From: Nitrospiria bacterium
GTDB taxonomy: Bacteria; Nitrospirota; Nitrospiria; JACQBZ01
Reading direction: 5' to 3'
DNA length: 64,000 nt
Assembly: GCA_035498035.1 (NCBI GenBank)
Contig: DATKAN010000061.1
Location: 19,720-83,719, forward strand
Shown here: piece by piece, positions 1-64,000 of the stretch
How positions within the stretch are numbered: position 1 is the first letter of the stretch
Layout: each line of letters opens with the position of its first letter
Made by a program: the position numbers and the translations under genes
The notes under the pieces: generated by a model
Database searches by the model: none
Told to the model about the DNA's origin: nothing
What the model saw: the letters and a program-made list of their open reading frames with translations, nothing else

Positions 1-1288
<1,288 letters not shown>

Positions 1289-1292
<4 letters not shown>

Positions 1293-1930
1293 TTTCCCGC
1301 TCTTCGACCGAACGAATACCGGTCAACGATCATTTCAATATCCTTCGCCACGTCCCGCGGAGTTCGAGAGGCCTCGATGACCTTGATCCGCCGGGGCTCC
1401 ATCCGGGCCAAACGAAGATACCCCGCACGCACGCGTTCATGGAACTCCCGTTGTTCACGGTCCAGGCGGTTGCTTCTCCCGCGTTCCATGACGCGGGCCA
1501 ATCCCACCCGGACATCCAGGTCCAGGAGCAACGTCAGATGGGGCCTCAGCCCTTTGGCGGCGTAGCCCGCTGCCATTCGGACAAGTTTCATGTCGAGCCC
1601 CCGACCGAAACCCTGATAGGCCAAGGTCGCGTCGGAGAAGCGGTCGCACAGGACGATTTTTCCATTTTTCAAAGCCGGGAGAATGTTTTCTTCGAGATGT
1701 TGGGCCCGGCTGGCCAGGTAGAGAAAGAGTTCGGCCCGAGGATCCAGCCGGCGATTCTTGACGCTCAACAGCACCTCGCGGATCTGTTCGCCGAACGCGG
1801 TCCCGCCGGGTTCACGGGTGGAAACGACCGTGTGCCCGCGACGGATCAAATGACGGGCCAGAAATTCGATCTGGGTGCTTTTCCCGCTGCCCTCGGTGCC
1901 CTCGAACGTAATGAAAAAGCCGCGCGTCAT
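1289..1930 (-). CDS. tmk: Thymidylate kinase
   Basis: FITFEGTEGSGKSTQ P-loop, TREPGGT, CDRFSDATLAYQG. Start trimmed to MTRGFF (1930). Confidence 0.95.
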
Positions 1931-2018
1931 AAAATTGTGACAAGGTTCCATCGTGGCCGAATGCATCCGGCCGTAGAGAAACGGAAAGTTCGGGGCCGCC
2001 CGATAGGACGCCCCTGAT

Positions 2019-3959
2019 TTACTTTAGTACAATCAGATGATCGCTCGTTCGGTTGGGATACGCCACCGAAGAGAGCAAAAGAATTTGTGTATTTTGCGCG
2101 ATTTCTCGCAAAATGTCCAGCACCATTAATTGATGCGGGGGGTCCAGAAAGGGCAGGGGGTTATCGAGAATGAGGGGAAACGGGTAGAATTGGGATAGGG
2201 CCTGATCGACGGCAAGCTGGTGGATCATATGGCAAAGATCCTGTTGGCCTGAGCTTAAAATGTGCCACGGCAGGGGCTCATTTGTACGGGACGTCAACAC
2301 CGGCAACAGATCCTGGCCCAAGATCAATACGGCCTCGTTCAACCCCCCCGTCCGCTCGATCAGCCGGGTCATCCGGTTGCTCAGCTCCAGACGGCGATCA
2401 AGGAGCAGGGATTGAACCGGAGGCGTTTGAAGGCCGCCCCGGAATGAAGCCGAGACAAAATCGGGCCCTTCGCCGGAGGAGGCGGATCGCCGCGGCTCCG
2501 TGGGTACCGCCGACGCGGGTGGCGGATCGATCTTAGTTTTTTGGTCGGCCGTAAGCGGAATGGCCAGTTCCTGCTCCAGAATGCGGACCTCCTCCTGGAT
2601 CAAATAGATGTCCGACGGCAGCGTCGAGGACGCCTTCAGCTTGGTTTCAAGATCGGTGATTTGGCGTGTCAAGGTGTCCACATCGCTCTGCAATTCTTCA
2701 AGGGTTTTCTTTCCCAGGAACTGGTCCCGTTGCGATTCCAACTCGCGACGGGCCTGCATGAACTGCTCATAGGTTCTGACCTTCTCTTTCAGACTCGCGA
2801 CATTTGCACTGCCGGTTTTTTTCAACAGTTCGATGCACGGAGCGTTTTCTTTCTTGAAAACGGCCTCGGCCCGGGCCCGTTGTCGCTCGGCCTCACGTAA
2901 TTTTTCCTCGAGCCCCTTGCGTTTATTCAGTTTTCCAAAATCGAGATAACCCGCGTATCCCATCAGGCCCGCACCGGCCAGCATCAGGAGCACCAGCAGA
3001 TGCTGGAACAGGCCGATGAGGTTCAGATCGACCATAAGGATGAGCGAGACCAGGACCAGCACCCCTCCACCGATAAAAAACTTGGTGAGAAAGAACGGTT
3101 GATTGGGAATGGCCGCCATGTCCTGTTTAAGGAATTCTTCCTCCTCGGCAATCGTGGCCAGTTGCTCGTTCTTCAGATGTTCCTGCTGGGCCGAGGTTTC
3201 AAGAATGAGAGGATAGTCGTCGGGCAGGCCCCGCAACGATTCAAAGCCGCCTCCTTGCTGCTGGAGTCGGGTGAGCTCGGCCGTTTTTTCCGTGGCGACC
3301 CGAAGACGGCGTTTACTTTCCGCTGAACGGGCCTGCAAATCGGAGAGCTGGTCTTCCATGGCCGCGAGCCGATCGCCCTGGGTGAGAAACCCCTTGAGTT
3401 CCTCCAGCCGTTTTTGCTTTTGTGCGCGGTCCTGGGGAATCGATTTTGTTTCGGCGGTAAGAACGGGTGAGGATTGAGGAATGGGCGAAGAAGAACGGTC
3501 CTCGGCCTGGGATACACCCCCGGCCCGTGATGACGGCATCCAAGAGGCCCTCATCGTGAAGAGTCCTTCAAACGCTTTGAGGGGAAGGCCGCCGTTCTCG
3601 TCCGTCAGAAATTTTGCGATCGGCTCCTCTCCCTGCATCACGACATGAAACTTATTCGACGAATCCAATTCGGAAAGGCTGCTCTTACGACCGACGAAGT
3701 CGCGGATGAGACGGTAGACGCGATCATTTTTCGTCTTGAAGATCAGGCCGGCCTGGCCGATGTCGGTGGATTTTCGAGATTTTAGGCTGTCAACCGTCGC
3801 GTCTGAAATCGATGCGAGAACGGAAAGCAGGACATCGCACACGGTGCTTTTCCCGCTTCCGTTTCCACCCTGGATGAGATTCAAGCCCGGCTTGAAGGCC
3901 AGCCGGGTGAGCTGGGTAAAGTTCCTTATCCCGTAAAGGGCCAATTCAAGAAAGACCAC
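2019..3959 (-). CDS. AAA/SMC-like ATPase with coiled coils and an internal hydrophobic hairpin (YhaN-like)
   Basis: N-terminal Walker A GGNGSGKS, long coiled-coil, two hydrophobic segments, C-terminal ABC signature LSSGQQD and Walker B LILDNP. Confidence 0.7.
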   Translation of the reverse strand: MVFLELALYGIRNFTQLTRLAFKPGLNLIQGGNGSGKSTVCDVLLSVLASISDATVDSLKSRKSTDIGQAGLIFKTKNDRVYRLIRDFVGRKSSLSELDSSNKFHVVMQGEEPIAKFLTDENGGLPLKAFEGLFTMRASWMPSSRAGGVSQAEDRSSSPIPQSSPVLTAETKSIPQDRAQKQKRLEELKGFLTQGDRLAAMEDQLSDLQARSAESKRRLRVATEKTAELTRLQQQGGGFESLRGLPDDYPLILETSAQQEHLKNEQLATIAEEEEFLKQDMAAIPNQPFFLTKFFIGGGVLVLVSLILMVDLNLIGLFQHLLVLLMLAGAGLMGYAGYLDFGKLNKRKGLEEKLREAERQRARAEAVFKKENAPCIELLKKTGSANVASLKEKVRTYEQFMQARRELESQRDQFLGKKTLEELQSDVDTLTRQITDLETKLKASSTLPSDIYLIQEEVRILEQELAIPLTADQKTKIDPPPASAVPTEPRRSASSGEGPDFVSASFRGGLQTPPVQSLLLDRRLELSNRMTRLIERTGGLNEAVLILGQDLLPVLTSRTNEPLPWHILSSGQQDLCHMIHQLAVDQALSQFYPFPLILDNPLPFLDPPHQLMVLDILREIAQNTQILLLSSVAYPNRTSDHLIVLK

Positions 3960-4019
3960 GCTCCTCCTGCCAGCGGTCTAGGATGACTTAGAAACCTCCC
4001 GATAAATGCAAATAAACGC

Positions 4020-4048
4020 TTGCAACAATTAAGGAAAATGAGTATTAT
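4020..4048 (+). promoter_or_regulatory. Sigma70-type promoter for the glmU-glmS-gat operon
   Basis: TTGCAA-N17-TATTAT in the AT-rich divergent gap, about 110 nt upstream of glmU. Confidence 0.6.
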
Positions 4049-4159
4049 TAGATACGGCGCTTCAACAAACACGATGAATTTTCCGACGAACCGTATCAAG
4101 AATAATATTATCACAACTTTTCGGATTGTCATTCCGATCCGGGCCGAAAGGCGGCCAAG

Positions 4160-5575
4160 ATGACAATCGCCACCGTAATTTTGGCCGCCGGCCTGGGCAA
4201 GCGGATGAAATCCAAGCGGGCCAAAGTACTTCATCCGATCGCCGGTCGGCCCATGATTCTCTATTCCGTGGAAACGGCCCGACGGCTGCCGTCCGAAAAG
4301 ATCCTCGTGGTGGTGGCCCACCAAGCCGAGGCCGTGAAGCAGGCCCTGGAAAATCAGCCGACCGAGACCGTTCATCAAGGCCGGCCTCTGGGAACAGGGC
4401 ATGCGGTTCTTCAGACACAGGCGGCCCTCGCCGATTTCCCGGGACCGGCTCTGATCTTGAACGCGGACGTGCCGCTGATTACGGTCGAAACGATCCGGTC
4501 GATGCTCAAAGCCCATCAAGACCGGGGCCATGAGCTGACGCTTTTAACCGCGACGTTTTCCGACCCAAAAGGCTACGGCCGGGTGATTCGGAATCCGGGC
4601 GGCGATCCGATCTCCATCACGGAGGAGGCGGACGCTACGCCGGCTCAGCGGGCCATTCGGGAGATCAACACGGGATTTTATGTGGCCAATATTCCGTTTT
4701 TGTTTTCGGCGCTTAAAGAGTTGACGTCCGCCAATTCACAGCGGGAATATTATCTTACCGATATCGTGCAACTGGCCGTCCGGCGGGGCCTGAAAATCGG
4801 CGCGCTTCAGGCACAGGACCCGGAGGAGGTTACCGGGATCAACACCCGGGCGGACCTGGCGCGAATCGAGCGGGCCGTCCGCCGAAGGATCGCCGAGCGT
4901 CATCTCTCGGAGGGCGTGACTCTCTTGGACCCCGCGTCGGTCTGGATCGACGCGGACGTCACGATCGGACGAGACACCCTGATCTACCCGAACGTCCATC
5001 TGGAGGGCGCCAGCCAAATCGGAGAGGACTGCGTCATCCATTCCCATACGAGGATCACCAATTGTCGTCTGGGTGCCGCGGTAACGGTCCTGGATTCCTG
5101 CGTACTGAACGAAGCGGTTTTGGAGGAGGGCGCGAGGGTCGGACCGTTTGCGCATCTTCGTCCCGGGACGGTGCTCCATAAAGATTCGAAAATCGGGAAT
5201 TTTGTGGAGGTGAAGAAGACCGAGATGGGAGAGGGATCCAAAGCGAACCATTTGACCTATCTCGGAGACGCCTCAATCGGAAATAAGGTGAACATCGGGG
5301 CCGGTACGATCACCTGCAACTATGACGGCGTCAGCAAACACAAGACGATCATCGAGGACGAGGTCTTTGTGGGAAGCGACACCCAGCTCATCGCCCCGGT
5401 CCGGATCGGTCGAGGCGCCGTGATCGGAGCGGGGTCCACGATCACCCGGGACGTCCCTCCGGATTCCCTGGCCGTGGGCCGGGCCCGGCAGGAAATCAAG
5501 AAGGACTGGGCGAGGCGAGGAAAAAAAACAAAAGGGAAGGCCGAAAGGGAAGCGGTTAAATCCAAGAAGGATTAG
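4160..5575 (+). CDS. glmU: Bifunctional UDP-GlcNAc pyrophosphorylase / glucosamine-1-P acetyltransferase
   Basis: ILAAGLGKRMKS, LGTGHAV, EINTG, EYYLTD, hexapeptide repeats, GPFAHLRP, HLTYLGDA, ITCNYDG. Confidence 0.97.
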   Translation: MTIATVILAAGLGKRMKSKRAKVLHPIAGRPMILYSVETARRLPSEKILVVVAHQAEAVKQALENQPTETVHQGRPLGTGHAVLQTQAALADFPGPALILNADVPLITVETIRSMLKAHQDRGHELTLLTATFSDPKGYGRVIRNPGGDPISITEEADATPAQRAIREINTGFYVANIPFLFSALKELTSANSQREYYLTDIVQLAVRRGLKIGALQAQDPEEVTGINTRADLARIERAVRRRIAERHLSEGVTLLDPASVWIDADVTIGRDTLIYPNVHLEGASQIGEDCVIHSHTRITNCRLGAAVTVLDSCVLNEAVLEEGARVGPFAHLRPGTVLHKDSKIGNFVEVKKTEMGEGSKANHLTYLGDASIGNKVNIGAGTITCNYDGVSKHKTIIEDEVFVGSDTQLIAPVRIGRGAVIGAGSTITRDVPPDSLAVGRARQEIKKDWARRGKKTKGKAEREAVKSKKD

Positions 5576-5584
5576 ATCCTTGTC

Positions 5585-7414
5585 ATGTGCGGAATCATCG
5601 GATACATCGGAAAAAATGAAGCGGTTCCCATCCTGATCGAAGGGCTCCGCCGTCTTGAATACCGGGGGTATGATTCGGCCGGCATCGCCTACATTCAACA
5701 CGGCCGCATCGAGGTCCGTCGGTCGGTCGGAAAATTGGCAAATCTCGAAGCGGCGCTGTCCGGAGAAACGCCGGCGGGCCGCATCGGCATCGGGCATACC
5801 CGTTGGGCCACTCACGGACGGCCCTCGGAGGAGAACGCCCATCCCCATCGGGCCGGCTCCCTGGTCTTGGTTCACAACGGCATTATCGAGAACTATCTTC
5901 CGCTCAAACACCAACTGCAGACGGAGGGCCGAACCTTCCAGTCGGAAACGGATACCGAGGTGATCGTCCATCTTATCGACCGGCAGATGAGCCATGGAAA
6001 GGGGTTCGAGGAAGCCGTCCGTTCGGCCTTGAAGGAAGTTCGCGGCGCTTACGCCATCTGTGTCCTCTCCGAAAAAGAGCCCGATACCCTGATCGCGGCC
6101 CGGGAAGGCTGCCCCCTGGTGGCCGGTGTCGGGGACGGACAATATTTCGTGGCCTCGGATATACCGGCCATATTGAATCATACGCGGGATATTATCCTGC
6201 TGGATGATGGGGAGATGGCCGTCCTAACGCCCAAGGGGATCTCCGTAAAGGATTCGGCGGGCCATCCCAAAGAAAAACGGATCGAGGCCGTTTCGTGGAA
6301 TCCGGTCATGGCCGAGCGGAGCGGTTACAAGCATTTTATGCTGAAGGAAATTCATGAACAACCGCAGGCCGTCCTGGATACGTTTCGAGGCCGCGTCTTT
6401 CTTGAGGAAAACGCGGTGGCCCTTCCCGAAATCGGCCTGACCCCGGCGGAAGTGGACGGCCTTCAAAAAATCACGCTCGTGGCCTGCGGAACCTCGTGGC
6501 ATGCGGCCCTCATCGGCAAGTTCCTGATCGAAGAGCTGGCCCGCGTGCCGGTCGATGTGGACATCGGTTCGGAATTCCGTTACCGGGATCCGGTGCTGGA
6601 CCGCCGGTCGCTGCTGATCGCGATTTCCCAGTCGGGGGAGACCGCCGACACCCTGGCGGCCGTCAAGGAAGCCAAGGCCAAGGGCGCGCGGGTGGTGTCG
6701 ATCTGCAATGTGGTCGGGAGCACGATGGCCCGGGAATCCCACGGCGTGTTGTACACCCACGCGGGGCCCGAAATCGGCGTGGCGGCGACCAAAACCTTCA
6801 CGTCCCAGTTGGCGGCCCTTTATCTTCTGGCCTTCTACCTCGGAGCCTCCCGAAAAATGTTGAGCCCCCCGCGCGGGAATACCCTTTTGCAAGACCTGCA
6901 GCATCTCCCCCGGTTGATCGAGGAGACATTGAAGCAAGATCAGGCGATCTCCGAAATGGCGAAGCATTTCTTCAAGCACCGGGATTTTCTGTATCTCGGT
7001 CGGGGGATCAATTATCCGGTCGCCTTGGAGGGCGCATTGAAGCTGAAAGAGCTGTCCTACATTCACGCGGAAGGGTACCCGGCGGGCGAGATGAAGCACG
7101 GCCCGATCGCCTTGATCGATGAGAACATGCCGGTCGTGGTCCTGGCGCCGCAGGACAAAGTGTATGAAAAAGTCCTGAGCAACGTGATGGAGGTCAAGGC
7201 CCGCGGGGGCATCATTGTCGCCGTGGCCACGGAGGGGAATCGGGAGATCGAAACAAAAACCGACCATGTGATCAGGGTCCCCCCCGCACCCCTCCTCCTG
7301 ATGCCGATCGTTCTTTCGGTTCCGATGCAGTTGCTGGCCTATCATATCGCCGTGCTTCGCGGCTGCGACGTGGACCAACCCCGGAACCTCGCCAAGAGCG
7401 TGACGGTCGAGTAA
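5585..7414 (+). CDS. glmS: Glutamine--fructose-6-phosphate aminotransferase
   Basis: N-terminal [32 protein letters not shown]-terminal [15 protein letters not shown]. Confidence 0.98.
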
Positions 7415-7433
7415 GGAAGGACGAGATGGTGTT

Positions 7434-7730
7434 ATGAAACTCTCCAAAGAAGAAGTGGAACACGTGGCGAAGCTGGCGCGGCTGGCTGTCAGCGAGGAGG
7501 AGAAGGAGGCATTCAGCCGCCAGCTCTCCGAGATTCTCACGTACATCGGAAAGCTAAACGAGCTGGACACCTCGAAGGTGGAGCCTACGTCCCACGTGCT
7601 GGACCTGAGCAACGTGCTGCGGGACGATGTGATTCGGAAAAGCCTGGCTCCGGAGGACGTCCTGGCCAACGCGCCCGACCGTGTCAACAACTTTTTCCGC
7701 GTGCCCAAGATCATCGAAGAGAGGGAGTGA
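7434..7730 (+). CDS. gatC: Asp/Glu-tRNA amidotransferase subunit C
   Basis: [11 protein letters not shown]...[12 protein letters not shown]...FFRVPKII; position before gatA/gatB. Confidence 0.93.
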
Positions 7731-8089
7731 CCATGCTGCGATTGATGTTGCGTTCAAAGATCCACCGGGCCACCGTGACGGACGCGAACCTGGATTACGA
7801 GGGAAGCCTGACGGTGGATGAAAATCTGCTGGAGGCGGCCGGGATCCTGCCCTACGAACAGGTGATGGTTTCCAATATCAACAACGGGGAACGTTTCGAG
7901 ACCTACGTGATCCCCTCGGGCCAGCGCGGCAGCGGGGTAATTTGCCTCAACGGTCCGACGGCGCGAAAAGGGGTGATCGGGGACCGGGTCGTGATTTTCT
8001 GCTATGAGTACTATAACGACCAGGAATTGAAAACCTATAAACCGACCATCATCAAAGTCGACGAAAAAAACCGTCTCATCAAAAGGTAA
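7727..8089 (+). CDS. panD: Aspartate 1-decarboxylase proenzyme
   Basis: [19 protein letters not shown] (Gly-Ser self-cleavage site), [17 protein letters not shown]. Confidence 0.95.
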
Positions 8090-8097
8090 GAGGGCTT

Positions 8098-9558
8098 GTG
8101 GACCTTTCCCGATCGACGATCCATGAACTGCACGAACAATTGAAAAACCACAAGACCACCTCGCGGGAACTCACCCGCTCGGTTCTCCAGAGGATCGAGG
8201 CGGTGGAGTCGCGGATCCATGCCTTTGCCACCGTGACGGCCGAGCCGGCGCTGACCCAGGCCGAGGCCGCCGACCGGTGGCTTCAGTCCGGACGGCCGGC
8301 CCATCCGCTGACGGGTATTCCGATCGCCTTGAAAGACAACCTCTGCACAAAAGGCCTGCGGACCACCTGCGCTTCGAAGATCCTTGAAAACTTCGTCCCG
8401 CCCTACGACGCGACCGTGGTGGGACGGCTGAAAGAATTCGGCGCGGTGTTCATCGGCAAGACCAACATGGATGAATTCGCGATGGGCTCCTCCACCGAGA
8501 ACTCGGCCCTGGGCCTGACGGTCAATCCGTGGGACTTGAACCGGATTCCGGGAGGATCCTCCGGCGGATCGGCGGCGGCCGTGGCGGCGGACGCCTGCAT
8601 TGCGGCGCTGGGATCGGACACGGGCGGATCGATCCGGCAGCCGGCCGCGATGTGCGGCGTCGTCGGATTAAAGCCCACGTACGGACGGGTCTCGCGCTAC
8701 GGCCTGGTGGCCTTCGCGTCCTCCCTGGACCAGATCGGGCCGCTGACGAAGGACGTGACGGACTGCGCCATCCTGCTGAGCGCCATCGGCGGTCATGACC
8801 CGCAGGATTCCACCTCGGCCGACCTTCCCGCGGAAGACTACGCCCGCACCCTGAGCCGGGACCTCTCCGGACTGCGGATCGGGATTCCGAAGGAGTATTT
8901 CATCGACGGGATGGAGCCGGAGGTGCTTCACGCAGTCAAGGAAGCCGTCCGGACGATGGAAAGACTCGGCGCGAAAAAGCGGGAGGTTCTCCTGCCGCAC
9001 ACGGACTATGCGATCGCCACCTATTATATTCTGGCGACGGCCGAGGCCAGCTCCAATCTCGCGCGCTACGACGGCGTGAAGTACGGATCCCGGGCCAAAC
9101 CGACGAAGGACCTTCTCGAAATGTACATGAAGACCCGCCAGGCCGGCTTCGGCCCGGAGGTCAAGAGGCGCATCATGCTGGGAACCTATGCGCTCTCATC
9201 GGGCTACTACGACGCCTATTACCGAAAGGCCCAATCGGTCCGGACCTTGATCAAAAGCGATTTCGACGAGGCCTTCAAGCAGGTCGATGTCCTCGTAACG
9301 CCGACCGCGCCCTCCGCCGCCTTCAAGATCGGGGAGAAGACCCAGGACCCGCTCCAGATGTATCTGTCGGACATCTTCACGATCTCGGTGAACATCGCCG
9401 GGATTCCGGCGGTCTCGCTTCCCTGCGGCTTCACCAAGGCGGGCCTTCCGATCGGTCTGCAGATCATGGGCCGGCCCTTCGCCGAGGAGACGATCCTGAA
9501 AGCGGCCTATGCCTATGAACAGGCGACGGAATGGCATAAGAGAAGGGCCAACCTTTAA
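8098..9558 (+). CDS. gatA: Asp/Glu-tRNA amidotransferase subunit A
   Basis: Amidase signature [41 protein letters not shown]. Confidence 0.97.
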
Positions 9559-9576
9559 TTTGAATTTTGAGATGGA

Positions 9577-11046
9577 GTGAATCGAATGCCGCCGGCCGGA
9601 ACGAAACAAGAGGTGAAATACGAAGTCGTCGTCGGCCTGGAAGTCCACGCGCAGCTCAAGACGGCCTCCAAGATTTTCTGCGGCTGCAGCACCAAATTCG
9701 GGGCGGCCCCCAATACGCAGACCTGCCCCATCTGCCTGGGGATGCCCGGAGTGCTGCCTGTTCTCAATCGCCGCGTCCTGGAGATGGCCGTCAAGACCGG
9801 CCTGGCCCTGCACGGCCGGATCGCTCCCTACAGCCGCTTCGCCCGGAAAAATTATTTCTACCCCGACCTGCCCAAGGGATATCAAATCTCGCAGTACGAG
9901 CTGCCGTTGTGCGAGCACGGCTATCTGGAGGTGGCCGTCAACGACCGGATCAAGCGCATCGGAATTCGCCGGATTCACATGGAGGAAGATGCGGGAAAGA
10001 ATCTTCACGAGGGCCTGGACGCCGCCAGTCATGTGGATCTCAATCGCGCCGGCGTGCCGCTGCTCGAGATCGTGAGCGAGCCCGACATCCGGTCGATCGA
10101 TGAAGCCGTGGCCTATCTCCGGGCCCTTCGGGACATCCTGGTGTACCTGGACGTCTGCGATGGAAACATGGAGGAGGGGAGCCTGCGCTGCGAGCCCAAC
10201 CTGTCGCTGAGACCGGTGGGACAAAAGGAGTTCGGGACCCGCGTCGAGTTGAAAAATATCAACTCATTCCGGTTCGTCCAGAAGGCGATGGAGTACGAAC
10301 TTCGTCGCCAGGAGAAGGTCCTGCGCGAAGGCGGACGGATCGTTCAGGAGACCCGGCTCTGGAACACCGAGAAAGAGATCACGGTCGTGATGCGCGGCAA
10401 GGAAGAAGCCCATGACTACCGTTATTTCCCAGAACCGGATCTCGTCCCGCTGGTGATCCCCGCCGATCTGATCGAGGAGGTCCGCAAGACGCTTCCGGAG
10501 CTCCCGGACGCCAAGCGCGAACGGTTCGTCCGAGACTACGGAATCCCGGTTTACGACGCCGAGGTCCTCACGACGTCCAAGGACCTTGCCCATTATTTCG
10601 AAGCCTGCGTCGGGGCCTATCCTCAACCCAAAACGGTCAGCAACTGGATCATGACCGAGTTGCTCCGGGAATTGAAAAACAGCGGACGGGAGATCACCGA
10701 CTGTCCGATCCTCCCGGATCGGCTGGCCGGGCTGCTCAAAATGATCGATGCCGGAACGATCAGCGGGAAGATCGCCAAGACGGTCTTCGAGGAAATGTAT
10801 CGGACCGGCCGTCCGGCCGAGGCGATCGTCAAGGAAAAGGGGCTGGTACAGATCAGCGACGAGGGGGCCCTCGAGGCCTTGATCGATGAGGTCCTTCAAG
10901 CCCACCCGAACGAGCGGGACGCCTACCGCCAGGGCAAGAGCCAGCTCCTCGGTTTCTTTGTCGGGCAGGTGATGAAGCGGTCTCAGGGAAAGGCCAATCC
11001 CGGCAAGGTGAATGAACTGCTGAAGAAGAAACTGAGTGAGGACTGA
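9577..11046 (+). CDS. gatB: Asp/Glu-tRNA amidotransferase subunit B
   Basis: [44 protein letters not shown]-terminal YqeY-like GFFVGQVMK. Confidence 0.97.
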
Positions 11047-11048
11047 AA

Positions 11049-12410
<1,362 letters not shown>

Positions 12411-12423
12411 GGGTGATCAACTC

Positions 12424-12579
12424 GGCCAGCCAGGCGAGCGAGAGGGGGAGGACTTCGACGAGCTCGGTCGAGTCGCTCCCTCTGGCTTGGCCAGCGGATT
12501 AAGCGAGGATCGGGCTTTGCCTGTCCGAGCGCGGGGTCCGGGGGCATCGCAGGACGCGAAGCCCGCATGGGCCCCCGGA
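12424..12579. repeat. GC-rich two-hairpin intergenic element (MITE-like or structured RNA)
   Basis: Long interrupted hairpin at 12424-12492 (GGCCAGCCAG...CTGGCTTGGCC, AGAGGG/CCCTCT, TCGAC/GTCGA) and a second hairpin TCCGGGGGC...GCCCCCGGA at 12537-12579. Confidence 0.5.
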
Positions 12580-12611
12580 TAAAATAAGCGGCGAGGTGAG
12601 CCCCTACAATT

Positions 12612-12974
12612 ATGGCCCGCTGGAATCGCAGCAAACAAACGGTCGAGCGACATCAGAAACTTCGCCGCCATTTCTTTTGGGGAGTCGGAGTGCTGGTCGG
12701 GCTCTACCTGCTGGTCCCGTTGATCGTCGGTGATATGGGCCTGGTAAAATATTTCAAGATGCGCAATACCTATCATCAACTGCAGCAGGAAATCCAACAG
12801 CTGTCGGAAGAAAATCAAAAAATCGAAAAGGAAATCCGCGCGCTGCGTTCCGATCCGGTCAAGATCGAACAGTTTGCACGCGAGCGTTTGGGGATGGTGC
12901 GACCGGGCGAAGTGGTATATCAATTCGAGCCGGCCGACCGGCCGCGGAAACCGCCGGAATCGTCCCGGCCATGA
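12612..12974 (+). CDS. ftsB: Septum formation initiator / cell division protein FtsB (DivIC family)
   Basis: Single TM helix, coiled coil, IEQFARERLGMVRPGEVVY; follows eno. Confidence 0.85.
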   Translation: MARWNRSKQTVERHQKLRRHFFWGVGVLVGLYLLVPLIVGDMGLVKYFKMRNTYHQLQQEIQQLSEENQKIEKEIRALRSDPVKIEQFARERLGMVRPGEVVYQFEPADRPRKPPESSRP

Positions 12975-12981
12975 ACGATTC

Positions 12982-13899
12982 ATGAACCCAACGGCGTTTC
13001 ATTCCGGTTTTGTCTCGATCATCGGCCGTCCCAATGTCGGAAAGTCGACCCTCCTGAATCAAATCCTGCAGGAAAAGATCGCGATCGTTTCGGATAAACC
13101 CCAGACGACCCGAAACCGTATCCTGGGGGTCAAGAATCTCCCCCACGCGCAGATCGTCCTTCTGGATACTCCGGGGATCCACAAACCCAAGTACAAACTC
13201 AACCATCGAATGGTGAGTGTCGCGCTGGGGACTCTGGAAGAGGTCGATCTGATATTTTTCATGGTCGAAGCCACGGATGCGGCCTCGACCGGCCGGATCG
13301 GACCCGCCATCGGGAGCGGCGATCAGTACATTTTGGAGCGATTGAAGGAACTGGAAACCCCCGTCTTCCTCGTGGTGAACAAAATGGACCTGATCAAAAA
13401 AGAAAAAACGATCCCGCTGGTGGAGGAATACACCCGACGATTCAAGTTTGCCGAGGTGGTCCCGATCTCGGCCCTGTCCGGCGACAACGTGGATCGCCTG
13501 ATGGAGATCGCCGCGGACCGCCTGCCTGAAGGCGAGCCGTTTTTTCCTCCCGAGGTCGTGACGGATCAACCGGTCCGTTTCATCGCCATCGAAACGATCC
13601 GGGAGAAGATCCTCCATCATACCCGGCAGGAAATTCCATATTCGGTGGCCGTCATGATTGAAACGTTCAGGGAGGAGGCGAAAAAACCGGTTCATATCCG
13701 TGCCGTGATCCTGGTGGAGCGGGATTCGCAAAAGGGGATCTTAATCGGAAAAAAGGGGGAAATGTTAAAGACGGTCGGGACCGAAGCCCGGATCGAGCTG
13801 GAGGCGTTGTTGGGAACGAAGGTATTCTTGGAGTTATGGGTGAAGGTCCAGAAAGATTGGCGGCAGGATGAAACCGTCCTGAAGGAAATAGGATACTAA
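12982..13899 (+). CDS. era: GTPase Era
   Basis: SGFVSIIGRPNVGKSTL, KPQTTR, DTPG, NKMD, KH domain with GILIGKKG. Start trimmed to MNPTAF. Confidence 0.96.
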   Translation: MNPTAFHSGFVSIIGRPNVGKSTLLNQILQEKIAIVSDKPQTTRNRILGVKNLPHAQIVLLDTPGIHKPKYKLNHRMVSVALGTLEEVDLIFFMVEATDAASTGRIGPAIGSGDQYILERLKELETPVFLVVNKMDLIKKEKTIPLVEEYTRRFKFAEVVPISALSGDNVDRLMEIAADRLPEGEPFFPPEVVTDQPVRFIAIETIREKILHHTRQEIPYSVAVMIETFREEAKKPVHIRAVILVERDSQKGILIGKKGEMLKTVGTEARIELEALLGTKVFLELWVKVQKDWRQDETVLKEIGY

Positions 13900-13928
13900 A
13901 GTTTGACATTAAGAAAATATTATAACGT

Positions 13929-14654
13929 ATGTCATTATTAGAGACTGAGGCCGTTATTCTAAACGGTTTGCGGCTGGGAGAGGCGGACAAGCTCGTGACC
14001 CTCTTAACCGCAAGAAAGGGAAAGGTGAAGGCCGTTGCGAAGGGCGCGCGACGACCCCGCAGCCGTTTTGGCGCGGCGCTCGAGCCTTTCATGCATTGCC
14101 ACGTGATCCTGTTCGAGAAAAAGCCGACGGTGTTGATGCGGATGAACCAGGCCGATATTTTGATGCCCTTTATGAAAATACGCGAAGACCTGGAGCGGAT
14201 CGAGACGGCGTCGCGAATGGTCCGGATCGTCTCGGCCCTTCTCCCGGAAGGGGAAGCCAATCCCAAGATCTTCTCCTTGCTTCTTGCCGGGCTGGGCGAA
14301 GTGGAAAAGAGCGGTCACCTGGAATGGCTGCTTCGCGTGTTCGAGATCCGCTGCTTGAAGCACGCGGGGTACCAGGCCCGCCTGGACCGCTGTCTGATCT
14401 GCGACCGCGGGATCGACGCGAAGGCGGTTTATTTTTCGCCGAAGAACGGGGGCACTCTTTGCGGTCCCTGCGCGCGGACCCTCGCCGAACCTTTGGAACC
14501 CGTCTCCGCCGGGACGGTCTCGCTCCTGCGTCTCGTGGGCCGGATGAACTGGGCCGGGCTGTCCCGTCTGAAGGCGTCCCCCAAAATGCTGCAGGAAGTC
14601 AAGAACGTCAACGATGCCCATCTCCGTTTCATCCTCGGGAAATCGGTCTATTGA
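13929..14654 (+). CDS. recO: DNA repair protein RecO
   Basis: LGEADKLVTLLT..GKVKAVAKGARRP, Zn-finger CLIC...CGPC; follows era. Confidence 0.92.
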   Translation: MSLLETEAVILNGLRLGEADKLVTLLTARKGKVKAVAKGARRPRSRFGAALEPFMHCHVILFEKKPTVLMRMNQADILMPFMKIREDLERIETASRMVRIVSALLPEGEANPKIFSLLLAGLGEVEKSGHLEWLLRVFEIRCLKHAGYQARLDRCLICDRGIDAKAVYFSPKNGGTLCGPCARTLAEPLEPVSAGTVSLLRLVGRMNWAGLSRLKASPKMLQEVKNVNDAHLRFILGKSVY

Positions 14655-14883
14655 GGTCCCAAGCGGAATTATCAGGTTCACCCGACCCGCCGAATTGAGT
14701 TCTTTCGGTCGATCAGGCTTGGCGGGCCGCCTGCGATGGCGTCTGAAACGGCGCAGAGTCGGAGGCGACGTCGGTGCCGCCATCGTTCCCGGCAGTCCGT
14801 GCAAGGACATAAGGCCCGGGTGGATTCGTGCCCGGTTCCATACGGGTTCTTCCCCCGCATCGAAAATGGCCCCGAATTTTCCT

Positions 14884-14912
14884 TTGACAACTCCGCCGTT
14901 TCTATTTATAAT
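14884..14912 (+). promoter_or_regulatory. Consensus sigma70 promoter for lepA-lepB and downstream genes
   Basis: Exact TTGACA (14884-14889)-N17-TATAAT (14907-14912). Confidence 0.85.
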
Positions 14913-14949
14913 ATTTTGATTTAGAGGATTTTAGAGAGGTTAAAACATC

Positions 14950-16746
14950 TTGCAAACGGCGATCCGAAATTTTTCCATTATCGCCCACATCGATCACGGG
15001 AAATCCACCTTAGCCGACCGGATTCTTGAACAGACCGGCGCCATCACCCAACGTGAACAACGCGACCAGATCCTGGATGATATGGATCTGGAACGGGAGC
15101 GCGGAATCACCATCAAGGCGCATGCGGTGCGGCTCGAGTACCGGGCCGACGACGGACATCAATACCACCTCCATCTGATCGACACACCGGGCCACGTGGA
15201 CTTCACCTATGAGGTCTCCCGCAGCCTGGCCGCCTGCGAAGGCGTGTTGCTCGTGGTCGACGCCACTCAGGGGGTGGAGGCCCAGACGATCGCCAACGCC
15301 TATCTGGCCATGGAAAATAACCTCGTCATCCTTCCCGTCATCAACAAGATCGACCTCCCGAGTGCCGATGTCGAGCGCGTCTCCAAGCAGATCAAGGACA
15401 TCCTCGGGCTGGACCATGTCGACGTGCTTCTGGCCAGCGCGAAGGAGGGGATCGGGATCAAGGAAATCCTTGAGGCGATCGTCAAACGCATTCCGCCCCC
15501 TCGGGGGGACGCGGACAAACCGCTCAAGGCCCTGATTTTCGATTCCTGGTTCGACAATTACCAGGGCGCGGTCGTCCTGACCCGCGTGATCGACGGCCGC
15601 ATGGGGATCGGGTCGAAGATTCGTCTGATGTCCACACAAAAGGAATTTGAGGTCATGGAACTCGGCTTTCTGACCCCGAAAAAGAAACCGGTCCGGGAGT
15701 TGACCACCGGCGAGGTCGGCTACCTCGTCGCGGGATTCAAAAAGGTGAGCGATACCAAAATCGGGGAGACGATCACGGACGCGACCCGTCCCACGAGCGA
15801 GCCTTTTCCGGGCTACAAAGAAATCAAGCCGATGGTCTTCTGCGGACTGTACGCGGTCGACAGCGACCAATTCGAGGATTTGCGGGACGCGCTTGAAAAG
15901 TTGCGTTTGAATGATGCATCCTTTACCTACGAGCCCGAGACCTCCCTGGCCCTGGGGTTCGGTTTCCGCTGCGGTTTTCTCGGGCTTCTCCACATGGAGA
16001 TCATTCAGGAACGCCTGGAGCGCGAGTACGGTCTGAACCTGATCAGCACCGCGCCGACCGTCGTCTACAAAGTCCTGACCCTGCGCGGCGAGTGGCTTTC
16101 GATCGACAATCCGGCGAAGCTTCCCGATCCGTCGCATATCGAGCGGTTCGAGGAACCGTTCATCCGGGCCACGATCCTTACGCGGGAGGAATACGTGGGG
16201 GCGATGCTGGGCCTCTGCCAGGAAAAGCGCGGCCTTCAGATCGAGATGGACTACCTCGATGTCGACCGCGTGAAGCTGGTCTACGAGCTCCCGCTCAACG
16301 AGATCATCATGGATTTCTACGACCGGCTGAAATCCCTGAGCAAGGGATACGCCTCGCTGGACTACGAGCACATCGGCTTCCGCGAATCGGAGCTGGTGAA
16401 GGTCGACATCCTGTTAAACGGGGAGAACGTGGACGCCCTGTCCTTCATCGTGCATCGCGACAAGGCCTATCCCCGGGCCCGACTGATCGCCGAAAAGTTA
16501 AAAGAGGTCATTCCCCGCCAGATGTTCGAGGTAGCGATCCAGGCCGCGATCGGCAGCAAGATCATCGCCCGCGAAACGATCGGGGCCATGCGGAAAAACG
16601 TCACCGCAAAATGTTACGGCGGCGACATCACACGGAAGAGGAAATTATGGGAGAAACAGAAGGAAGGAAAGAAGCGTATGAAGCAGGTGGGACGGGTCGA
16701 AGTCCCGCAGGAGGCGTTCCTCGCCCTGCTGAAGGTGAAAGAATAG
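14950..16746 (+). CDS. lepA: Elongation factor 4 (LepA)
   Basis: [52 protein letters not shown]; TTG start. Confidence 0.98.
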
Positions 16747-16748
16747 CC

Positions 16749-17378
16749 TTGACTACGCCGGAGAAGGTCCGGACCCGATCGCAGTTCCGGGAATACGCCG
16801 AAGCGATCATCATCGCGGTTCTCCTGGCTTTATTCATTCGAACCTTCATCGTTCAGGCGTTCAAGATACCCTCCGGATCCATGATCGAGACCCTCCAGAT
16901 CGGGGATCACATCCTGGTCAATAAGTTCCTGTACGGGGTTAAAATCCCGTTCACGGATGTGGAGCTGTTTCCGATCCGGAAACCCCACCGATTGGATATC
17001 ATCGTGTTCAAGTACCCGGAAGACGAGTCCAAGGATTTCATCAAGCGGGTCATCGGTGAACCCGGGGACGTGGTCGAAGTCCGGGACAAAACGGTCTACG
17101 TCAATCACCAGGCCCTTGTCGAGCCGTACGTGATCCACCGCGACGCGATGATCCTTCCGGCCGGGGCCCAATCTCCCCGGGATAATATGGGGCCGCTGAC
17201 CGTTCCGCCGGATTCTTACTTTGTAATGGGAGACAACCGGGATCAGAGCCTGGACAGCCGCTTCTGGGGGTTCGTGAAGCGGGAGAAAATCAGAGGCAAG
17301 GCCTTCATGATCTACTGGTCCTGGGACGGTCCGCACACCTGGGTCCGCTGGAACCGGATCGGGCGCTTGATTTCATGA
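16749..17378 (+). CDS. lepB: Signal peptidase I
   Basis: IPSGSM (catalytic Ser), FIKRVIG (Lys), GDNRDQSLDSRFWG. Start placed at TTG 16749, just after the lepA stop. Confidence 0.95.
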   Translation: MTTPEKVRTRSQFREYAEAIIIAVLLALFIRTFIVQAFKIPSGSMIETLQIGDHILVNKFLYGVKIPFTDVELFPIRKPHRLDIIVFKYPEDESKDFIKRVIGEPGDVVEVRDKTVYVNHQALVEPYVIHRDAMILPAGAQSPRDNMGPLTVPPDSYFVMGDNRDQSLDSRFWGFVKREKIRGKAFMIYWSWDGPHTWVRWNRIGRLIS

Positions 17379-18390
17379 ACACGTCGCCGCATCCTCACGA
17401 ACCGGATCGCGTCGAACGCCTGGTTCAATACTGCCAGCGTTTTCCGAAGGTCCGCTTGATGGTCGTCGGGGACGTGATGCTGGATCATTATATCTGGGGG
17501 GGCGTCGATCGCATATCCCCGGAGGCCCCCGTTCCGGTCGTCGCGGTCTCGAACGAATCCATCCATTTGGGCGGGGCCGCGAATGTCGCCCATAACGTCG
17601 TGTCGCTCGGAGGAAAGGTCGAGCTCTGCGGCGTCATTGGAAAGGATGACTTTGGCGGTCGGATTCTCCGCGAGTTAAAACGGCTGAAGATCGGAACCGA
17701 GGGACTCCGGGTGGATCCGGATCGCCCGACCACCAAAAAGACCCGTGTGATCGCGCATAACCAACAGGTCGTTCGCTTTGACCGCGAACAGCGTCTGGCC
17801 GTTTCGGAAAAAATCCGTCGCGCCCTCTTCGAATTCATCGGTCGGCGCATCCGGCGCGTCGACGGGGTGGTGGTCTCGGACTACTCCAAAGGCGTGATCA
17901 CGGGAGAACTGATGAAGGACCTGATCGGCCTCGCGCAGCATCACGGGGTGCCGATCATCGTGGATCCCAAGGTGGGACACATGTCGTATTACAAAGGAGT
18001 CCAGGTGATCACCCCCAACACGATCGAAGCCTTTGGAGCGGCGGGTTTGGAAACCCGATCGGAGGAGGATCTGATGCGGGCTGGACAAATCCTGCTGGAG
18101 CGGCTGGAATGCCGGGCCGTCCTGATCACACGGGGCGAGCACGGGATGAGCCTTTTTGAAAAGGACGGAAAGGTGACCCATATTCCGACCGTGGCCCGGG
18201 AGGTGTACGATGTGACCGGAGCCGGCGACACGGTGATCGCCACCCTGGCCTTGGCTATGGGCGCGGGCGCCGAGATGCGGGATGCGGCGCTTCTGGCCAA
18301 TTACGCCGCCGGCATCGTCGTCGGTATCGTCGGAACGGCACCGGTTCAGCGGGCGCGGCTGGCGCAGGTACTGCGGGAACGGACTTCTTC

Positions 18391-18394
<4 letters not shown>
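17375..18394 (+). CDS. rfaE1: D-glycero-beta-D-manno-heptose-7-phosphate kinase (RfaE domain I)
   Basis: VVGDVMLDHY, RISPEAPVPV, GGAANVA, SDYSKG, DVTGAGDTV (PfkB signature). Confidence 0.9.
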
Positions 18395-21619
<3,225 letters not shown>

Positions 21620-21647
21620 ACGCGCCGGGACGGGGAAGCTTATAACC

Positions 21648-22607
21648 ATGCTCGAAGACACAGCCAGGAAAGTGTTGCGGGTTGAGGCGCAGGCGATCCA
21701 GGACCTGATCGGGCGGATCGATCGAACCTTTTCCCAAGCGGTCGGGCTTTTACACGGTTGCAAGGGCCGGGTCGTCATCACCGGAATGGGAAAGTCCGGG
21801 CTGATCGGGAAAAAGATCGCAGCCACGCTGGCCAGCACCGGAACGCCGGCCTTCTTCCTGCATCCGGCGGAAGGGGTCCACGGCGACCTGGGAATGGTGT
21901 CCAAAGGCGATGTCGTTGTGGTGATTTCGAACAGCGGGGAGACCGAGGAGTTGATCAAGATCCTCCCGGCCTTCAAGCGTCTGGGCGTAGCGATCCTCTG
22001 TCTGACGGGCAACACCCGGTCCACACTGGCCATGAACAGCGATACGGTCATCGATGTCGGCGTGAAGGAGGAAGCCGGCCCGCTGGGACTCGTCCCGACC
22101 GCCAGCACGACGGCCACCTTGGCGATGGGGGACGCCCTCTCCGTGGCGCTCTTGGAAAAACGGGGATTCAAGGATGAAGATTTCGCCTATTCTCATCCGG
22201 GCGGCAGTCTTGGAAAGAAACTCCTCCTGAAAGTGTCGGATGTCTGGCACCACGGCCCCGCCCTTCCTCGGGTGACCGAGAAGACCCCCTTGAAGGATGT
22301 CATCGTGGAAATGACCTCGAAAAAAATGGGAATGACCACGGTTGTCAGCCCGCGGGGAACGCTTTCAGGGGTGGTGACCGACGGAGATCTCCGGCGCTTG
22401 CTCGAGCGTGAACGGGCCCCCATGCGCCTCAAGGCGGCCGACGTGATGACGCGAAATCCCAAGGTGATCGGGCCCAACGCCTTGGCGGCCAAGGCGGTTC
22501 AGGTCATGGAACAATATTCGATCACGTCCCTGGTGGTGGTGGGCGCGCAACGCAAGGTCATCGGAGTGGTCCATCTGCACGATCTTTTAAAGTCGGGCGT
22601 GGTTTAA
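21648..22607 (+). CDS. kdsD: Arabinose-5-phosphate isomerase (SIS plus two CBS)
   Basis: GMGKSGLIG, HPAEGVHGDLG, PTASTTATLAMGDAL, HPGGSLG, C-terminal CBS pair. Confidence 0.93.
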   Translation: MLEDTARKVLRVEAQAIQDLIGRIDRTFSQAVGLLHGCKGRVVITGMGKSGLIGKKIAATLASTGTPAFFLHPAEGVHGDLGMVSKGDVVVVISNSGETEELIKILPAFKRLGVAILCLTGNTRSTLAMNSDTVIDVGVKEEAGPLGLVPTASTTATLAMGDALSVALLEKRGFKDEDFAYSHPGGSLGKKLLLKVSDVWHHGPALPRVTEKTPLKDVIVEMTSKKMGMTTVVSPRGTLSGVVTDGDLRRLLERERAPMRLKAADVMTRNPKVIGPNALAAKAVQVMEQYSITSLVVVGAQRKVIGVVHLHDLLKSGVV

Positions 22608-22631
22608 TTTCAAAGGTAGAACAGGACGATC

Positions 22632-23147
22632 GTGAAGCATCCTAAAGCGATTCTTGAGAAAGCCCGTCGGGTTGAATTCCTCCTGCTCGACGTGGACGGC
22701 GTCATGACGGACGGAACGATTTACATCGATGCGGATGGACGGGAAACGAAGGCCTTCAACATCTACGACGGCTCCGGCATCCATATGCTCCGGAAAGCCG
22801 GGGTGCGGGTCGGAATTATCACGGGCCGGCAATCGACGATCGTGGACTTTCGCGCCCAGGAACTGGGGATTGCGGAAGTCCACCAAAGGGTGTTGGACAA
22901 GATCAAGGTCTACGATGAACTCCTCCGCAAATACGACCTGAAGGATTTTCAGATGGCCTATATCGGCGACGACGTGATCGATCTTCCGATCCTGAAACGG
23001 GCCGGGCTCTCGGTGGCCGTTCCGAACGCCCATCCGGATGTGAAGGGCCGGGTGGATTGGGTGACCCAGAAGGCGGGCGGAGCCGGCGCCGTCCGTGAAG
23101 TGACCGATCTTCTTCTGTTTTCGCGCCAGCCTCGACGTCGATCCTGA
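22632..23147 (+). CDS. kdsC: KDO-8-phosphate phosphatase (HAD family)
   Basis: LLDVDGVMTDG, IITGR, YIGDDVIDL, GAVREV. Confidence 0.93.
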   Translation: MKHPKAILEKARRVEFLLLDVDGVMTDGTIYIDADGRETKAFNIYDGSGIHMLRKAGVRVGIITGRQSTIVDFRAQELGIAEVHQRVLDKIKVYDELLRKYDLKDFQMAYIGDDVIDLPILKRAGLSVAVPNAHPDVKGRVDWVTQKAGGAGAVREVTDLLLFSRQPRRRS

Positions 23148-23198
23148 ACGGCTCAAGGTCGCGGAGGGTGTTGCCGCGGACACAACATTTTGTAAACG

Positions 23199-24143
23199 AT
23201 GGCCCGGACACGGTTCGGTAGACAGGCACAAAGGCTCCTACGCTTTTTTCTCTGGGCCGGGCTTTTGGGATTCCGTTTCATCTCGCGGTGGATTCCCCGG
23301 AACTTAGGCCTTTCGATGGCCGGGGGACTGGGAACGGCGGCATTTTTTCTCCTCGTTAAAGAGCGCCGAAAGACGCTTTACCATCTTCAGATGGCGTTGG
23401 GCGGGGAGCGTTCACCCGAAGACAGACAACGCATCGCTCTCGAATGTTTTCGAAACTTGGGACGGACTTTTTTTGAAGTTTTAACCCTGGACCGGCTGAC
23501 ACGGGATGAGCTGGACCGGCTTGTAACGTTTGAAGGAGAGGAGGGTCTCAAAGCCGCCGCCGACGACGGTCGAGGCGTACTTTTTGTTACGGCTCATATC
23601 GGGAACTGGGAACTTTTGGGAGGGGCAGTGGCCATGCGCTATCCCTTGGCGGTGGTGGCCGCGCCGATTTATGATCGCCGTGTGGAGAAGGTCATGATCG
23701 GTCTTCGAGCGGCCCACGGAATCGAAACACTGGTTCGGGACAGCCCGAGCGCCCTGAAGCGTATGATCGCGATGCTTCGGCGCGGGGGCGTGGTCGGCCT
23801 GCTCATCGATCAGGACACCAAAGCGGACGGTGTATTCGTCCCTTTTTTTCACCGGGAAGCCTTTACCCCGACCGGGCCTGCGAGCCTGGCCTATCGCACC
23901 GGCGCTTCCGTGGTGGTCGGATTCATCGTAAGAGAGGGCCGCGAACGTCACCGGATCATCCTCCACGGTCCGCTGCCCCTTCCTCGAACCGGAGACATCG
24001 AGCGGGACATTCGGGATCAAACCGCCGGGTTCACAAGGATGATCGAAGAGCAAATCCGCAGGACGCCCGAGCAATGGATCTGGATGCATCGCCGATGGAA
24101 AACGGCGGCAAGCCTTTCTGGCGGGTCCTTGCCGGAGGAATGA
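23199..24143 (+). CDS. Lipid A biosynthesis acyltransferase (LpxL/HtrB family)
   Basis: HIGNWE acyltransferase motif, LIDQD, FVPFF, PEQWIWMHRRWK; lies in the KDO cluster. Confidence 0.88.
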   Translation: MARTRFGRQAQRLLRFFLWAGLLGFRFISRWIPRNLGLSMAGGLGTAAFFLLVKERRKTLYHLQMALGGERSPEDRQRIALECFRNLGRTFFEVLTLDRLTRDELDRLVTFEGEEGLKAAADDGRGVLFVTAHIGNWELLGGAVAMRYPLAVVAAPIYDRRVEKVMIGLRAAHGIETLVRDSPSALKRMIAMLRRGGVVGLLIDQDTKADGVFVPFFHREAFTPTGPASLAYRTGASVVVGFIVREGRERHRIILHGPLPLPRTGDIERDIRDQTAGFTRMIEEQIRRTPEQWIWMHRRWKTAASLSGGSLPEE

Positions 24144-24147
24144 GCCC

Positions 24148-24696
24148 ATGAACCTCCCCAATTTGATCACGCTGTTGCGAATCTTTCTGATTCCCGTTTT
24201 TATCCTGGTTTTTCTCACCCCCACCCAGCCGCGCTCACTGGCCGCCGCCATTATATTTATAATCGCCTCCCTGACGGACCTGATGGACGGCTACTTGGCA
24301 CGGCGTTGGAAGCAGATCACAAAGCTCGGAAAATTTCTGGACCCGATCGCGGATAAATTCCTGGTTCTGGCCGCGCTGATTATGTTGGTGGATTTCCACC
24401 GCGTCTCTTCCTGGATCGCGATCGTGATCATCGGTCGCGAATTGGCCGTGACCGGTCTTCGGGCGATCGCCTCCTCCTCCGGCATCGTGATCGGGGCCGA
24501 TGAGGCCGGAAAATACAAAATGGCCATTCAGACCGTTTCCATCGGGCTCCTGATTCTCGAATACAAGATCGGTTTTATCAACTTTCATGCATGGGGAACC
24601 TTTTTGCTCTGGATTTCAATGATCTTGGCGATTCTCTCCGGGATACAGTATTTCATAAAATTTTTAACCCAGATTGATCCGATAGAGATCAAATGA
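24148..24696 (+). CDS. pgsA: CDP-diacylglycerol--glycerol-3-phosphate 3-phosphatidyltransferase
   Basis: NLPNLITLLR, DLMDGYLAR...GKFLDPIADK, IIGRELAVTGLR. Confidence 0.95.
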   Translation: MNLPNLITLLRIFLIPVFILVFLTPTQPRSLAAAIIFIIASLTDLMDGYLARRWKQITKLGKFLDPIADKFLVLAALIMLVDFHRVSSWIAIVIIGRELAVTGLRAIASSSGIVIGADEAGKYKMAIQTVSIGLLILEYKIGFINFHAWGTFLLWISMILAILSGIQYFIKFLTQIDPIEIK

Positions 24697-25292
24697 ACCT
24701 GAATCCCGCCCTCGCCATCGTGACCGTCATCGGATATCTGGCCGGATCCATCCCGTTCGGAGTGATCTTTTCGCGTTGGATGGCCCGGGTCGATCCGCGT
24801 GGCCACGGTAGCCGGAATATCGGTTTTACCAACGTCCTCAGGACGGCCGGTCGGGCGCCGGCCGCACTGACACTGGTGGGAGATCTGGGAAAAGGTTATC
24901 TGGCGGTTCGGTTTGCCCAATGGCTATCCGTGGGGGAGACCGGCGATTGGCTGGCCGGCTTGGCGGCGGTGTTGGGTCATAATTATCCGGTCTTCCTGGG
25001 ATTCAAAGGCGGAAAAGGGGTCGCTACCGGCTTGGGGGTTCTGTACGGAATTCATCCCTTGCTGGGTTGGTTGACGACCGTCATCTGGGGCGCGACGGTC
25101 CTGATCTCACGGTACTCTTCTTTGGGAGCGATCGTGGCCTTCGGGTTATTGCCGTTCGTCGCCTTATTTTTTCGTCCCGCTCGCCTTATGCTCCTCTTTT
25201 CGTTGTTCTTAACCGGGCTCATCTTAATTCGGCACACGGCCAACATTCAGCGTCTGCGTTCGGGAACTGAACCCAAAATCGGTCGGGCATGA
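24693..25292 (+). CDS. plsY: Glycerol-3-phosphate acyltransferase
   Basis: GYLAGSIPFG, GSRNIGFTN, DLGKG, GHNYPVFLGFKGGKGVAT, RHTANIQRL. Confidence 0.95.
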   Translation: MNLNPALAIVTVIGYLAGSIPFGVIFSRWMARVDPRGHGSRNIGFTNVLRTAGRAPAALTLVGDLGKGYLAVRFAQWLSVGETGDWLAGLAAVLGHNYPVFLGFKGGKGVATGLGVLYGIHPLLGWLTTVIWGATVLISRYSSLGAIVAFGLLPFVALFFRPARLMLLFSLFLTGLILIRHTANIQRLRSGTEPKIGRA

Positions 25293-27163
25293 AAAAATTC
25301 GGACAGATGATTTTATCCCAAGCGGCCTTGACGGTCCTCACGGGCGTGATTTTATCCTTCCCGGTCCAGCCCGCGGAAGCGACTTCGGTCCTTTCGTTTC
25401 CAACCCAACAATTTCCTCCGTGGGCCGAGACGGCTTGGTCGGAATATAGAATGCAGAGGGCATCGGGACAAATAAAGGAAGCCGCCGATACATTAAATCA
25501 AATCCGGAAACAGGCCGCCCATCAAGGGATCCGGGGATTTGACCTTCTGGCCGCGGTGATGATCCAAGAAGGGGAGGAGGCGCTTTCAAAAGGGAACGTT
25601 GACGAAGCGGTCGAGCTGGGGGAAACGGCAAGAAAATGGTCACCCGATGACCCGAACAGCGCTTTCTTTTTAGCCGAGGCGCTGTTCGATCAACATCCTT
25701 TTTCACCTTACTCGGCCCTAAGAAACTACCTAAGGGGACTATCCGCCGCGGCACAGGATTTCTGGTTTTCATTTTATTTCCTCGGCCGTTTGGTCCTGGT
25801 CTTGTTGGTTGGGCTCCTCGGCAGCTATATGGTCTTTTTCGCCTTCCTGCTCATCCGCTACCTACCGCTTCTGGTTCACGGTCTTCATGAAGGGATCGGG
25901 ACCGTTTTAAATCGCCCGGCCATATGGGCCGTGGTGGTGACCCTTCTATTCACACCCTTGCTCATCGGTACGGGCCCGGGGTTTCTCTTCCTGGTCGGTC
26001 TCTGTTTGATTTGGAGGTTTATGACGGGTGTCGAGCGTCTCATCTCGCTCGCACTCGGGGTGGCCCTGAGCCTTTCGGTATTTTGGCTGCCTCCAACGCT
26101 TTCCTGGTTTACGGCGGATGAGTCTCCCGAATTACGATTACTGTCCCAGGTCATTCGGGGTGATGCGTCCGCAACCGGTTCGGCCGTTCGGATAGGGGAG
26201 CGGGGGGGATACGATAAGAATTGGCCGGTCCTTTTCTCACTGGCCTTGCAAAAAAAGCGGGAGGGCAACTATGCCGAGGCGTTGGAAGGGTATCAGCAGT
26301 TGCTAAAACTCGAACCGGACCGCTCGATCATCCTGAACAACCTGGGAAACGTCTACTTTCTCATGCAGCGCAACGAGGAAGCGATGGCCTCTTACAAGCT
26401 TGCTCTCGGCAAGAACTCGAAGGATGCGGCCAGTCACTATAACCTCGGCCTGGTTTATCGTGAGCTGCTCCGGTTTAACGATGCCGAACAGGAAAATGAG
26501 ACGGCCCAGCGGATTAATCCTTCCTTGATCAGGTCCTATACAGGTTCGGGTCCGGTGGACGAGCTTATATCGAAAACGATTTTGTGGAAAATTGCATTCA
26601 CCGGCTCGCCTTCAAAGGACACCGCTTCCAATGCGCTTTTTGACATGATCCTGTGGCCTCTCCCGCTCGGAAAATCGCCCTACTTTGCGCTCTTCCTTGC
26701 GGGAGGTGTGATCGTCAGCCACCTGGCCTTGTCGCGTAAATTCACGGCCGCCCCCTGCGCGCTTTGCGGACGTCCCATTTGTTTTCATTGCCAGCGCAGG
26801 ATTCTGGATCATAAAACCTGTTCGACCTGTTGGAGGAACTTCAAGAACGTCAAAAGAAAATCAGATCTCCGTCAAATCAAGACACGGCGGCGCTGGATTT
26901 TCAGGACGGCCCGCTGGATCTCGATTCTGTTCCCGGGGGCCGGGCATTTTTACTTCGGACAAGAGTTGAAGGGTTTTATTTTTTTGACGGTTTTCATCGG
27001 CATCCTGTTTGCCTTCTTTTTCAGGAACGGATTTCTCCATGCTCCGTTTGAGCATGGGGAAATCTTTGGCATTGTCGGCTTGTCCCTGATCCTGCTGGTG
27101 CTCGTGGTCTTATATGGGTGGGTGCTTCACGACATTTTAAAGGTCTCGTATGACAACGCATAA
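25289..27163 (+). CDS. Multi-pass membrane protein with TPR repeats and a Cys-rich motif
   Basis: Signal-like N-terminus, several TM segments, TPR-like NNLGNVY/YNLGLVY, CALC..C..C...CSTC, and a PGAGHFY motif. Confidence 0.65.
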   Translation: MKKFGQMILSQAALTVLTGVILSFPVQPAEATSVLSFPTQQFPPWAETAWSEYRMQRASGQIKEAADTLNQIRKQAAHQGIRGFDLLAAVMIQEGEEALSKGNVDEAVELGETARKWSPDDPNSAFFLAEALFDQHPFSPYSALRNYLRGLSAAAQDFWFSFYFLGRLVLVLLVGLLGSYMVFFAFLLIRYLPLLVHGLHEGIGTVLNRPAIWAVVVTLLFTPLLIGTGPGFLFLVGLCLIWRFMTGVERLISLALGVALSLSVFWLPPTLSWFTADESPELRLLSQVIRGDASATGSAVRIGERGGYDKNWPVLFSLALQKKREGNYAEALEGYQQLLKLEPDRSIILNNLGNVYFLMQRNEEAMASYKLALGKNSKDAASHYNLGLVYRELLRFNDAEQENETAQRINPSLIRSYTGSGPVDELISKTILWKIAFTGSPSKDTASNALFDMILWPLPLGKSPYFALFLAGGVIVSHLALSRKFTAAPCALCGRPICFHCQRRILDHKTCSTCWRNFKNVKRKSDLRQIKTRRRWIFRTARWISILFPGAGHFYFGQELKGFIFLTVFIGILFAFFFRNGFLHAPFEHGEIFGIVGLSLILLVLVVLYGWVLHDILKVSYDNA

Positions 27164-27178
27164 GCGAAGGAACCCAAG

Positions 27179-28351
27179 ATGGCATTAGAAGGCTCCCTCA
27201 AAGATTTTGGCTTGGCCGATATCTTTCAACTGATCTACCACCAGAAGAAAACGGGGACTCTGACGATGAAAAACGCCTCAATGGAGGCGAAGGTCCTGTT
27301 TGAAAACGGATGTGTCGTCAAGGCGGAGTCTTCTAACCTGGAAGGTCCGAATAAGATCGGACAAATATTGGCCCGCTCCAACAAGATCACCGAGGATCAA
27401 CTTAAACAAGCTTTATCTAATCAACAGAATTCTAAAGATAAAATTGGTGAAATCCTCATAGGAATGGGGGCCATACAAAAAGAAGATTTGGTCAAAGCCT
27501 TGGGAATTCATGTCAGAGAAGCCGTATTAAGTTTGTTCAAATGGAAAGAAGGACGCTACAGTTTTGAACCTTCGGAGATGATCTCGATTGAACGGGATTA
27601 CTGGCTTCCTGTCAATACCGAATTTCTCATAATGGAAGGGGTTCGGAGAATTGACGAGTGGCCCTTCATCGAGAAAAAAATTCCCAACCTGGAGATTGTT
27701 TTTGAGAAAAGCGGAGAGATCACCGACACCTTAAGGGTTGCAAACTCTGAAGAAGATCCGACCGCTGATATATTCGCCGAAAAGAAAACGGATAAGGAAA
27801 TTCAAATTACACAAGAAGAGATGAACATTTATAACCTGATCGACGGTCAACAGAATGTCAGGGGTTTGATCGATATCACCAATATGGGAGAATTTGAAAC
27901 CTGCAAGGCCTTAAGCAATTTGCTGACGGCTGGGCTGATCGTTCAGAAATACAAAACGGACGCCCCCAAAAAAGAAATAGGCACAACCACACCCAGCAAG
28001 GTACGGATTTCATGGCTTTCCAGTCGGCAGTTGCTGAGTGGTTTGATAATATTTATCTGTATTCTCATCATGGTCGCTGGAGGATGGCAGATAATGCAAA
28101 GGGCGAAGGAGACTGAAGATTTTGTTGGCTTGTACAGAAACATGGGTTTGGAAAACCGCATGCAAGGGATTGCCAACACCATCCTGGTTTACCATTACCG
28201 GAACGCTCAGCTTCCCAAATCTCTCGATGTCCTGTCACATGAAGGTTATATTTCCGAGAAATCGCCGCTACGGGGAGTAACAACGGAAATAGGGTATGAA
28301 ATGCAAAGCGACGCCTCTTCATTTACATTAAAGACTGATGGGAACCCGTAG
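27179..28351 (+). CDS. DUF4388-domain protein
   Basis: N-terminal LEGSLKDFGLADIFQLI...KTGTL, W.EGRYSF, LIMEGVRRIDEW (recalled DUF4388 pattern); C-terminal TM helix. Confidence 0.7.
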   Translation: MALEGSLKDFGLADIFQLIYHQKKTGTLTMKNASMEAKVLFENGCVVKAESSNLEGPNKIGQILARSNKITEDQLKQALSNQQNSKDKIGEILIGMGAIQKEDLVKALGIHVREAVLSLFKWKEGRYSFEPSEMISIERDYWLPVNTEFLIMEGVRRIDEWPFIEKKIPNLEIVFEKSGEITDTLRVANSEEDPTADIFAEKKTDKEIQITQEEMNIYNLIDGQQNVRGLIDITNMGEFETCKALSNLLTAGLIVQKYKTDAPKKEIGTTTPSKVRISWLSSRQLLSGLIIFICILIMVAGGWQIMQRAKETEDFVGLYRNMGLENRMQGIANTILVYHYRNAQLPKSLDVLSHEGYISEKSPLRGVTTEIGYEMQSDASSFTLKTDGNP

Positions 28352-28356
28352 ATTAT

Positions 28357-28384
28357 AGTTTACATAATATACATTATCAGACAT
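28357..28384 (-). other. dif: XerCD dif site (chromosome dimer resolution)
   Basis: Minus strand ATGTCTGATAA-TGTATA-TTATGTAAACT, an 11-6-11 layout closely matching E. coli dif GGTGCGCATAA-TGTATA-TTATGTTAAAT; intergenic. Confidence 0.92.
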
Positions 28385-28411
28385 TATTAAGATCGAAAGA
28401 GCGGAACTGAA

Positions 28412-28984
28412 ATGAAACAGGTTGGTTTTAAAACTTTCGGTCAATGGCTATCAAGTCAGATGGCCGCGGCTAAATTGTCTCCGGACCAGCTTGCAAGCTC
28501 TTTACGATATCCGAGCGCCCAATCCATCAAGCGGCTCTGTGACAATCAATCGCGTCTTGAAATGAAGGACTGGCCTACCGTTGCCAAACTTTTACAAATA
28601 CGGCTCGATGAATTTTTGATCGTACTGGAATACTTCCATCCGGATTGGGTTTCGGAATATGAAGAGTTCATTTCCAACTGTCTACGCTATCTGTTGTGGC
28701 GCGTAGAACAGAATCAACAATTCCCTGTCCCCTTGCCCGAGTTATTATTGAGCGTCACGATGAATGAAATCGTCGAACCGGCCTGCGCCGATCGATACGT
28801 TTCGATCGAAAACCGCCGCAAGGCCGACCGAAGAATGACGAAGGTGGAACCCGAAAGAGACAATCGCTCCCGACCACGGCGACTCACCGATCTGATCCAT
28901 TACCTAAAAAATCAAATCGGACTCCTCACGGTAATCAGTCTCTTCACTTCGGGTGCCACTGTGTTGCAGGGCTGGGTTTTCTAA
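28412..28984 (+). CDS. Hypothetical protein with a possible N-terminal XRE-like HTH and a C-terminal hydrophobic helix
   Basis: FGQWLSSQMAAAKLSPDQLASSLRYPSAQSIKRL helix pattern; Arg-rich RRKADRR segment. Confidence 0.5.
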   Translation: MKQVGFKTFGQWLSSQMAAAKLSPDQLASSLRYPSAQSIKRLCDNQSRLEMKDWPTVAKLLQIRLDEFLIVLEYFHPDWVSEYEEFISNCLRYLLWRVEQNQQFPVPLPELLLSVTMNEIVEPACADRYVSIENRRKADRRMTKVEPERDNRSRPRRLTDLIHYLKNQIGLLTVISLFTSGATVLQGWVF

Positions 28985-29559
28985 TGAAGCTGACCCAGCG
29001 TTTCCGTCGAGAAATCGGCCTGGCCTGGACCGCCATCGAAAAGTTGGTCGTGTCGACCGCCGAACAGACCTCCCGCCAGATTGAGACCCTGCGTTTATCT
29101 TTCCAGATCCACGAACAGGAACAAGCATTGGACGCGGTCTTCGAACATATGGGACGGTTTTTATATGAGTTCCGTGAAAAAAACACGGAGGCAATCCTCG
29201 CCCATGCCGTTTCTCAAACTTGTCTTTCGGATTTCAACCGTCTTCAAGGCCAGCTCAAGTTCATGGAGCGGAGACGATATGACCTACAGGAAGAAAACGT
29301 CTCGACAAAATGGGCGGAGTTTGTCGAGTCGGTTTATCGAAACGGCATGACGCTTGATTCCCTCGTTCTTCCATTTAATTTAAATCCGCCCTCCCCGACC
29401 CTGCAATCCCTGGCGCTTCCTCAAGGCGTTCTGGTGATCGCGATTCAACGCCATGGGAAATTTATTCAACCGCATGATGGCGTGTTGCTCCAACGAGGCG
29501 ATCGATTGACATTGCTTGGTCCTCCGCAACAAATCATTCAAGTCCTGGGGCGATTTTAA
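28984..29559 (+). CDS. Coiled-coil protein with C-terminal TrkA_C (RCK_C) domain
   Basis: LQSLALPQGVLVIAIQRHGKFIQPHDGVLLQRGDRLTLLG matches the TrkA_C pattern; translationally coupled to the upstream gene. Confidence 0.7.
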   Translation: MKLTQRFRREIGLAWTAIEKLVVSTAEQTSRQIETLRLSFQIHEQEQALDAVFEHMGRFLYEFREKNTEAILAHAVSQTCLSDFNRLQGQLKFMERRRYDLQEENVSTKWAEFVESVYRNGMTLDSLVLPFNLNPPSPTLQSLALPQGVLVIAIQRHGKFIQPHDGVLLQRGDRLTLLGPPQQIIQVLGRF

Positions 29560-29588
29560 ATGCCGCGAGGATCGACGATCGATTTTGG

Positions 29589-29669
29589 CTTTCCACAAAA
29601 TTTGTGGAAAAGTTGTGGTTAACCCTGTTAATATACCCCTTGAGGGCTTGAACAGAGCGGCTTTGCACA
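29589..29669. promoter_or_regulatory. Cluster of DnaA-box-like 9-mers, including a 21-bp palindrome
   Basis: CTTTCCACA (29589, +), TTTTCCACA (29603-29611, -; fits TTWTNCACA), TTAACCACA (29614-29622, -), CTTTGCACA (29661, +). Confidence 0.45.
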
Positions 29670-29848
29670 CATTGCATAAAAAATGTGCAGTGAAATATTC
29701 GTGAAATTGAAAGGTTCAGAGGTTCACGGTTAAATTCTTTCGGATCATATCCGACCCCGTAAGCCATCCGGCTTGTATTTTGCTGGACCATTTGTTAAAC
29801 TGAAAACAGAAGGCGCAAAATTATTATTTCAGGTGAGGAGGATTCATA

Positions 29849-31249
29849 ATGGGTAGTAGTATGAAGGCTTCAGGACGTCGTTTGATTTCCGTGGGTATCA
29901 TCGCGGGCCTGTCGGCTTTATGGGTTATGACTCAATCCATGCCGGCCCAGGCCAAAGACAGCAACGGAATGAAGATGCTCCAAGAGATGGAAAATGTATT
30001 CGTGGATCTTGCGGAGCGCGTCAAACCGGCGGTGGTGAATATTTCTCCGGCCACACATCCCACACCCAAACAGGGCGATTCACCCCGTGGAGACCGTCCT
30101 CCGGAGAGTTCCGGATCCGGTTCGGGGGTGATCATCGATAAAAAAGGATACATCGTCACGAACAATCACGTGGTTGGCGATGCTTCTGAAGTGGAGGTTC
30201 GTCTTTCGGATAAGAGTCATTTTACCGGAAAAGTGATCGGTAAAGATCCGGACACGGATGTCGCCGTCGTCAAAGTGGAGTCCGACCATGATCTTCCCTT
30301 CGTTAAGATGGGGGACTCCAGCACGGTTCGGGTGGGACAGTGGGTTATGGCGGTCGGCAACCCATTCGGCCTGGATCGCACGGTAACGCTTGGGGTGGTA
30401 AGCGCCCTCGGACGCGAAAATGTCAACCTTTCCCGATATGAGGATTTTATTCAGACCGACGCCTCGATCAACCCCGGGAACAGCGGCGGTCCATTGTTCA
30501 ATCTGGATGGTGAAGTCATCGGAATCAATACCGCCATCATTAACTTTGCACAGGGCATCGGATTTGCCATTCCTTCCAGCATGGTCCAGAATGTGATGAA
30601 TCAGCTGATCTCCAAAGGGCACGTGGTGCGGGGCTGGTTGGGGGTGGGAATCCAACCGGTGACCTCCGATCTCGCGTCCAAGTTCAATGTCAAGGAGGAT
30701 GAAGGCGTTCTGGTGAACGAGGTATTCGAAGGCGATCCCGCTTCGAAGGCGGGAATGCAGCCGGGCGATATCATTCTCAAGCTGGATGGAAAAACGGTGG
30801 ACACCCCCCAGACCCTGTCCCGCATAATCGCATCCTTCCCGCCTGGAAAAGATGCGGCGTTTGAAATCATCCGGGACGGCCAACGTAAGAACCTGACCGT
30901 CAAACTGGGCGAGCGGAAAGAAGAAGCGGTTACGGCCTCGATTCCGAAGCAACAGCCCGAAATGGTACTGGGCTTGAACGTCCAGGACCTGACGCCGGAC
31001 CTGGCCGATCGTTTCAAGCTCAAGGACGAAAAAGGCGTATTGGTAACAAAGGTCGAGCCCGGCAGCTCGGCCGACTCGGAAGGCATCAAGGAAGGGGATC
31101 TCATCAAAGAGGTGAACCGGAACAAGGTGGAGAATTCGGACGACTTCCGGAATGCCATTGGAAAGGTGAAAAAAGGGGAAAGCGTTTTGATCCGTATCAT
31201 CCGTGAAGACCGCGCCTTTTACGTGGTTCTCAAAACAGATTCGGAATAA
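29849..31249 (+). CDS. Do/DegQ family periplasmic serine endoprotease with two PDZ domains
   Basis: Signal peptide, GSGVII, TNNHVV (His), DVAVVK (Asp), NPGNSGGPL (Ser), RGWLGVGIQ and a second PDZ. Confidence 0.95.
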   Translation: MGSSMKASGRRLISVGIIAGLSALWVMTQSMPAQAKDSNGMKMLQEMENVFVDLAERVKPAVVNISPATHPTPKQGDSPRGDRPPESSGSGSGVIIDKKGYIVTNNHVVGDASEVEVRLSDKSHFTGKVIGKDPDTDVAVVKVESDHDLPFVKMGDSSTVRVGQWVMAVGNPFGLDRTVTLGVVSALGRENVNLSRYEDFIQTDASINPGNSGGPLFNLDGEVIGINTAIINFAQGIGFAIPSSMVQNVMNQLISKGHVVRGWLGVGIQPVTSDLASKFNVKEDEGVLVNEVFEGDPASKAGMQPGDIILKLDGKTVDTPQTLSRIIASFPPGKDAAFEIIRDGQRKNLTVKLGERKEEAVTASIPKQQPEMVLGLNVQDLTPDLADRFKLKDEKGVLVTKVEPGSSADSEGIKEGDLIKEVNRNKVENSDDFRNAIGKVKKGESVLIRIIREDRAFYVVLKTDSE

Positions 31250-31263
31250 ATCGGTCTATTCCC

Positions 31264-31305
31264 AAAAAGCCCCGTTCAATTTCTATTGAACGGGGCTTTT
31301 TTTTT
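31264..31305 (+). terminator. Intrinsic terminator (probably bidirectional)
   Basis: AAAAA-GCCCCGTTCAAT-TTCT-ATTGAACGGGGC-T9. Confidence 0.9.
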
Positions 31306-31419
31306 GCAGAAATTTTACAGGTTGAAATAGCCTATGATATGATAAAAGAATGTCTTTATCCATTCGATCATGGAAGAATCCGTCCAGACCCTTTTATTCA
31401 TTTTTCCTTGAAAGGATCC

Positions 31420-34400
31420 ATGAAACGCTTCCGTTTTGATGTGATCGTCATCGGCTGCGGACCCGCCGGCGCCTCGGCTGCCGTGACACTGGCCCGGGCC
31501 GGACTGTCCGTTCTTGTATTGGAAGCCGGGGTTTATGCCGGCGCCGAAAACTGGTCCGGTTGCGTTTATTTCGCGGAAAACCTGGCGGAACCGGATGCAT
31601 TCGGAGAGGCCGCCGTCACGGCCGCCCCTTACGAACGCCGGTTGGTGCGTAGGGGAATATTCCTGCACAACGGGCTGGATCTGGTCGGTCTTTCCTATCA
31701 AAACCAAGATACCTTCCGTCATTGTTACACGGTTCTTCGTCCCGTTTACGATCCTTACTGGGCCGACAAGGTCCAGACCCAGGGAGCGATGCTGCTGCCG
31801 CAAACGACCGTCACCTCCCTGATCCGAAGGGGCGGTCGCGTGGTCGGCGTCGAAACCGAACACGGGCCGGTTTATGCCGACGTAACCTTTATCGCCGAAG
31901 GCGATGCGTCCCATCTCATCCGGCGTGAACGGTTGGAGCGCGTTAGCGAGCCCCACTTCATGCAAGGAGTTAAGGCGGTTCTCAGCCTTCCGCCGACCGT
32001 AATTGACGAGCGCTTCCATCTCTCCCCGGGAGAAGGCTGTGCCCATGAATACCTGATTCGGAACGGGCAGATGGGCGGACAGACGGCTCATCTGAACATC
32101 GGCGCCTTTCTCTACACCAATCGGGACAGCCTTTCGTTCGGTTACGTGGTACCGCTTGAAAACTTAAAAGAAGCTTATCGCGGCGACCACAGCCGCCTGC
32201 TTGAATGGCTACGCGGCCTCCCCCATTTTAAGCCGCTTCTAAAGGACGCCGCTTTATCGGCCTACGGAACCAAGCTGATTCGCAGCGGCGGCTTAAGAGA
32301 ACAACCGCTGCTTGTCGAAGACGGCCTTGCCGTCGGCGGCGCCGCAGCCGGCTTGGGGATCGATCTCCCCTATCCGAATTTCACAGGTCCTTCCTCGGCC
32401 AGCGGTCTGTTATTCGCCCGTGCCGTTCGCGGACTTCTCCATGACGGTCAATCAATCACGGCAGACCGCCTTCGGCAGAGTTATCTCGAGCCTTTGCAGG
32501 CCAGCGTCTACGGTCAAAATGCCGCGTTCTTGTCGTCTTGGCCCGAATATCTCGAAAACAGCCGGACCTTTTTCGGACGATCGGCCGACCTGGCCTGCGG
32601 ACTGGTCCATTTTCTGACCCAGCCGAATGCCCGCTTATGGCAGGCCGCCCGTTTCCTGCGAGGCCACCTGTCGATCCGGACGCTTCGGGAAGTTTTCGGA
32701 GACGCCGCGCATATGATCCGGGCATCGGGACTCAAGTCGGCGCTTTCCGCCAGCCTGAAACCTTATCTGCTGGGTCGATGGACGGCCGCTCTTTTCAGAC
32801 CGGGATTGAAGGCGCACCCCGGCTTTCAATTCCGGATCGAAATCCTGGACCGGCCGGCGGTGGATATTCAAAAATTTCCCTGGCCGCTCCGTCCTGTGCT
32901 GACGAGATTGTTGCCCGGGTTGGCCGAGGGGATGAAGATCGTCTACGCCAACGACGGCAGGCCTTTATCCGAGAAGTTCCGCGAGGCCTCCCGCAGCGTT
33001 CTCGAACGATTGAAAATTACCGATGGAATCACCCTCCCGGTCTTCGTTCTGTTCCTCGCGACTCTGGCTTTGGTGTCTGTTTTATTCGACTTCATCCGGT
33101 ACTACCTGTTCCGACAGCCGGTCGAGAAGGTTTTGGGCGGACCCGTAACGGATTACCTTCATACCCAACAAACGCTGAGGGACCTGGATCAGGCCAAGAC
33201 GGTCGATTCGTTCGAGGCGAAACTGGCCACCAATTCCTACCGTCTGGGACACCGTTCCCACATCCGCGTCCTCTGGCCGGAGGAGCTCGCGCATCACGGA
33301 GACCTGGCCCAATCCTCCCTCTGGTCGGTCTGCCCGGCACGGGTCTACCAGTACGATCCGCCCCTGGTCGGACGCGGCGTGGTAATGGTCAATTATGAAA
33401 ATTGCATCAAATGCGAATCGTGCTGGCATGCCGCGGGGGATCAAGTGCGCTGGGGACGGCACACCGATCATCGCCTGATCTACAGGCCCGACTCGGAATC
33501 CATTCAGATTCTATTGGGTCAAAAACCTCCATCGAGCCCCCCACGCCCCCCGCGCGAAGAATCGGGACCCAGACCCGATCCCAAGCCGGGGGTTTCCATA
33601 CAAGGCCCGCATCGAGAAATTCTTGCCGCCCTCTCCGATTCGCTCGCATCCGTTTTCCGGGCCGTTTGCGCGTTTGAGACCGCCGTGGAACACATCCCCG
33701 CCTCCGCCGATGCGACCCGACGCGAATGGCCCAGAAAAATTGGGGGGATGACGACCCAGCGGATGGGCGCGCTTGCATCCCTGCTCTCATCCGAAAAAAT
33801 AACCGAGGCGTTTTCGGTCTCCGGATTTTCGGATCGGATCAGGATGGAATGGCATCAGATTCTCCAGGAGGACGGAAAGGATCTCGAACTTCAGTTGTCC
33901 GCCGGGCAGGAGTTCCATGCCTTATCGGCGGCCCGCCGAATTCGGGAGGAGGTTGTCCGTCCGATGATCGAAGCGGTGGATGCCATCCTTCCGCCTTCCG
34001 ATGGAATGATGGGAGACCGGGACCGAAGGCCTCCCGAACCGAATCTTGGCGATCGGATCGCGGCGCTGTTTCCGGACCGCATCGTGAAAGAGTGGGAAAA
34101 TTCCCCGATCCCATCGGATGCCCGCGAACGGCTTCATTATCTTTTCATGGAATATGCCGATCGACCGACATCTTTGATTCGAGCTCTCTCGTCCACGAGT
34201 CCGGCCTTGGGACTGCTGGCCGCCGGCCACACCGAGGCCTTGACGATTCTCAGGCAAACGGGGCAGCCTCTCCGCGGGGATTTGTGCGCCATAGACGCTC
34301 AGGTCCTATCGATCCAAAACGCAAAGGAGGGTCCCATCATCGATGGGGTCGTCGAACTTGTCCCGCTCTCCCTATCCAAGGGGCTGTTGATCGTTTGTGA

Positions 34401-37400
34401 TAACGAAGCCTGGCAGGTTCCCCTTGGACAGCCGGGGCTTAAAACGACCCCGACGCCGGCCGTCGGGTTCCGATCGGCCGGACTTCATCGATTGGAATTC
34501 AAGGCTGTCAAGGCTCATGGACCGGCGCTTCCCGTCGGCGACGGTCGGCGCTTCGGGACGGATTATGCCGCCGTCGCCCTTGGAACGGCGGATTACCTGG
34601 CCCGTCGCGTCAAGGAGCATGCGGATGGCCGCGTGCAGTTCGCCCACCAGATGCGGGACACGCAGGGCAGGGACGGAATCGCCAAGCTGGGCGCGGTCAA
34701 GGCCATGATCGCACGCATCGAAGCCTGGCACCTCCTCCTCACCGTGCTTTTGGAGGAGGGCATCGATCCCGGCCCGCCGGAGCATTTCCCGGGATGGCCG
34801 GACCTCTGCGCGACGGTCGCGACCCTGGCCTTCGGGCCCCAGGCGGGACAAATGGGATACGACGCCGGCCAGGTCTTCGGAGGGTTTGCCTATTCCGAGG
34901 ACGATCTTCTGTCCCGCGCCTACCGGGACAGCGCATTGTTTCGGTTTCTGCCCGCGGGCTTCGGCGCCGCGGAACGCCTGATGCGCCGCCTTCAGGAAAA
35001 TCGCGACGCCCTTGAATCCGCGGTCGCCTCAAGGAACCGTCTGTGGAATGAAGTTCGAAAGGGCCCCTTGGCCGACACGGCGACACGATGGGATGAAACG
35101 ACTAAGCGCTGGATGGGGCTCTCCTCCGAATGCGATCCGGCCCTCTCCGGCGAGGCGGGCGCATTGCTGTTGGGGGCGCACCGGGTTCTGTGCCAGGTGC
35201 AGCAGAAACTCGAGCAGGCGCTTCCGGTCGAAGGAGAGGCGGCCTCGAGCGCGGTCGTGATCCATCTGGCCGAACAGGCCGTGGACGCGATGGAGTTCCG
35301 GCGGCGAGACTCTCCCCTCCTGCCCATCGCGGTTTTTCCGGAAAGGCCCGCGGCCGAGCGGGTGGAACTGCCAATGTCATACGAGGCGATCTGCAATCCT
35401 TCGTCCGCCGGATCATCCCAGCCTTATCAATCCGGTCAGTATTTGCTCGCGCCCCTTGATCCCTCGGTCCGCTTCGTTCCCGAAGTCCAATTGCACGATC
35501 CCTCGCTTCGCGATCGATGGCAGGGCTGCACCGACTGGTTCCTCGAGCATATCTGGACGAAGAGTTTCGATGGAATGCATATCGAAAGATATGTGGAGAA
35601 AATCCACGGAATACCGGACGGCACGCTCGAAGGGTTCAAGAAGAACGGATATTTTTCAACGGTCATTCCCTCGGAGCTGGACGGCGGCGGCTGGTGGAAG
35701 GCGGAATATTATATCCTGACGACGGCGGCCGGCCGTTTCGGCGACGCCGGTTTGTTGCTTGTGATCATGGCCAGCACCAGCATCGGAACGACGCCGATGC
35801 TCCTCGGACTGGAAAAGGAGCTGCCGCTTGCGGTCCAGGAGCTGGAACCGCTGGCCCGCGATCCGCAACAGCTCGGAGAGATCGGGGATCGCTTGGACCG
35901 GCTGATCGCCGGAATGAAACGGCCGGACCCCGCCCGTCTGAAAAAGGGGTTCACGGAATTGATGTCCCTCGTCGATTCGCGGATCCGCCACACCCGCGTG
36001 GTGAAATACCTGGCGGCGAATTTTCTTAAGACTTTTTACGCCGCCGCCATCGCGGGTCAACGCCGGGACCTGGAAGGATTCCGCCGGGGTCTGGCGGAGG
36101 CCAAACCCCTGTTTGACATCCTGGCGCCGACCATCCGGCTGGCGGTGGACGAATTGCCGCGACGCGAACGGGCCCATCAATTTTTCTTAAAGAAACTCGG
36201 GCACGGAGGAATCAGCGCCTTTGCCTTGACCGAGCCGACGGCCGGCTCCGACACCGGCGGGGTGAAGACCACGGCCCGTCCGATGAGCCGCCCCCTGACC
36301 TCTCTCGAGGATGGGCGCTATCGTTTCAGCTTGACGAATGATGAAACCCCAAATCATCCTTCGCTGCGTTACATCATCGACGCCGACCGGGTCCGCTTCG
36401 ACGACCGGTCCGGTCCGTCGGGAATGGTTTACGAGCTTCCCACGGGAGAGGGCGTTCCGATCCGATGCGACGAGTACAACTATGACACGGATGAGGGCCT
36501 GCGCTATTATGTTTTTCGTGGCCAAAAAATATATTTTCATGACATCGCCCAGATCCGGGTCCGAGACGGAAAACCGGTCTACGATTTCTACGAATTAAAC
36601 GGCGCCAAGATGTGGATCACCAACGGTCGCGTGGCCACGCAGTACTGTCTCTACGCCCAGTCACCGGAAGGGGTGACGGGCTTCATGGTGGACCGCCATG
36701 CCGAGGGATTGAAGGTCGGGGCCGATGAGCGGAAGATGGGCCAACGAGGCTCGCCCACGAACGAGATCGCGATCGACCAGGTCCGAGTTCCCAAGGAATG
36801 TATCATCGGCTATGAAGGCCACGGTCAGGTCAACGCGCTCGAGACGCTCAATGTCGGCCGCTGCGGACTGGCCGTCGCCTCGATCACGCTGATGCGAAAG
36901 CTTCTCCTCGACGCCATCGAGCAGGTTCCCTCGACCCCGCGGCGCGATCGGCTCCTGGGAGAAGCCGCGGCCATCCTGTTCGGATCGGATTCGATGACCT
37001 TTCACCTGGTCGGCCTCTTTGATCGTCATACGACCGAATCGGTCCGGATGGAATCGGCGATCGCCAAGTATGTCTGCTCGGAGGATCTGCACGAAGTGAT
37101 GACGTTGATCGAGGAGGCCTACGGCCCCGTCGGCGTCACCGAACGATACCGCGTAGAAAAGCTCCGGCGCGACTCCCGGATCCTGAATATCTATGAAGGC
37201 ACGAACGAGGTTCAGCGCTTCCTCATCCTGAAAGATCTCGTCGCCCTGTCGAAGGAATGGAAGCCGATCCCGTTTCCGGAGAATTCGGAGCCTCCGTCCC
37301 GCCTGGCCTTCTGGAAAGAACTGCTTCGCGGACATGTCGCGGCCGCCGCGGAACCTTTGGGCGACACCGTCTGGATGGACGCGGTGCTTCAGCCCACCTT

Positions 37401-39489
37401 TTTCCTGTTGGCCGATATGGCCGGCGAGATCTTTCGTCTGGACTGTCTGACTTATCGCATCGGTTGGCTGAAAGACAATCGCGATAAGCTGGGAGAGGCC
37501 TATACCGACCCTCTTCTGATGCTGGGCGAACGGGCCGTATGGCGAACCGAACGACGGCTGGAACGGCTCGATCGACGTTATCGTCGGGAGGCGGAGCGAC
37601 CGGCGAAGGGCCTCTACGCCCCGGAGGCGATCGCGGCCGATGTCGCTCTGGAGCGGATGGGGAAGAAACCGACGGCCGAACCAAGGCCGGAGGGCCGACT
37701 GGAACGACCGCTTCGGATTCTCTGTCTGCTCCGACGGGTGGCCGATATCGCTCCCACCCCGCGGCTCAGAGAAGGACACCTGTCCGAAATCGTTTGGCGT
37801 TTAAACCCCTCCGACGAAGCCGCGGTCCGCATGGCGACCGGCTTAAAAAAGACCGGCGGCTCATCCAAGACGGTTCATATCGCATTGTCCGGGGGACCCG
37901 AAGCCGAACCCCAGCTCCGCTGGGCCCTGGGGTACGGGGCCGACGCGGCCTACCGCATCGACGCATCCGCGACGGCCGACGGCTCCGCTTGGATCGAGGC
38001 GATTACCCTTCTTGAAAAATCCGGAAAGTACGACCTGATTCTGACCGGGTCCGCCTCGGAAGACGGCGCCGAGGCCCTCGGGCCTTTCGTGGCCGGTGCC
38101 CTGTCGCGCCATTTTGGGAGGGCCTCTTCCATGGAGATCGTGGAGGAGGGCCGCGGGCTTGCGGTCCGGTCGGGCGCGGATGACTCGAAGATCAAGGTGC
38201 TTCCGACGGAGCCCTTGGTCCTGGCTTGGGAAGGATCCGACGCCCCCCGTCCCATGGAGATCAACCGATTGATCGAGGGGAGGCTGGCCCCCATCCGGCG
38301 CTTATCGGTTCAGGAGAAGGTGGTCCCCGAACGATTATCCCCCGCCCGTACGGTCGTCCGCAAAAGCGAAACGATCCGTGAGCTGGGCGGGGTGGCCGAG
38401 TACCTTGACGCCTATCGGGTCGGAGTCCGGGCGATGGAGGCCGAGCCCTATCGATCGAGGATCGATTCTATGCCCCTTCCGACCGGACCGGCGGTCTGGA
38501 CAATTATTGAAGCGCAGCAACGCAAGATGATTCCGGCCCTGCTGGGCGCGGCCAATTTCCTGGGACGGTCTCTGGAACTGAACAGCTATGCCGCGGTATT
38601 GGGGCCGGAGGAGACCTGGCCGCAGCTGAGCGGCCTGGCACAGGCCCGCGGCTTGACCGGGACGGTCTGCATTCCGGCTCCCGAAGGTCTGTTGACTGAA
38701 TCCGGCCGGATGGAATGGCTTGAAAACTTTTCAAGCGTTGTCCCGAATATCCGGATCGTCTGCGGCCCGCACTGGTCCGATGCCCTTGCGCATTTGTCGG
38801 GACGTATCAACGGCAAAGGCTCCCTGCTTTTCACCGAGGTGACCGAGATCGACCGACGCGAGGGCCTCTCGCTTTTTAAACCGGCCTACGGGGGGAAATT
38901 GCGGCGATCCGTCAACCCGGTCCTTTCGCAGACCCCCCATTTGCTTATGACGGTCTCCCCGACCGCCGATTTTCCGTCGGGCGAACCCTCGGCCCGATTC
39001 GCGGCCGGGAAGGCGGAGGTAAAAACAATCGCTGTCAATCCCGACCGCTTCGAATCCGTGCCTCCGCTTTCCCTGGATGACCTGGCCTCGGCCGAGGTGA
39101 TTATCGACATCGGATACGGCGTCCGGAATCAGGAAGGATTTCATCTCGTGGGCCGGCTCAAGGAGGCTATGGAACATTTGGGCCTGACGGTTCATCTCGG
39201 CGCGACGCGCAAAGTGACCCAAGATCTTAAACTCCTCCCGCTTTCGCACCAGATCGGCCAGACCGGGGCGAGGGTGAATCCGAAATTGATTCTCGCGCTG
39301 GGCATTTCCGGGGCGCCACAGCACATGGACTACATCGGCGACCGCGCCGTGATCTTCGCCTTCAACAAAGACCCCCAGGCCCCGCTCATGAAACTCAACG
39401 AAACCCGCCCGGCACCCGTCGTCCATCCGATCGTCGGCGATCTTTTCGTTACCATTCCGAAATTGATCGAGATGCTGTCGGCAAAATAA
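31420..39489 (+). CDS. Giant fusion: ETF:quinone oxidoreductase (FixC plus FixX-like 4Fe-4S) - degenerate ACAD - VLCAD-like acyl-CoA dehydrogenase - ETF-beta - ETF-alpha (~2,690 aa)
   Basis: One uninterrupted frame containing VIVIGCGPAG (31441); CPARVY...NCIKCESC (33331-33423); FALTEPTAGSD (~36226), LNGAKMWITNG (~36598), IYEGTNEVQR (~37189); ETF-beta LNPSDEAAV...ALGYGAD; ETF-alpha GATRK, QIGQTG, GISGAPQH, NKDPQAP. Start at ATG 31420 after AAAGGA. Confidence 0.85.
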   Translation: MKRFRFDVIVIGCGPAGASAAVTLARAGLSVLVLEAGVYAGAENWSGCVYFAENLAEPDAFGEAAVTAAPYERRLVRRGIFLHNGLDLVGLSYQNQDTFRHCYTVLRPVYDPYWADKVQTQGAMLLPQTTVTSLIRRGGRVVGVETEHGPVYADVTFIAEGDASHLIRRERLERVSEPHFMQGVKAVLSLPPTVIDERFHLSPGEGCAHEYLIRNGQMGGQTAHLNIGAFLYTNRDSLSFGYVVPLENLKEAYRGDHSRLLEWLRGLPHFKPLLKDAALSAYGTKLIRSGGLREQPLLVEDGLAVGGAAAGLGIDLPYPNFTGPSSASGLLFARAVRGLLHDGQSITADRLRQSYLEPLQASVYGQNAAFLSSWPEYLENSRTFFGRSADLACGLVHFLTQPNARLWQAARFLRGHLSIRTLREVFGDAAHMIRASGLKSALSASLKPYLLGRWTAALFRPGLKAHPGFQFRIEILDRPAVDIQKFPWPLRPVLTRLLPGLAEGMKIVYANDGRPLSEKFREASRSVLERLKITDGITLPVFVLFLATLALVSVLFDFIRYYLFRQPVEKVLGGPVTDYLHTQQTLRDLDQAKTVDSFEAKLATNSYRLGHRSHIRVLWPEELAHHGDLAQSSLWSVCPARVYQYDPPLVGRGVVMVNYENCIKCESCWHAAGDQVRWGRHTDHRLIYRPDSESIQILLGQKPPSSPPRPPREESGPRPDPKPGVSIQGPHREILAALSDSLASVFRAVCAFETAVEHIPASADATRREWPRKIGGMTTQRMGALASLLSSEKITEAFSVSGFSDRIRMEWHQILQEDGKDLELQLSAGQEFHALSAARRIREEVVRPMIEAVDAILPPSDGMMGDRDRRPPEPNLGDRIAALFPDRIVKEWENSPIPSDARERLHYLFMEYADRPTSLIRALSSTSPALGLLAAGHTEALTILRQTGQPLRGDLCAIDAQVLSIQNAKEGPIIDGVVELVPLSLSKGLLIVCDNEAWQVPLGQPGLKTTPTPAVGFRSAGLHRLEFKAVKAHGPALPVGDGRRFGTDYAAVALGTADYLARRVKEHADGRVQFAHQMRDTQGRDGIAKLGAVKAMIARIEAWHLLLTVLLEEGIDPGPPEHFPGWPDLCATVATLAFGPQAGQMGYDAGQVFGGFAYSEDDLLSRAYRDSALFRFLPAGFGAAERLMRRLQENRDALESAVASRNRLWNEVRKGPLADTATRWDETTKRWMGLSSECDPALSGEAGALLLGAHRVLCQVQQKLEQALPVEGEAASSAVVIHLAEQAVDAMEFRRRDSPLLPIAVFPERPAAERVELPMSYEAICNPSSAGSSQPYQSGQYLLAPLDPSVRFVPEVQLHDPSLRDRWQGCTDWFLEHIWTKSFDGMHIERYVEKIHGIPDGTLEGFKKNGYFSTVIPSELDGGGWWKAEYYILTTAAGRFGDAGLLLVIMASTSIGTTPMLLGLEKELPLAVQELEPLARDPQQLGEIGDRLDRLIAGMKRPDPARLKKGFTELMSLVDSRIRHTRVVKYLAANFLKTFYAAAIAGQRRDLEGFRRGLAEAKPLFDILAPTIRLAVDELPRRERAHQFFLKKLGHGGISAFALTEPTAGSDTGGVKTTARPMSRPLTSLEDGRYRFSLTNDETPNHPSLRYIIDADRVRFDDRSGPSGMVYELPTGEGVPIRCDEYNYDTDEGLRYYVFRGQKIYFHDIAQIRVRDGKPVYDFYELNGAKMWITNGRVATQYCLYAQSPEGVTGFMVDRHAEGLKVGADERKMGQRGSPTNEIAIDQVRVPKECIIGYEGHGQVNALETLNVGRCGLAVASITLMRKLLLDAIEQVPSTPRRDRLLGEAAAILFGSDSMTFHLVGLFDRHTTESVRMESAIAKYVCSEDLHEVMTLIEEAYGPVGVTERYRVEKLRRDSRILNIYEGTNEVQRFLILKDLVALSKEWKPIPFPENSEPPSRLAFWKELLRGHVAAAAEPLGDTVWMDAVLQPTFFLLADMAGEIFRLDCLTYRIGWLKDNRDKLGEAYTDPLLMLGERAVWRTERRLERLDRRYRREAERPAKGLYAPEAIAADVALERMGKKPTAEPRPEGRLERPLRILCLLRRVADIAPTPRLREGHLSEIVWRLNPSDEAAVRMATGLKKTGGSSKTVHIALSGGPEAEPQLRWALGYGADAAYRIDASATADGSAWIEAITLLEKSGKYDLILTGSASEDGAEALGPFVAGALSRHFGRASSMEIVEEGRGLAVRSGADDSKIKVLPTEPLVLAWEGSDAPRPMEINRLIEGRLAPIRRLSVQEKVVPERLSPARTVVRKSETIRELGGVAEYLDAYRVGVRAMEAEPYRSRIDSMPLPTGPAVWTIIEAQQRKMIPALLGAANFLGRSLELNSYAAVLGPEETWPQLSGLAQARGLTGTVCIPAPEGLLTESGRMEWLENFSSVVPNIRIVCGPHWSDALAHLSGRINGKGSLLFTEVTEIDRREGLSLFKPAYGGKLRRSVNPVLSQTPHLLMTVSPTADFPSGEPSARFAAGKAEVKTIAVNPDRFESVPPLSLDDLASAEVIIDIGYGVRNQEGFHLVGRLKEAMEHLGLTVHLGATRKVTQDLKLLPLSHQIGQTGARVNPKLILALGISGAPQHMDYIGDRAVIFAFNKDPQAPLMKLNETRPAPVVHPIVGDLFVTIPKLIEMLSAK

Positions 39490-39503
39490 TTCGTTAAATA
39501 TTC

Positions 39504-39573
39504 GTAGGGGCGGGGGGGTGCCTCGCCCTCTCCCTGACCAAACAAACAGGGCGACCCATCGAGTCACCCCTAC
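39504..39573. repeat. Inverted doublet of GTAG-type REP-like palindromes
   Basis: GTAGGGGCG...TCGCCC (39504-39528) and AGGGCGACCCATCGAGTCACCCCTAC (39548-39573), ending in CTAC. Confidence 0.65.
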
Positions 39574-39609
39574 GAAAACCATACAATCTTTTAAATCAGG
39601 TGCCCTAAG

Positions 39610-40050
39610 ATGAATCCACCGATTCCCCTCCGATCCCCGCGCGAAATGCTGGGCGGGTATGTTTTTCTTCCGCGATTGATCGACAAGGTCCGGCTGCACG
39701 CGCAAGGAAAACTCCCGCCGGAATATGTCGGCAATCTCCTCAAACCGGGATTGACTCTGGACGGACGCTTGCTTACGTTTACCGGGCTGAATGCGGAGGC
39801 GTTGCGTCGTGCAATCCTGACCTCGAAGACGGACGTCGAGATCTTTGCCTGGGTCGAGCGACATGCAAAGCCCCATACTGAGGGCGAGAAGCGGCAATGG
39901 ATCGCGGAGATCGAGTCCTATCGGCCGAATCCGGAAACAGCCCGATGGCGAAGGGAGACTTACAAGGAATTGGCCGCCCGGATCGATCCGGCTACGCTGA
40001 GCCTGTTTGATCTGATCGACATGGACGAAGGCCGGATTCCCCCACCATGA
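39610..40050 (+). CDS. DUF5069-like protein
   Basis: LRSPREMLGGYVFLPRLIDKVRLHAQGKLPPEY...LDGRLLTFTG...FDLIDMDEGR (recalled family pattern). Confidence 0.7.
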   Translation: MNPPIPLRSPREMLGGYVFLPRLIDKVRLHAQGKLPPEYVGNLLKPGLTLDGRLLTFTGLNAEALRRAILTSKTDVEIFAWVERHAKPHTEGEKRQWIAEIESYRPNPETARWRRETYKELAARIDPATLSLFDLIDMDEGRIPPP

Positions 40051-40058
40051 AATAACCG

Positions 40059-41900
40059 CTACGGTATCCGGACGATGCGTAAGGAATCCGGAACAGTTTC
40101 CCAAGTAATGACCGGCCCTTTTTCCTGCGTTTTCATCAACCCTTTGTGATCTTTGCGACCGAAGTAACTCGTCCCCAACGGCAGTCTTTTAATCACCTTA
40201 AACCCGGCCTCGCTGTGACAGATCTCGCATCGTGTTCCCAACTCGCCCTCATGAATGTCGTCTTTCTGGTGGCATCGAACGCACATGCGGGACGTTTTTT
40301 GGGAAAAGAGCTGTTTGACATGGCATTGCTCGCATTTCAATTGACTGTGCTTCATTACGAGCGCATAACCGGTCTCCTTCGCGTGATCAAAATCATCCCG
40401 TTTCCAGGTCTTCGCGGTGTGACAAGCCTCGCATTTTTTCCCGAAGTGCCCCTTGTGATAGTCGTCTTTTATATGACAATCGTTACAGACCGAGGAGGTG
40501 TCCTTGAAAAGCGCCGTCTTATGACATTCGGAACAGCGAACATCCCGGTGTTTGTCCAGAAGCTTAAAATTCGTTTTCTGATGGTCGAATTTCTGAATGT
40601 CCTTCCATCCCTTTTCCGTATGGCAGGTCTCGCAGGTATCCCCCAATTGCCCCTTGTGCTTATCGTCAGGCCGATGACACGAGGCGCATCGACTCGGGAT
40701 CTTGTAGGCCTCCTGGACATGGCATTTCGAGCAGGGAACGTCCAGATGCTTCCCGATGAGCGGATAGTCCGTCTTCGAATGATCGAAACCGATTTTCTTC
40801 CAATCCACGGCCGAATGGCAACGGGCGCATTCCCGTCCCAGTTTGCCTTTGTGGTAATCGTCCTCTTTATGGCACTCGACACAGGTCTTCGGCGTCGATT
40901 TCATGTCCGGAGTTTTATGACATTTCAGGCATTCCACGTTTTGATGTTTTCCGACCAGATTAAACCGGGTCTTGTCGTGGTCGAATAAAACGTCCTTCCA
41001 CTCCTTCACCGTGTGACATTGCGCGCATTGGGGACCGAGGACGCCCTTATGCCGGTCGACACGCTTATGGCACTCGACGCAGGTCTTCGGCGTTTCCCGA
41101 AGCTGAGGCGTTTTATGGCATTTATTGCATTCCACCTGGCGATGGCTTCCCAGCAGTTTAAATTCGGTTTTGTCATGGTCAAAGACAATGGCCTTCCAAT
41201 CCTTCACCGTATGACAGCTCTCGCACTGCTTGCCCAGAACCCCTTTGTGCTTGTCCTTGTTAAGATGACAGCCCACGCAGGCCATCGGCGTCGCCTTGAA
41301 ATTATCGGAGGCGTGGCATTTTTCACACGCGACCGGAGCATGTTTCCCCTCCAACGGAAACCGCGTGCGGGAATGGTCGAAGCTGATCTTCTTCCATGCC
41401 TCCGAATTATGGCAACGCTCGCAGGACTTTCCCAGCGCCCCTTTGTGCTTATCCTTTTCAAGGTGGCAGGAAAAACAATCGTGGGGGGTTTCTCGGAACT
41501 TCGGTTTTAGGTGGCAGCGATCGCATTTCGTGGTTTGATGCTTCCCGGACAATTCGAATTGCGTCTTTCCGTGGTCGAAGTGGGCGGAATCAAATTGGGC
41601 GATATGGCTTTCACGTCCCTTGTGTTCCGTGTGGCAGGTCTCGCACCGGGAGGCGTCGGTTTTTCCGTGGAAACCGGTCTTCAGTTCGACATCTTTTTTG
41701 ACTTCCTTGTGACAGGCCAGACATTTATCGTAAAAAACCTTTTTGACGAGATCATGACAATCCAGGCAGCGTCCTTCAGATTTTTCGTGGACCCGGGAAA
41801 CCTTCCCGGGCATCACACCCTTCAGGATGTCGAGCGCGTCGGCCGTCCCAACGGTTGCGAGACACCACACGAAAATTGCAAGGCCGAATTTTCTCCACAT
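40059..41900 (-). CDS. Periplasmic 24-heme c-type cytochrome with seven ~66-aa triheme repeats
   Basis: 24 CXXCH motifs counted; Sec signal MWRKFGLAIFVWCLATVGTADA; repeat FDH..T.F.L.GKH-CXXCH-CXXCH-D.HKG.LG-CXXCH-W. Confidence 0.92.
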   Translation of the reverse strand: MWRKFGLAIFVWCLATVGTADALDILKGVMPGKVSRVHEKSEGRCLDCHDLVKKVFYDKCLACHKEVKKDVELKTGFHGKTDASRCETCHTEHKGRESHIAQFDSAHFDHGKTQFELSGKHQTTKCDRCHLKPKFRETPHDCFSCHLEKDKHKGALGKSCERCHNSEAWKKISFDHSRTRFPLEGKHAPVACEKCHASDNFKATPMACVGCHLNKDKHKGVLGKQCESCHTVKDWKAIVFDHDKTEFKLLGSHRQVECNKCHKTPQLRETPKTCVECHKRVDRHKGVLGPQCAQCHTVKEWKDVLFDHDKTRFNLVGKHQNVECLKCHKTPDMKSTPKTCVECHKEDDYHKGKLGRECARCHSAVDWKKIGFDHSKTDYPLIGKHLDVPCSKCHVQEAYKIPSRCASCHRPDDKHKGQLGDTCETCHTEKGWKDIQKFDHQKTNFKLLDKHRDVRCSECHKTALFKDTSSVCNDCHIKDDYHKGHFGKKCEACHTAKTWKRDDFDHAKETGYALVMKHSQLKCEQCHVKQLFSQKTSRMCVRCHQKDDIHEGELGTRCEICHSEAGFKVIKRLPLGTSYFGRKDHKGLMKTQEKGPVITWETVPDSLRIVRIP

Positions 41901-41928
41901 CGGGCGTCCCGGCGGTCTCAACAATAAC

Positions 41929-42702
41929 TCAGAATATCAATACGGCGGCGATATGAACAATCAACGTGAAGGCGAGAATCCAAATAAACGGTACATGAAG
42001 CTTGTGCCAGTAGGAAAAAAGGCTTGTTGTGGCCTCCAGGGCCGAAACGTTCTTCTCGAGACGAATCCGCTTCACAATCAGGAATTCCAACGAGTCCGAT
42101 GACTTCATGGGATTTATGACAGGCATCCGGCCCTGGGAGCGGGAAAGCCGCCTGAGCTGCCTTCTCACCTTTTTCTCAAGACGGTCCAATCGGATCAGCA
42201 GGAAGAACGGCCCGAAGAACCCACGTGATTTTTTCTTTTCTCGACGGCTGAAAAAAGTTTGGATGGTCTCGAGGATGGTTTGCGATTCTGAAACTCGTTG
42301 GGAGATATTTCGATCCAATTGTTCGATTTCCTGGATCATCTCCTTTAATGTGGCCCGTTCCCCCGATAGAGAAAACTGGAAATGCCGATAAATATAGCGA
42401 CCGAATACGCCGCTGGCCACAACGATCAGCATCGCATAAAAGGCGATGGCCGCGTTGGGGGACTTGATGAAAAAACCGGTGTGGTACACGACCAAGAGCG
42501 GCCCGAGGATGCATAGCGTGATGTGGATGTCCAACCATCGGCTCATGTTTCCCAGACTTCGGAGCACCCGGATCCTTTTACGCAGCGCATACAAGAAGGC
42601 GCCCAAAAACATCATGGTGGACCCAATAATCCCGAGCATCAACGGAACAAATGATTTCGGGGAATAGGGATGCCCTGAAAAATAAATCGGCAGGGCGACC
42701 AC
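41929..42702 (-). CDS. Inner-membrane protein with conserved-looking His residues in TM helices (cytochrome b-like, PCC3 IMP-type); start uncertain
   Basis: WLDIHITL, VVYHTGF, WHKLHVP, LIVHIAA in hydrophobic segments; located between the porin and cytochrome genes. Confidence 0.72.
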   Translation of the reverse strand: MVALPIYFSGHPYSPKSFVPLMLGIIGSTMMFLGAFLYALRKRIRVLRSLGNMSRWLDIHITLCILGPLLVVYHTGFFIKSPNAAIAFYAMLIVVASGVFGRYIYRHFQFSLSGERATLKEMIQEIEQLDRNISQRVSESQTILETIQTFFSRREKKKSRGFFGPFFLLIRLDRLEKKVRRQLRRLSRSQGRMPVINPMKSSDSLEFLIVKRIRLEKNVSALEATTSLFSYWHKLHVPFIWILAFTLIVHIAAVLIF

Positions 42703-42830
42703 CGCGGCGCATCCGAATATTAGAATTAAAAGTCTGATGGGACCCTCTTTTCCATCTCATGAATGGACGCTTAAAGCCAAGGACAGGCCCCAAAGCGTCT
42801 TTCAGCGTTTCGGAACAACACGACCGGGCC

Positions 42831-44666
42831 TCAGAACGGAATCGTGAGGCTGGTTCGGGTTTCCACCGTCGTCACCGTTCCGTTTGTGGTGTTGTTCTTA
42901 TCCATGTCGTAATCGGCGTCAAGGCTGAGCGAAATCCCGCTCCCGAAGGTGTAGATCAATGTGAATCCGGGGATGAGCCGCGTCGATTGGGTGGCGGAGG
43001 TTTTTATTTCAAAACGCTCCCAACGGCATCTCAAGGACGTTTGAAATTCTGGGCCCAAGTACTTTGAAAAGGTTCCCGTCACCGTTGTCGTTTGATAATC
43101 GGTCGTCGGCTGGAAAAGATAGAGCACTGTTCCAACCTCCGACCAGTGGAGCCCGTTTCGCTCGCTGAGAAAGACCGAATAGCGATCACCCTTCTTATCC
43201 GCCTTTCCGTCGTTGAAAACGATCGCCTGGAAGATCGTATGGGCGTACCTTAAATCGAGATGCCAGACCTTCGAAAAATCGACGGTGGTTCCCAGTCTGG
43301 CCTCCCGCGAATCGGTCGTATTTTTCAATGCGAGGGCCTGGAGATCGTTTCGTGTCAAAGTTTGCCGCGCAGCATCGAGCGACGTGATCGGCGGTGTTAT
43401 CAACGCGAGGGAGGGATCGATCAACGCCGTTTCGTAATCCAGAAAAGGATTCTTTCGATATTCGACCGCCGCGGAATACGAAGCGATCGCGTAATGGTAT
43501 TCAAAACTCAGTAATTTGTCGTTGAAATCTTTGAAGGCCAGGTCATAGTCCACTATGGAGGAAATGTTGATTGGATCATTCAACCAGTACCCGTTCAGTC
43601 CGACCGCATTTCGCGTTGAAAAACCGTTGTTGAACTCCTGGGTATAATAGATTTTTCCTCCAAGATGATAGAGATCATAGATCGAAAGGTAGGTATCGTA
43701 AAACAGGCGATCGTGCTGAATCTGGATTTTATTTCGATCGAACGGGTCGACCGCATAACCGACGCTGGTCGTCAAACCGAGCGTGTTGAAGGGCCGGAGA
43801 CCGAAGGCCAGTCCATCAAAGCGACTGAATAAGGTATTCCCGGAAGCCGGTTGTCGTCCGATGCGGAGGTCGACCATGGAACGAGGGTCGGACCAGTCCG
43901 CGAAAATTTTATTGAGTCTGTAGAAGGAGTTATCGGGGGTCAGAAAATCATCCGAATTCATACCGGAAAAATAGATTTTTAAATCCCCTCCGGCCGACTT
44001 CCTCCAGCGGAAATCCAAATATTCGTTCAAGCGGTTTTGTACCGTGGGAGTGGGGTCCGCCGGGGATGTTTGAGTATCATTATAATACTCCAACGTAAAA
44101 GCGCCGGAAAATTTTCCAAATGGGGCCGTTTCCTGTCGACGCACCGGAGAGAAAACCGGTTGAGGGGGGGTGCCTTGATTGCTGCCCGGGAGACTCTCCG
44201 ACTGAACCGCCGCACTCGACGGGCCGGTAGAAGGACCGTTCACAGAATCCGACCCGGTTGTCAGAGCCGCCAACCTCGCTTTTACTTCAGGGATATGTCT
44301 GCTTGAAGGAAAATTGCTGGTAAATAGCGTGTACTGCTGCACGGTGTCATTCCGTTTGCCCTGTTCATCCGCAATCCGGGCCAGGTACCATTGGGCCTCC
44401 TCCAAACCGGAGGGGTCCGTTTTCGTATCGATGAATCTATTGAAGATTACACGGGCCCGTTCTAAATCTCCTTTTTCAAACGCGTTGACCCCTTCCGCAA
44501 AATTTATCGACGGGCCGGAATCGGTTTTCAAAATGGGTTTGTTTCTACTCAAAGAACAACCGATCATCGTCAAAAAAAAAGTGGCCAACGCGAGACAAAA
44601 TGCCGCACGCGAGAGAAAAAAAACCCATCGTTCCACGGGGGCGTTAAAAACGACTGTAGTCAGCAT
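42831..44666 (-). CDS. Outer-membrane beta-barrel with N-terminal lipobox-like signal and TPR domain (porin of a porin-cytochrome conduit)
   Basis: FFLTMIG-C, TPR-like AQWYLARIA, Pro/Ser linker, alternating aromatic beta-strands, C-terminal ...SLTIPF. Start at ATG 44666 or GTG 44636. Confidence 0.72.
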   Translation of the reverse strand: MLTTVVFNAPVERWVFFLSRAAFCLALATFFLTMIGCSLSRNKPILKTDSGPSINFAEGVNAFEKGDLERARVIFNRFIDTKTDPSGLEEAQWYLARIADEQGKRNDTVQQYTLFTSNFPSSRHIPEVKARLAALTTGSDSVNGPSTGPSSAAVQSESLPGSNQGTPPQPVFSPVRRQETAPFGKFSGAFTLEYYNDTQTSPADPTPTVQNRLNEYLDFRWRKSAGGDLKIYFSGMNSDDFLTPDNSFYRLNKIFADWSDPRSMVDLRIGRQPASGNTLFSRFDGLAFGLRPFNTLGLTTSVGYAVDPFDRNKIQIQHDRLFYDTYLSIYDLYHLGGKIYYTQEFNNGFSTRNAVGLNGYWLNDPINISSIVDYDLAFKDFNDKLLSFEYHYAIASYSAAVEYRKNPFLDYETALIDPSLALITPPITSLDAARQTLTRNDLQALALKNTTDSREARLGTTVDFSKVWHLDLRYAHTIFQAIVFNDGKADKKGDRYSVFLSERNGLHWSEVGTVLYLFQPTTDYQTTTVTGTFSKYLGPEFQTSLRCRWERFEIKTSATQSTRLIPGFTLIYTFGSGISLSLDADYDMDKNNTTNGTVTTVETRTSLTIPF

Positions 44667-45807
44667 GCTCGTGACAATTGGCGCACATGGCATCAAGCGC
44701 GATGGACCGATGGTTCTCGTTCGGCCTGTAATCACGCGTGTGGCAGTTCGCGCACGCACCATACTGGGTGCCGTCCCGGTAAAACGGGGTCGAAAAATTT
44801 TGCGGGTGACAGACCGAGCAGTCCAGAGGAGCATGACCCCCGATTAATTTAGGGTTATCATGGGTCGCATAAGTGGCGGGGGTCCAGCCGGTCGTCTTAT
44901 GACAGGTGTCGCATTGAAGTGTGACCCCGGCGTGGTTTGCAGGCTTTCCGGTCGCCACCTGACCGTTGTGACAGTTCGAGCACTGCCCGGCCGCACTGGC
45001 ATCGTGAACATAGCCCGCGGGGGTCCATCCCGTCGTCTTATGACAGGTGTCGCACTGCGCCGTGGTCGGGACATGGTTCTGCGGCTTGCCAGTCGCATTT
45101 TGGCCGTTATGGCAGTTCGAGCACTGCCCGGCGGTGCTGGCATCGTGAACAAAACTCGTGGGGACCCATGCCTTCGTCTTATGACAGGTATCGCACTGCG
45201 CCGTGGTCGGGATGTGGTTCTGGGGCTTGCCCGTCGCCTTTTGGCCGTTGTGACAGTTCGAGCACTGCCCGGCCGCGCTGGCATCGTGGACATAGCCCGC
45301 GGGGGTCCATCCCGTCGTCTTATGACAGGTGTCGCACTGCGCCGTGGTCGGAACATGGTCCTGCGGCTTGCCCGTGGCCATCTGGCCGTTGTGACAGGTG
45401 GCGCACTGGCCGGCAACCAGAGCAAGATTATGATTAAAGGTTGCAGGTGACCAGGCATTGACGGAATGACAGACATTACATCCCTGATTCGTCATAATGT
45501 GATTCTGCGGCTTTCCATAAGAAATCTGATCATTATGGCAATTTTCACACTCCCTGGGAGTCGCACTATACTGCCCCCCCAAATGACACTGGGAGCATTT
45601 CAAGCCTCTATGCGCACCCAGAAGCTGAAAAGAGGTAGCATCATGATTGAAATTGGCTGGCGGCTCGTAATCGGCTGAACTTTTTGAGGACCTGCTCGTT
45701 GTTTCAGGTGTCGCCACTTGGTAGGAGAGAAAAACCATTCCCAAGATAATGCCTGTCAGAGCGGCCATAACAACAAAACCGGGTCTCCATATTGAAGACT
45801 GCCTCAT
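44644..45807 (-). CDS. 14-heme c-type cytochrome with tandem 47-aa diheme repeats
   Basis: 14 CXXCH motifs counted; N-terminal hydrophobic segment; SD AGGGGA before ATG 45807. Confidence 0.92.
   Translation of the reverse strand: MRQSSIWRPGFVVMAALTGIILGMVFLSYQVATPETTSRSSKSSADYEPPANFNHDATSFQLLGAHRGLKCSQCHLGGQYSATPRECENCHNDQISYGKPQNHIMTNQGCNVCHSVNAWSPATFNHNLALVAGQCATCHNGQMATGKPQDHVPTTAQCDTCHKTTGWTPAGYVHDASAAGQCSNCHNGQKATGKPQNHIPTTAQCDTCHKTKAWVPTSFVHDASTAGQCSNCHNGQNATGKPQNHVPTTAQCDTCHKTTGWTPAGYVHDASAAGQCSNCHNGQVATGKPANHAGVTLQCDTCHKTTGWTPATYATHDNPKLIGGHAPLDCSVCHPQNFSTPFYRDGTQYGACANCHTRDYRPNENHRSIALDAMCANCHEHADYSRF
44875..45414 (-). repeat. About four intragenic 141-bp tandem repeats
   Basis: GGGTCCATCCCGTCGTCTTATGACAGGTGTCGCACTGCGCCGTGGTCGG recurs at 45021 and 45303, with related copies at 44880 and 45162; spacing exactly 141 nt. 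Confidence 0.92.
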
Positions 45808-45829
45808 TTTGTTTTCCCCTATTTCAGAC

Positions 45830-45864
45830 AAAAAAATAGCCGCCAAAGGATTTCCTCTGGCGGC
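45830..45864 (-). terminator. Intrinsic terminator forming the riboswitch expression platform
   Basis: Minus strand GCCGCCAGAGG-AAAT-CCTTTGGCGGC-TATTTTTTT; the 5' arm overlaps the 3' strand of aptamer P1. Confidence 0.85.
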
Positions 45865-45952
45865 CCGGCGAGCATGTCCCAAACCTTAAATTCGGGAGTT
45901 AGCCCCGTTGCACTGCGTCCCCATCTTTCGATGGGTTTGCTCTGATCAAAGG
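45854..45952 (-). ncRNA. GEMM-I (c-di-GMP-I family) riboswitch aptamer, A20 variant (candidate 3',3'-cGAMP sensor)
   Basis: Minus strand CCTTTG ATCAGA GCAAA CCCATC GAAA GATGGG GACGCA GTGCAACGGGGCTAA CTCCCGAA..TTTGGGA CATGCTCGCCGGGCCGC CAGAGG. It shows a 6-bp P1 (CCUUUG/CAGAGG), a GAAA tetraloop P2, a CUAA/CAUG receptor, and C44, A47, G83, C92 equivalents. Confidence 0.85.
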
Positions 45953-45992
45953 TTTTTATTATTAAATTCTATTAATTTACACTTTTGGGAAA

Positions 45993-46020
45993 ATTTTACC
46001 AAATTTATTATATTTGTCAA
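45993..46020 (-). promoter_or_regulatory. Sigma70 promoter for the riboswitch / cytochrome operon
   Basis: Minus strand TTGACA-N16-TAAAAT with extended TGn; about 40 nt upstream of the aptamer. Confidence 0.65.
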
Positions 46021-46168
46021 GTGCTAAATTTATAATAGTTAATTTTCAGTAAGATTGGATACAGTATAGCACCTAATTCAATTCGTGGAGACACCCAATC
46101 GCTGCTGTGACGCCTTGGCGCTTGGAAATGGACTGGAGTATAATGATTTAATAAACGGGAGGTGATGC

Positions 46169-47443
46169 ATGGCTGAGGCGGTGATCATTGAGGGTATCCG
46201 AACCCCGTTTGCGAGGTCGGGGTCGGTTTTCAAAGATATCCCGGCCGAGGAGTTGGGAAGACTCGCCGTCCACGAACTTATAGAGAAAACCGCACTGGAT
46301 CCGAAGATTGTCGATGAAGTCATCATTGGAACGGTCAGCCAGATGGTCGACACAGCCAACGTTTCGCGAGTCATCGCACAGCGCGCCGGCCTCCCCCCCC
46401 GCGTGCCGGCCTATACCGTCAACCGAAACTGCGCCTCGGGCCTGGAGGCGATCGGAAGCGGGTTGGAAAAGATTCGGGCGGGAATGGCCGATGTCGTCAT
46501 CGCCGGCGGTGTCGAGTCCATGAGCAATATTCCGATCTTCTATTATGGTAAGCGCATGACCGAAATACTCGTCGACGCTTCGAAGGCCAAAACGTTGGGG
46601 CAGAAGATTGCGAAGTTCGCGTCGCTGCGCCCCCGCGATCTGAAACCGAGCGTCATCAGCCAAACCGATCCGCTCAACGGCATGCGGATGGGGGACACGG
46701 CCGAGGTGCTGGCGAAAGAATTCGGGATCCCAAGAGAAGAGCAGGATGCCTTTGCCTTGATGAGCCATCAGCGGGCCGTCGCAGCCCGGTCCCGTCTTTC
46801 GGAAGAGATCACCCCCGTCTATCTTCCCCCCCGGTATGACACCGTGGTCAAGAACGATGCCGGCCCGCGGGAAAATCAAAAAATCGAGGATTTGGCCCGT
46901 CTGAAACCGGTTTTCGATCGTCGATACGGCTCGGTCACGGCCGGTAACGCATCCCCTCTGACGGACGGAGCCGCCGCACTTCTGATCATGAACGAGGAAA
47001 AGGCCCGTGCGATGGGGTTTAAGCCGCTTGGTCGCATTCGGAGCTATGCCTATGCCGGCCTGGATCCTGCGAGGATGGGGCTGGGACCGTCTTTTGCAAC
47101 CCCTTTGGCCCTGGACCGGGCCGGGATGAAATTTTCGGATATTGAACTGATCGAGATGAACGAAGCGTTCGCGGCGCAGATTCTGGCGAATGAAAAAGCA
47201 TTCGCCTCGAAAAAGTTCGCTCAGGAACATCTGGGACGCAACGAACCGATCGGGGTGATCGATCGAAGCCGGTTTAATGTCAACGGGGGTGCGATCGCTC
47301 TCGGCCATCCGCTCGGCGCGTCCGGCGCCCGCCTGATGCTGACCCTGCTATACGAGCTGCGACGGAGAAACCAATCCATCGGTTTGGCGACCCTTTGCGT
47401 TGGCGGTGGACAGGGCGCGGCCTGCATCGTTGAGAGGAGATAA
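46169..47443 (+). CDS. Acetyl-CoA C-acyltransferase (thiolase, FadI/FadA type)
   Basis: NRNCASG (catalytic Cys), MNEAFA, GHPLGASG, LCVGGGQG; SD GGAGGTG. Confidence 0.95.
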   Translation: MAEAVIIEGIRTPFARSGSVFKDIPAEELGRLAVHELIEKTALDPKIVDEVIIGTVSQMVDTANVSRVIAQRAGLPPRVPAYTVNRNCASGLEAIGSGLEKIRAGMADVVIAGGVESMSNIPIFYYGKRMTEILVDASKAKTLGQKIAKFASLRPRDLKPSVISQTDPLNGMRMGDTAEVLAKEFGIPREEQDAFALMSHQRAVAARSRLSEEITPVYLPPRYDTVVKNDAGPRENQKIEDLARLKPVFDRRYGSVTAGNASPLTDGAAALLIMNEEKARAMGFKPLGRIRSYAYAGLDPARMGLGPSFATPLALDRAGMKFSDIELIEMNEAFAAQILANEKAFASKKFAQEHLGRNEPIGVIDRSRFNVNGGAIALGHPLGASGARLMLTLLYELRRRNQSIGLATLCVGGGQGAACIVERR

Positions 47444-47449
47444 AAGATT

Positions 47450-49627
47450 ATGACCCCGGAGAAATGCCTTCGCACCACGATCGATGACCGCGGCCTTTGC
47501 CATGTGGAAATCGATGTCCCGGGAAAAACGGTCAATTTGATCTCGCCTCGGGTTCTTACGGAACTTGAGCAAGCGATTGATTCCATCCGGTCCGATCCCA
47601 GGATTAAAGGCGTCATTTTCCTGAGCCGTAAACCCGACCACTTTATCGGCGGGGCCGAGATCGACGTCCAACGATTCCTGAGCGATCTTGACGCCACATT
47701 GATTTTTATAAAACAAGGCCGCGATGTTTATCAAAGAATCGCCGAGCTCTCCGTCCCGACGTTGGCGGCGATCCATGGGGCCTGTCTGGGGGGGGGACTG
47801 GAATTGGCCTTGGCTTGCCGTTACCGTCTGGCGAGCGACCACCGGAAGACGCGTCTCGGCCTGCCGGAAGTCTTGCTCGGAATCTTCCCGGGCTGGGGCG
47901 GAATAACCCGGCTCCCCCGTCTGACCGGGCTTTCGGCGTCGCTTGACCTGCTCCTGACGGGCAAACAGCTCGATGCGAGGCGAGCTGAGCGAATCGGGTT
48001 GGTGGACCGCATCCTCACCTCCAAGGAGATCCAGATGCAGGCCGATACTTTTATGCTCGAGTGCCTAACGCAGGGGGCCTCGCTTCATCGGAAAATTCAA
48101 TCGGCCCGACGGCGCTCTCAAAACAAAATCCTGGCGCGCTTCTTGAACGAAACCCCTCTCGGCCGGGCTTTGGTATTTCATCAAGCCCGTAAAAACGTCA
48201 TGAGGCTCACCCTGGGACGCTATCCCGCTCCGCTGAAGATTATCGACGTGGTCCGAAAGGGAATCGGAGGTCCGCTCGAACGATCGTTGGAGCTCGAGCA
48301 GGAGGGGCTCCATGCGCTTATTCGTGAAGAAACCACGCAGAACCTGATCCATGTCTTTTCAATACGAAGGCACGCCGGAAAACTGCCAAAGGAGATTACC
48401 CCCTCCGATCTCGTCCCGCCGATTCGGAAAGTGGGTATCCTTGGGGCCGGCGTGATGGGCGCCGGCATAGCCCAATGGATGCTCCAACAGGAGATTCCGG
48501 TGCGCCTGAGAGACATTCACGAGGAGGCGATCGCAAAGGGTGTCAAGACCGTTAACGAGGCCTTTGAAAAGCAGGTCTCCCGGCGGAGAATCCGCCGGGA
48601 AGAAAAAGAGAACCGGATGCGACTTCTTTCAACCACCACAGACTATTCCGGTTTTTCGACGTGTGACCTGGTTATCGAGGCCGTGGCCGAAAAGATGGAA
48701 GTCAAACAACGGGTGATCCGCGACCTTCAAGAGGCGGCCGGGGATCGAGCGATCTTCGCCACAAACACCTCTTCGCTTTCGATCACGGACATGGCTGAGG
48801 GCGCAAAGAGACCGGACCGCGTATTGGGGCTTCATTTTTTCAATCCGGTCGCGCAGATGCCGCTCGTAGAGGTCGTTAAAGGAAAAATGACCTCCGACGA
48901 GACACTGGCCGCCGGTGTAGTCTTCGTCAAAAGAATCGGTAAAACGCCTCTGGTCGTTTCGGACAGTCCCGGCTTTCTGGTTAACCGGATCCTGATGGCC
49001 TACGGGAATGAGGCCGGGCTTCTTTTAGAAGAAGGGGCTACGGTCGATCGGGTGGACCGCGCCATGGAGGTTTTCGGAATGCCGATGGGTCCGTTTACCA
49101 TGATGGACGTTGTGGGGCTGGACATCGCCCATCACACAGCCGAATCGATCCGAACGTCCCTTCATCTGGATCCGGCCGAGCAATCCCGGATCGGCGATCG
49201 GTTATTCGGAGCCGGAAGATTTGGAAAAAAGACCGGACAGGGTCTCTATCGATACGAAGGCAGGGAAAAACGCCCCAACCCCGAATTGGACACGATGCTG
49301 GCGGCGATACGAAAAGAACGCGGACTGACTCCGCGAGCGAATATAAACGATCAAGAAATAACCGATCGTCTCGTGATGATCATGGTGAATACAGCCGCTT
49401 GGTGTCTCGAGAAGCGGATCGTTCAGTATCCGGGAGATGTCGATCTCGGAATGATAATAGGCGCTGGTTTCCCCCCATTTAGGGGAGGATTATTAAAGTA
49501 TTGTGATAAGATTGGAATTGGAAGGATTAAAGAAACGCTCGACCGTTATTCCCAATCCGCCGGTCCCCGCTTCTCTCCGGCTCAAATGATCACCGATCTT
49601 GCCAAGCAGGCCGATGGGTTTTATTAG
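47450..49627 (+). CDS. fadJ: Fatty-acid oxidation complex alpha subunit (enoyl-CoA hydratase plus 3-hydroxyacyl-CoA dehydrogenase, FadJ type)
   Basis: CLGGGLELALAC, GLPEVLLGIFPGWGG, GILGAGVMGAGIA, IEAVAEKMEVK, FATNTSSL, LHFFNPV, PGFLVNRIL. Confidence 0.92.
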   Translation: MTPEKCLRTTIDDRGLCHVEIDVPGKTVNLISPRVLTELEQAIDSIRSDPRIKGVIFLSRKPDHFIGGAEIDVQRFLSDLDATLIFIKQGRDVYQRIAELSVPTLAAIHGACLGGGLELALACRYRLASDHRKTRLGLPEVLLGIFPGWGGITRLPRLTGLSASLDLLLTGKQLDARRAERIGLVDRILTSKEIQMQADTFMLECLTQGASLHRKIQSARRRSQNKILARFLNETPLGRALVFHQARKNVMRLTLGRYPAPLKIIDVVRKGIGGPLERSLELEQEGLHALIREETTQNLIHVFSIRRHAGKLPKEITPSDLVPPIRKVGILGAGVMGAGIAQWMLQQEIPVRLRDIHEEAIAKGVKTVNEAFEKQVSRRRIRREEKENRMRLLSTTTDYSGFSTCDLVIEAVAEKMEVKQRVIRDLQEAAGDRAIFATNTSSLSITDMAEGAKRPDRVLGLHFFNPVAQMPLVEVVKGKMTSDETLAAGVVFVKRIGKTPLVVSDSPGFLVNRILMAYGNEAGLLLEEGATVDRVDRAMEVFGMPMGPFTMMDVVGLDIAHHTAESIRTSLHLDPAEQSRIGDRLFGAGRFGKKTGQGLYRYEGREKRPNPELDTMLAAIRKERGLTPRANINDQEITDRLVMIMVNTAAWCLEKRIVQYPGDVDLGMIIGAGFPPFRGGLLKYCDKIGIGRIKETLDRYSQSAGPRFSPAQMITDLAKQADGFY

Positions 49628-51318
49628 AGCGCCAGATATGCGTTCGTGACGTATTCCTGGATCATGCGTTGCGTGTTGAAAAACGAGGCATTTAATGCGA
49701 CGCAGTGCTTCATGATGTTGATGTACTTGTCACGATCGCGGTAGAACATCGGAATGATCACATTTTCAAGTTTGTGGTAGAGATAGGCCGCATCCCGATT
49801 CCGATCATCTCCCTCGGCGGGGGGTTGACCATCCTGCGCGATGGCCCATCCGGTGACGCCTTCCATATGGCCCTCGGCCCACCAACCGTCTAAAATACTT
49901 AATTGAGGGACCCCGTTGTGGCAGGCTTTCATCCCGCTGGTTCCGGAGGCCTCCATCGGTCTAACCGGATTGTTGAGCCAGAGATCCACACCGGACGTAA
50001 TCAGCCTTCCCATTTCCATGTCGTAGTTGGAAAGGTAAATCCCCTTTATATGGTTTTTGAGTTCCCGTTGCGACTGGAATATTTTTGTGATGACCGCCTT
50101 GGCTTCCCGATCCTGCGGATGTGCCTTACCGGCGTAGATGATTTGAAAAGGTCCCACCTCCGCGACGATTTTTTTCAGCCGATCAATGTCATGAAACAGC
50201 AGATCCGCCCGTTTATAAACCGCAGCCCGGCGGGCAAACCCGATCGTGAAGACCGAGATATCCATTCCAACCTTTCCCTTCCGGTTGACCAAGTCGATCA
50301 GCGCCTGCTTGGCCTCCAGATGGGCCGCCCATATGGCTTCTTTGGGGATGTTCAGGGCATGACGAAGCGAAAAACTGTCCCTTCGCCAATCCGGCAGATA
50401 TGAATCGAAAAGTTTTTGAAATGGTTCCGAAGTCCATGTAACGGAATGAACCCCGTTCGTGATGAATTGAATGGAGTGGCCTGGAAACATGGCACGGGCT
50501 ACCTCACCGTGCTTCCGGGCGACGCCGTTGATATAGCCGCTCAGGTACAATGCCAGTCGGGTCATATCCAAATCTTGACCCTCATGGAAAACATTCAGGC
50601 GAAAGATATCCCGCTCGCCCAAAATGTTTCGTACGAGGTCCAAAGCAAAACGATCATGCCCGGCGGCGACCGGCGTGTGGGTTGTAAATACACACTGACG
50701 GCGGACGGACTCAATCGTCTCGGGATCGCTCTCCGGCTTGTTGAGTTGACGACCCGCCCCTTCTAGGAGTTCAAGTACAGCCAGACTCGCATGGCCTTCA
50801 TTCATATGGTATTTTTTGATCGTGTGATGGCCCAACTCTCGCAGCATCCGCATACCTCCGATACCCAGAATCACCTCCTGGCATAGGCGATACCGTGCGT
50901 CTCCGCCGTAAAGATGTCCGGTCAGGGAACGATCGCGGGGATCGTTTTCTTCAAGATTTGTGTCTAAAAAATAAACAGGGACTGTAAAATCCCGACTCCC
51001 GCGCAGTTCATATTTCCAGGCCCGGATCTTCACCGACCGGCCCTCCATCTCGACTTTCACCATCACCTGAAGAGGCTCAAGGAAACTTCGGGGATCCCAG
51101 GCAACGGCCTCCTCCAATTGATTTCCGTGTTCATCCAACCGCTGGTGGAAGTAACCTTTTTCATGGAGCAACGTGACCGCAACCATCGGAACATTCAGAT
51201 CCGCGGCCGATCTAAGCATATCGCCGGCCAGGATTCCCAGACCACCGCTATAGGTCGGGATTCCGTTGTGCAGCGCGATTTCCATTGAAAAATAAGCGAT
51301 TGAACGTTCATCAATCAT
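49624..51318 (-). CDS. glgP: Alpha-glucan phosphorylase (short form)
   Basis: YFSMEI...YSGGLGILAGD, HMNEGH, FARRAAVYKR, GKAHP, EASGTSGMK (PLP lysine), LDGWW. Confidence 0.92.
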   Translation of the reverse strand: MIDERSIAYFSMEIALHNGIPTYSGGLGILAGDMLRSAADLNVPMVAVTLLHEKGYFHQRLDEHGNQLEEAVAWDPRSFLEPLQVMVKVEMEGRSVKIRAWKYELRGSRDFTVPVYFLDTNLEENDPRDRSLTGHLYGGDARYRLCQEVILGIGGMRMLRELGHHTIKKYHMNEGHASLAVLELLEGAGRQLNKPESDPETIESVRRQCVFTTHTPVAAGHDRFALDLVRNILGERDIFRLNVFHEGQDLDMTRLALYLSGYINGVARKHGEVARAMFPGHSIQFITNGVHSVTWTSEPFQKLFDSYLPDWRRDSFSLRHALNIPKEAIWAAHLEAKQALIDLVNRKGKVGMDISVFTIGFARRAAVYKRADLLFHDIDRLKKIVAEVGPFQIIYAGKAHPQDREAKAVITKIFQSQRELKNHIKGIYLSNYDMEMGRLITSGVDLWLNNPVRPMEASGTSGMKACHNGVPQLSILDGWWAEGHMEGVTGWAIAQDGQPPAEGDDRNRDAAYLYHKLENVIIPMFYRDRDKYINIMKHCVALNASFFNTQRMIQEYVTNAYLAL

Positions 51319-51557
51319 AGACGAATTATCTCCCGTTGGATTTGATATGCGAACGAATGAATGATGAAGTTGAACTCAAACAAGTTTGGATTGGATGAGG
51401 CCGCTTCACACCGGTGGATTTCGCCAGGATACACTTTTAATTATATCTTAAGCCATGATTCTTTGGGAACAAAATGTACCTTATTAAAATAACACAATAA
51501 GTAGTTGTAAATCAATGTGACCTACAATCCCATGTAGATCGTGACTCCCGATTCGAA

Positions 51558-52235
51558 TTACAAAAGCCGGTGATGATCAAACTGCAGTAGACGGGTAATA
51601 ACGGCGCCATTCTCATTGAAACTCACCCGCCGGATGGCCGGGAGGTAAATTCCGTTGACAACGGCATGGTTGTCCCAATAGGTTTCGACCTGACGCAAGG
51701 CACCGTCCCCCGGTGAAAAATAAAAGACCGCGTAGCGGGTGGTCAGGGCCTTGCCGTCATTGGTTGTGAGACTGTCCTCGACATTGATCGTGAATTTGAC
51801 CCGTTCCATACTGCGGTTAATTTGGGTGATCCGGTCGTCATGGATACGGTAACGCGAATTCATGCCGTCCCCATGGATTATCAACAGGCGGCCCATCGGA
51901 TGATGGTCTTCTTCACCTAGGGTAAGAGAGTACTTCCCGTCCGATTCTTCATACGTGCGGGGGGCCCGATGCACGGCCATCATGCCGATTTGACCCTCAG
52001 CCCATTTCTTCAGATCCTCGTGCTCAAGATGGACCGTGACCTCACGGGCCGAGTGAACCTTCACATGGCCTTCGGATATTCGTCCGCCCTCTCGACACGT
52101 TAAATCGGCCATGAAGCCTTTGAAATCCTGCGGCCAGCGGAATGTTTTCTCAAAGGCGCGGCGGAGTAAATCATGGGCGGCAGGATCATCCGCTACAGTT
52201 CCGCTACTCTCCGTCTTTCTCTGATACGTCTCCAT
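51558..52235 (-). CDS. DUF3386-like hypothetical protein
   Basis: AHDLLRRAFEKTFRWPQDFKGF...HRAPRTYEE pattern (recalled); start at ATG 52235 after AAAGGAGA. Confidence 0.55.
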   Translation of the reverse strand: METYQRKTESSGTVADDPAAHDLLRRAFEKTFRWPQDFKGFMADLTCREGGRISEGHVKVHSAREVTVHLEHEDLKKWAEGQIGMMAVHRAPRTYEESDGKYSLTLGEEDHHPMGRLLIIHGDGMNSRYRIHDDRITQINRSMERVKFTINVEDSLTTNDGKALTTRYAVFYFSPGDGALRQVETYWDNHAVVNGIYLPAIRRVSFNENGAVITRLLQFDHHRLL

Positions 52236-52273
52236 GGTGATCTCCTTTCCGTTTATACTTTTGATGGGGACTT

Positions 52274-53509
52274 TCAATGGGACTGAATTTTCTTTTCCGA
52301 CCCAAACTGGGCTTCAAAATTCAACGCCTGTGCTCCCCGAAGAATTTTAAGGATCGCATGGTCACCCGGCTGTTTGAAACTCATAAGATGAATCAGATCG
52401 GAAGGTTCAAGGATCGATTGACCATCAAACGAAACAATAATATCTCCCTCCCGAATACCGGTTTTCAAGGCGGTTGAATCAGGCATCACTTTGCGAACCG
52501 TCACGCCTTTCTCGGTTTTGTCAACCTGGACGCCCAAATGGACGCTCTGGTCCTCCAAATCTTTATAACCGTCGGCCCACACAAAATCGGCGAGGTAGAG
52601 CGGAATGGAGACCGGTTGAACGTCCATAAGTAGGTCCTTTCGACTTTCCGGCACCTCCTCCGTGTATGGCATGACGATCTCATAGGGTTCCGGCAGTCGC
52701 CGGAACACTCTTCGCGGTACTCCGAATCCATAGTTGACGTGGAACCCTCCCGTAAAGACGACCATTTTTTTTCCACGTCCCTCGGGACTGGAGAGATAGG
52801 TTGAGATGGTTTGTGCCATCGTTTCATCCCAAATCAACATTGTTTCGTAAAACCGCTCGAAACCCTCATCCCCGTGCGCATGGCCCCCAAACACCGCCTT
52901 GAGGGAGTTTCGATGGTATGGATCCTCACGATCCATTTCGGGCAGCTCTTTTTCCAGGTTTTCCGACAACCCTTCCGTCCCCTTCTTCATGATCTCGTGG
53001 ACCAGTTCATCGGGTGCATTCAGAGCGATCAAAGGAATTTTCTTGTCGCGACTGTAGCGGAGAATCGCACGATAATAATTGTAGGACTGATCCCAATTGT
53101 CATACCAGACTTTGATAAATTCTTTTTCATCCATTTGACCATGGCTCCATCGGTTCAATTGATCCTGAGACGGCTTTTGGAACATCTCCATCCCAACAAC
53201 CCATTGTCCCGGAAACTGCTTCCACAGTCCCTGCAAGACCTCCAGTTCCACTTGATGATCTTCAAGATTGGTATGGGTTTCTCCCACATAGACGATCCGT
53301 GAACTGGACAGGATATGAAACATCTGTTCCTTGGTAACCTCGATGCCGGTGGGCAGATGAAGTATCGTCCCTGGTTTGAGAGTTCCCAAATCTCGGTATG
53401 GCGACTCCGAGAAAACCTCCTTTAAACGGGATGGAGGTTCGACAACACAGCCAGAAACATCTACAACGATGATGGATAACAAAACGAAGGGGAGAATATA
53501 CCGGATCAT
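52274..53509 (-). CDS. ChaN-family lipoprotein with C-terminal PDZ domain
   Basis: Lipobox VSG-C, YVGETH, GMEMF, WDETMA, GGFHVNYGFGVP; PDZ LGVQV...GIREGDII. Confidence 0.8.
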   Translation of the reverse strand: MIRYILPFVLLSIIVVDVSGCVVEPPSRLKEVFSESPYRDLGTLKPGTILHLPTGIEVTKEQMFHILSSSRIVYVGETHTNLEDHQVELEVLQGLWKQFPGQWVVGMEMFQKPSQDQLNRWSHGQMDEKEFIKVWYDNWDQSYNYYRAILRYSRDKKIPLIALNAPDELVHEIMKKGTEGLSENLEKELPEMDREDPYHRNSLKAVFGGHAHGDEGFERFYETMLIWDETMAQTISTYLSSPEGRGKKMVVFTGGFHVNYGFGVPRRVFRRLPEPYEIVMPYTEEVPESRKDLLMDVQPVSIPLYLADFVWADGYKDLEDQSVHLGVQVDKTEKGVTVRKVMPDSTALKTGIREGDIIVSFDGQSILEPSDLIHLMSFKQPGDHAILKILRGAQALNFEAQFGSEKKIQSH

Positions 53510-53736
53510 TTTTTCTCCATAAGAGATGCAGGGGGATTAATCGTATCACAGGATGTCGTAATCCTGTCAAGAAGAGAGGCCCGAGGTCCATTGCAACCGT
53601 GGCGGAGATCTTATATTAGAATCACAACGGTCGCGCGGAAGAAGTTAGATTTGGACGATAAAAATTGCAAGGACTTCCCAGTGTGGTGACGACGGTTATC
53701 ACGGGCCTTGGATGCAGACCAACTGGAAAAAGGGAT

Positions 53737-54336
53737 TCAAAGTTGAAGGATGATGGAAAGAATTTCGGTCCTTGAATTGACTTTTAATCGCCTCATGATG
53801 TGTTTTAAATGCCCTTTGATCGTATCTTCAGAAACACAAAGAGCATCGGCGATTCGCTTATTGGTCAATCCGGAAAAAAGGTGTTTAACAATTTCCATTT
53901 GGCGATTGGTTAATTGAAAGCGGCTTCTTAATTTTTCCAGATCAATTTGTCGATGTTGCGAAACCTTCTCGATCAACATCATGATATGAAAAGCCTGCCC
54001 CGCTTGAGCGTCATCGCCGTTGAGAGGGAACCCTCTACAACAATACATCGCATCCTGGGTCGAAAACAAGGAAATTTGAGGGGCGACCTGAGCCTGATGA
54101 TCATCGCGACATGCCAAATAACTCTTTTTAAGATTTTCGTACAAATTAAAAATTTCTTTTGGGATCGTAACACCCATCATAAGATGATCGGAGTCCGAAT
54201 GGTTTCCGTTTACTTTGGAAAGGATTCCTAACGCGACCGGATTAAAAAAAACAGGTTCTTGACGATGGTTGAAGACAAGAATACCAGGCACTGAGCGCCT
54301 GTTTGCAACCTCGAGAAGATCCATATACACCCTCAT
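53737..54336 (-). CDS. LuxR-type HTH transcriptional regulator with N-terminal PAS-like region
   Basis: LTNRQMEIVKHLFSGLTNKRIADALCVSEDTIKGHLKHIMRRLKVNSR. Confidence 0.88.
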   Translation of the reverse strand: MRVYMDLLEVANRRSVPGILVFNHRQEPVFFNPVALGILSKVNGNHSDSDHLMMGVTIPKEIFNLYENLKKSYLACRDDHQAQVAPQISLFSTQDAMYCCRGFPLNGDDAQAGQAFHIMMLIEKVSQHRQIDLEKLRSRFQLTNRQMEIVKHLFSGLTNKRIADALCVSEDTIKGHLKHIMRRLKVNSRTEILSIILQL

Positions 54337-54377
54337 ATGTGGTGTGAAGGAAGGGACCTACAAGGTACTTGAGCTAA

Positions 54378-54406
54378 AACATACAATAACTCAAGATCCT
54401 TGTCAA
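54378..54406 (-). promoter_or_regulatory. Sigma70-type promoter of the LuxR-type gene
   Basis: Minus strand TTGACA-N17-TATGTT. Confidence 0.5.
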
Positions 54407-54712
54407 CACATTTTATGATAGGATTTCCTTGTTAATAAACTATTCATAAAGCGGTTAATTCATGAGCAATTATCGGCTCATAATCCTGCTCAGATCCATA
54501 GGAATCTTGCGCAGGGTCCGAATCGCACATTTCCAGCTGTTGATCGCATCGTGCTATCTTGATCCAACCCGTTTGGATAATGGTAAAAAAAAATGGAACC
54601 CCCTTGATTTTCCTTGACATTGCCCCATATAAATGTTATGTATATAACAATTCTGTATTATGTATCCTATTCTAATTTCAACCGTAAACTCGTATTTTGA
54701 TCTAAAGAGGCA

Positions 54713-55042
54713 ATGAGTATAGAACCAGATAAAGATGAGCGACGCCGGTCAAAACGGTCTTCTCTCTCGGAAAAAGCCACTTGTGAGGTTAGCAGTCACC
54801 TGCTTTTACACAAGGCCCGAGGAAATCAGTCCACCACGATCATCAATTCAAATATCAAAAATATCAGTGAAGGAGGCGTCTGCCTCATGACAAAAGAACG
54901 CTTGGAAACTTCCCAGATTGTGAAGATCAGCCTTCCCCTCCCCCATGTTAAAATGAGTACTCCAACACTGGCAGAGGTCAGATGGGTTAGGAAAGACCCA
55001 GGCAAACGCCTCTATCGCGCCGGCCTACGTTTTCTTTTATAA
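54713..55042 (+). CDS. PilZ domain protein
   Basis: ERRRSKR (RxxxR) and NISEGG (D/NxSxxG), EVRWV, YRAGLRF. Confidence 0.88.
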   Translation: MSIEPDKDERRRSKRSSLSEKATCEVSSHLLLHKARGNQSTTIINSNIKNISEGGVCLMTKERLETSQIVKISLPLPHVKMSTPTLAEVRWVRKDPGKRLYRAGLRFLL

Positions 55043-55283
55043 ACATGCCCTGTGCCTCAACTGTTCTATTTCGTCTGCTAAGAATAAGCCTCGACCATTT
55101 GTATAAAAAGATTAAATATAACAATAAATTAAAATAATTTAATCATGTTTTATTATAAGATTTTTAATATTTACTTTTAATCGTACTGGACTGGATGGAA
55201 CAGCTTTAAATCGTCGCCTTGAATTTGTTCAAACCGTTTTGAAATCCTGGAAAAAATCCATGCTGCCACAGATAAATTCAAGG

Positions 55284-56483
55284 TCAATAATGATGAACTC
55301 GGGCTGGCATCAGCCATGCGAGCAACAAGCCGGGCCATGAGGTCACAAAAGCGATTAAAAAGAATGCGGTAAAACCGACGCCGGCCGCCACGAAGCCGCT
55401 AACGCCTCCGGCCAGCGTAGCCGGCACGGACATCAACGCCGAACCGATCGCAAAGTGGGTGGCTTGAAATTCCCGTCGACAACGCTGCATTAAAAATACG
55501 AGAAGTGCCGCGGTGCCGAGACCGGCCGCAATTTGTTCAAAGGCAATCACCAAACTCACCCCCAACAAACCAGGTTTTTCGTAAGCCATCCATGCGTACG
55601 CCGGAATCGCCAAACTTTGTGCAAGGGTAAAGGGAAAAAGGCAGCGGCGCAATCCAAGGCGGCTGATGGCCCCCCCGCCGACCAATGCGCCCGCGATGCT
55701 TGTGACGGTGCCCAGCGTGCCGGATAAAAATCCACGCGCGGCGGTGTCGTATCCCAGGTCCCTCAAAAGTGGCGTGGCCATCGCAAACATCATTGCATCT
55801 CCGGCACGAAACAGGAGGATGAAGGAAAGAATCATCACAATGTGCGGTTGTCGCAGGTATGTTATAAAGGCCTCCGCGATCACCGAAACCTTCCAAACAT
55901 TTCTATGTACCCGGACTTCCTGTAAGCGAAGATGATGGACCAGACCCAGAACGACCATAATCCCTCCGGCCGTCAAGAAACAGATCTCCCATGAAACCAT
56001 GCCGGCCAACACCACAAGGGCGCCGTTGCCTACCAATAAAGCGATCTTGTAGGCGGCCACCCGGACGCCGGAAAAGGCCGCCTGATCCACGTCGTTTAAC
56101 GATTGAATATAATAACCGTCCACGGCAATGTCATGGGTGGCGGCCAAAAATGCAACGATCAAAAATATCTTGGCCGCCAGAGCCAAATCGAAATTCATGG
56201 CCGGCCAGGTCAGAAAGGCGATGGCCAGCGCAATCAATAATTCGAACCCGACAAGCCAACTCTTTTTATTACTGAAAACATCGATCAGCGGACTCCATAA
56301 AAATTTCAAGTTCCACGCCAAGCCATAGAGGGAGGTCAATCCTATCGCCTGAAGACTGGCGCCGGATGCGGTAAAAAACTGAGCAGAGATTTGATGAACG
56401 ACCGAGTAAGGCAGGCCTTCGGCAAAATAAGTACTCGAAGTCCAAAAAGCCGTAAATGAACGGCGGGAAACAGGGGGCGTCAT
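55284..56483 (-). CDS. AmpG-family MFS permease
   Basis: YFAEGLPY, WNLKFLWSPLID, ATHDIAVDGY, multiple TM helices. Confidence 0.85.
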   Translation of the reverse strand: MTPPVSRRSFTAFWTSSTYFAEGLPYSVVHQISAQFFTASGASLQAIGLTSLYGLAWNLKFLWSPLIDVFSNKKSWLVGFELLIALAIAFLTWPAMNFDLALAAKIFLIVAFLAATHDIAVDGYYIQSLNDVDQAAFSGVRVAAYKIALLVGNGALVVLAGMVSWEICFLTAGGIMVVLGLVHHLRLQEVRVHRNVWKVSVIAEAFITYLRQPHIVMILSFILLFRAGDAMMFAMATPLLRDLGYDTAARGFLSGTLGTVTSIAGALVGGGAISRLGLRRCLFPFTLAQSLAIPAYAWMAYEKPGLLGVSLVIAFEQIAAGLGTAALLVFLMQRCRREFQATHFAIGSALMSVPATLAGGVSGFVAAGVGFTAFFLIAFVTSWPGLLLAWLMPARVHHY

Positions 56484-56492
56484 GCTCGCCGC

Positions 56493-56837
56493 CTATTCGT
56501 CTTCACGGTTCCGAAGGGAGAAAACCTGGGGATGATAATATTCACCCGTATCCAGAAACTCAACGCCCAGAAAAATCCCGTCGGCTTGTTTCGCAACCCA
56601 GCGGACTTTCCCGATGAGGACCTCATCAGCCCAAGACTCGTTTAGATCCCCCAATTGGCAATGAATCAGGAGGCGGTTATCAACATAAACGGGAAAATCC
56701 TCCATGATCGACAGACTTATACAGGAGCCGGCGTGAGATATATCTTTCACCATTCCGGAGAAACAGACCACATCCGTTGAAATATCGACTCGAAGCGGTC
56801 TGTATGGGGAAATGCGCGGGCCGGATCGCGGTTTCAT
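56493..56837 (-). CDS. PilZ-like domain protein
   Basis: PRISPYRP, DISHAG, GKVRWV, LGVEF. Confidence 0.7.
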   Translation of the reverse strand: MKPRSGPRISPYRPLRVDISTDVVCFSGMVKDISHAGSCISLSIMEDFPVYVDNRLLIHCQLGDLNESWADEVLIGKVRWVAKQADGIFLGVEFLDTGEYYHPQVFSLRNREDE

Positions 56838-56947
56838 CCTCTTTCTCCAATTTCGTATATATATTTACACGTTACAGATCATTCTGTCAATCATTTCGGT
56901 CGGCGTGATCCACATCCCGATCCCTAACCAAAACAAGGGATTTCCAT

Positions 56948-56988
56948 AAAAAATGGGGCGCAGTGCCAAATGGCACCGCGCCCCATTT
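56948..56988 (-). terminator. Intrinsic terminator after the small secreted protein gene
   Basis: Minus strand ATGGGGCGCGGTGCC-ATTT-GGCACTGCGCCCCAT-TTTTT. Confidence 0.85.
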
Positions 56989-57004
56989 CGAAACATTCGC
57001 AGAG

Positions 57005-57271
57005 TTACTTCTTTTCAATGGTCTTGACGGATTTGGCATGACCCTTCGCCACATCCACCTCGACCATTTCCCCCACCTTAACGTCACCGGTTTTCTGAGT
57101 GGTGTTGTCAAAATGGATCTTGTGCTCCTTCCCCTTTTTATCCTTTACAAAGTAGAATGAGCCCTTGTCGTCGATTTTGGTTACCTCGCCCGCAATCATA
57201 CCGGCCCAGCTCATGCCTACAAAGGACAGGACGACTACGGCCATTACAAGACTGGATAGAACCCTCTTCAT
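57005..57271 (-). CDS. Small secreted beta-rich (OB-fold-like) protein
   Basis: Signal peptide ending SWA, GEVTKID...VKVGEMVEV; strong SD GAGAGGGGG. Confidence 0.7.
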   Translation of the reverse strand: MKRVLSSLVMAVVVLSFVGMSWAGMIAGEVTKIDDKGSFYFVKDKKGKEHKIHFDNTTQKTGDVKVGEMVEVDVAKGHAKSVKTIEKK

Positions 57272-57364
57272 ATTTACTCACCCCCTCTCGTGTACTGATT
57301 TAATAACTACCCTTACGTGATCCCGCTCGTTTATGATGGCTTTCTATGCATCCTGATCTGATTT

Positions 57365-57381
57365 AGCAAATTCAATGCCAA
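57365..57381 (-). promoter_or_regulatory. Sigma54 (-24/-12) promoter
   Basis: Minus strand TTGGCATTGAATTTGCT = GG-N10-GC, about 95 nt upstream of the 57005-57271 gene. Confidence 0.7.
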
Positions 57382-57520
57382 CTTCAACGCTTTGTAATTT
57401 AAAGTCTTTTTTTATAAACCGCCCGCGGTTTGCCGCATTTACGGCATCGGCGCCTTATATAGGGCAGGATCAGATAACAAAAGATGGAATCCTGATTCAG
57501 TGCTTTGTATAATTGAATTC

Positions 57521-58708
57521 ATGATCCGAACCGGCGTTGGACAATCCACCCAAATGTCGCCCCAAAAGGCGGCCCGTGAGGCGGCCCGGATGGCCATGAA
57601 ACGCGCCGGTATGAACAGGGCCGATTTGGTTCTTGTGTTTGCCTCGGTATCTTATCACCCTTACTATCCCCTGCTCCTCAAGGCGCTTCGAAACGAAATC
57701 GAAACCGCCCATCTCCTCGGTTGCAGTGGATTCGGTGTGATCACAACCGATGGCGAGTGGGAAAACGAGCCTGCGGTCGCGGTCATGATTCTGGCCTCTG
57801 ATACCGTTACGGCATCACCGTTTCTCTTTCATCCTCTCCAGGGCCAGGCGGAGCTGATCGGCCGAACCATTGGCGGTATGACCCTCACAGACCGTAAAGA
57901 CGGCGCTTATTCTTCCATCGGCGTCCTTCTTCCCGATTCATACAACTTCCAACCCAAACCGTTCTTCCATGGAGTCACCAGCGCCAACGAAAAGGCCGTC
58001 CTGATCGGGGGAGGGGCTTCGGAAGACGGCAGCTTGATGCAGACCCTCCAGATCTATCAAGATCAGGTATTGTCCGATGCGGTGACGGGCTTTGTCCTGA
58101 ACGGCTCCTTCACCCACACGATCGGTCTCAGCCAGGCCTGCCATCCTGTCGGAAATCCGATGATGGTGACCCGTGCGCGTCACAACACCATTTATGAACT
58201 GGCCGGCCGCGCGGCGCTCGACTGTTATTCGGGTTTGTTTACCAATATACCGACGCAGGCAATTCGCGAAGCGACCGGTCTTATTTTCATCGGGTTTCCG
58301 GCCGATGTCACCGAGTCACGATTCCATCGGGGGTCGTACCTTGTCCGAAGCGTGGTTGGAGTGGATCCGGTGGAAAGAAGCATCACCGTGCCCGAAGCGG
58401 TGGAGGAAGGCCAGGTGGTATCTTTCATGATACGCGAACCCACCCAAGCCATGCACGACATGGAATCCATGGTTTCGGACCTGGCCAAAATCCATCGCGA
58501 CCGTCCACCTGCTTTCGCCATGTATTTCGACTGCTGCGGGCGGGGCCGATCTCTATACGGCAAAACGGGGGTCGATCTCTCCATTATTAAAAAACACTTT
58601 GGTGAGATTCCGTTGATCGGCTTCTTGAGCTATTCCGAGATTGCTCCGATCCACGGCGTTCCTCATTTTCACAATTACTCCGGGATTCTGGTCCTGATCA
58701 GTGAATGA
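57521..58708 (+). CDS. FIST domain signal-transduction protein
   Basis: LLGCSGFGVI, LIGGGAS, SQACHPVG, ELAGRAAL, DCCGRG, PLIGFLSYSEI, HNYSGIL. Start at ATG 57521. Confidence 0.88.
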   Translation: MIRTGVGQSTQMSPQKAAREAARMAMKRAGMNRADLVLVFASVSYHPYYPLLLKALRNEIETAHLLGCSGFGVITTDGEWENEPAVAVMILASDTVTASPFLFHPLQGQAELIGRTIGGMTLTDRKDGAYSSIGVLLPDSYNFQPKPFFHGVTSANEKAVLIGGGASEDGSLMQTLQIYQDQVLSDAVTGFVLNGSFTHTIGLSQACHPVGNPMMVTRARHNTIYELAGRAALDCYSGLFTNIPTQAIREATGLIFIGFPADVTESRFHRGSYLVRSVVGVDPVERSITVPEAVEEGQVVSFMIREPTQAMHDMESMVSDLAKIHRDRPPAFAMYFDCCGRGRSLYGKTGVDLSIIKKHFGEIPLIGFLSYSEIAPIHGVPHFHNYSGILVLISE

Positions 58709-58736
58709 CTGCCCTCGCTGAATCCACCGATGCCGA

Positions 58737-60002
58737 TCATCCTTTCTTACTTTGGCAAGAGTGATAGGGTCGTTCGTTTTGAACGGCAGTGACCTGGAGG
58801 GGCTCGTCCAACCGTAATTCCTGCTCATAAATCGTAAACACATGCGGAACGTCGATGGAGAGACCGAACTTGTTCTGAAGGCGCCGGTACTGAGCCTCGG
58901 TCATGATATGGTATTTTACCGATGCTCTCAACGTCAACCCTTGAAGGTTTCTCGGCGACCAATATCGAAACACATAATCCCGACTCATTAACGGACTGAG
59001 GCGATTTTCATAAACCTCCACAATAACCGGCCACCATACGATCCAGCGCCTCATGGTGCTCTCCTGGCGTTTAATCACCGCTCCCGACGCATCCACGACC
59101 TCGAAGGTCACGGTAAAGTACCGGTCCGGATCGCCCGTTGGGATTTTGTGACCGGCCCCGCTGTTGGTCAAGGTTAAGGTAAATGTTACATCCTGCCCCG
59201 GCTGCAAAACGCTTCGGTCGGCCGTAAGCCGGACCGACGCGGCCCGCTGGATCATTTCAGGAAAATGTCCGCCCCGCCAGAGATGCTGTCGGCCTGACCG
59301 GACCCGGCCCCCCGATACCAACGGGCGGTTGATGCTCGGCATGTGGCAATCCTGACAGATCTTCCCTTCTTTATAATACGGGCCGGCCTCGAATTCAGGA
59401 AAAGTCGAACAAGGACCGCCGTTGTAGAATTGAAAGGGCCCGGCGGGGACCTGGTGGCAGGTGAAACATATATCCGTGGATCGGAAACGCGGAGAGTATC
59501 GCGTTGGATGAGGGGCTTCGATGCCCTCAAACGGTCCCTCGATCACACCGTCACGCACATGACAAGAAGCACAGGTGATGCCCTCTTGTTGAAAATCGGC
59601 ATCGTAATGAGGATTATCCTCCTTAATCGGCTTGTAGACCTTTCCGTTTTCAAGCCCCTTGATCAGCCAAGGCTGCTGCGGTTGCATGGGCGAGTGGCAG
59701 TTCAAGCAGATCCAGATATGCTCGTCCTTGTTCCAGTAGGCCTGAAAGAATGGATCGACATAGGCCTTCGAGTGCATGGACGTTTTCCATTCTTCATAGA
59801 TTTCTCTGTGGCAGCCCCCGCACTGCCCCGCCCGGATTCCGGGAATTCCCGGTACGGGTTTGTCATACGAAACCGCTTTTGAAAAATCTTCGCGAAGACC
59901 GAAGATGATTTTCGAGTGGACCTTCTGATAGACGAAAAAGAGGAGGATCGCGACCAGGGCGATACCCCCTAACAAGACCGCCGGTTTCCGGGGGAGACGC
60001 AT
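58737..60002 (-). CDS. Membrane-anchored pentaheme cytochrome c (c554-like) with C-terminal beta domain
   Basis: CGGCH, CLNCH, CASCH, CFTCH, CQDCH; EEWKTSMH; GHKIPTG; N-terminal TM helix. Confidence 0.85.
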   Translation of the reverse strand: MRLPRKPAVLLGGIALVAILLFFVYQKVHSKIIFGLREDFSKAVSYDKPVPGIPGIRAGQCGGCHREIYEEWKTSMHSKAYVDPFFQAYWNKDEHIWICLNCHSPMQPQQPWLIKGLENGKVYKPIKEDNPHYDADFQQEGITCASCHVRDGVIEGPFEGIEAPHPTRYSPRFRSTDICFTCHQVPAGPFQFYNGGPCSTFPEFEAGPYYKEGKICQDCHMPSINRPLVSGGRVRSGRQHLWRGGHFPEMIQRAASVRLTADRSVLQPGQDVTFTLTLTNSGAGHKIPTGDPDRYFTVTFEVVDASGAVIKRQESTMRRWIVWWPVIVEVYENRLSPLMSRDYVFRYWSPRNLQGLTLRASVKYHIMTEAQYRRLQNKFGLSIDVPHVFTIYEQELRLDEPLQVTAVQNERPYHSCQSKKG

Positions 60003-60198
60003 AGGTTTAGAATACTATGCGCGATGGCCGTAGTCAAATAAAGGCGAGGATTCCCAATGCATGTTCAACGTCCTGTATGGTCCGGGACATTTGATACGAT
60101 TGGCTGTTCTGCTTTTGATTCGCTCCACTCGAATCCGGCGTGCGGCGGAGCCAGCGGGGCGGGACATGGTGGGGAAATTTAGAGAATTACGGCGGATT

Positions 60199-60705
60199 TC
60201 AGGGCGATTGAGACGCAGGTTGATCCTGGCGGGCGTCCACAATGGTGAAGTCCCCCTGGGCGACTACATCTTTCTTAATGTACTTGACTCGATAGGTATG
60301 ACGATCCGCGTTTATTCCCTTCGGAGAGAGTGACCAGAAGGCCTGCGACGTCGAAAAGTTGTAGAGACCGGCGTCGGTCGGCTCAACGGGCATCTTATTT
60401 CGATCCAGCGGAATTTCCCGTCCGTCGCTAGAAACTTCGTAAAGAGCGACGATCAGTTCTTTGACCCCGGCGTTTTTTTTAAACTTCAGAACCCAGGCTA
60501 CGTTCTCACCCAGGGTAAATGTCGTTGTGGGATCAACGACGGATCGGCCGCTGGGATCCAGCGCTTTCCCGAAAGCGAGGCTCGCTTCCATCGAATGGGG
60601 TCGCATCGCGTGGATGAATTCGGAAACCTCTTGCCGAAAAACCAACCCTCCGACGCCCAGCAACACGACCACCGCCAACGCAACCCCTCTTCCGGTCTTC
60701 ATCAT
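60199..60705 (-). CDS. Exported hypothetical protein
   Basis: N-terminal hydrophobic helix followed by a beta-rich domain; co-oriented within the gene run. Confidence 0.6.
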   Translation of the reverse strand: MMKTGRGVALAVVVLLGVGGLVFRQEVSEFIHAMRPHSMEASLAFGKALDPSGRSVVDPTTTFTLGENVAWVLKFKKNAGVKELIVALYEVSSDGREIPLDRNKMPVEPTDAGLYNFSTSQAFWSLSPKGINADRHTYRVKYIKKDVVAQGDFTIVDARQDQPASQSP

Positions 60706-60720
60706 CGACCCGCTTTTTCT

Positions 60721-61731
60721 TTAATCCGCGCGGATGAACGAGTAGTTGCGGGCGTTTTGATGGATCATGGCCAGGTGAGATTCGGAAAGCCGGTGACGGA
60801 GGCTTTTATTTTCCAGGGCTTGGTTGGTGTCGGAGACGGTTGTGTTGTCGGTGCAAATCGCGACCGGAATACCGTATTCCAGAAATGTAAAGATTGGGTG
60901 GGGGCGACCGCGTTTGACCGCGCCGGTCTGATAATTGGACGTGATGCAGCATTCGATCAGGATCTTGTCGCGGGCCAAGCGGCGTAAAAGCACCTTGTCA
61001 CGCACCGATGAACAGCCGTGCCCGATTCGGGTCACGCCCAGTTCATCGATGGCCTGCCAAACGGCGTGGGGTCCCTCGTCCTCGCCGGCATGAATGGTGA
61101 GACCGAGTCCTCCGGTTCGTGCAATGGCATAGGCGTCTTTAAACAAGGCGGGCGGATTTCCACGCTCGGCACCGGCCACGTCAAACCCGATCACACCCGT
61201 GCGTTCATGAAACTGTTGACCTTCGGAGACGGCGGCACGGGCCAGGATCTTGGCGATGTGGGGACCGTGTTGGCGCATGGCGATCACGATCAACCCAGCC
61301 CGGATTGGGAATCGTTTCCTGGCTCGATTCATCCCGCCCAGGGCGGCGCTGATCGTCTGTCGCAAGGTCAGGCCGGCAAAGGTGTGGATGACGGGGGAAT
61401 AACGGAGTTCGAGGAGTCGGACTTGATTTCGGTAAGCTTCTTCAACTATGGCTTCAATCACCCGGGCGATGTTTTCATAAAATTGGGTGATCCAGAGGGG
61501 ATAATGAAACTTGTCCAAATAACTGAGCAGGCTTCCCTTCTCCCGATCCTGAAGAACAAGGAGTTTTTCCATCTGGGTCATGGTCCCGACCGGATTGAGC
61601 CCGTGCCGCTTCATCAGCTTCCAGGCCAAGCCGACCGGAATCGAGCCGTCCACATGCTGGTGGAGTTCCACTCTTTGGGTGCGGCTCGGAAGGGAGGGCG
61701 AGGGCTTCTGTGATGATTTTTTAAATCCCAT
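60721..61731 (-). CDS. add: Adenosine deaminase family protein
   Basis: ELHQHVDGS, LELRYSP, GFDVAGAE, TIHAGE, RIGHG, CITSN, CTDN. Confidence 0.88.
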   Translation of the reverse strand: MGFKKSSQKPSPSLPSRTQRVELHQHVDGSIPVGLAWKLMKRHGLNPVGTMTQMEKLLVLQDREKGSLLSYLDKFHYPLWITQFYENIARVIEAIVEEAYRNQVRLLELRYSPVIHTFAGLTLRQTISAALGGMNRARKRFPIRAGLIVIAMRQHGPHIAKILARAAVSEGQQFHERTGVIGFDVAGAERGNPPALFKDAYAIARTGGLGLTIHAGEDEGPHAVWQAIDELGVTRIGHGCSSVRDKVLLRRLARDKILIECCITSNYQTGAVKRGRPHPIFTFLEYGIPVAICTDNTTVSDTNQALENKSLRHRLSESHLAMIHQNARNYSFIRAD

Positions 61732-61733
61732 GC

Positions 61734-62144
61734 CTATTTCTTGGATTTCAGGCTTCCGATTCCGTCGTAATATACCTTGAAATACCTCAGCAGGTCGCGC
61801 ACGGATATAATTCCGATCAACTTCCCTTTCTCTGTAATACCCAAATGCCGGATCCCTTTATCTTTCATTAAATCGTTGGCCCGCTCCGGGGATTCGGTGA
61901 TTTCGATCGAAATAATCGGGCTGCTCATAATGGACGAAACATAGGCTTTCTCGGGGTTGAGCCCTTCCGCAACGGCCTTTCGGGCCAGGTCCGTTTCACT
62001 GATGATCCCGACCTCCTGACCGCTCCGGGTCACGATAAGGGAACCGATTCGGCGGTCCCGCATCCTCTGGGCCGCGGCTTTCAGGACCGCGTCGTGATCG
62101 ATCGTCTCCACCTTTTTATTAACAAGCATATTCAAAAAGTCCAT
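61734..62144 (-). CDS. CBS domain protein
   Basis: Two CBS repeats (IGSLIV...GIISETD; IRHLGI...GIISVRDL). Confidence 0.9.
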   Translation of the reverse strand: MDFLNMLVNKKVETIDHDAVLKAAAQRMRDRRIGSLIVTRSGQEVGIISETDLARKAVAEGLNPEKAYVSSIMSSPIISIEITESPERANDLMKDKGIRHLGITEKGKLIGIISVRDLLRYFKVYYDGIGSLKSKK

Positions 62145-62169
62145 TGCCTGCTCCTTGGTGTCGGTTGAT

Positions 62170-63021
62170 CTATCTCCTCCGGGCGATCACCATGATATTA
62201 AACCCGAGACGATTAAATGGGAATATCCCGGAGACCGCCAGGTCAATCGTACCAAGCCATATCGCCAGTCGCCCCCAAATCGTCCGGTGGTCCTGTTCCA
62301 GTACGTAGCGGTCCGGAATGAAAGAGGCCAGGATATTATGGCCGTGATACCCGGTGATCTTAAAACCATGCGGTTTCAGGAGAGCCGCCAGTTCACGATG
62401 GGTAAAGGCCTTAAACCGCATGCCCTCCCATTCCCGGGTATCGTGACCCCGGCCCCGACTTCGGATCGCATCCCAAAGCTCACGGGGTTTATAAAGAAGC
62501 CCGGCATTCCATTTATTATCCACTTCGAAGGAGATCAAGGCGTCGGTGATTGAGACGCGGCTGATCTCGGACAGGGCTTGATCATATCCATCCGTGATAT
62601 GGCTCAGGACGTCACCGTAGGAAATGACGCAATCGAAGTACTGGTCGGGAAAGGGCAGTTTTCGCGCATCTTCCTTCACGAAACGAACGTGGGGAAAGTC
62701 GCGGCAGCGCTCTCTTGCAACGGACAAGAGGTCTTCGGCGATGTCGACCCCGATAACCTCATCGCCGTGACGGGCCAGTCGAACCGTCTGGGCCGCGTTC
62801 CCGCACCCGAGGTCTAAAATTTTTTTGTACCGTCTTCCATCCAGGATCTGATGCAGGAGCTTGTCATAGAGGCGATAGGCGTTTATAAAGAAGGGTTGAC
62901 GTTCGATGATTCGGTCATAATCCTCGGTGAGACGCTTATAGGCCAACGCCACTTCGTGATTCGGCAAGGTCGACTCCGTTGACGGCTGCTTATTATACGG
63001 CAAATAAAAATGCCCTGACAA
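62170..63021 (-). CDS. Class I SAM-dependent methyltransferase
   Basis: ILDLGCGNA, GVDIA, DARKLPF.DQYFDCV. Confidence 0.9.
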   Translation of the reverse strand: MSGHFYLPYNKQPSTESTLPNHEVALAYKRLTEDYDRIIERQPFFINAYRLYDKLLHQILDGRRYKKILDLGCGNAAQTVRLARHGDEVIGVDIAEDLLSVARERCRDFPHVRFVKEDARKLPFPDQYFDCVISYGDVLSHITDGYDQALSEISRVSITDALISFEVDNKWNAGLLYKPRELWDAIRSRGRGHDTREWEGMRFKAFTHRELAALLKPHGFKITGYHGHNILASFIPDRYVLEQDHRTIWGRLAIWLGTIDLAVSGIFPFNRLGFNIMVIARRR

Positions 63022-63030
63022 GCGATTTGA

Positions 63031-63705
63031 TCAGCGTCCCATCGTCCGTCGAAGGAATTCCTCAAGGGAAGCGCTGGTTAGAAATGGGTTTTGGCGTTTT
63101 TCGTCGCCGAGGGTCGAGACCGGCACCGGAGCATAATGATGCCCGGGATAAACCTTGATGTGGTCCTCCAACCGTTTAAGGGTACCCGTCAGGCTTTGAA
63201 ACATCTCTTCCGGGCTTCCTCCCGGCAGATCGCATCGTCCGCAGCCGTTGATGAAGAGCGTATCCCCGGTGATCAATCGCCCCTCCACATAGAAACACTG
63301 TGAACCCGGGGTGTGACCGGGAGTATGGATGAACGTGACGTTCAAATCGCCCACCTTGACCGCATCCCCGCTCTCGATTTTCTTGATATTGCCCCCGCCA
63401 TACCGAAGCGCCGCCGCCTCTTTCTTATGGACGAAGACGCGGGCATCCGTCTGCTTTAGAAGCTCTTCCACGCCGTTGATATGGTCAAAATGAGTATGGG
63501 TCAGAAGGATCGTCTTGATCTGGAACCGATGATTCTTCGCGATCGTGAGGATGGCCTGCACATCCCACGCCGGATCCACCACCGCCGCTTCGCGGGTTTT
63601 CTCACAGCCGATCAAGTAAACAAAATTCTGCATCGGACCGAGTTCCACCTGATGCAGAAACAGGGCCGGCCCGTCTATATCGGATGTTTTCTTCATCCGG
63701 CTCAC
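63031..63705 (-). CDS. Metallo-beta-lactamase-fold hydrolase (glyoxalase II-like)
   Basis: THTHFDH, TPGHTPGS, TGDTLF, GRCD, YPGH. Confidence 0.9.
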   Translation of the reverse strand: MSRMKKTSDIDGPALFLHQVELGPMQNFVYLIGCEKTREAAVVDPAWDVQAILTIAKNHRFQIKTILLTHTHFDHINGVEELLKQTDARVFVHKKEAAALRYGGGNIKKIESGDAVKVGDLNVTFIHTPGHTPGSQCFYVEGRLITGDTLFINGCGRCDLPGGSPEEMFQSLTGTLKRLEDHIKVYPGHHYAPVPVSTLGDEKRQNPFLTSASLEEFLRRTMGR

Positions 63706-64000
63706 ATCTCCCGCACGCGTTCCGATATCCCGATCACTTCATGAAGATCGAGCTGAATCGGTCCGGCCAGAAGATCGCGATTGGTCTTGCGCGCCTGACT
63801 TTTCTGATGGCCTTCGCTCTTCAACCAGGCTTCGTAGTCTTCGCGGCTTTCCCAATAACTCAACACAATGTAATAGTCGTTGTTGAGGGGCTTTAGAAAT
63901 TCATTCCGAATAAAACCCGGCATCATATCGGCCAGCTTGGGTCTCCCGAGGAACTGTCTTTCAAATTCATGTTCACGGCCTTTGACGACCCGCATCCGGT
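63702..64000 (-). CDS. Antibiotic-biosynthesis-monooxygenase / IsdG-like protein, probably 5'-truncated by the window edge
   Basis: RVVKGREHEFE...PGFIRNEFL...WESREDYEAWLKSEGHQKSQ; the frame stays open to the edge (CGG before the ATG). Confidence 0.75.
   Translation of the reverse strand, partial: RMRVVKGREHEFERQFLGRPKLADMMPGFIRNEFLKPLNNDYYIVLSYWESREDYEAWLKSEGHQKSQARKTNRDLLAGPIQLDLHEVIGISERVREM

Follow-up and report, generated by a model that had tools for sequence, protein, structure and literature searches.

A single gene encodes the modules of an acyl-CoA-to-quinone electron transfer chain

Within the 64,000-nt stretch of Nitrospiria DNA analyzed here (hereafter, the window), a single gene on the + strand (31420..39489) encodes a 2,689-aa fusion protein that, judged from its architecture, is probably a self-contained, membrane-associated acyl-CoA:quinone oxidoreductase. 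At its N-terminus, the chain opens with a FAD domain of FixC/EtfC type and a helical extension that includes one conserved hydrophobic helix. A single [4Fe-4S] motif like that of ETF-QO and a Pro-rich linker lead to two ACADs, the first catalytically dead and the second intact with an invariant YEGT Glu; a helical domain, EtfB, and EtfA complete the protein. This is the module order originally predicted, and it was recovered by Pfam, NCBIfam, PDB profile, and Foldseek comparisons. A complete acyl-CoA-to-quinone set, normally distributed over separate proteins, is hereby joined in one bacterial polypeptide, with partial fusions known earlier as far as cited titles indicate. Literature searches found no publication describing the complete fusion, which appears never to have been studied; its sequences are already public under generic names and are thus uncharacterized rather than unseen.

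The reading frame runs without interruption from 31339 to 39489 (2,716 codons), and ~2,700 sense codons in a row at 60% GC cannot be a chance event. Translation almost certainly begins at the ATG of 31420 (residues, q, are counted from here), because a strong terminator hairpin with a T-run closes the upstream gene at 31264-31306, the -10 box of a promoter-like site extends over the first in-frame ATG (31339), the ribosome-binding site GAAAGGA (31410-31416) stands just before 31420, and the equivalent Met begins all homologues. The coding sequence ends with TAA at 39487-39489, and the public protein P0001 is 100% identical over 2,689 aa. The upstream gene is HtrA-like, and its intrinsic terminator (31264..31306, + strand) consists of a 17-bp stem with a 4-nt loop and the T-run, with a predicted RNA folding energy of -26.4 kcal/mol (z = -6.7). 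It sets the 5' limit of the transcription unit and is followed by the promoter-like TTTACA-18-TATGAT (31314..31343, + strand; 10/12 matches, TG-extended), which is a consensus match only.

The fusion is widespread, being conserved in over a hundred uncultured bacteria: Nitrospirota, Leptospirillia, and Acidobacteriota assemblies that are independent of one another (NCBI, ENA, JGI, and Logan; contigs including 3.08, 4.36, and 5.14 Mb) yielded ~110 full-length homologues (35-81% identity). One 90%-identity cluster holds the full-length protein (2,660-2,663 aa) on at least eight contigs, and the frame is likewise unbroken in the independently assembled relatives L002 (2,678 aa) and L005 (2,705 aa). 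The chance that adjacent genes were joined by an assembly or frameshift error is negligible against this many full-length homologues, the only apparent break being a "stop" in L003 that turned out to be a scaffold gap of Ns; the single polypeptide of the original prediction stands.

Conservation was counted over 49 homologues from three clades and is centered on the cofactor sites. The four cluster Cys, the Glu of the ACAD YEGT motif, and the Arg and His of the electron-transfer FAD (ET-FAD) site are invariant (49/49). Mean majority frequencies were 0.71 for the FixC domain, 0.72 for the Fe-S module, 0.76 for the ACAD core, and 0.71 for EtfA domain II, compared to 0.40-0.43 for the ETF base and 0.34-0.35 for the linkers. 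Columns with at least 90% conservation make up 35-41% of the cofactor modules versus 1-2% of the ETF base.

The N-terminal module resembles EtfC and is followed by a hydrophobic helix and a single Fe-S motif

The FAD domain (q1-390; 31420..32589, + strand), which would hold the quinone-reducing flavin, carries a Rossmann GxGxxG motif (q12-17; VIGCGPAG at q9-16), and conservation reaches at least 90% in 35% of its columns. Profile matches were obtained to NCBIfam NF007450 (2.5e-51) and FixC NF007542 (4.3e-45). Among PDB chains, 7KOE_C of Thermotoga maritima Fix/EtfABCX was the best match in sequence (8.8e-34 over residues 3-412) and fold (Foldseek target TM-score 0.87, rmsd 3.0), compared to 5.3e-9 for ETF-QO. 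An FAD domain of FixC/ETF-QO type had been anticipated; in sequence and fold, the nearest relative of the module is EtfC from the bifurcating EtfABCX of Thermotoga rather than mitochondrial ETF-QO.

Also unlike ETF-QO, the fusion has ~250 aa between its FAD domain and cluster. These include a family-specific helical extension (q391-535; 32590..33024, + strand; AF2 helices with pLDDT about 85-93), and a family-specific query including the extension returned no more than 148 clusters from a set of 1.84 billion representatives. Next comes the single hydrophobic helix (q536-563; 33025..33108, + strand), modeled by AF2 as one helix at 535-563 (pLDDT about 90), which places the previously noted hydrophobic segment after the FixC FAD domain and ahead of the Fe-S module. 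Its KD19 hydrophobicity reaches 2.64, and values of at least 1.9 were found at this position in 42 of 49 homologues despite varying sequence, meaning that the helix is kept as a physical property and not as a sequence. We propose that it forms a monotopic or in-plane membrane anchor. A true membrane span would put the FAD and the cluster on opposite sides, a paradox that the monotopic reading is assumed in order to avoid and that counts against the proposed function.

The Fe-S module (q631-690; 33310..33489, + strand) is of the ETF-QO/FixX type, with the motif C-x23-C-x2-C-x2-C aligning with residues 527-560 of pig ETF-QO (2GMH). The four predicted ligands of the putative [4Fe-4S] cluster (C638, C662, C665, and C668) are invariant in all 49 homologues, in line with the single ETF-QO-like motif proposed originally. 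Pfam Fer4_ETF_QO matched the window sequence below threshold (E = 0.01; 16.4 bits versus a cut-off of 24) and was recorded for several homologues; for P0146 it gave 5.7e-5. The sub-threshold score and the low AF2 confidence over this module both count against the quinone oxidoreductase reading. Thermotoga EtfX carries two [4Fe-4S]-binding motifs. FixX is also reported to have two (PMC6085437), compared to one in the fusion. In ETF-QO there is a single cluster, with a CPA...C-x2-C-x2-C motif. A poorly conserved Pro-rich linker (q691-760; 33490..33699, + strand; pLDDT 41-71, mean majority frequency 0.35), presumably a flexible tether, separates the module from the ACAD segment.

A dead and an intact ACAD are arranged in tandem

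The ACAD segment opens with a helical region (q761-875; 33700..34044, + strand), modeled by AF2 as four long helices (pLDDT about 82-91), for which Pfam and PDB searches gave no match. The first ACAD copy (q876-1215; 34045..35064, + strand) has the full alpha/beta/alpha layout in the AF2 model. Its family profile produced 19 PDB matches, exclusively to ACADs (best 2DVL_A, 2.9e-9, chain residues 69-354), Pfam Acyl-CoA_dh_1 was detected in nine of 13 members, and the C-terminal helical-domain motifs RxQF, GQxFGG, and YRD are retained. FLPAG stands in place of YEGT in the window sequence, the catalytic Glu is absent from 49/49 homologues, conservation is low over the N-terminal and middle domains, and a TEPxxGSD motif could not be discerned. 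Lacking both the base and flavin-site motifs of its own, this upstream copy is therefore a pseudo-enzyme (pseudo-ACAD), which agrees with its earlier description as a degenerate ACAD. An internal hhalign comparison of pseudo-ACAD and live ACAD was not significant.

After three long helices and an extended linker (q1216-1340; 35065..35439, + strand; AF2, conservation 0.41) follows the intact ACAD (q1341-1940; 35440..37239, + strand), with its catalytic Glu q1926 (37195-37197) in IYEGTNEVQ. This motif is invariant in 49/49 homologues; TEPxAGSD and KMWITN are invariant too. Pfam recognized the N (weakly), M, and C domains, and Foldseek returned target TM-scores of about 0.8 against many ACADs. 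In the PDB, the top sequence match was CarC (6FAH_C, 1e-33), and others were MmgC (5e-33), VLCAD (2e-32 to 8e-32), and Bcd (5OL2_C, 8e-32). Accordingly, the intact active site of the original prediction held up, and the proposed VLCAD likeness did not, as CarC, Bcd, and MmgC score the same as VLCAD or ACAD9. NCBIfam placed the Bacillus FadE type first (4.1e-44), with further matches to acryloyl-CoA, cyclohexanecarbonyl-CoA, and prolyl-PCP dehydrogenases. The N-terminal and beta domains hold two conserved insertions (~117 aa and ~98 aa), which could alter the substrate, a point against the acyl-CoA:quinone oxidoreductase reading.

The ~150-aa helical domain that follows (q1941-2090; 37240..37689, + strand) contains LQPxFFxLAEMAGEI and had been read as a VLCAD-type, LADMA-like C-terminal domain. 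This could not be established, as its profile gave nothing significant against the PDB (sole match, an MCAD helix at 281-321, E = 1.3) and the VLCAD alignments end at the ACAD core.

The tandem ACAD segment was modeled by AF2 as a single compact unit (pLDDT 83, pTM 0.80), in which the dead copy may serve as a built-in dimer partner, standing in for a second ACAD subunit. The alpha2beta2 ACADs of Mycobacterium tuberculosis (FadE26-FadE27 and ChsE1-ChsE2) combine an active subunit with a homologous partner that has neither base nor flavin site, so that each pair binds one FAD. In those enzymes the two are made as individual chains, whereas here both copies lie in tandem in one chain, where the model suggests the pairing.

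The ETF modules keep the electron-transfer FAD site and have a degenerate base

Both ETF subunits of the original prediction were recovered. The EtfB-like module (q2091-2350, ETF domain III; 37690..38469, + strand) was recognized by Pfam ETF (1.5e-12), and its family profile matched ten ETF-beta chains between 7e-25 and 1e-11, including 4KPU_B (7e-25), 1O94_C (5e-24), and human ETF-beta (7e-23); in a single-sequence search, bifurcating EtfBs scored best. Only 2% of its columns are at least 90% conserved. EtfA is split into a domain I-like module (q2351-2550; 38470..39069, + strand) and domain II (q2551-2689; 39070..39486, + strand), the mobile head that carries the ET-FAD. Domain II matched Pfam ETF_alpha (1.4e-19) and human ETF-alpha (3.4e-15), and the alignment with CarE (6FAH_A) covers the whole of EtfA, both domains included. 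In the ET-FAD site, Arg q2597 (GATRKV) and His q2635 (SGAPQH) are invariant in 49/49 homologues, and with reference to the human ETF-alpha alignment we take them to be the equivalents of human alpha R249 and H286.

The base formed by EtfB and EtfA domain I fits neither known ETF type. Canonical (group 1) ETFs bind AMP with the EtfB zipper D-D-D-x-N-Q and a domain-I Arg present in 447 of 449 sequences, and bifurcating (group 2) ETFs have the zipper D-G-D-T-A-Q (T 100%, Q 93%) along with the domain-I Arg (PMC8958531). In the window, the zipper reads ED-GAEAL and the near-universal Arg is replaced by Lys, unlike the canonical AMP site, and the Thr and Gln of the bifurcating-FAD zipper are missing throughout the window's clade. 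Across the family, the Arg column is not conserved (T13, L11, K7, R5). The bifurcating-like DTGQ zipper (four of six residues) of the Acidobacteriota clade, where the Arg is again not conserved, is a further point against the quinone oxidoreductase reading. Being degenerate at the AMP/bifurcating-FAD site, this is therefore no textbook ETF. We know of no precedent for an ETF base devoid of a normal nucleotide site, and ETF-like dynamics are therefore an assumption here, which also speaks against that reading. In canonical ETFs, AMP is required for stability (PMC8958531).

Proposed electron path and alternative readings

All modules required for an acyl-CoA-to-quinone chain are present in one polypeptide, as originally claimed, and from this architecture we infer the function itself. 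Glu q1926 would act as the base when acyl-CoA is oxidized at the ACAD FAD, and single electrons would pass to the FAD of the mobile EtfA domain II. This domain could then swing over to the predicted [4Fe-4S] cluster, from which the FixC-type FAD would receive electrons and reduce quinone at the membrane surface, with helix q536-563 anchoring the protein in one leaflet. Since the pseudo-ACAD has no flavin motifs or base of its own, one ACAD flavin is predicted per chain, for a predicted total of three FAD and one [4Fe-4S]. EtfB and EtfA domain I would mainly act as a scaffold, given that the signatures of the AMP/bifurcating-FAD site have decayed.

A thiolase (46169..47443) and a FadB-type enoyl-CoA hydratase/3-hydroxyacyl-CoA dehydrogenase (47450..49627), both identified by Pfam, lie on the same (+) strand ~6.7 kb downstream of the fusion gene and represent the other steps of beta-oxidation. 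Together with these, the enzyme would perform the first beta-oxidation oxidation and deliver electrons straight to the quinone pool. In other genomes, the fusion gene stands alone with no beta-oxidation neighbors. Several multiheme cytochrome c genes are also found within the window and suggest an anaerobic or microaerobic lifestyle.

The same wiring could also operate in reverse, or reversibly, as a quinol:enoyl-CoA reductase for single-chain enoyl-CoA respiration, with electrons flowing from quinol via the FixC FAD, the Fe-S cluster, and the ET-FAD to the ACAD FAD and enoyl-CoA. The potentials would permit this, as enoyl-CoA/acyl-CoA lies at about -10 mV and menaquinone at about -74 mV, and menaquinol reducing enoyl-CoA is therefore downhill. 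Structurally, the N-terminal module is most like 7KOE, which comes from a menaquinone-using anaerobe, the ACAD scores highest against CarC, an enoyl-CoA-reducing enzyme, and the multiheme cytochromes fit such a lifestyle. In Syntrophus, a chain of ACAD, ETF, and membrane ETF:methylmenaquinone oxidoreductase is bidirectional (PMC8805022). The nearby thiolase and FadB fit beta-oxidation instead, although these are reversible enzymes too, and on balance we consider the reverse direction unlikely.

A bifurcating or confurcating enzyme, pictured as a single-chain Bcd-EtfAB/EtfABCX hybrid, is improbable. Here the ETF base would hold a second (bifurcating) FAD, and NADH and/or ferredoxin would be coupled to the acyl-CoA/enoyl-CoA and quinone couples. 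The closeness of the N-terminal module to EtfC of bifurcating EtfABCX agrees with this, as does the preference of EtfB for bifurcating relatives in the single-sequence search and for 4KPU_B at the top of the profile search, but canonical EtfBs score almost as well in the latter. The Acidobacteriota clade retains DTGQ (4/6 zipper residues), whereas the zipper of the window's clade, ED-GAEAL, has neither Thr nor Gln. The Lys at the domain-I Arg position in the window's clade would be compatible with a second flavin, since RpaETF keeps both of its FADs in the R165K variant (PMC8958531); across the family, however, this column is T13, L11, K7, R5, compared to Arg in 447/449 canonical ETFs. Furthermore, columns conserved to at least 90% account for only 1-2% of the base, as opposed to 35-41% of the cofactor modules, and one Fe-S cluster motif is present rather than the two reported for FixX (PMC6085437).

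There is also a slim chance that the family descends from a bifurcating machine of the FixABCX/EtfABCX type and has kept a fourth flavin, at least in the DTGQ clade. In that case, acyl-CoA oxidation would be linked within one polypeptide to a low-potential carrier (NADH or ferredoxin) and to menaquinone reduction, allowing anaerobes to push acyl-CoA electrons to menaquinone with no separate system of pmf-driven reverse electron transport, and the window's clade would represent a simplified derivative that arose later and does not bifurcate.

Finally, the proposed wiring could serve another substrate, such as a bulky, branched, cyclic, or carrier-bound thioester of a specialized pathway, which we regard as a minor prospect. 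The ~117-aa and ~98-aa insertions in the ACAD N-terminal and beta domains, the spread of NCBIfam matches over acryloyl-CoA, cyclohexanecarbonyl-CoA, and prolyl-PCP dehydrogenases, and the absence of beta-oxidation neighbors in other genomes all point this way, but the insertions could equally be docking surfaces for the tethered modules, the best NCBIfam match is the Bacillus FadE type (4.1e-44), and thiolase and FadB are encoded within the window.

Comparison with known systems

With the classical ACAD/ETF/ETF-QO chain known from mitochondria and aerobic bacteria (MCAD-ETF, 1T9G/2A1T; pig ETF-QO, 2GMH), the fusion shares its module types and the proposed path, including the YEGT Glu, the ET-FAD Arg and His, and the C-x23-C-x2-C-x2-C motif. 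It differs in being one chain, in the order QO, pseudo-ACAD, ACAD, EtfB, EtfA, and in its degenerate AMP site. Like EtfABCX, it combines an EtfB/EtfA pair with an Fe-S module, and it may likewise be membrane-associated rather than integral; EtfABCX, by comparison, is a bifurcating NADH:menaquinone/ferredoxin complex of four separate subunits with no ACAD and with a bifurcating FAD, whose signature was not found in the fusion. To our knowledge, EMO of Syntrophus and EtfD of M. tuberculosis, which likewise link ETF to the (methyl)menaquinone pool, are related neither to FixC nor to ETF-QO. In contrast to the fusion, neither has been reported as fused to ETF or ACAD: EMO is a bidirectional enzyme with two hemes b and FeS clusters (PMC8805022), and EtfD is a membrane oxidoreductase (PMC8593149).

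Permanent 1:1 association of ACAD with ETF is found in Bcd-EtfAB (5OL2) and CarCDE (6FAH), and both systems are close in sequence, with CarC top and Bcd (5OL2_C) near for the intact ACAD and CarE nearly tied with human ETF-alpha for EtfA. These complexes are non-covalent, soluble, NADH/ferredoxin-dependent, and bifurcating, with homotetrameric ACADs and no quinone module, whereas the fusion is covalent and includes a pseudo-ACAD partner and a quinone-reductase module. The order EtfB then EtfA recurs in a fused ETF from Sulfolobus acidocaldarius, which according to a 2025 report was the first monomeric ETF to be studied biochemically, but this ~600-aa protein is bifurcating, binds two FADs, and needs separate partners (PMC12042025). 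In Fusobacterium nucleatum, a multidomain butyryl-CoA dehydrogenase (Bystrom and Wolthers 2024, ref 74 of PMC12042025) appears from that citation to be a partial covalent fusion of an ACAD and the flavin-bearing EtfA domain II, similar to the corresponding parts of the fusion protein, and, going by its title, feeds an O2-reducing flavodiiron protein rather than quinone.

A single uninterrupted gene with full-length relatives in uncultured bacteria

The fusion gene occupies a single uninterrupted reading frame on the forward strand (window 31339..39489), and several features identify the ATG at 31420, from which the residue numbers prefixed with q are counted, as its true start. Beyond the end of the upstream HtrA-like gene (31249) lie a perfect 17-bp hairpin and a T-run, a promoter-like TTTACA-18-TATGAT on the forward strand (31314-31343) overlaps the first in-frame ATG with its -10 box, GAAAGGA stands just 5' of the ATG at 31420, and the Met encoded there is the first residue of the database copy of the protein (P0001; 2,689 aa, 100% identity) and of all homologues. 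The hairpin was missed by a terminator pattern scan, probably owing to pairing of its A-run into the T-run, and was confirmed by RNA folding.

A word-indexed search returned 379 relatives, and among the best 120 about 110 were 2,500-2,960 aa long and covered the whole query at 35-81% identity. Relatives were drawn from JGI, NCBI, ENA and Logan assemblies; three sit on contigs of 3.08, 4.36 and 5.14 Mb, and one 90%-identity cluster contains a full-length protein of 2,660-2,663 aa on at least eight contigs. Unbroken ORFs were also found at two related MAG loci, L002 (2,678 aa) and L005 (2,705 aa). With about 110 full-length relatives from separate assembly sources, the original prediction of one polypeptide, as opposed to several merged genes, was upheld. 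The only apparent internal stop, at a third locus (L003, MAG Hainich-H32-bin115), was rejected, as it is a run of N marking a scaffold gap (L003 12660..12760), because of which ORF lists show the gene as if it were divided.

When 1.84 billion representatives were searched exhaustively by HMMER with the family-specific part of the protein (q391-1340), only 148 clusters were retrieved, 54 of them below 1e-30, and most long matches had the same layout as the window protein. Together with the full-length relatives across assemblies, these clusters indicate that the family is genuine, spans a wide phylogenetic range and is rare in number. By source name, the carriers belong to Nitrospirota/Nitrospiria, Leptospirillia and Acidobacteriota, with a single MAG labeled "Betaproteobacteria", and all are uncultured; a scan of the genome collection, which recovered close relatives only (5 loci), likewise identified no cultured carrier. 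The "Betaproteobacteria" sequence (P0030; 14-kb contig, 48% identity) is the sole label outside Nitrospirota and Acidobacteriota among the close homologues and groups with Nitrospirota sequences; the label may reflect a binning error rather than horizontal transfer. Public annotation of the family is generic ("acyl-CoA dehydrogenase family protein", "ETF-quinone oxidoreductase"), and these names at present conceal a family that would mark a different wiring by which uncultured Nitrospirota, Leptospirillia and Acidobacteriota of groundwater oxidize or reduce fatty acids.

The N-terminal FAD domain is closest to EtfC

Whole-protein and piecewise domain scans recovered all modules that had been named from the sequence. 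The N-terminal FixC/EtfC-type flavoprotein domain (q1-390) matched NCBIfam NF007450 (2.5e-51) and FixC NF007542 (4.3e-45), and aligned over its full length to EtfC of Thermotoga EtfABCX (7KOE_C; 8.8e-34). An AlphaFold 2 (AF2) model of q1-760 (pLDDT 79, pTM 0.81) superposed on 7KOE_C with a target TM-score of 0.87, with pig ETF-QO ranking second; the alignment used as input for structure prediction held 28 sequences (reduced from 69). A FixC/ETF-QO-type FAD domain is thus present as predicted, with EtfC and not mitochondrial ETF-QO as its nearest relative.

The family-specific helical region that follows (q391-630) includes a strongly hydrophobic segment (q536-563), the only one in the whole protein. 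Hydrophobicity at this position is kept in 42 of 49 proteins although the sequence varies, and it is usually the sole such segment. The helix is proposed to be monotopic or in-plane, because a spanning helix would part two redox partners, the FixC domain and the cluster, and both need cytoplasmic cofactor insertion. In the Fe-S module (q631-690), the motif VCPARVY-x17-NCIKCESC was aligned by HMMER to residues 527-560 of pig ETF-QO, which hold the cluster motif of that protein; no second Cys set is present and one cluster is therefore expected. Pfam Fer4_ETF_QO was sub-threshold in the window protein (E = 0.01), yet it is recorded for several homologues. The Fe-S module was modeled with a pLDDT below 50, so its placement relative to the FixC flavin is not fixed by the model. 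A Pro-rich linker (q691-760) and four long helices come next.

A degenerate ACAD precedes an intact one

The upstream ACAD copy (pseudo-ACAD, q876-1215) adopts the alpha/beta/alpha ACAD layout in the AF2 model. As a single sequence it produced weak ACAD matches only, and comparison with the downstream, intact copy by hhalign was not significant (E = 0.84 global, 0.52 local), for which reason a 13-member family profile was searched against PDB sequences. All 19 matches were ACADs (best 2.9e-9, chain residues 69-354), and 9 of the 13 family members matched Pfam Acyl-CoA_dh_1. The predicted degenerate ACAD is accordingly a true ACAD homologue by family profile, and the catalytic Glu is absent from all 49 aligned sequences. 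Its N-terminal and middle domains drift, and its C-terminal domain keeps invariant GRVQF, GQxFGG and YRD motifs in the same alignment, the MCAD equivalents of which probably touch the FAD bound by the other subunit. When modeled together, the two copies formed a compact unit (pTM 0.80 over 1,200 residues), a model that fits an intramolecular pseudo-dimer.

The intact ACAD (q1341-1940), which carries the YEGT Glu, gave Foldseek target TM-scores of about 0.8 and scored almost equally against CarC (1e-33), VLCAD (about 1e-32) and Bcd (8e-32). The helical domain behind it (q1941-2090) had no significant relative, and a search of its profile against the PDB returned nothing significant and hence no match to a VLCAD-type C-terminal domain; both such a domain and the VLCAD-like label of the original prediction are left unproven by these scores. 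Compared with CarC, the intact ACAD is enlarged by two insertions, about 117 and 98 residues long (q1471-1590 and q1626-1725; nt 35830-36189 and 36295-36594). They are conserved, with 18% and 16% of their columns reaching at least 90% conservation, are modeled as long helices and extra beta strands, and may serve to dock the tethered ETF or FixC modules.

The ETF base of the Nitrospirota clade is degenerate

Both ETF modules are present, EtfB at q2091-2350 and EtfA at q2351-2689, the latter aligning to CarE across both domains and, by its domain II, to human ETF-alpha (3.4e-15). The EtfB family profile did not discriminate between bifurcating and canonical ancestry (4KPU_B 7e-25, Methylophilus 5e-24, human 7e-23) and was rejected as a test. 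The EtfB zipper reads D-G-D-T-A-Q in bifurcating ETFs (T 100%, Q 93%) and D-D-D-x-N-Q in canonical ones, and an EtfA domain-I Arg is conserved in bifurcating ETFs and occurs in 447/449 canonical ETFs (PMC8958531). The window protein has ED-GAEAL at the zipper, which is variable across the Nitrospirota clade, and Lys at the Arg column, which across the family reads T13, L11, K7 and R5. Owing to these deviations, the ETF base (i.e., EtfB and EtfA domain I) of this clade carries neither the bifurcating nor the canonical signature, a degeneracy that qualifies the predicted presence of ETF-beta and ETF-alpha.

A zipper of the form (A/S)-D-T-G-Q was found in 15 Acidobacteriota-type sequences (alignment block q2206-2228, P0101-P0119), a clade of 2,800-2,960-aa proteins in which the bifurcating-like zipper is thus kept while it is lost in the Nitrospirota clade, so the two clades may differ in flavin content and mechanism. 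As the N-terminal module is nearest to EtfC, which belongs to a bifurcating complex, and one clade has a partly bifurcating-like zipper, we infer from sequence comparison that the family descended from a FixABCX/EtfABCX-like system, the bifurcating site having decayed afterwards.

Conservation, scored as mean majority frequency in the 49-sequence full-length alignment, is concentrated on the cofactor modules: it amounts to 0.71 for the FixC domain, 0.72 for the Fe-S module, 0.76-0.77 for the ACAD core and 0.71 for EtfA domain II, against 0.43 for EtfB, 0.40 for EtfA domain I and 0.34-0.35 for linkers. Invariant in 49/49 sequences are the four Cys, the ACAD IYEG...NEVQ including the base Glu, and the Arg (GATRK) and His (SGAPQH) of the electron-transfer FAD (ET-FAD) site.

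A related shorter architecture of about 1,650 aa was seen in two proteins found by the q391-1340 search (P0211 and P0240). Both have the FixC domain, hydrophobic helix and Fe-S module at 35-38% identity, as well as the helical domain and EtfB, right after which they stop, and neither chain has the intact ACAD or EtfA. A pseudo-ACAD-like stretch was matched by BLAST in P0211 only, where a second ACAD remnant was also seen with ALREFRMELPRF at the YEGT position. Such a chain may act as a scaffold for EtfA and ACAD supplied as separate proteins, or may represent an intermediate in the evolution of the family.

A candidate single-chain acyl-CoA:quinone oxidoreductase

The ACAD site and the ET-FAD head are both intact and share one chain with a cluster motif of the ETF-QO type, a flavin domain of the FixC type and a hydrophobic helix; we consider it reasonably likely that this chain acts as an acyl-CoA:quinone oxidoreductase. 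Acyl-CoA would reduce the ACAD FAD, from which electrons would travel through the ET-FAD on a mobile C-terminal head, the [4Fe-4S] cluster and the FixC FAD, in that order, to quinone. The same wiring could run backwards as a quinol:enoyl-CoA reductase, for which the separate-protein chain of Syntrophus provides a precedent (PMC8805022) and the multiheme cytochromes in the window, which hint at an anaerobic lifestyle, add some plausibility. An unusual substrate in place of an ordinary one is possible given the two conserved insertions in the intact ACAD. A bifurcating or confurcating mode, conceivable especially in the Acidobacteriota clade, is disfavored for the clade of the window by its deviating zipper and domain-I Arg column.

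The oxidoreductase interpretation matches the original prediction and is supported with three corrections, concerning the VLCAD-like label, the ETF base and the N-terminal module. Contacts among ACAD, ETF and ETF-QO are no more than transient, and structures of the complete acyl-CoA-to-quinone pathway have been hard to obtain for that reason. A natural chain that contains all three at a fixed 1:1:1 stoichiometry would open the whole path to cryo-EM, kinetics and electrochemistry, and would allow shuttling of the ETF flavin head between donor and acceptor to be studied. Solved structures exist for Bcd-EtfAB and CarCDE, which are stable but non-covalent ACAD-ETF complexes, and for the four-subunit EtfABCX. 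Partial covalent fusions are known, among them monomeric EtfB-EtfA, first characterized in 2025 (PMC12042025), and, as mentioned there, a Fusobacterium protein that joins an ACAD to EtfA domain II (ref 74 of PMC12042025). Full-text literature searches turned up no description of one chain combining quinone reductase, cluster, ACAD pair and ETF (the candidate papers PMC2702500 and PMC6037941 proved unrelated), in agreement with the expectation that the complete fusion had not been characterized. Each module is of a familiar kind; what is unfamiliar is their complete assembly in one covalent chain, together with the built-in pseudo-ACAD, the insertion of the helix and the degeneracy of the ETF base. 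[quoted passage not shown]

Genomic surroundings

A DUF5069 gene (39610..40050, forward strand) starts 120 nt past the stop of the fusion gene with no terminator detected on the forward strand between them, and the two may be co-transcribed; it does not adjoin the fusion gene in three distant genomes examined. An adjacent FadA/FadB-like pair on the same strand (46169..49627), encoding a thiolase and a FadB-type bifunctional enzyme, lies 6.7 kb downstream and would supply the remainder of beta-oxidation. In the three other genomes examined (the contigs of 3.08, 4.36 and 5.14 Mb), the fusion gene is solitary.

Between the fusion gene and this pair lies an opposite-strand cytochrome cluster. Three multiheme cytochrome c genes are close to the fusion gene (40059..41924, 44644..45882 and 58737..60002, all reverse strand), with c7/c3 and MtrC/MtrF-like or c552-like matches, and two of them enclose an unannotated ORF (41929..42702) and an ORF with only a weak TPR match (42831..44834). 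Together, these genes resemble a cluster for extracellular or periplasmic electron transfer. Upstream, forward-strand ORFs for a TPR protein, a DUF4388 protein, two small products and the HtrA-type protease (25289..31249) recur in order and size at L002 and L005, both from groundwater Nitrospirota MAGs, where ORF sizes alone were compared. The GC content of the fusion gene is 0.59-0.62; most of the window has 0.55-0.62, with falls to 0.46-0.50 at 26001..30000 and 52001..57000.

Follow-up and report, generated by a model that had tools for sequence, protein, structure and literature searches.

We analyzed a 64,000-nt window (the whole stretch of DNA under study) of contig DATKAN010000061.1 in assembly GCA_035498035.1, from a wetland Nitrospirota (Nitrospiria) bacterium. 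The locus described here contains the gene for a giant fusion protein, a DUF5069 gene, genes for two cytochromes c with 24 and 14 haems, a membrane protein and a putative porin, a riboswitch, and genes for a thiolase and a FadJ-type protein. Four of these genes form a conduit on the minus strand, between the plus-strand fusion and DUF5069 genes and the plus-strand thiolase-fadJ pair. An original prediction for this DNA had listed the haem counts of 24 and 14, the riboswitch and the beta-oxidation enzymes, and each of these parts was found where it had been placed; the interpretation built on them is, as a whole, partly supported.

The giant fusion gene was called from an ATG at 31420 (31420 to 39489, plus strand; 2,689 amino acids), in an ORF open from 31339 (31339 to 39489) that would encode 2,716 amino acids at its full length. 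Using Pfam and NCBIfam profiles together with PDB matches, we assigned its domains in the order FixC/ETF-QO flavoprotein, transmembrane (TM) helix, FixX-like four-cysteine motif, weakly acyl-CoA dehydrogenase (ACAD)-like region, acyl-CoA dehydrogenase, ETF-beta and ETF-alpha. Residues 30 to 439 matched FixC (7koe_C; E = 9e-34), the ACAD part matched the CarC/Bcd ACADs (E = 1e-32), and ETF alpha and beta structures were also matched. The TM helix was predicted at residues 558 to 591, and the translation carries the catalytic-glutamate motif IYEGTNE as well as the FixX-like cysteines CPARVY...NCIKCESC. This domain content suggests a single-polypeptide acyl-CoA:quinone oxidoreductase, in which the FAD of the ACAD part would hand electrons to the ETF FAD; the FAD and [4Fe-4S] cluster of the FixC/FixX-like part would receive them next and deliver them to the membrane quinone. 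Clustering of the family at 50% identity gives at least 40 clusters that include members longer than 2,000 amino acids, and a limited literature search found no published description of it. The DUF5069 protein (39610 to 40050, plus strand; 146 amino acids; Pfam PF16798, E = 1.7e-40) is encoded 3' of the fusion gene in the main clade and is missing in the deep clade.

On the far side of the conduit, the FadI-like 3-ketoacyl-CoA thiolase (46169 to 47443, plus strand; 424 amino acids; Pfam Thiolase_N and Thiolase_C) scored 462 bits against TIGR01930 (cutoff, 240) and 499 bits against the FadI equivalog model, under its cutoff of 560. The following gene encodes a FadJ/FadB-type enoyl-CoA hydratase and 3-hydroxyacyl-CoA dehydrogenase (47450 to 49627, plus strand; 725 amino acids; Pfam ECH_1, 3HCDH_N and 3HCDH), which scored 691 bits against the FadJ model, under the equivalog cutoff of 869. 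A candidate promoter for the pair, TTGGCG-18-TATAAT with 10 of 12 matches, lies at 46115 to 46144 on the plus strand.

The conduit genes were identified from gene calls, haem counts and motifs. The gene for the putative periplasmic multihaem cytochrome c (40059 to 41900, minus strand; 613 amino acids, 24 CXXCH motifs; ORF 40059 to 41924) contains 198-nt internal repeats, and its lysine-rich product is built of eight c7-like trihaem units, has 25.5 amino acids per haem and matches Pfam Cytochrome_C7 and c3. The inner-membrane protein (IMP; 41929 to 42702, minus strand; 257 amino acids) is of the PCC3/PCC4 type, with four TM helices when counted from the canonical start codon. Its predicted dihaem-b ligands are W56x3H60x13H74 and W232x3H236x13H250, and it also carries SG97xxG101; all of these motifs (two WX3HX13H and one SGXXG) are kept in loci L011, L013 and L014 of relatives. 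They strengthen the original call of a b-type membrane protein, which remains a motif-based label. The putative extracellular multihaem cytochrome c (44644 to 45807, minus strand; 387 amino acids, 14 CXXCH motifs) starts at the ATG at 45807 within an ORF spanning 44644 to 45882; it consists of 47-amino-acid dihaem repeats, contains 36% Thr/Ser/Ala/Gly and 27.6 amino acids per haem, and its gene has 141-nt tandem repeats at 44868 to 45414. Both cytochromes have sufficient histidines for bis-His ligation of every haem, and methionine is scarce. Bis-His ligation with few methionines is typical of low-potential cytochromes and does not discriminate the direction of electron flow.

The fourth conduit protein, the putative outer-membrane porin-like protein (42831 to 44666, minus strand; 611 amino acids), is probably a lipoprotein, since its signal peptide includes a lipobox-like ..TMIGC, and its C terminus ends in ..SLTIPF; TM prediction found no helix beyond the signal peptide. 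Its N terminus resembles CpoB/YbgF tetratricopeptide repeats (TPR/BamD/YbgF matches), and the protein is conserved in L013 and L014. A single-sequence AF2 model had a pLDDT of 34. The original prediction had called it a porin; the signal peptide, the CpoB-like N terminus, the C terminus and the lack of a later helix are consistent with that label, which we only infer.

Across the 64-kb window, the only Rfam match was a c-di-GMP-I (GEMM-I) aptamer at 45856 to 45951 on the minus strand, a full-length match to RF01051 (score, 59.3 bits; gathering score, 35; E = 4.7e-9). It has an A at model position 11 (consensus G), the position of G20 in Vc2. The G20A change marks the GEMM-Ib/cGAMP subclass (PMC6140456, PMC6456294), and with A20 alone an aptamer can bind cGAMP as well as c-di-GMP (PMC6140456). 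Because of this A, the ligand may be c-di-GMP and/or 3',3'-cGAMP. Upstream of the aptamer lies a sigma-70-type promoter (45993 to 46020, minus strand; TTGACA-16-TAAAAT), which matches at 11 of 12 positions, carries a TG extension and ranks above every other promoter-like site within 39.4 to 46.4 kb. Downstream, a putative expression platform takes the form of an intrinsic terminator (45838 to 45865, minus strand), with a 12-bp stem containing 8 G-C pairs, followed by the T-run ATTTTTTTGT; its 5' arm overlaps the aptamer 3' end by 10 nt, and the hairpin recurs in the MFE fold (z = -3.7). The conduit transcript would start at the strong sigma-70 promoter and then enter the aptamer. Binding of a cyclic dinucleotide should stabilize the closed aptamer and prevent the terminator from forming, which would switch on the 14-haem cytochrome, the porin, the dihaem-b membrane protein and the 24-haem cytochrome. 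From this arrangement we infer an ON switch, as in Geobacter GEMM-Ib.

The locus probably comprises three transcription units. The fusion gene and DUF5069 would form one, transcribed from a promoter of its own that follows the htrA terminator; thiolase-fadJ would be a second, with its own conserved -10 element; and the PCC3-type trans-envelope conduit would be the third, on the opposite strand in a variable slot between the other two. DUF5069 and the conduit are convergent, with stop codons 8 nt apart. Since no terminator was found between these convergent genes, read-through from the fusion gene would be antisense to the conduit. The divergent control region between conduit and thiolase that had been predicted is real and measures 217 nt from the riboswitch to the thiolase ATG. 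A comparison of the upstream regions of fusion and thiolase revealed no operator common to both.

We compared this arrangement with the loci of relatives. The variable slot (40051 to 46121; 6.1 kb, unstranded) holds the conduit, riboswitch and promoter and is without counterpart in conduit-less relatives. Its edges are sharp: in blastn alignments with L001, L006, L012, L015 and L017, homology to the window ends at 40034 to 40055 and resumes at 46122 to 46132, with the same breakpoints in all five. In L001 and L015 the slot is empty, with fusion, DUF5069 and thiolase contiguous and 8 to 32 unaligned nucleotides replacing the conduit. The conduit-free run of fusion, thiolase and fadJ that the original prediction had proposed to look for is thus present in L001, which continues into fadJ, and is seen in L015 as far as the thiolase, within which that contig stops. 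In L006, L012 and L017 the slot holds an unrelated cassette of a methyl-accepting chemoreceptor (MCP) and a solute-binding protein. L002 and L007 have other genes 3' of the fusion. Additional insertions just 3' of the fusion gene were seen in L001 (a hicAB-like pair) and L014 (three small ORFs). When six loci were aligned upstream of the thiolase ATG, the thiolase -10 element (CTGGAGTATAAT) proved to be conserved in all of them, irrespective of what occupies the slot.

Of 14 informative close relatives, however, 7 have the conduit next to the fusion gene; among them is the divergent clade L010/L011/L013 (57 to 65% identity), in which DUF5069 is missing and the conduit lies directly 3' of the fusion. 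Hence the adjacency is old and does not stem from a recent one-off insertion. As a control for synteny, the order of the unrelated upstream genes DUF4388, TrkA-C and htrA is unchanged even in L005 (58% identical), so the conserved adjacency is weak evidence of function within this lineage. Conduit-bearing L004 clusters with conduit-less L006, L007 and L012 (76% bootstrap). None of eight distant full-length fusion homologues had a porin-cytochrome cluster (PCC), thiolase or fadJ within 10 kb.

These comparisons bear on the central claim of the original prediction, that one dedicated system carries fatty-acyl electrons by way of quinone to the dihaem-b protein, then to the 24-haem cytochrome and, through the porin and the 14-haem cytochrome, out to a mineral or partner cell. 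In this reading, selection for the coupling would keep the genes together. All components are present and adjoining, the adjacency of fusion and conduit recurs in those seven relatives across two clades, the quinone-reductase part of the fusion is ETF-QO-like, and the dihaem-b motifs of the IMP are of the quinone-active type. However, relatives retain fusion-DUF5069-thiolase(-fadJ) with an empty slot or the MCP cassette, the distant fusions stand alone, and the units lie on opposite strands under separate promoters, with fusion read-through antisense to the conduit. The conduit gate is a cyclic-dinucleotide riboswitch with no evident fatty-acid signal. Moreover, distant IMP homologues on Emticicia (Bacteroidota) and Methylophaga (Gammaproteobacteria) plasmids adjoin cytochrome c genes, and no beta-oxidation genes are annotated near them within the regions shown. 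The comparison of genomes does not support the dedicated system, which we consider improbable.

The original prediction had offered, as its alternative, an accidental linkage near dif. A dif-like XerCD site was found at 28355 to 28382 on the minus strand, some 3 kb before the start of the fusion gene, with an exact match to the dif core ATAATGTATATTATGT at 28362 to 28377 (0.24 expected by chance); its syntenic position is shared by L006, L008 and L012, and it marks a terminus-proximal region. One version of this alternative is that the conduit is a mobile island, recently acquired and inserted horizontally into an intact fad operon. The sharp slot boundaries, the alternative cassettes, the dif-proximal location and a conduit GC content (0.51 to 0.535) below that of the fusion gene (0.59 to 0.62) are all consistent with this. 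In contrast, we found no integrase or transposase and no direct or inverted repeats at the flanks, and the conduit GC content is inside the window's own range of 0.46 to 0.62. The conduit proteins have diverged with their hosts (51 to 81% identity), and the clade whose fusion proteins are 57 to 65% identical also has the conduit in this position, which again argues that the adjacency is old and makes recent acquisition very unlikely. Accidental linkage as such fits better than a dedicated system but has to accommodate this age. The adjacency appears to be lineage-specific, old but dispensable, and lies some 12 kb from the dif-like site, where the DNA is prone to indels.

Fusion and conduit look like neighbors, given that the slot of relatives is empty or filled with unrelated genes. 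We consider it probable that the locus comprises three separate neighboring transcription units rather than one machine, and that any coupling would go by way of the shared quinone pool. The persistence of the conduit next to the fusion in half of the 14 relatives exceeds that of a random insertion and counts against this explanation. A physiological link between fusion and conduit is plausible because both are expected to act on the quinone pool. By the published PCC3 model, the dihaem-b membrane protein would exchange electrons with that pool, the 24-haem c7 polymer would span the periplasm, and the porin with the 14-haem protein would cross the outer membrane; fatty-acid electrons would reach the conduit only through the common pool, like those of any quinone-reducing dehydrogenase.

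The direction of flow is a separate matter. A conduit independent of the fad genes could also run inward, taking up electrons from Fe(II), Mn(II), humics or minerals. PCC3 was defined in neutrophilic Fe(II) oxidizers and modeled as feeding the quinone pool with electrons drawn from an extracellular donor (PMC5566968), the inward model having first been proposed in Gallionellaceae iron oxidizers; the iron oxidizer Sideroxydans sp. CL21 also has a 24/14-haem cluster; and porin-cytochrome complexes have been proposed as the Mn(II) oxidases in the Manganitrophaceae, a Nitrospirota family. However, the PCC3 role is a proposal even in iron oxidizers, PCC3 is present in many organisms that do not oxidize iron, the known precedent for GEMM-I(b) with extracellular cytochromes is reductive extracellular electron transfer (EET) in Geobacter, and the window holds no sign of autotrophy or lithotrophy. 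Inward flow through an independent conduit is thus a possible but less likely reading, and we somewhat favor outward, respiratory flow in this wetland host.

Several known systems resemble parts of this locus. As in E. coli-type FadIJ/FadAB, the thiolase and alpha-subunit genes are adjacent, in the order of fadIJ, although both proteins fall below the NCBIfam equivalog cutoffs and are family members by domain. Every module of the mitochondrial and bacterial ACAD-ETF-ETF-QO chain is present in the fusion, whose nearest structural relatives (FixC 7koe, CarC/Bcd and ETF alpha/beta) belong to FixABCX and Bcd-EtfAB/CarCDE; unlike in these systems, all modules are joined in some 2,700 amino acids, with an extra, weakly ACAD-like region of about 700. 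In IMP motifs, haem counts, composition and repeats, the predicted conduit proteins match the PCC3 porin-cytochrome cluster (He et al. 2017, PMC5566968; Gallionellaceae/Sideroxydans, PMC9900912; bioRxiv 10.1101/2025.02.27.639646). The IMP carries the PCC3 signature exactly, PCC3 copy 1 of Sideroxydans sp. CL21 has the same haem pair, and the counts fall within those of Gallionellaceae (21, 24 or 27 periplasmic; 10 to 35 extracellular); the cytochromes are likewise repeat-rich with few amino acids per haem, the extracellular one being rich in Thr/Ser/Ala/Gly. PCC3 has been described mostly in Proteobacteria, whereas this host belongs to the Nitrospirota; the gene order here is extracellular cytochrome, porin, IMP and periplasmic cytochrome, the IMP has only four TM helices, and the porin begins with a CpoB-like TPR domain. 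A GEMM-I riboswitch precedes the cluster, a pairing with PCC3 of which a limited literature search found no report. The closest regulatory parallel is in Geobacter, where GEMM-Ib riboswitches for 3',3'-cGAMP precede genes of extracellular cytochromes, including pgcA, omcAHG and omcST; there too, an A20 aptamer and then an intrinsic terminator, with predicted ON logic, lie ahead of multihaem EET cytochromes. Those riboswitches belong to another phylum, and the module that would be controlled here is a whole PCC3 operon.

The four minus-strand genes of the conduit encode a 14-haem cytochrome (44644-45807; 14 CXXCH motifs), a putative porin (42831-44666), an inner-membrane protein (IMP; 41929-42702) and a 24-haem cytochrome of 613 amino acids with a signal peptide (40059-41900/41924; 24 CXXCH motifs). 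The published porin-cytochrome cluster type PCC3 likewise combines an extracellular multihaem cytochrome, a porin, a periplasmic multihaem cytochrome and an IMP (PMC5566968). Its periplasmic cytochrome carries a median of 21 haems, with 21, 24 or 27 in Gallionellaceae, and its extracellular cytochrome carries 10 to 35 (PMC5566968; PMC9900912). The 24-haem protein of the window, which is rich in Lys and consists of eight c7-type trihaem units in series (25.5 amino acids per haem), has the very high haem count of the PCC3 periplasmic cytochrome. The 14-haem protein, with 27.6 amino acids per haem, is built from 47-amino-acid dihaem repeats and consists to 36% of Thr, Ser, Ala and Gly; its repeats, small residues and haem number agree with the PCC3 extracellular cytochrome, the extracellular placement being putative. 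The same 24/14 pairing is found in one PCC3 copy (copy 1) of Sideroxydans sp. CL21. At the nucleotide level, the 14-haem gene contains 141-nt tandem repeats (44868-45414), each encoding 47 amino acids and two haem sites and about 82% identical to one another. These repeats could let recombination change the number of haems, which may explain the wide range of haem counts reported for PCC3 outer cytochromes.

The IMP matched no model in either Pfam or NCBIfam. It does, however, contain the signature conserved in the IMPs of PCC3 and PCC4, namely two WX3HX13H motifs with an SGXXG motif on a helix between them, which has been read as that of a dihaem-b, quinone-active protein (PMC5566968). All three motifs (W56x3H60x13H74, SG97xxG101 and W232x3H236x13H250) are invariant in three diverged homologues, those of the related loci L011, L013 and L014. 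Translated from the first canonical start codon, the IMP comprises 257 amino acids and four hydrophobic helices, in contrast to the approximately 300 amino acids and five helices of PCC3 IMPs. A fifth helix, IRLLILIFGCAAVVALP, is encoded in frame immediately upstream (42703-42790, minus strand) without an ATG, GTG or TTG codon, and the sole upstream ATG is out of frame. The independent assemblies L020, L021 and L023 match the window over this sequence, and the version in L014 starts with ATG. The gene could use a rare start codon, carry a frameshift or be genuinely truncated. Distant homologues of the IMP on Emticicia (E value of 5e-14) and Methylophaga plasmids adjoin cytochrome c genes, and no beta-oxidation genes are annotated in the regions shown around them.

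The porin is tentatively assigned from its signal peptide, its N-terminal TPR region and its C terminus. The signal peptide has a lipobox-like ending (TMIGC), the TPR region resembles CpoB/YbgF, the protein ends in SLTIPF and no membrane helices follow the signal peptide. The gene is kept in L013 and L014. When the alignment of porin homologues was used as a profile against the PDB, CpoB was recovered for the TPR part and no relative beyond it. An AlphaFold2 single-sequence model (pLDDT of 34) did not display a barrel and is uninformative past the N-terminal TPR helices. Two other cluster types were considered for the conduit. Both a porin-cytochrome complex of the MtrCAB or OmbB-OmaB-OmcB type and PCC4 were rejected, because PCC3 accounts for the IMP and for the combination of a periplasmic cytochrome of 24 haems with an outer one of 14, and because PCC4 lacks an extracellular cytochrome. 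On the basis of the IMP signature, the haem counts and the composition of the cytochromes, we classify the conduit as PCC3-type, its porin being putative.

The conduit is preceded by a c-di-GMP-I (GEMM-I) riboswitch aptamer of 96 nt (RF01051; 45951..45856, minus strand), which is the sole Rfam match within the 64-kb window and spans the model in full (positions 1-87 of 87), scoring 59.3 bits where the gathering threshold is 35 (E value of 4.7e-9). The best sigma-70-like promoter of the region, TTGACA-16-TAAAAT (46020..45993, minus strand), lies 42 nt upstream of the aptamer. A terminator hairpin, consisting of a G+C-rich stem of 12 bp and a run of T residues (45865..45838, minus strand), overlaps the 3' end of the aptamer by 10 nt of its 5' arm, and the ATG of the 14-haem gene, at 45807, follows 49 nt downstream of the aptamer. 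Promoter, aptamer and terminator are arranged in the classic manner of riboswitches that act on transcription termination. A bound ligand would keep the terminator from forming, making this an ON switch. At model position 11, which directly precedes the G21-C22 pair, A replaces G20 (Vc2 numbering). In Geobacter, the G20A change is the defining mark of the GEMM-Ib riboswitches, which sense cGAMP, are terminator dependent and lie upstream of extracellular cytochromes (PMC6140456; PMC6456294), and A20 alone can also permit binding of both c-di-GMP and 3',3'-cGAMP (PMC6140456). The riboswitch of the window thus carries the mark of GEMM-Ib, and its ligand may be c-di-GMP, 3',3'-cGAMP or both. With regard to conservation of the riboswitch, contigs L020-L024 are 99.94 to 99.98% identical to the window, and those of L013 and L014 break off within the 14-haem gene. 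An imperfect palindrome of 18 bp, TTGGTAAAATTTTCCCAA (45985-46002), overlaps the -10 element of the conduit promoter and the probable start of its transcript and is a candidate repressor operator, additional to the riboswitch.

The original prediction held that the genes flanking the conduit supply every step of the beta-oxidation spiral except the acyl-CoA ligase, and this is correct at the level of Pfam, NCBIfam and PDB domains. The giant open reading frame upstream (31339-39489, plus strand) encodes 2,689 amino acids from the gene caller's ATG at 31420. Residues 30-439 form a FixC/ETF-QO-type flavoprotein, the top PDB match of which is FixC of FixABCX (7koe_C; E value of 9e-34), and residues 558-591 form a hydrophobic helix. 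A FixX/ETF-QO-like cysteine motif (CPARVY...NCIKCESC) was read from the translation. A stretch of approximately 700 amino acids is weakly similar to acyl-CoA dehydrogenases, a clear acyl-CoA dehydrogenase is located at about residues 1746-1968 (top matches CarC and Bcd; E value of 1e-32), and the catalytic-Glu motif IYEGTNE is present in the translation. ETF-beta and ETF-alpha modules were detected by Pfam, NCBIfam and PDB matches. By its domains, the fusion is predicted to hold the full chain of acyl-CoA dehydrogenase (middle and C-terminal domains), ETF (the alpha FAD domain and ETF beta) and ETF-QO (a FixC-type part and the Cys cluster). Its best structural relatives are the electron-bifurcating complexes FixABCX, CarCDE and Bcd-Etf. 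We found no published description of such a fusion in Nitrospirota in a limited literature search; at about 2,700 amino acids, it could be a compact model of the entire acyl-CoA-to-quinone chain. The thiolase (46169-47443, plus strand) and the FadJ-type bifunctional enzyme (47450-49627, plus strand) contain the expected domains. Both score below the NCBIfam equivalog cutoffs, the thiolase for FadI (498.8 against 560) and the bifunctional enzyme for FadJ (690.8 against 869), and the thiolase passes the subfamily model TIGR01930 (462 against 240).

The same prediction joined these enzymes and the conduit into one dedicated system. We searched collections of genomes and metagenomes for relatives of the fusion protein, gathered 19 related loci and mapped all proteins of the window onto them. 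All of these loci derive from Nitrospirota genomes assembled out of groundwater metagenomes and from metagenomes of soil and wetland. At least 12 runs of wetland metagenomes contain near-identical contigs (99.94 to 99.98%). The runs in which the region was found are DNA runs, and no RNA run was listed for the conduit or for thiolase-fadJ. In the window, a gene for a DUF5069 protein of 146 amino acids (39610-40050, plus strand) lies directly 3' of the fusion gene, and the conduit follows in convergent orientation. The same arrangement was observed at the same place in L004, L014 and L016, the fusions of which are 82 to 90% identical. In L010, L011 and L013 (57 to 65% identity), the conduit lies directly 3' of the fusion gene without a DUF5069 gene. 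In L001 and L015, the DUF5069 gene stands directly before the thiolase gene with 8 to 32 unaligned nt between them, so that the slot taken by the conduit in the window is empty. In L006, L012 and L017, the slot holds genes for a methyl-accepting chemotaxis protein (MCP) and a LivK-type binding protein, and in L002 and L007 unrelated genes lie downstream of the fusion gene. Close relatives therefore divide into seven of 14 with the conduit, two with an empty slot, three with the MCP cassette and two with other genes. In L001, the thiolase gene is followed by fadJ and then by the genes that also lie downstream in the window, and the contig of L015 ends inside the thiolase gene. The arrangement named beforehand as arguing against a dedicated system, contiguous fusion, thiolase and fadJ genes with no conduit, is thus found in L001 and, up to the thiolase, in L015. 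The thiolase gene of L001 (8080-9308) also has a frame change near 8373-8388, with about 15 amino acids missing, and is either a pseudogene or affected by an assembly error.

In every conduit-less locus with a thiolase gene, the similarity to the window breaks off at 40034-40055 and begins again at 46122-46132. The breakpoints being shared, the conduit together with its promoter and riboswitch forms a sharply bounded cassette of 6.1 kb in a variable slot (40051-46121). No convincing direct or inverted repeats flank the slot, and no integrase, transposase or recombinase genes lie in or beside it, so that the slot does not have the signs of a mobile genomic island. GC content was rejected as evidence of transfer, because the window itself ranges from 0.46 to 0.62.

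A divergent control region shared by thiolase-fadJ and the conduit had also been proposed. The two promoters do lie back to back, but they are separate, and it is the position of the cassette that brings them together. The -10 block of the thiolase promoter, CTGGAGTATAAT, located about 25 nt before the ATG, is identical in six loci irrespective of whether the slot is empty or holds the MCP cassette or the conduit, and it is hence kept where the conduit is absent. The fusion gene lies 3' of the htrA terminator and has promoter-like elements of its own, and no meaningful operator or motif common to the upstream regions of the fusion and thiolase genes was found. The riboswitch serves the conduit only, and the conduit and the beta-oxidation units are on opposite strands with separate promoters. 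Neither co-transcription nor a shared regulatory element, either of which would mark a dedicated system, is thus suggested by the sequence. At the other edge of the slot, the stop codons of the convergent DUF5069 and 24-haem genes are 8 nt apart (40050-40059), and no terminator-like hairpin was found between the two genes. The two transcripts may overlap as antisense RNA, and read-through from the fusion gene would be antisense to the conduit and of no help to co-expression.

The fusion itself belongs to a broad family, since a full HMMER scan with its C-terminal 1,200 amino acids returned, among the clusters P0002-P0060, at least 40 clusters (50% identity) with members longer than 2,000 amino acids. 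We examined eight distant homologues, from loci among L025-L033, which share 35 to 48% identity in the C-terminal search and all align over their full length. No homologues of the conduit, DUF5069, thiolase or FadJ proteins were present beside any of the eight, within flanks of up to 10 kb on contigs some of which end sooner; cytochrome-like features near them amounted to just two small open reading frames with 3 or 4 CXXCH motifs. The predicted synteny of fusion and porin-cytochrome genes consequently stands for half of the close relatives (7/14) and fails for the distant homologues (0/8). In a neighbor-joining tree of 466 C-terminal columns, conduit-bearing L004 groups with L006, L007 and L012, none of which has the conduit (76% bootstrap). 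The window branches as sister to these four (79%), and L010, L011 and L013 form a separate clade (100%). The adjacency of fusion and conduit, present in seven of the 14 close relatives and in two clades, is old, and the history of the conduit on this tree would require several gains or losses under either reading.

Conserved adjacency by itself is weak evidence for function in this lineage and is the default, since the order of unrelated upstream genes is kept even in L005, which is 58% identical. The remainder of the window contains housekeeping genes (glmU, glmS, gatA/B, eno, era, recO, lepA, lepB, pyrG, a lipid A acyltransferase gene and holB-like genes). A dif-like XerCD site, TCTGATAATGTATATTATGTAAACT, is located 3 kb upstream of the fusion gene (28355-28382, minus strand), between a DUF4388 gene and the next open reading frame, and dif-like sites occur at the same syntenic spot in L006 (720-735), L008 (318-333) and L012 (633-648). 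The site contains a match to the dif core and agrees with E. coli dif at about 18 of 22 positions. Cumulative GC skew peaks near 48-50 kb of the window, away from this site. The dif-like site would fit an indel-prone, terminus-proximal region. In L001, a hicB/hicA-like toxin-antitoxin pair (88 and 81 amino acids, recognized by eye from the translations) is inserted between the fusion and DUF5069 genes (6817-7321), and in L014 three unrelated small open reading frames occupy the same place (861-2147); these insertions 3' of the fusion gene point to an insertion hot spot. A further indel is the segment of about 1.85 kb at 53437-55291, absent from L001, which includes a LuxR/GerE-type regulator gene (53737-54336). 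A further cytochrome of 421 amino acids, which contains five CXXCH motifs and has weak matches of the NrfA/MtrC type, is encoded at 58737-60002 (minus strand), 9 kb beyond the 31420-49627 span, adjoining a gene for a FIST-domain sensor protein (57500-58708, plus strand).

Taken together, the conduit-less arrangement of L001 and L015, the variable slot and the wider fusion family, which shows no such link in the eight homologues examined, do not support one dedicated system, and we consider a dedicated coupling of the conduit to the beta-oxidation genes unlikely. Adjacency in a dif-proximal, indel-prone region is not to be taken as a fatty-acid-to-mineral pathway. Indirect coupling through the quinone pool, where both modules are expected to act, is plausible, and we lean towards an outward flow of electrons through the conduit. 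The fuller reading, in which the PCC3 conduit is an outward respiratory exit for the oxidation of organic or fatty acids in this Nitrospirota lineage, switched on by a cGAMP-type messenger, seems doubtful to us; if it were true, the long-lived adjacency of conduit and fusion would reflect a real physiological coupling. To our knowledge, extracellular electron transfer in Nitrospirota has been little explored outside the Mn-oxidizing Manganitrophaceae. The presence and absence of the conduit among close relatives offers a natural comparison for metagenome and metatranscriptome studies of wetlands.

PCC3 is widespread, and its function has never been verified (PMC5566968). The cluster described here is wired to a defined and testable input, a cyclic-dinucleotide aptamer, the ligand of which would reveal the second messenger controlling the conduit. 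We found no report of a GEMM-I riboswitch paired with PCC3 in a limited literature search. We thus regard the conduit as a Nitrospirota cluster of the PCC3 type controlled by a GEMM-I (A20) riboswitch, a seemingly unreported pairing of known kinds of cluster and riboswitch. Were the outward, messenger-controlled exit to prove true, PCC3, hitherto discussed as an iron-oxidation device, could be reductive, and the logic of Geobacter, in which a cyclic-dinucleotide riboswitch turns on extracellular electron transfer, would exist in a second phylum.

Follow-up and report, generated by a model that had tools for sequence, protein, structure and literature searches.

A run of four genes in a 64,000-nucleotide stretch of Nitrospiria DNA, referred to here as the window, encodes two haem-rich c-type cytochromes (cytA and cytB), a haem-free barrel protein and an inner-membrane protein (IMP), and raises the question of whether these products could carry electrons across the cell envelope, in which direction and under what control. 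A sequence-only reading had described the locus as a PCC3-like conduit with 38 haems in a Nitrospirota-like host. Indeed, four co-oriented open reading frames were found on the minus strand at 40059-45807, position 45807 being the ATG of cytA; the CXXCH motifs counted in the two cytochromes (14 and 24) gave the 38 haems; and the host assignment agreed with every named close homologue. The analyses described below indicate that the locus probably encodes a PCC3-type porin-cytochrome conduit that is gated by a riboswitch and through which electrons would most likely flow outward. The features of the locus are listed in Table 1.

Table 1. Features of the four-gene locus and its leader, numbered by position in the window.
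Feature	Position	Strand	Basis
cytA, 14-haem c-type cytochrome, 387 aa	44644..45807	(-)	ORF, ATG at 45807, 14 CXXCH
Haem-free lipoprotein + TPR + beta-barrel (predicted)	42831..44666	(-)	ORF; start ATG 44666 or GTG 44636
IMP, inner-membrane protein, 257 aa	41929..42702	(-)	ORF, GTG start 42702
cytB, 24-haem c-type cytochrome, 613 aa	40059..41900 (alternatively to 41924)	(-)	ORF, 24 CXXCH
Frameshifted remnant of IMP N-terminus (first TM helix)	42703..42757	(-)	
GEMM-I riboswitch aptamer (RF01051)	45856..45951	(-)	59.3 bits
Intrinsic terminator hairpin + U7 (expression platform)	45830..45865	(-)	
Sigma-70-like promoter	45993..46020	(-)	Consensus match only

The genes are closely spaced. The barrel gene either overlaps cytA by 23 nt (ATG 44666) or follows it after a gap of 7 nt (GTG 44636), the stretch between the barrel gene and IMP measures 128 nt when counted to the GTG start of IMP and 75 nt when counted to a frameshifted ATG, and 28 nt separate IMP from cytB. 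The same four-gene order was found in at least 13 independent related Nitrospirota-like loci, so the arrangement is not a chance one. The promoter (TTGACA-16 nt-TAAAAT with an extended TG) matched 11 of 12 consensus positions, was the best site in the region, and lies in an AT-rich spacer some 40 nt ahead of the riboswitch aptamer. Co-transcription of the four genes is plausible, and the single transcript would most likely start from this promoter near 46000. Whether the conduit is functionally tied to the neighbouring giant acyl-CoA dehydrogenase/ETF fusion gene was also considered; the idea was not adopted, as that gene is convergent and is absent from the same position in the related locus L014.

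Both cytochromes are repetitive proteins. All 28 cysteines of cytA lie in its CXXCH motifs, its 29 histidines are enough for bis-His ligation, and its 27.6 residues per haem are organised as 47-aa dihaem repeats (35% self-identity at offset 47); the N-terminus carries a hydrophobic segment, and the commonest residues that are not haem ligands are A, T, G, N, Q and S. The K/D/E-rich cytB has 53 histidines and 25.5 residues per haem, with a Sec signal (…GTADA followed by LD) and eight trihaem modules of 66-aa period. In Pfam, only generic c7/c3 domains matched cytA, and c7/c3 domains also matched cytB. PDB sequence searches with the two proteins returned no match, and assignments to GSU2203 and HmcA were discarded on sub-threshold scores. 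Homologues of cytB numbered more than 6300. In pairwise comparison, cytA scored 1094 bits against a 30-haem protein of the betaproteobacterial locus L006, and for cytB the scores were 676 bits with the 24-haem protein of L005 and 657 bits with the protein of 27 haems from the Rubrivivax locus L034. On these features cytB is a candidate periplasm-spanning wire and cytA a candidate cell-surface cytochrome, the extracellular site of the latter being suggested by the PCC3 literature. We infer both localisations, for which N-terminal signal features were the only ones read.

The earlier prediction of an outer-membrane barrel for the haem-free protein was borne out by its AF2 model (mean pLDDT 83). 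Numbered from GTG 44636, the model consists of a signal helix, TPR-like helices at 46-130, a low-confidence, disordered linker at 129-169, and 22 strands over 175-600 with a helical insert at 401-438. Foldseek matched the model to AlgE (the top match), FimD/PapC and OccK with E values of 1e-12 to 1e-9, although these fold matches were generic (TM 0.3-0.5). Weak matches to BamD/YbgF TPRs were also obtained. A G-C-S lipobox is kept across the family, which comprises 240 representatives at E<=1e-30, and the family HMM matched betaproteobacterial barrels of L006 (2.5e-34) and L034 (1.5e-33 over HMM positions 41-573). By this model the protein is a lipoprotein with a TPR domain and a 22-strand outer-membrane barrel.

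PCC3 was proposed in 2017 and has remained a purely bioinformatic concept. Its periplasmic cytochrome has 21, 24 or 27 haems in repeated units with approximately 26-27 residues per haem, and its second cytochrome is a T/S/A/G-rich protein with 10-35 or more haems in haem-containing repeats (PMC5566968; Hoover et al. 2023, PMC9900912). In L. cholodnii SP-6 the porin has 22 strands, the 24-haem periplasmic MHC has 8 repeats of period 66, and the extracellular MHC has a period of 47 (He 2017 Suppl. Fig. 1, PMC5566968). Like PCC3, the window combines a barrel with a pair of cytochromes very rich in haem and with a conserved IMP bearing two WX3HX13H motifs and SGXXG; when compared with these published values, it also shares the 24 haems and eight 66-aa repeats of cytB, the 47-aa repeats of cytA and the 22 strands of the barrel. 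PCC3 copy 1 of Sideroxydans sp. CL21 likewise has 24+14 haems (bioRxiv 10.1101/2025.02.27.639646). Likeness to the PCC3 of S. lithotrophicus ES-1 and L. cholodnii SP-6 was judged from published descriptions, and the sequences compared were those of betaproteobacterial MAG clusters; all four window proteins matched clustered proteins of the MAGs L005 and L006 and of Rubrivivax L034 in pairwise or HMM comparisons. These data support the predicted identity of the locus as PCC3, which stood as regards the IMP motifs, haem repeats, 22-strand barrel and betaproteobacterial homologues but not as regards gene order, which is permuted: the betaproteobacterial clusters run IMP-periMHC-exMHC-porin, whereas the window runs exMHC-barrel-IMP-periMHC. 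Other differences from PCC3 are the Nitrospirota host (no report of PCC3 in Nitrospirota was found in the literature searched), a barrel lipoprotein of approximately 600 aa without the N-terminal extension of 150-540 aa seen in the larger family, an IMP of 257 aa with its first TM helix (TM1) frameshifted, and a riboswitch leader. With its compact 14+24-haem set and confidently modelled 22-strand barrel, this version should lend itself to expression and cryo-EM.

Other porin-cytochrome systems were less similar. The locus resembles MtrCAB, MtoAB and PioAB in the pairing of a periplasmic multihaem cytochrome with an outer-membrane barrel, joined in Mtr by a surface cytochrome, as a trans-outer-membrane wire. 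It differs in having 24 and 14 haems rather than 10, and a b-haem-motif IMP rather than a CymA/NapC-type protein; the MtrB barrel has 26 strands, whereas the window barrel models with 22. Profile comparison with MtrCAB/MtoAB components gave no family-level match, the DmsE/MtrA model (TIGR03508) scoring 41 bits where the cut-off is 192 and the MtrB_PioB Pfam family not matching at all, and assignment to these systems was rejected. Porin-cytochrome candidates have been described in the same phylum, as PCC_1-3 of Candidatus Manganitrophus, in which a porin is combined with 12-haem (dodecahaem) cytochromes and of which PCC_1 is described as unique to Manganitrophaceae (PMC9040806). The window system differs in its 24 and 14 haems, its IMP and its spread over other Nitrospirota, and PCC_1 is set apart from it by description. 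A cluster homologous to that of the window was also present in a Candidatus Manganitrophaceae MAG (P0025, P0205). If the PCC3 reading is correct, electron exchange with minerals may occur in Nitrospirota that belong to neither the Mn-oxidising nor the nitrite-oxidising lineages.

The IMP had been described as His-rich, a description that did not hold, since the 257 residues include only 7 histidines. Four of these are invariant and form two WX3HX13H motifs. The motifs read WLDIH-x13-H (56-74), SGVFG (97-101) and WHKLH-x13-H (232-250), and their positions W56-H60-H74, S97-G101 and W232-H236-H250 were invariant in 49 homologues; by residue, H60, H74, H236, H250, S97, G98, G101 and R102 were invariant across the same set. 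Two WX3HX13H motifs plus SGXXG are the signature of the PCC3/PCC4 IMP, and the PCC3 protein has approximately 300 aa and five TM helices, with the motifs on TM3, TM4 and TM5 (He et al. 2017, PMC5566968). The AF2 model of the window IMP (pLDDT 84.7) has 4 TM helices and a helical loop of about 125 aa, predicted to be cytoplasmic by the positive-inside rule. A fifth helix, at the N-terminus, can still be read from the DNA, though not in frame: the ATG at 42755 reads MEKRVPSDF followed by a stop, while the frame of IMP, continued upstream of GTG 42702, gives ...IRLLILIFGCAAV, matching the N-termini of homologues (MEKRAESKLVLLVLGCGLAIV...), which indicates a 1-nt deletion near GGGTCCC. The frameshifted sequence is identical in four independent assemblies from different samples (L010-L013). 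Homologous IMPs have 266-302 aa, and the window protein, lacking the first TM helix, may be impaired.

The IMP is predicted to be a di-haem-b transmembrane electron carrier. This prediction draws on the His motif, because Foldseek comparison of the model with NOX/FRE/MsrQ and cytochrome b gave nothing significant (best E 0.17) and the Pfam comparison gave no PF01794 match and a PF01292 (cytochrome b561) match below the cut-off (E 0.019). Like NOX, FRE, STEAP, MsrQ and bc1 cytochrome b, the protein has two His pairs 13 residues apart on two parallel TM helices; unlike the ferric-reductase-domain (FRD) proteins and cytochrome b, it has 4-5 rather than 6 TM helices and a large predicted cytoplasmic loop. 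The protein was not assigned to the FRD or cytochrome b families, with which it has only the HX13H pair motif in common. A tblastn search of plasmids with the IMP returned only weak matches, in unrelated plasmids, and a degenerate DNA pattern of its invariant residues recovered only three fragmented nanopore MAG loci.

The direction of flow was approached through the neighbours of IMP in related clusters. In sister Nitrospirota clusters an NADH:ferredoxin-reductase-type flavoprotein gene and a gene for a 72-aa ferredoxin directly precede IMP, and in five of six clusters from other phyla a gene for a membrane-anchored 2[4Fe-4S]/flavoprotein lies beside it. These two NAD(P)H-type modules are unrelated (non-homologous) and occupy the same place. 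Such partners beside the IMP argue for outward flow, and inward flow to low-potential partners against the membrane potential would be thermodynamically implausible. They predict both the donor and the direction, contradicting the usual assumption of an Fe(II) oxidase, and point to an NAD(P)H/ferredoxin-linked donor rather than the quinone pool, the IMP link to which, suggested earlier, is only hypothetical. The cluster in the window itself has no reductase or ferredoxin genes, and no homologue of them was found in the 64 kb.

In the conduit that we infer, electrons from a cytoplasmic reductant (or quinol) would pass across the cytoplasmic membrane by way of two b-haems on the two parallel helices of the IMP, be carried across the periplasm by the Sec-exported cytB with its eight c7-like trihaem modules, traverse the outer membrane within the lipid-anchored TPR/22-strand barrel, and reach an extracellular acceptor (Fe(III)/Mn(IV) minerals, humics or a partner cell) from the small-residue-rich cytA as outer terminus. 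The IMP of related clusters resembles a split NOX in being partnered with a cytoplasmic NAD(P)H flavoprotein. It is possible, as a tentative extension, that PCC3 does not primarily serve iron oxidation but forms the outer portion of an oxidoreductase of split, NOX-like type that passes electrons from NAD(P)H (or ferredoxin) to an extracellular acceptor. Cytoplasmic flavoprotein/FeS modules would feed the di-haem IMP and the IMP the periplasm-spanning 24-haem wire, and in this lineage the conduit would be switched on by 3',3'-cGAMP through a GEMM-Ib riboswitch. If so, cGAMP control of exoelectrogenesis would extend beyond Geobacter to another phylum.

The riboswitch had gone unmentioned in the sequence-only reading. 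The GEMM-I aptamer, the only Rfam match in the window, scored well above the gathering score of 35 (E 5e-10) and covered the full model (1-87). Model position 11, equivalent to G20 of Vc2, is an A, the signature of the GEMM-Ib/cGAMP class, as it was in all six aptamer copies compared. The mapping to position 20 was checked by spacing: in the window aptamer the A after GACGC is found 27 nt downstream of this A, and the same spacing separates G20 from A47 in Vc2 and A14 from A41 in Gs1761 (PMC6140456, PMC5888326). A20 aptamers are conserved ahead of the cytA homologues of L014 (with two copies), L020/L021 and L028, the orthologous copies scoring 50-61 bits; no riboswitch leader was found in the proteobacterial loci examined. 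Natural A20 variants can be bispecific (PMC6140456), so A20 alone does not prove cGAMP selectivity, and the ligand is best given as a prediction, 3',3'-cGAMP and/or c-di-GMP.

The expression platform is a hairpin, GGCCGCCAGAGG-AAAU-CCUUUGGCGGCU, followed by U7, and the ligand-free minimum-free-energy fold forms this terminator. The 5' arm of the terminator, CAGAGG, can alternatively pair with CCUUUG on the 5' side of the aptamer to form P1, which predicts an ON (antitermination) switch. Without ligand the leader RNA would terminate; on binding of the cyclic dinucleotide P1 would form, the terminator would lose its 5' arm and transcription would continue. The same terminator/antiterminator design, with a compensatory CAAAGG variant, occurs in L014a/b, L020 and L028. 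A cyclic-dinucleotide riboswitch appears to switch the conduit on, and its conservation would name the physiological inducing signal of the system. In Geobacter, the operons pgcA, omcAHG and omcST, which encode extracellular cytochromes, are preceded by GEMM-Ib ON-switches with A20, and tandem riboswitches occur there as in L014 (PMC6456294). The window resembles these GEMM-Ib (3',3'-cGAMP) switches in its A20 aptamer, in ON control through terminator/antiterminator competition and in its place before extracellular multihaem cytochrome genes; it differs in phylum and regulated genes, and its ligand is predicted from sequence alone. A20-type cyclic-dinucleotide control of extracellular cytochromes, if correctly read here, is not confined to Geobacter.

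The same machinery could also run inward: electrons taken outside the cell from Fe(II), Mn(II), a cathode or a partner cell would be delivered to the respiratory chain through the IMP, the role that PCC3 is assumed to play in Gallionellaceae. In favour of this are the discovery of PCC3 in neutrophilic Fe(II) oxidisers, its frequent occurrence in Sideroxydans, the homologous cluster of the Manganitrophaceae MAG noted above, and the lack in the window cluster of the NAD(P)H-type reductase genes of its sisters. However, NAD(P)H/ferredoxin-type partners recur beside the IMP in two non-homologous forms, the Geobacter riboswitch precedent concerns metal reduction genes, and no terminal oxidase, bc1 or cupredoxin genes adjoin the locus. 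All-bis-His haems usually have low potentials; the histidines suffice for such ligation throughout, and these potentials would be poorly suited to Mn(II) and marginal for Fe(II). We regard inward flow as rather unlikely, if still a serious contender.

Two further alternatives to the outward conduit were weighed. TPR domains joined to barrels are the architecture of exopolysaccharide porins, and matrix and adhesion genes are typical targets of c-di-GMP-class riboswitches. Since the barrel protein resembles AlgK/AlgE, PgaA and BcsC in combining a TPR module in the periplasm with a barrel in the outer membrane, is a predicted lipoprotein like AlgK, and found its best structural matches in AlgE and usher pores, it might be an export or assembly pore that secretes or anchors cytA or exports a matrix polymer, with cyclic-dinucleotide control reflecting biofilm-matrix formation. 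This is improbable: the fold matches are generic barrel matches, the exporters have 16-18 strands rather than 22, and the barrel gene invariably sits within a cytochrome cluster, flanked across phyla by multihaem cytochrome and IMP genes, while glycosyltransferase and polysaccharide synthase or modification genes are absent in or beside the cluster, from the window and from related loci. There is a similarly slim chance that the locus is decaying, the IMP frameshift uncoupling the conduit from the inner membrane and leaving a relic or a periplasmic or outer haem store. A 1-nt deletion relative to all homologues does remove TM1 and is shared by all four assemblies, and the protein has 257 aa against the 266-302 aa of homologous IMPs. 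The remaining 257 codons are nevertheless intact and keep every invariant residue, the GTG start remains, both His-bearing helices are among the 4 TM helices retained, and the other three genes, the promoter and the riboswitch are intact. The deletion is fixed in a widespread population without further decay, suggesting that the change is tolerated.

Four long open reading frames, all on the minus strand, were called between 40059 and 45882. ORF calling and motif counts confirmed the coordinates, haem counts and gene order proposed in the sequence-only reading: a 14-haem cytochrome (cytA), a haem-free barrel protein, an inner-membrane protein (IMP) and a 24-haem cytochrome (cytB). The description of the membrane protein as His-rich was incorrect, as IMP contains 7 His in 257 residues. 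No CXXCH motif was found in the barrel or IMP genes, and no CX3-4CH or CXXCK variant in any of the four. Every Cys of cytA (28) and all but one of the 49 in cytB lie within CXXCH, and the His totals (29 and 53, respectively) are sufficient for bis-His ligation of all haems. Depending on the start codon, the cytA and barrel reading frames either share 23 nt or are separated by 7 nt; the barrel-IMP spacer is 128 nt with the starts as called, and the IMP-cytB gap is 28 nt.

Features of the cytochrome cluster, its leader and related loci from other assemblies (L numbers)
Feature	Position	Strand	Detail
cytA	44644-45807	-	14 CXXCH; ATG as in the sequence-only reading
cytB	40059-41900	-	24 CXXCH; ATG placed after a signal-less TTG extension
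Frameshifted IMP N-terminus	42703-42757	-	1-nt deletion; start codon and first TM helix out of frame
Barrel protein, TPR-like helices	residues 46-130		AlphaFold model
Barrel protein, disordered linker	residues 129-169		AlphaFold model
Barrel protein, 22-strand beta-barrel	residues 175-600		AlphaFold model; helical insert 401-438
GEMM-I (c-di-GMP-I) aptamer	45856-45951	-	Rfam, full-length, 59.3 bits (threshold 35)
Promoter-like site	46020-45993	-	best of region; upstream of aptamer
Terminator hairpin	45865-45830	-	12 bp and U7 tail; followed by RBS and ATG 45807
Aptamers in relatives	L014 3925-4013 and 5688-5776; L020 3750-3845; L021 275-370; L028 756-849
Reductase and ferredoxin insertion	L016 8638-10140; L018 3003-4568		also in L017, L019, L026, L027, L032
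2[4Fe-4S]/flavoprotein fusion	L002 7370-8704; L003 12675-13967; L004 10977-12284; L005 6558-7938; L034 6330-7628

The product of cytB carries a Sec signal peptide, is rich in Lys, Asp and Glu, and consists of eight trihaem modules in tandem with a period of 66 residues (25.5 residues per haem). That of cytA has a hydrophobic N-terminal segment and 47-residue dihaem repeats (27.6 residues per haem), with Ala, Thr, Gly, Asn, Gln and Ser abundant. Pfam and NCBIfam assigned generic c7/c3 domains only to both cytochromes; scores for DmsE/MtrA, GSU2203 and HmcA fell far under the model cut-offs, and a PDB sequence search returned no match for either. Identity with MtrCAB/MtoAB was likewise rejected, the specific models scoring far below their cut-offs.

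The barrel protein has a lipoprotein signal, with a G-C-S lipobox kept across the family, and gave weak TPR matches of the BamD/YbgF type. AlphaFold modelling with 32 homologues (mean pLDDT 83; numbering from GTG 44636) placed TPR-like helices ahead of a 22-strand barrel, and its Foldseek neighbours were AlgE, the FimD/PapC ushers and OccK/OprD (E 1e-12 to 1e-9). Because the model matches outer-membrane barrels, the porin assignment of the earlier reading stood. An exopolysaccharide exporter, as the TPR-barrel might alternatively be read, is unlikely because polysaccharide genes are absent near the cluster.

The motifs WLDIH-x13-H, SGVFG and WHKLH-x13-H were found in IMP, and 49 homologues (27-85% identity) show no variation in its four His, both Trp or the SG..GR motif. 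In the IMP model (pLDDT 84.7), four transmembrane helices are accompanied by a ~125-residue helical loop, which the positive-inside rule predicted to be cytoplasmic. No significant structural neighbour was returned by a fold search, and membership in the ferric-reductase or cytochrome b family was not established, the motif alone being in common. One base present in all homologues is missing from the window near 42740. The ATG at 42755 reads MEKRVPSDF-stop, and the remainder of the first transmembrane helix (…IRLLILIFGCAAV) lies in the IMP frame upstream of GTG 42702, the first usable start. Four assemblies from different samples (L010-L013) share this exact sequence, and the frameshift is therefore not a local assembly error. 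The encoded IMP retains both His-bearing helices and every invariant residue; the truncated protein may still insert and be active.

As defined by He et al. 2017 (PMC5566968), PCC3 has four components. A porin is combined with two multihaem cytochromes, one extracellular, repetitive and rich in small residues, the other periplasmic; the fourth component is a conserved IMP of ~300 aa whose five TM helices include TM3 and TM5, each bearing WX3HX13H, and TM4, bearing SGXXG. The published values for L. cholodnii SP-6 are those of Supplementary Figure 1 of that paper. The porin has 22 strands in SP-6 and 22 in the window model; the SP-6 periplasmic cytochrome has 24 haems in 8 repeats of period 66 at 27 aa per haem, against the same haem number, module number and period in cytB at 25.5; and the extracellular repeat period is 47 in both. 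PCC3 haem counts of 21, 24 or 27 (periplasmic) and 10-35 (extracellular) are on record (Hoover et al. 2023, PMC9900912), and PCC3 copy 1 of Sideroxydans CL21 has 24 and 14 (bioRxiv 10.1101/2025.02.27.639646).

Sequence-level comparison was made with betaproteobacterial clusters found via cytB homologues. Each of the loci L005, L006 and L034 (Rubrivivax) encodes a large barrel protein and an IMP that shares the motifs of the window IMP, together with cytB homologues of 24-30 haems (657-676 bits) and cytA-like cytochromes (up to 1094 bits). The Nitrospirota barrel-family HMM matched the betaproteobacterial barrels across TPR and barrel (E 2.5e-34 and 1.5e-33), and an exhaustive profile search recovered 240 representatives at E<=1e-30, most of 680-1080 aa with an additional N-terminal domain. 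Relative to the window cluster, the two gene pairs stand in reversed order in the betaproteobacterial clusters. Because the published SP-6 values agree and these clusters are homologous, assignment of the cluster as a PCC3-type system, in a compact Nitrospirota version, is supported; IMP motifs, repeat periods, strand count and betaproteobacterial homologues all favor the PCC3 interpretation first proposed.

All named close homologues of the barrel protein and IMP belong to Nitrospirota MAGs (Nitrospirae bacterium, Nitrospiria and one Candidatus Manganitrophaceae), consistent with the Nitrospirota-like host suggested earlier, and at least 13 distinct loci preserve the order cytA-barrel-IMP-cytB. 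No report of PCC3 in Nitrospirota was found in the literature searched. The PCC candidates of Manganitrophus were described as porin-dodecahaem complexes (PMC9040806), whereas cytB and cytA have 24 and 14 haems.

Upstream of cytA, just beyond the coordinates of the sequence-only reading and unnoticed in it, lies a leader (45830-46020) with a promoter-like site, a GEMM-I aptamer, the sole Rfam family detected in the whole window, and a terminator. The terminator was formed in the ligand-free minimum-free-energy fold. Its 5' arm, CAGAGG, can alternatively pair with CCUUUG immediately 5' of the aptamer, closing P1; its 3' arm is a second CCUUUG. Because P1 closure competes for the terminator 5' arm, the leader was predicted to be an ON switch in which ligand should block termination. 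With this leader preceding cytA, the simplest model would be co-transcription of the four genes from one gated promoter.

At the position corresponding to Vc2 G20 the window aptamer has A, a mapping verified by the 27-nt spacing to the adenine following GACGC; the same spacing separates G20 from A47 in Vc2 and A14 from A41 in the Geobacter Gs1761 aptamer (PMC6140456, PMC5888326). G20-to-A is the signature of cGAMP-binding GEMM-Ib, and A20G returns Gmet_0970 to c-di-GMP selectivity (PMC6456294); certain natural A20 aptamers bind both ligands (PMC6140456). An A20 aptamer with the three-part switch also precedes cytA homologues in L014, L020/L021 and L028, one variant having a compensatory CAAAGG; L014 has two copies, each ahead of a cytochrome ORF. 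No GEMM-I aptamer was found in the proteobacterial loci examined. In Geobacter, GEMM-Ib ON switches govern pgcA, omcAHG and omcST, and growth on Fe(III) oxide particles requires cGAMP (PMC6456294). Because those A20 switches control extracellular cytochrome operons, the predicted switch in the cytA leader provides, by analogy, independent, regulatory-level support for a role in extracellular electron transfer.

More distant Nitrospirota clusters (barrel 41-50% identical) contain two extra genes between barrel and IMP. One encodes a 410-aa flavoprotein, whose best matches were ferredoxin-NAD(+) reductases (HcaD, AndAa, PadH-type; E about 1e-60, under equivalog cut-offs), and the other a ferredoxin of 72 aa with a single cluster. 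Six clusters from other phyla were examined, and in five of them, L005 and L034 among these, the gene adjoining IMP encodes an unrelated protein, in which a TrxR/YpdA-like flavoprotein is fused to a 2[4Fe-4S] domain anchored in the membrane. That two unrelated NAD(P)H-type modules occupy the same position argues that the cytoplasmic face of IMP would take electrons from a flavin/FeS donor, like a split NOX or FRE. Outward electron flow is favored because, on bioenergetic grounds, inward transfer to low-potential partners would oppose the redox gradient and membrane potential. Neither module is present in the window cluster, nor is a homologue in the 64 kb; the candidate donors are either a reductase encoded elsewhere or quinol, the latter proposed by He et al. 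(PMC5566968). The function, localization, assembly, ligand and direction of the conduit are what we infer; new here are the conserved A20 GEMM-I predicted ON switch, the TPR-barrel architecture of a lipoprotein, the reductase and ferredoxin genes associated with IMP in relatives, and the fixed IMP frameshift.

The surroundings of the cluster are those of fatty-acid beta-oxidation. A single 2716-aa ORF (31339-39489, +), convergent with the cluster, comprises an N-terminal FixC/ETF-QO-like FAD oxidoreductase with a CxxCxxC segment and a hydrophobic helix, followed by acyl-CoA dehydrogenase and ETF beta-like and alpha-like domains; it also adjoins the cluster in L001 and L010, and not in L014. 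Between it and cytB lies a DUF5069 gene (39610-40050, +; E 1.7e-40); its end and the stop codon of cytB, on the other strand, are 8 nt apart. Divergent from the operon are a thiolase and a fused enoyl-CoA hydratase/3-hydroxyacyl-CoA dehydrogenase (46169-49627, +), neighbors also in L014. The G+C content is 0.51-0.535 in the cluster (40001-46000), 0.59-0.62 in the 32-40 kb flank and 0.57 in the 46-48 kb flank; low-GC stretches also occur at 26-30 kb and 50-58 kb, so the cluster is not unique in this respect. In the Rubrivivax locus L034, the PCC3-type cluster is preceded, a few kb upstream, by T2SS E, F and G genes (1-3022); Shewanella surface cytochromes leave the cell via T2SS. Elsewhere in the window, 51558-53509 (-) encodes a DUF3386 protein together with a PDZ-domain lipoprotein of the ChaN-like haem-binding (Cofac_haem_bdg) type. 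A small PilZ-domain protein, of a c-di-GMP receptor family, is encoded at 56493-56837 (-), a FIST-domain sensor protein at 57500-58708 (+), and at 58737-60002 (-) a pentahaem cytochrome of 421 aa that is membrane-anchored and gave weak matches of the c552/c554 type.

What the first reader, a model, noticed from the sequence alone, without database searches (positions are those of the whole stretch)
45854..45952. Candidate cGAMP-sensing (GEMM-Ib-like) riboswitch heading the porin-cytochrome operon
The full GEMM-I fold is readable, with a clean 6-bp P1. The nucleotide just 5' of GCAAA (position 20 in Vc2 numbering, base 45941) is A, not G. A20 is the hallmark of Geobacter riboswitches that bind 3',3'-cyclic AMP-GMP and control extracellular electron transfer cytochromes. 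The same logic on a PCC3-like conduit in a probably different phylum would extend cGAMP control of EET. Caveats: J2/3 reads AGU rather than AAA, P3 has mismatches, and A20 alone does not prove selectivity.
Basis: partly seen in the sequence, partly recalled or inferred. Interest (0 to 1): 0.85.

Follow-up and report, generated by a model that had tools for sequence, protein, structure and literature searches.

The report
Cyclic-dinucleotide riboswitch controlling a cytochrome conduit operon
This is a real cyclic-dinucleotide riboswitch of a known class, carrying the A-for-G pocket change that permits cGAMP binding, and it switches on an outer-membrane cytochrome/porin operon in uncultured Nitrospirota; whether it senses cGAMP or c-di-GMP cannot be decided from sequence.

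Summary
Rfam RF01051 (c-di-GMP-I/GEMM-I) matches the minus strand at 45951..45856 with 59.3 bits (threshold 35, E 4.7e-9). The base at Vc2 position 20 (window 45941) is A.

Eleven distinct loci from Nitrospirota MAGs and metagenomes carry the same element in front of the same operon: 14-haem cytochrome, TPR-lipoprotein 22-strand barrel, 4-TM protein, 24-haem cytochrome. One relative is labelled Ca. Manganitrophaceae. All copies keep A20, A18, C46, A47 and C92, and P2 and P3 show compensatory changes.

A conserved terminator uses the 3' strand of P1, C92 and the end of P3 as its 5' arm. Ligand binding should therefore prevent termination, an ON switch built like the Geobacter pilM cGAMP riboswitch.

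The cGAMP-selective reading is only partly supported:
- Apart from A20, the pocket looks like canonical Vc2 (J1/2 xUCAGA, P2 base GC/GC), not like Geobacter GEMM-Ib (ACAAUA, CU/GG).
- Published data show that Vc2 G20A and a natural A20 riboswitch bind both ligands.
- No cGAMP synthase gene lies in the 64-kb window.

Verdict: a new member of a known class in a new phylum and gene context. The ligand is unresolved but directly testable.

The parts
45993..46020 (-). Sigma-70-type promoter: TTGACA (46020-46015), 16-nt spacer, extended -10 TGgTAAAAT (hexamer 45998-45993)
   Evidence: 11 of 12 consensus matches, with TG before the -10. The TTGACA...TGGTAAAAT pair sits at the same distance in most orthologous leaders; three use TTAGAAT, TTAAAGT or TGGTATAAA instead (sequences; alignment).
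45947..45952 (-). P1 5' strand, CCUUUG
   Evidence: Pairs with CAGAGG (45859-45854). It forms in the MFE fold of the aptamer alone. It is paired in 11/11 relatives, with U-G alternating with U-A at one pair.
45941..45946 (-). J1/2, AUCAGA. The last base, 45941, is A at Vc2 position 20; A at 45943 corresponds to Vc2 A18
   Evidence: Rfam alignment. The trinucleotide A-G-A is invariant in 11/11 distinct relatives while the neighbouring J1/2 positions vary.
45915..45940 (-). P2: 2-bp base (GC/GC), AAA bulge, 6-bp stem, GAAA tetraloop
   Evidence: Four of the six upper pairs show compensatory changes among relatives.
45912..45914 (-). J2/3, A-G-U. A at 45914 corresponds to the intercalating A47; G at 45913 is invariant; the third base varies (U/C/A)
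   Evidence: The position-43/103 'pair' of the Rfam model never forms (0/11). Inference: G45913 may pair with the invariant C45862, leaving the third base bulged.
45862..45911 (-). P3 with the tetraloop receptor (CUAA / AUG) and a variable distal loop
   Evidence: The receptor bases are invariant and one pair is compensatory. The A.G/A.A position is unpaired in 10/11.
45860..45861 (-). J3/1, G-C. C at 45860 corresponds to Vc2 C92, which forms a Watson-Crick pair with the ligand guanine
   Evidence: invariant. The role of C92/C75 is taken from PMC6140456 and PMC6274999.
45854..45859 (-). P1 3' strand, CAGAGG, shared with the terminator's 5' arm
45830..45865 (-). Intrinsic terminator: 12-bp stem (GGCCGCCAGAGG / CCUUUGGCGGCU), loop AAAU, then A plus U7. 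The 3' arm begins with CCUUUG, a copy of the P1 5' strand
   Evidence: It is the MFE structure of the full leader, where it replaces P1 and the base of P3 (-54.2 kcal/mol, z -4.1). It is 97% paired in 11 relatives.
44644..45807 (-). First regulated gene: multihaem cytochrome c, 387 aa, 14 CxxCH motifs, N-terminal hydrophobic anchor or signal
   Evidence: (Cytochrome_C7, Cytochrom_CIII, c3_2). Orthologues follow the riboswitch in all relatives.
42831..44693 (-). Outer-membrane barrel ('porin'): lipobox Cys, TPR-like N-domain, predicted 22-strand beta-barrel
   Evidence: AF2 pLDDT 81; strands 194-619. Foldseek top hits are AlgE, OprD-family and usher barrels. No Pfam barrel family was hit.
41929..42702 (-). 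Conserved 257-aa membrane protein (about 4 TM segments), no Pfam family
   Evidence: Conserved in all related operons.
40059..41924 (-). Second multihaem cytochrome c, about 610 aa, 24 CxxCH motifs (repeated c7-type units), Sec signal peptide

Best explanation
This is a functional GEMM-I class cyclic-dinucleotide riboswitch of the A20 variant type. It acts as a transcriptional ON switch for a four-gene porin-cytochrome operon in a Nitrospirota bacterium of a Troglogloeales-like lineage.

Transcription starts about 30 nt upstream of P1 from a strong sigma-70 promoter. Without ligand, the strand GGCCGCCAGAGG pairs with the downstream CCUUUGGCGGCU. That strand comprises the end of P3, G91, C92 and the 3' half of P1. 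The resulting 12-bp terminator, followed by U7, stops transcription before the first cytochrome gene.

When a 3',3'-cyclic dinucleotide binds the three-way junction, P1 (CCUUUG/CAGAGG) and P3 are locked. The ligand's guanine pairs with C92, A47 intercalates, and the second purine faces A20. The terminator's 5' arm is then unavailable and RNA polymerase reads through.

Ligand: the pocket should accept both 3',3'-cGAMP and c-di-GMP. Except for A20 it is a canonical c-di-GMP pocket, so it resembles the bispecific Vc2 G20A mutant. My estimates are about 0.7 that it binds cGAMP at least comparably to c-di-GMP in vitro, about 0.35-0.4 that cGAMP is the physiological signal, and about 0.5 that c-di-GMP is.

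Shown: the fold, its conservation and covariation, the pocket identities, the mutually exclusive terminator, and the gene context. Inferred: the ON logic in vivo and the ligand.
For: - Class and fold: RF01051 at 59.3 bits, E 4.7e-9. The aptamer's MFE structure is P1/P2/P3.
- Conservation: 13 copies (11 distinct) lie in front of the orthologous operon at 50-64 bits.
- Covariation: 5 pairs carry compensatory changes, and 0/500 shuffles reach the observed values.
- Pocket: A18, C46, A47 and C92 are retained and position 20 is A in all copies.
- ON switch: the full-leader MFE forms the terminator at the expense of P1 and the P3 base. The terminator is found by the scan and is 97% paired in relatives. 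Its 3' arm repeats the P1 5' strand. The same arrangement, with the terminator sequestering the ligand-pairing C, is described for the pilM cGAMP ON switch (PMC9262584).
- Bispecific expectation: Vc2 G20A binds at 53 nM (c-di-GMP) and 120 nM (cGAMP); Cbe 1-2 binds at 30 and 463 nM.
- Operon content.
- Phylum.
Against: - No binding or termination assay exists, so the ligand call rests on analogy.
- P1 and the terminator show only one-sided changes and no compensatory ones, so their pairing is supported by conservation and energetics, not covariation.
- J2/3 (AGU instead of AAA) and the U.C and A.G non-pairs at the base of P3 depart from the family consensus next to the pocket. They could change affinity or specificity in ways that analogy with Vc2 does not predict.
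- The 13 copies descend from one ancestor, so an invariant A20 is weaker evidence of selection than the count suggests.
Confidence: 0.85

Rival explanations
1. A strictly cGAMP-selective GEMM-Ib riboswitch. The organism makes 3',3'-cGAMP through a Hypr GGDEF or another synthase, and this signal, not c-di-GMP, turns on the conduit, as in Geobacter.
For: - A20 is invariant in 13/13 copies while the flanking J1/2 bases vary.
- The ON-switch platform has the same design as pilM.
- The regulated genes are multihaem cytochromes and an outer-membrane barrel, the kind of genes in the Geobacter cGAMP regulon (PMC6456294).
- One MAG has a duplicated 'riboswitch + cytochrome' unit, reminiscent of the many cytochrome-linked copies in Geobacter.
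Against: - J1/2 and the P2 base differ from the validated Geobacter members: pilM and Gs1761 have ACAAUA + CU/GG, whereas this RNA has xUCAGA + GC/GC as in Vc2.
- A20 alone gives bispecific RNAs.
- No GGDEF or SMODS gene lies in the 64-kb window or in the fetched flanks (and gene tables 34-41, 50-53).
- No paper linking Hypr GGDEFs or cGAMP to Nitrospirota was found.
Confidence: 0.35
2. An ordinary c-di-GMP riboswitch in which A20 merely tunes affinity. c-di-GMP, the usual surface-attachment signal, induces the conduit, and cGAMP plays no role in this organism.
For: - The pocket is canonical except at position 20.
- A natural A20 riboswitch prefers c-di-GMP (Cbe 1-2).
- A PilZ-domain gene lies next to the operon in L025.
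- From my own knowledge, c-di-GMP signalling is near-universal and A20 occurs in a sizeable minority of GEMM-I RNAs in phyla without known cGAMP signalling.
Against: - G at position 20 gives much tighter c-di-GMP binding (picomolar for Vc2). Yet not one of 13 copies has reverted by this single transition.
- The gene association mirrors the cGAMP regulon, not the c-di-GMP regulon, of Geobacter.
Confidence: 0.45
3. A decayed or non-regulatory remnant of a riboswitch, or a chance CM hit. The hairpin would be just an attenuator or a terminator of an upstream transcript.
For: Two non-standard positions in P3 and a non-consensus J2/3.
Against: - E 4.7e-9 with full-length model coverage.
- Conserved with compensatory changes across loci whose porin is only 46-76% identical.
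- The non-standard positions are themselves conserved features of the clade.
- Promoter, aptamer, terminator and start codon keep their order and spacing in all relatives.
- There is no upstream gene on this strand; the neighbour is divergent.
Confidence: 0.03

Closest known systems
c-di-GMP-I (GEMM-I) riboswitch, Rfam RF01051; type example Vibrio cholerae Vc2
   Same: - Three-helix junction.
- GAAA tetraloop in P2 docking on a CUAA/AUG receptor in P3.
- Pocket residues A18, C46, A47 and C92.
- J1/2 ...CAG-N and a GC/GC base of P2, as I recall the Vc2 sequence.
- Scores well above the family threshold.
   Different: - Position 20 is A, not G.
- J2/3 is A-G-U instead of AAA, and its model partner is C instead of U.
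- One A.G non-pair in P3.
- It behaves on paper like the engineered Vc2 G20A mutant, which binds c-di-GMP and cGAMP about equally.
GEMM-Ib cGAMP riboswitches of Geobacter (pilM of G. metallireducens; Gs1761, PDB 4YAZ; Gm0970)
   Same: - A at the position-20 equivalent (A14).
- The ligand-pairing C (C75) is retained.
- 6-nt J1/2.
- Transcriptional ON switch in which the terminator's 5' arm is the aptamer's own 3' strand, including that C.
- Controls extracellular-electron-transfer-type cytochromes.
   Different: - J1/2 sequence: ACAAUA in Geobacter against A/C/U-U-C/A-A-G-A here.
- P2 base pairs: C-G and U.G in Geobacter against G-C and C-G here.
- J2/3 differs.
- The host phylum is Nitrospirota, not Desulfuromonadales.
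- The regulated conduit is a PCC operon of a lineage whose cultured relatives oxidise Mn(II) rather than reduce metals.
- Selectivity for cGAMP is untested.
Cbe 1-2, a natural A20 GEMM-I riboswitch of Clostridium beijerinckii
   Same: A natural A20 variant outside the Deltaproteobacteria. It shows that A20 RNAs can bind both ligands.
   Different: A Firmicute with a different gene context.
Porin-cytochrome (PCC) clusters of Nitrospirota ('Ca. Manganitrophus' PCC_1-3) and PCC3 of Fe(II)-oxidising Gallionellaceae
   Same: An outer-membrane barrel plus multihaem cytochromes plus a conserved membrane protein in one operon. The barrel's homologues occur only in Nitrospirae, Manganitrophaceae-labelled MAGs and metagenomes.
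   Different: - Which of the published PCC types this operon corresponds to was not tested.
- No riboswitch is mentioned in the Manganitrophaceae comparative-genomics paper.
- More distant PCC loci (porin 38-48% identical) lack the riboswitch.

Membership tests
GEMM-I / c-di-GMP-I riboswitch (RF01051) | Covariance-model score at or above the curated gathering threshold over the full model | tested here: met
   59.3 bits against GA 35, model positions 1-87/87, E 4.7e-9. Orthologues score 50.2-64.1 bits.
GEMM-I / c-di-GMP-I riboswitch (RF01051) | P2 capped by a GNRA tetraloop, with the tetraloop receptor in P3 | tested here: met
   The GAAA loop and the CUAA/AUG receptor bases are invariant in 11 distinct sequences. 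The docking itself is inferred.
GEMM-I / c-di-GMP-I riboswitch (RF01051) | Pocket residues A18, C46, A47 and C92 (Vc2 numbering) | tested here: met
   All four are present and invariant. The residue list comes and the roles.
GEMM-I / c-di-GMP-I riboswitch (RF01051) | G at position 20, which reads the second guanine of c-di-GMP | tested here: not met
   A at 45941 and in all 13 related copies.
GEMM-I / c-di-GMP-I riboswitch (RF01051) | Helices supported by covariation | tested here: met
   Five pairs carry changes on both sides (4 in P2, 1 in P3), and 0/500 shuffles reach this. P1 shows only a one-sided change.
GEMM-Ib (cGAMP) riboswitch subclass | A at position 20 (A14 of Gs1761) | tested here: met
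GEMM-Ib (cGAMP) riboswitch subclass | Selective binding of 3',3'-cGAMP over c-di-GMP | not testable with these tools
   This needs in-line probing, ITC or a reporter. Literature shows that A20 alone does not give selectivity.
GEMM-Ib (cGAMP) riboswitch subclass | Sequence signature of the validated Geobacter members around the pocket (J1/2 ACAAUA; P2 base C-G, U.G) | tested here: not met
   Based on the pilM sequence from the PMC9262584 supplement and the Gs1761 anatomy. This RNA has AUCAGA and G-C/C-G. This is a resemblance criterion, not a formal definition of the subclass.
GEMM-Ib (cGAMP) riboswitch subclass | Host encodes a cGAMP synthase (a Hypr GGDEF with Ser/Thr at the PleD-D344 position, or a DncV-type CD-NTase) | tested here: inconclusive
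   No GGDEF or SMODS domain was found in any large ORF of the 64-kb window or in the gene tables of the fetched loci. The rest of the genome could not be searched.
GEMM-Ib (cGAMP) riboswitch subclass | ON switch: the terminator competes with P1, P3 and the ligand-pairing C | tested here: met
   compared with pilM. This is a computational result only.
Porin-cytochrome (PCC) conduit operon | Outer-membrane beta-barrel encoded beside periplasmic or extracellular multihaem cytochromes | tested here: met
   The barrel is a 22-strand model with pLDDT 81 and Foldseek hits to OM barrels. The cytochromes have 14 and 24 CxxCH motifs and match Pfam c7/c3 families. Electron-transfer function and direction were not tested.

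The most novel reading that the evidence does not exclude
This would be an independently evolved cGAMP-selective branch of GEMM-I in Nitrospirota. Its signature would be A20 together with the clade-specific G48/C90 and a bulged nucleotide 49, and it lacks the Geobacter ACAAUA/CU signature. If so, cGAMP (Hypr-GGDEF-type) signalling would govern an outer-membrane electron conduit in relatives of the Mn(II)-oxidising 'Ca. Manganitrophus'. Cyclic-dinucleotide control of extracellular electron transfer would then be convergent across phyla and across the oxidative and reductive directions.
Probability: 0.3. Interest if true: 0.75.

Novelty: new member of a known kind. Interest (0 to 1): 0.5.

Why it matters
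Riboswitch control of extracellular-electron-transfer cytochromes by a cyclic dinucleotide has been worked out only in Geobacter. Here the same class of switch, with the same pocket substitution and the same ON-switch design, heads a porin-cytochrome operon in an uncultured Nitrospirota lineage. That lineage is related to the only known Mn(II)-oxidising chemolithoautotrophs.

This gives three things:
- A concrete regulatory input for a candidate metal-oxidation or metal-reduction conduit whose function is otherwise only guessed.
- A 105-nt RNA that can be tested in a few days for cGAMP against c-di-GMP.
- A natural 'Vc2 G20A-like' sequence that could show which features besides A20 set ligand selectivity, which the literature I read leaves open.

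If the ligand turns out to be c-di-GMP, this is a routine annotation with a useful physiological hint: the conduit is induced in the surface-attached state.

Tried and rejected
1. Founding papers. I tried to read the two 2015 PNAS papers that defined GEMM-Ib (PMC4418906, PMC4418907) and the Hypr GGDEF paper (PMC4763787). None is held. The subclass features therefore come from later open papers, and what I recall beyond them is marked as memory.

2. Riboswitch in more distant PCC loci. There is no RF01051 match, even at E <= 1, in L004, L006, L007, L009, L013, L016, L026 or L028.
   - L004, L006 and L007 are probably cut off before the leader.
   - L009, L013, L016, L026 and L028 contain the upstream region and lack the element.
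   - The riboswitch is therefore confined to the thiolase-syntenic clade plus L025.

3. cGAMP or c-di-GMP enzymes. I scanned every large ORF of the window against Pfam. No GGDEF, EAL, HD-GYP or SMODS domain was found.

4. Targeted search for Hypr GGDEFs in the same MAGs. I considered this and dropped it.

5. Literature. Searches for any link between Nitrospirota or Manganitrophus and riboswitches, cGAMP or Hypr GGDEFs found nothing relevant.

6. Mechanical ORF 44644..45882 (412 aa, TTG) that overlaps the aptamer. Rejected as a gene start. The ATG at 45807 matches the orthologues' gene calls and lies downstream of the terminator.

7. c-di-AMP as ligand. Rejected, because C92 is retained; published c-di-AMP binding by this fold needed C92U as well.

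Full report
**1. What is at the site**

A scan of the whole window against Rfam at gathering thresholds gives one hit. It is RF01051 (c-di-GMP-I, the GEMM-I riboswitch) on the minus strand, 45951..45856, at 59.3 bits against a threshold of 35. The E-value is 4.7e-9 and the full model is covered.

Read 5'->3' on the minus strand, the elements are:

| Element | Sequence | Window coordinates |
|---|---|---|
| P1 5' strand | CCUUUG | 45952-45947 |
| J1/2 | AUCAGA | 45946-45941 |
| P2 (GC base, AAA bulge, 6-bp stem, GAAA loop) | | 45940-45915 |
| J2/3 | A-G-U | 45914-45912 |
| P3 with CUAA/AUG receptor | | to 45862 |
| J3/1 | G-C | 45861-45860 |
| P1 3' strand | CAGAGG | 45859-45854 |

The base aligned to Vc2 G20 (model position 11) is A at 45941. 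The bases aligned to A18, C46, A47 and C92 are unchanged. These are the residues listed as ligand contacts for Vc2, and the Gs1761 equivalents are A12, A41 and C75.

J2/3 is AGU rather than AAA, and P3 has two non-standard positions, U.C and A.G.

The aptamer alone folds into P1+P2+P3 as its minimum-free-energy structure (-36 kcal/mol, z = -2.2).

**2. Surroundings**

Upstream on the same strand is a near-consensus promoter: TTGACA, 16 nt, TG-n-TAAAAT, at 46020-45993.

Immediately after the aptamer, and overlapping it, is an intrinsic terminator. Its stem is 45865-45838 (GGCCGCCAGAGG / CCUUUGGCGGCU), with loop AAAU, followed by A plus U7. A purine-rich ribosome-binding site and the ATG at 45807 come next.

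Four co-directional genes follow:
- a 387-aa cytochrome with 14 CxxCH motifs;
- a 620-aa protein with no Pfam barrel family;
- a 257-aa protein with about four membrane helices;
- a roughly 610-aa cytochrome with 24 CxxCH motifs built from c7/c3-type repeats.

I modelled the 620-aa protein from an alignment of 29 homologues. The model has mean pLDDT 81, a TPR-like helical domain at residues 65-149, and 22 beta-strands from 194 to 619. Foldseek places it among outer-membrane barrels such as AlgE, the OprD/Occ family and pilus ushers.

'Porin-cytochrome operon' is therefore a fair description. The direction of electron flow is unknown.

The neighbour on the other side is a divergent thiolase/FadB pair.

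**3. Whose genome**

Homologues of the barrel protein exist only in metagenomes, in MAGs that NCBI names 'Nitrospirae bacterium', and in one named 'Candidatus Manganitrophaceae bacterium' (GCA_004297235.1). The last is placed in the phylum Nitrospirota, order Ca. Troglogloeales.

The window's housekeeping genes are 62-72% identical to those beside the operon in MAG GCA_016201865.1 (holB, tmk, SMC). The thiolase is 86-92% identical across the syntenic loci.

The host is therefore a Nitrospirota lineage, not a Geobacter relative. The comparative-genomics paper on Manganitrophaceae proposes porin-dodecahaem PCC complexes as candidate Mn(II) oxidation machinery and does not mention a riboswitch.

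**4. Conservation**

I fetched 28 related loci and scanned them with Rfam. RF01051 matches at 50.2-64.1 bits lie in the leader of the orthologous operon in L001, L002/L003/L017 (identical), L008, L018, L019, L020 (two copies), L023, L025 and L029.

Every copy has A at position 20 (...AGAGCAAAC...) and C at position 92. Most leaders show a recognisable TTGACA...TGGTAAAAT promoter, and all have a terminator with a U-tract.

On an alignment of the 11 distinct sequences, 91.6% of cells in my aptamer structure form standard pairs. Five pairs carry changes on both sides, four in P2 and one in P3. None of 500 shuffles reaches the observed values, and sliding the partners collapses pairing to 38-54%.

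P1 is invariant except for U-G alternating with U-A. The two non-standard P3 positions stay non-standard (0/11 and 1/11 paired), so they are features of the clade and not decay.

Within J1/2 the last three bases, A-G-A, are invariant while the first and third positions vary.

The element is absent even at E <= 1 from more distant PCC loci that include the upstream region: L009, L013, L016, L026 and L028, whose porins are 38-48% identical. The switch therefore belongs to one sub-clade plus L025.

**5. How it most likely works**

The full leader's minimum-free-energy structure keeps P2 and distal P3 but replaces P1 and the base of P3 with the 12-bp terminator (-54.2 kcal/mol, z = -4.1).

The terminator's 5' arm is the aptamer's own 3' end: the last bases of P3, then G91, C92 and the P1 3' strand. 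Its 3' arm starts with CCUUUG, a copy of the P1 5' strand.

The two folds are mutually exclusive. A ligand that locks P1, P3 and C92 should block terminator formation, making this a transcriptional ON switch.

This is the architecture described for the G. metallireducens pilM cGAMP riboswitch, in which the terminator sequesters the ligand-pairing C75.

The terminator is 97% paired across relatives but shows no compensatory change. This step therefore rests on conservation and energetics.

**6. Which ligand**

C92 is retained, so one ligand base should be guanine. c-di-AMP is unlikely, because published c-di-AMP binding by this fold required G20A together with C92U.

A20 is what lets this fold accept adenine at the other site. 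But A20 is not selectivity:
- Vc2 G20A binds c-di-GMP at 53 nM and cGAMP at 120 nM.
- The natural A20 riboswitch Cbe 1-2 binds c-di-GMP (30 nM) better than cGAMP (463 nM).
- The authors state that the determinants of selectivity remain open, with P1 stability as one candidate.

I compared the pocket with sequences I could obtain. The validated cGAMP switch pilM has J1/2 ACAAUA and a C-G/U.G base of P2, and the anatomy of Gs1761 matches that layout. The Nitrospirota RNAs have (A/C/U)U(C/A)AGA and a G-C/C-G base. This is the canonical arrangement I recall for Vc2 (CACAGG, GC) with only G20 changed.

On paper, then, this is a natural 'Vc2 G20A'. I expect it to bind both ligands.

Two further considerations do not settle the matter. 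The invariant G at the second J2/3 position faces an invariant C where the family has U, and the third position varies freely (U/C/A). This suggests a G-C pair closing P3 with one bulged base. That is my inference, and its effect on specificity is unknown.

No GGDEF, EAL, HD-GYP or CD-NTase gene is present among the large ORFs of the window. This says little about a whole genome.

My estimates:
- about 0.7 that it binds cGAMP at least comparably to c-di-GMP in vitro;
- about 0.35-0.4 that cGAMP is the physiological signal;
- about 0.5 that c-di-GMP is.

**7. Comparison with what is known, and novelty**

Membership of GEMM-I is met on score, architecture, covariation and four of five pocket residues. 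The fifth, G20, is replaced, as in the GEMM-Ib subclass.

Membership of GEMM-Ib in the functional sense, meaning cGAMP selectivity and a cGAMP-producing host, could not be tested. The Geobacter sequence signature around the pocket is not met.

A20 variants outside the Deltaproteobacteria are already known (Cbe 1-2). Any Rfam-based pipeline would label this element 'c-di-GMP-I'.

What I could not find in the searchable literature is any report of this riboswitch in Nitrospirota or in front of a porin-cytochrome operon.

I therefore rate it a new member of a known kind, with a worthwhile and easily tested hypothesis attached.

**8. Verdict**

- Observation: confirmed.
- Interpretation: partly supported.
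- Confidence that this is a functional cyclic-dinucleotide ON switch for the operon: 0.85.
- Interest: 0.5.
- Most novel reading not excluded: an independently evolved cGAMP-selective branch controlling a metal conduit in relatives of Mn-oxidisers. Probability about 0.3; interest if true 0.75.

Noticed in passing
window 31339-39489 (+): A single 2716-aa ORF fuses an N-terminal FAD/NAD oxidoreductase domain, acyl-CoA dehydrogenase middle and C-terminal domains, and ETF-beta-like and ETF-alpha domains. It lies convergent to the cytochrome operon. Orthologues of 2600-2700 aa sit in the same position in L022, L024, L029, L018, L004 and L007. This is an unusual giant flavoprotein fusion next to an electron conduit.
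   Followed up: partly
L020 4925-5013 and 6688-6776: MAG GCA_016201865.1 carries a tandem duplication of the unit 'A20 riboswitch + first cytochrome gene'. The upstream cytochrome copy reads in two overlapping frames (5049-5753 and 5590-6423). This could be a frameshifted pseudogene or an assembly error.
   Followed up: partly
L025 37-3947 and 10411-10983: In the Manganitrophaceae-labelled MAG, the riboswitch-led operon is preceded by two dCache proteins and a histidine kinase, followed by a PilZ-domain gene, and contains an extra small ferredoxin gene. PilZ hints at c-di-GMP signalling nearby.
   Followed up: no
L026, L027, L028: More distant versions of the operon insert a Pyr_redox_2 flavoprotein and a small Fer4 ferredoxin between the barrel and the membrane protein. 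L026 and L028, which include the upstream region, lack the riboswitch; L027 has only about 50 nt upstream, so it cannot be judged.
   Followed up: partly
window 57500-60002: A FIST-domain sensor protein (57500-58708, +) lies next to a 421-aa five-haem cytochrome with weak NrfA/c552 and c554 similarity (58737-60002, -). No Rfam element is associated with them.
   Followed up: no
window 51558-54336 (-): A cluster of a DUF3386 protein, a ChaN-type haem-binding protein fused to a PDZ domain, and a LuxR/GerE-type regulator. It may be related to haem or iron handling.
   Followed up: no
window 26001-30000 and 52001-58000: Two stretches have G+C of 0.46-0.50 against 0.55-0.62 elsewhere. The first covers a TPR protein, a DUF4388 protein and a TrkA_C protein. 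Possible foreign origin was not examined.
   Followed up: no
window 44844-45476, both strands: Long mechanical ORFs of 166-210 aa run on both strands inside the first cytochrome gene. They reflect its repeated CxxCH-module sequence (three near-identical units of about 47 aa), not separate genes.
   Followed up: partly
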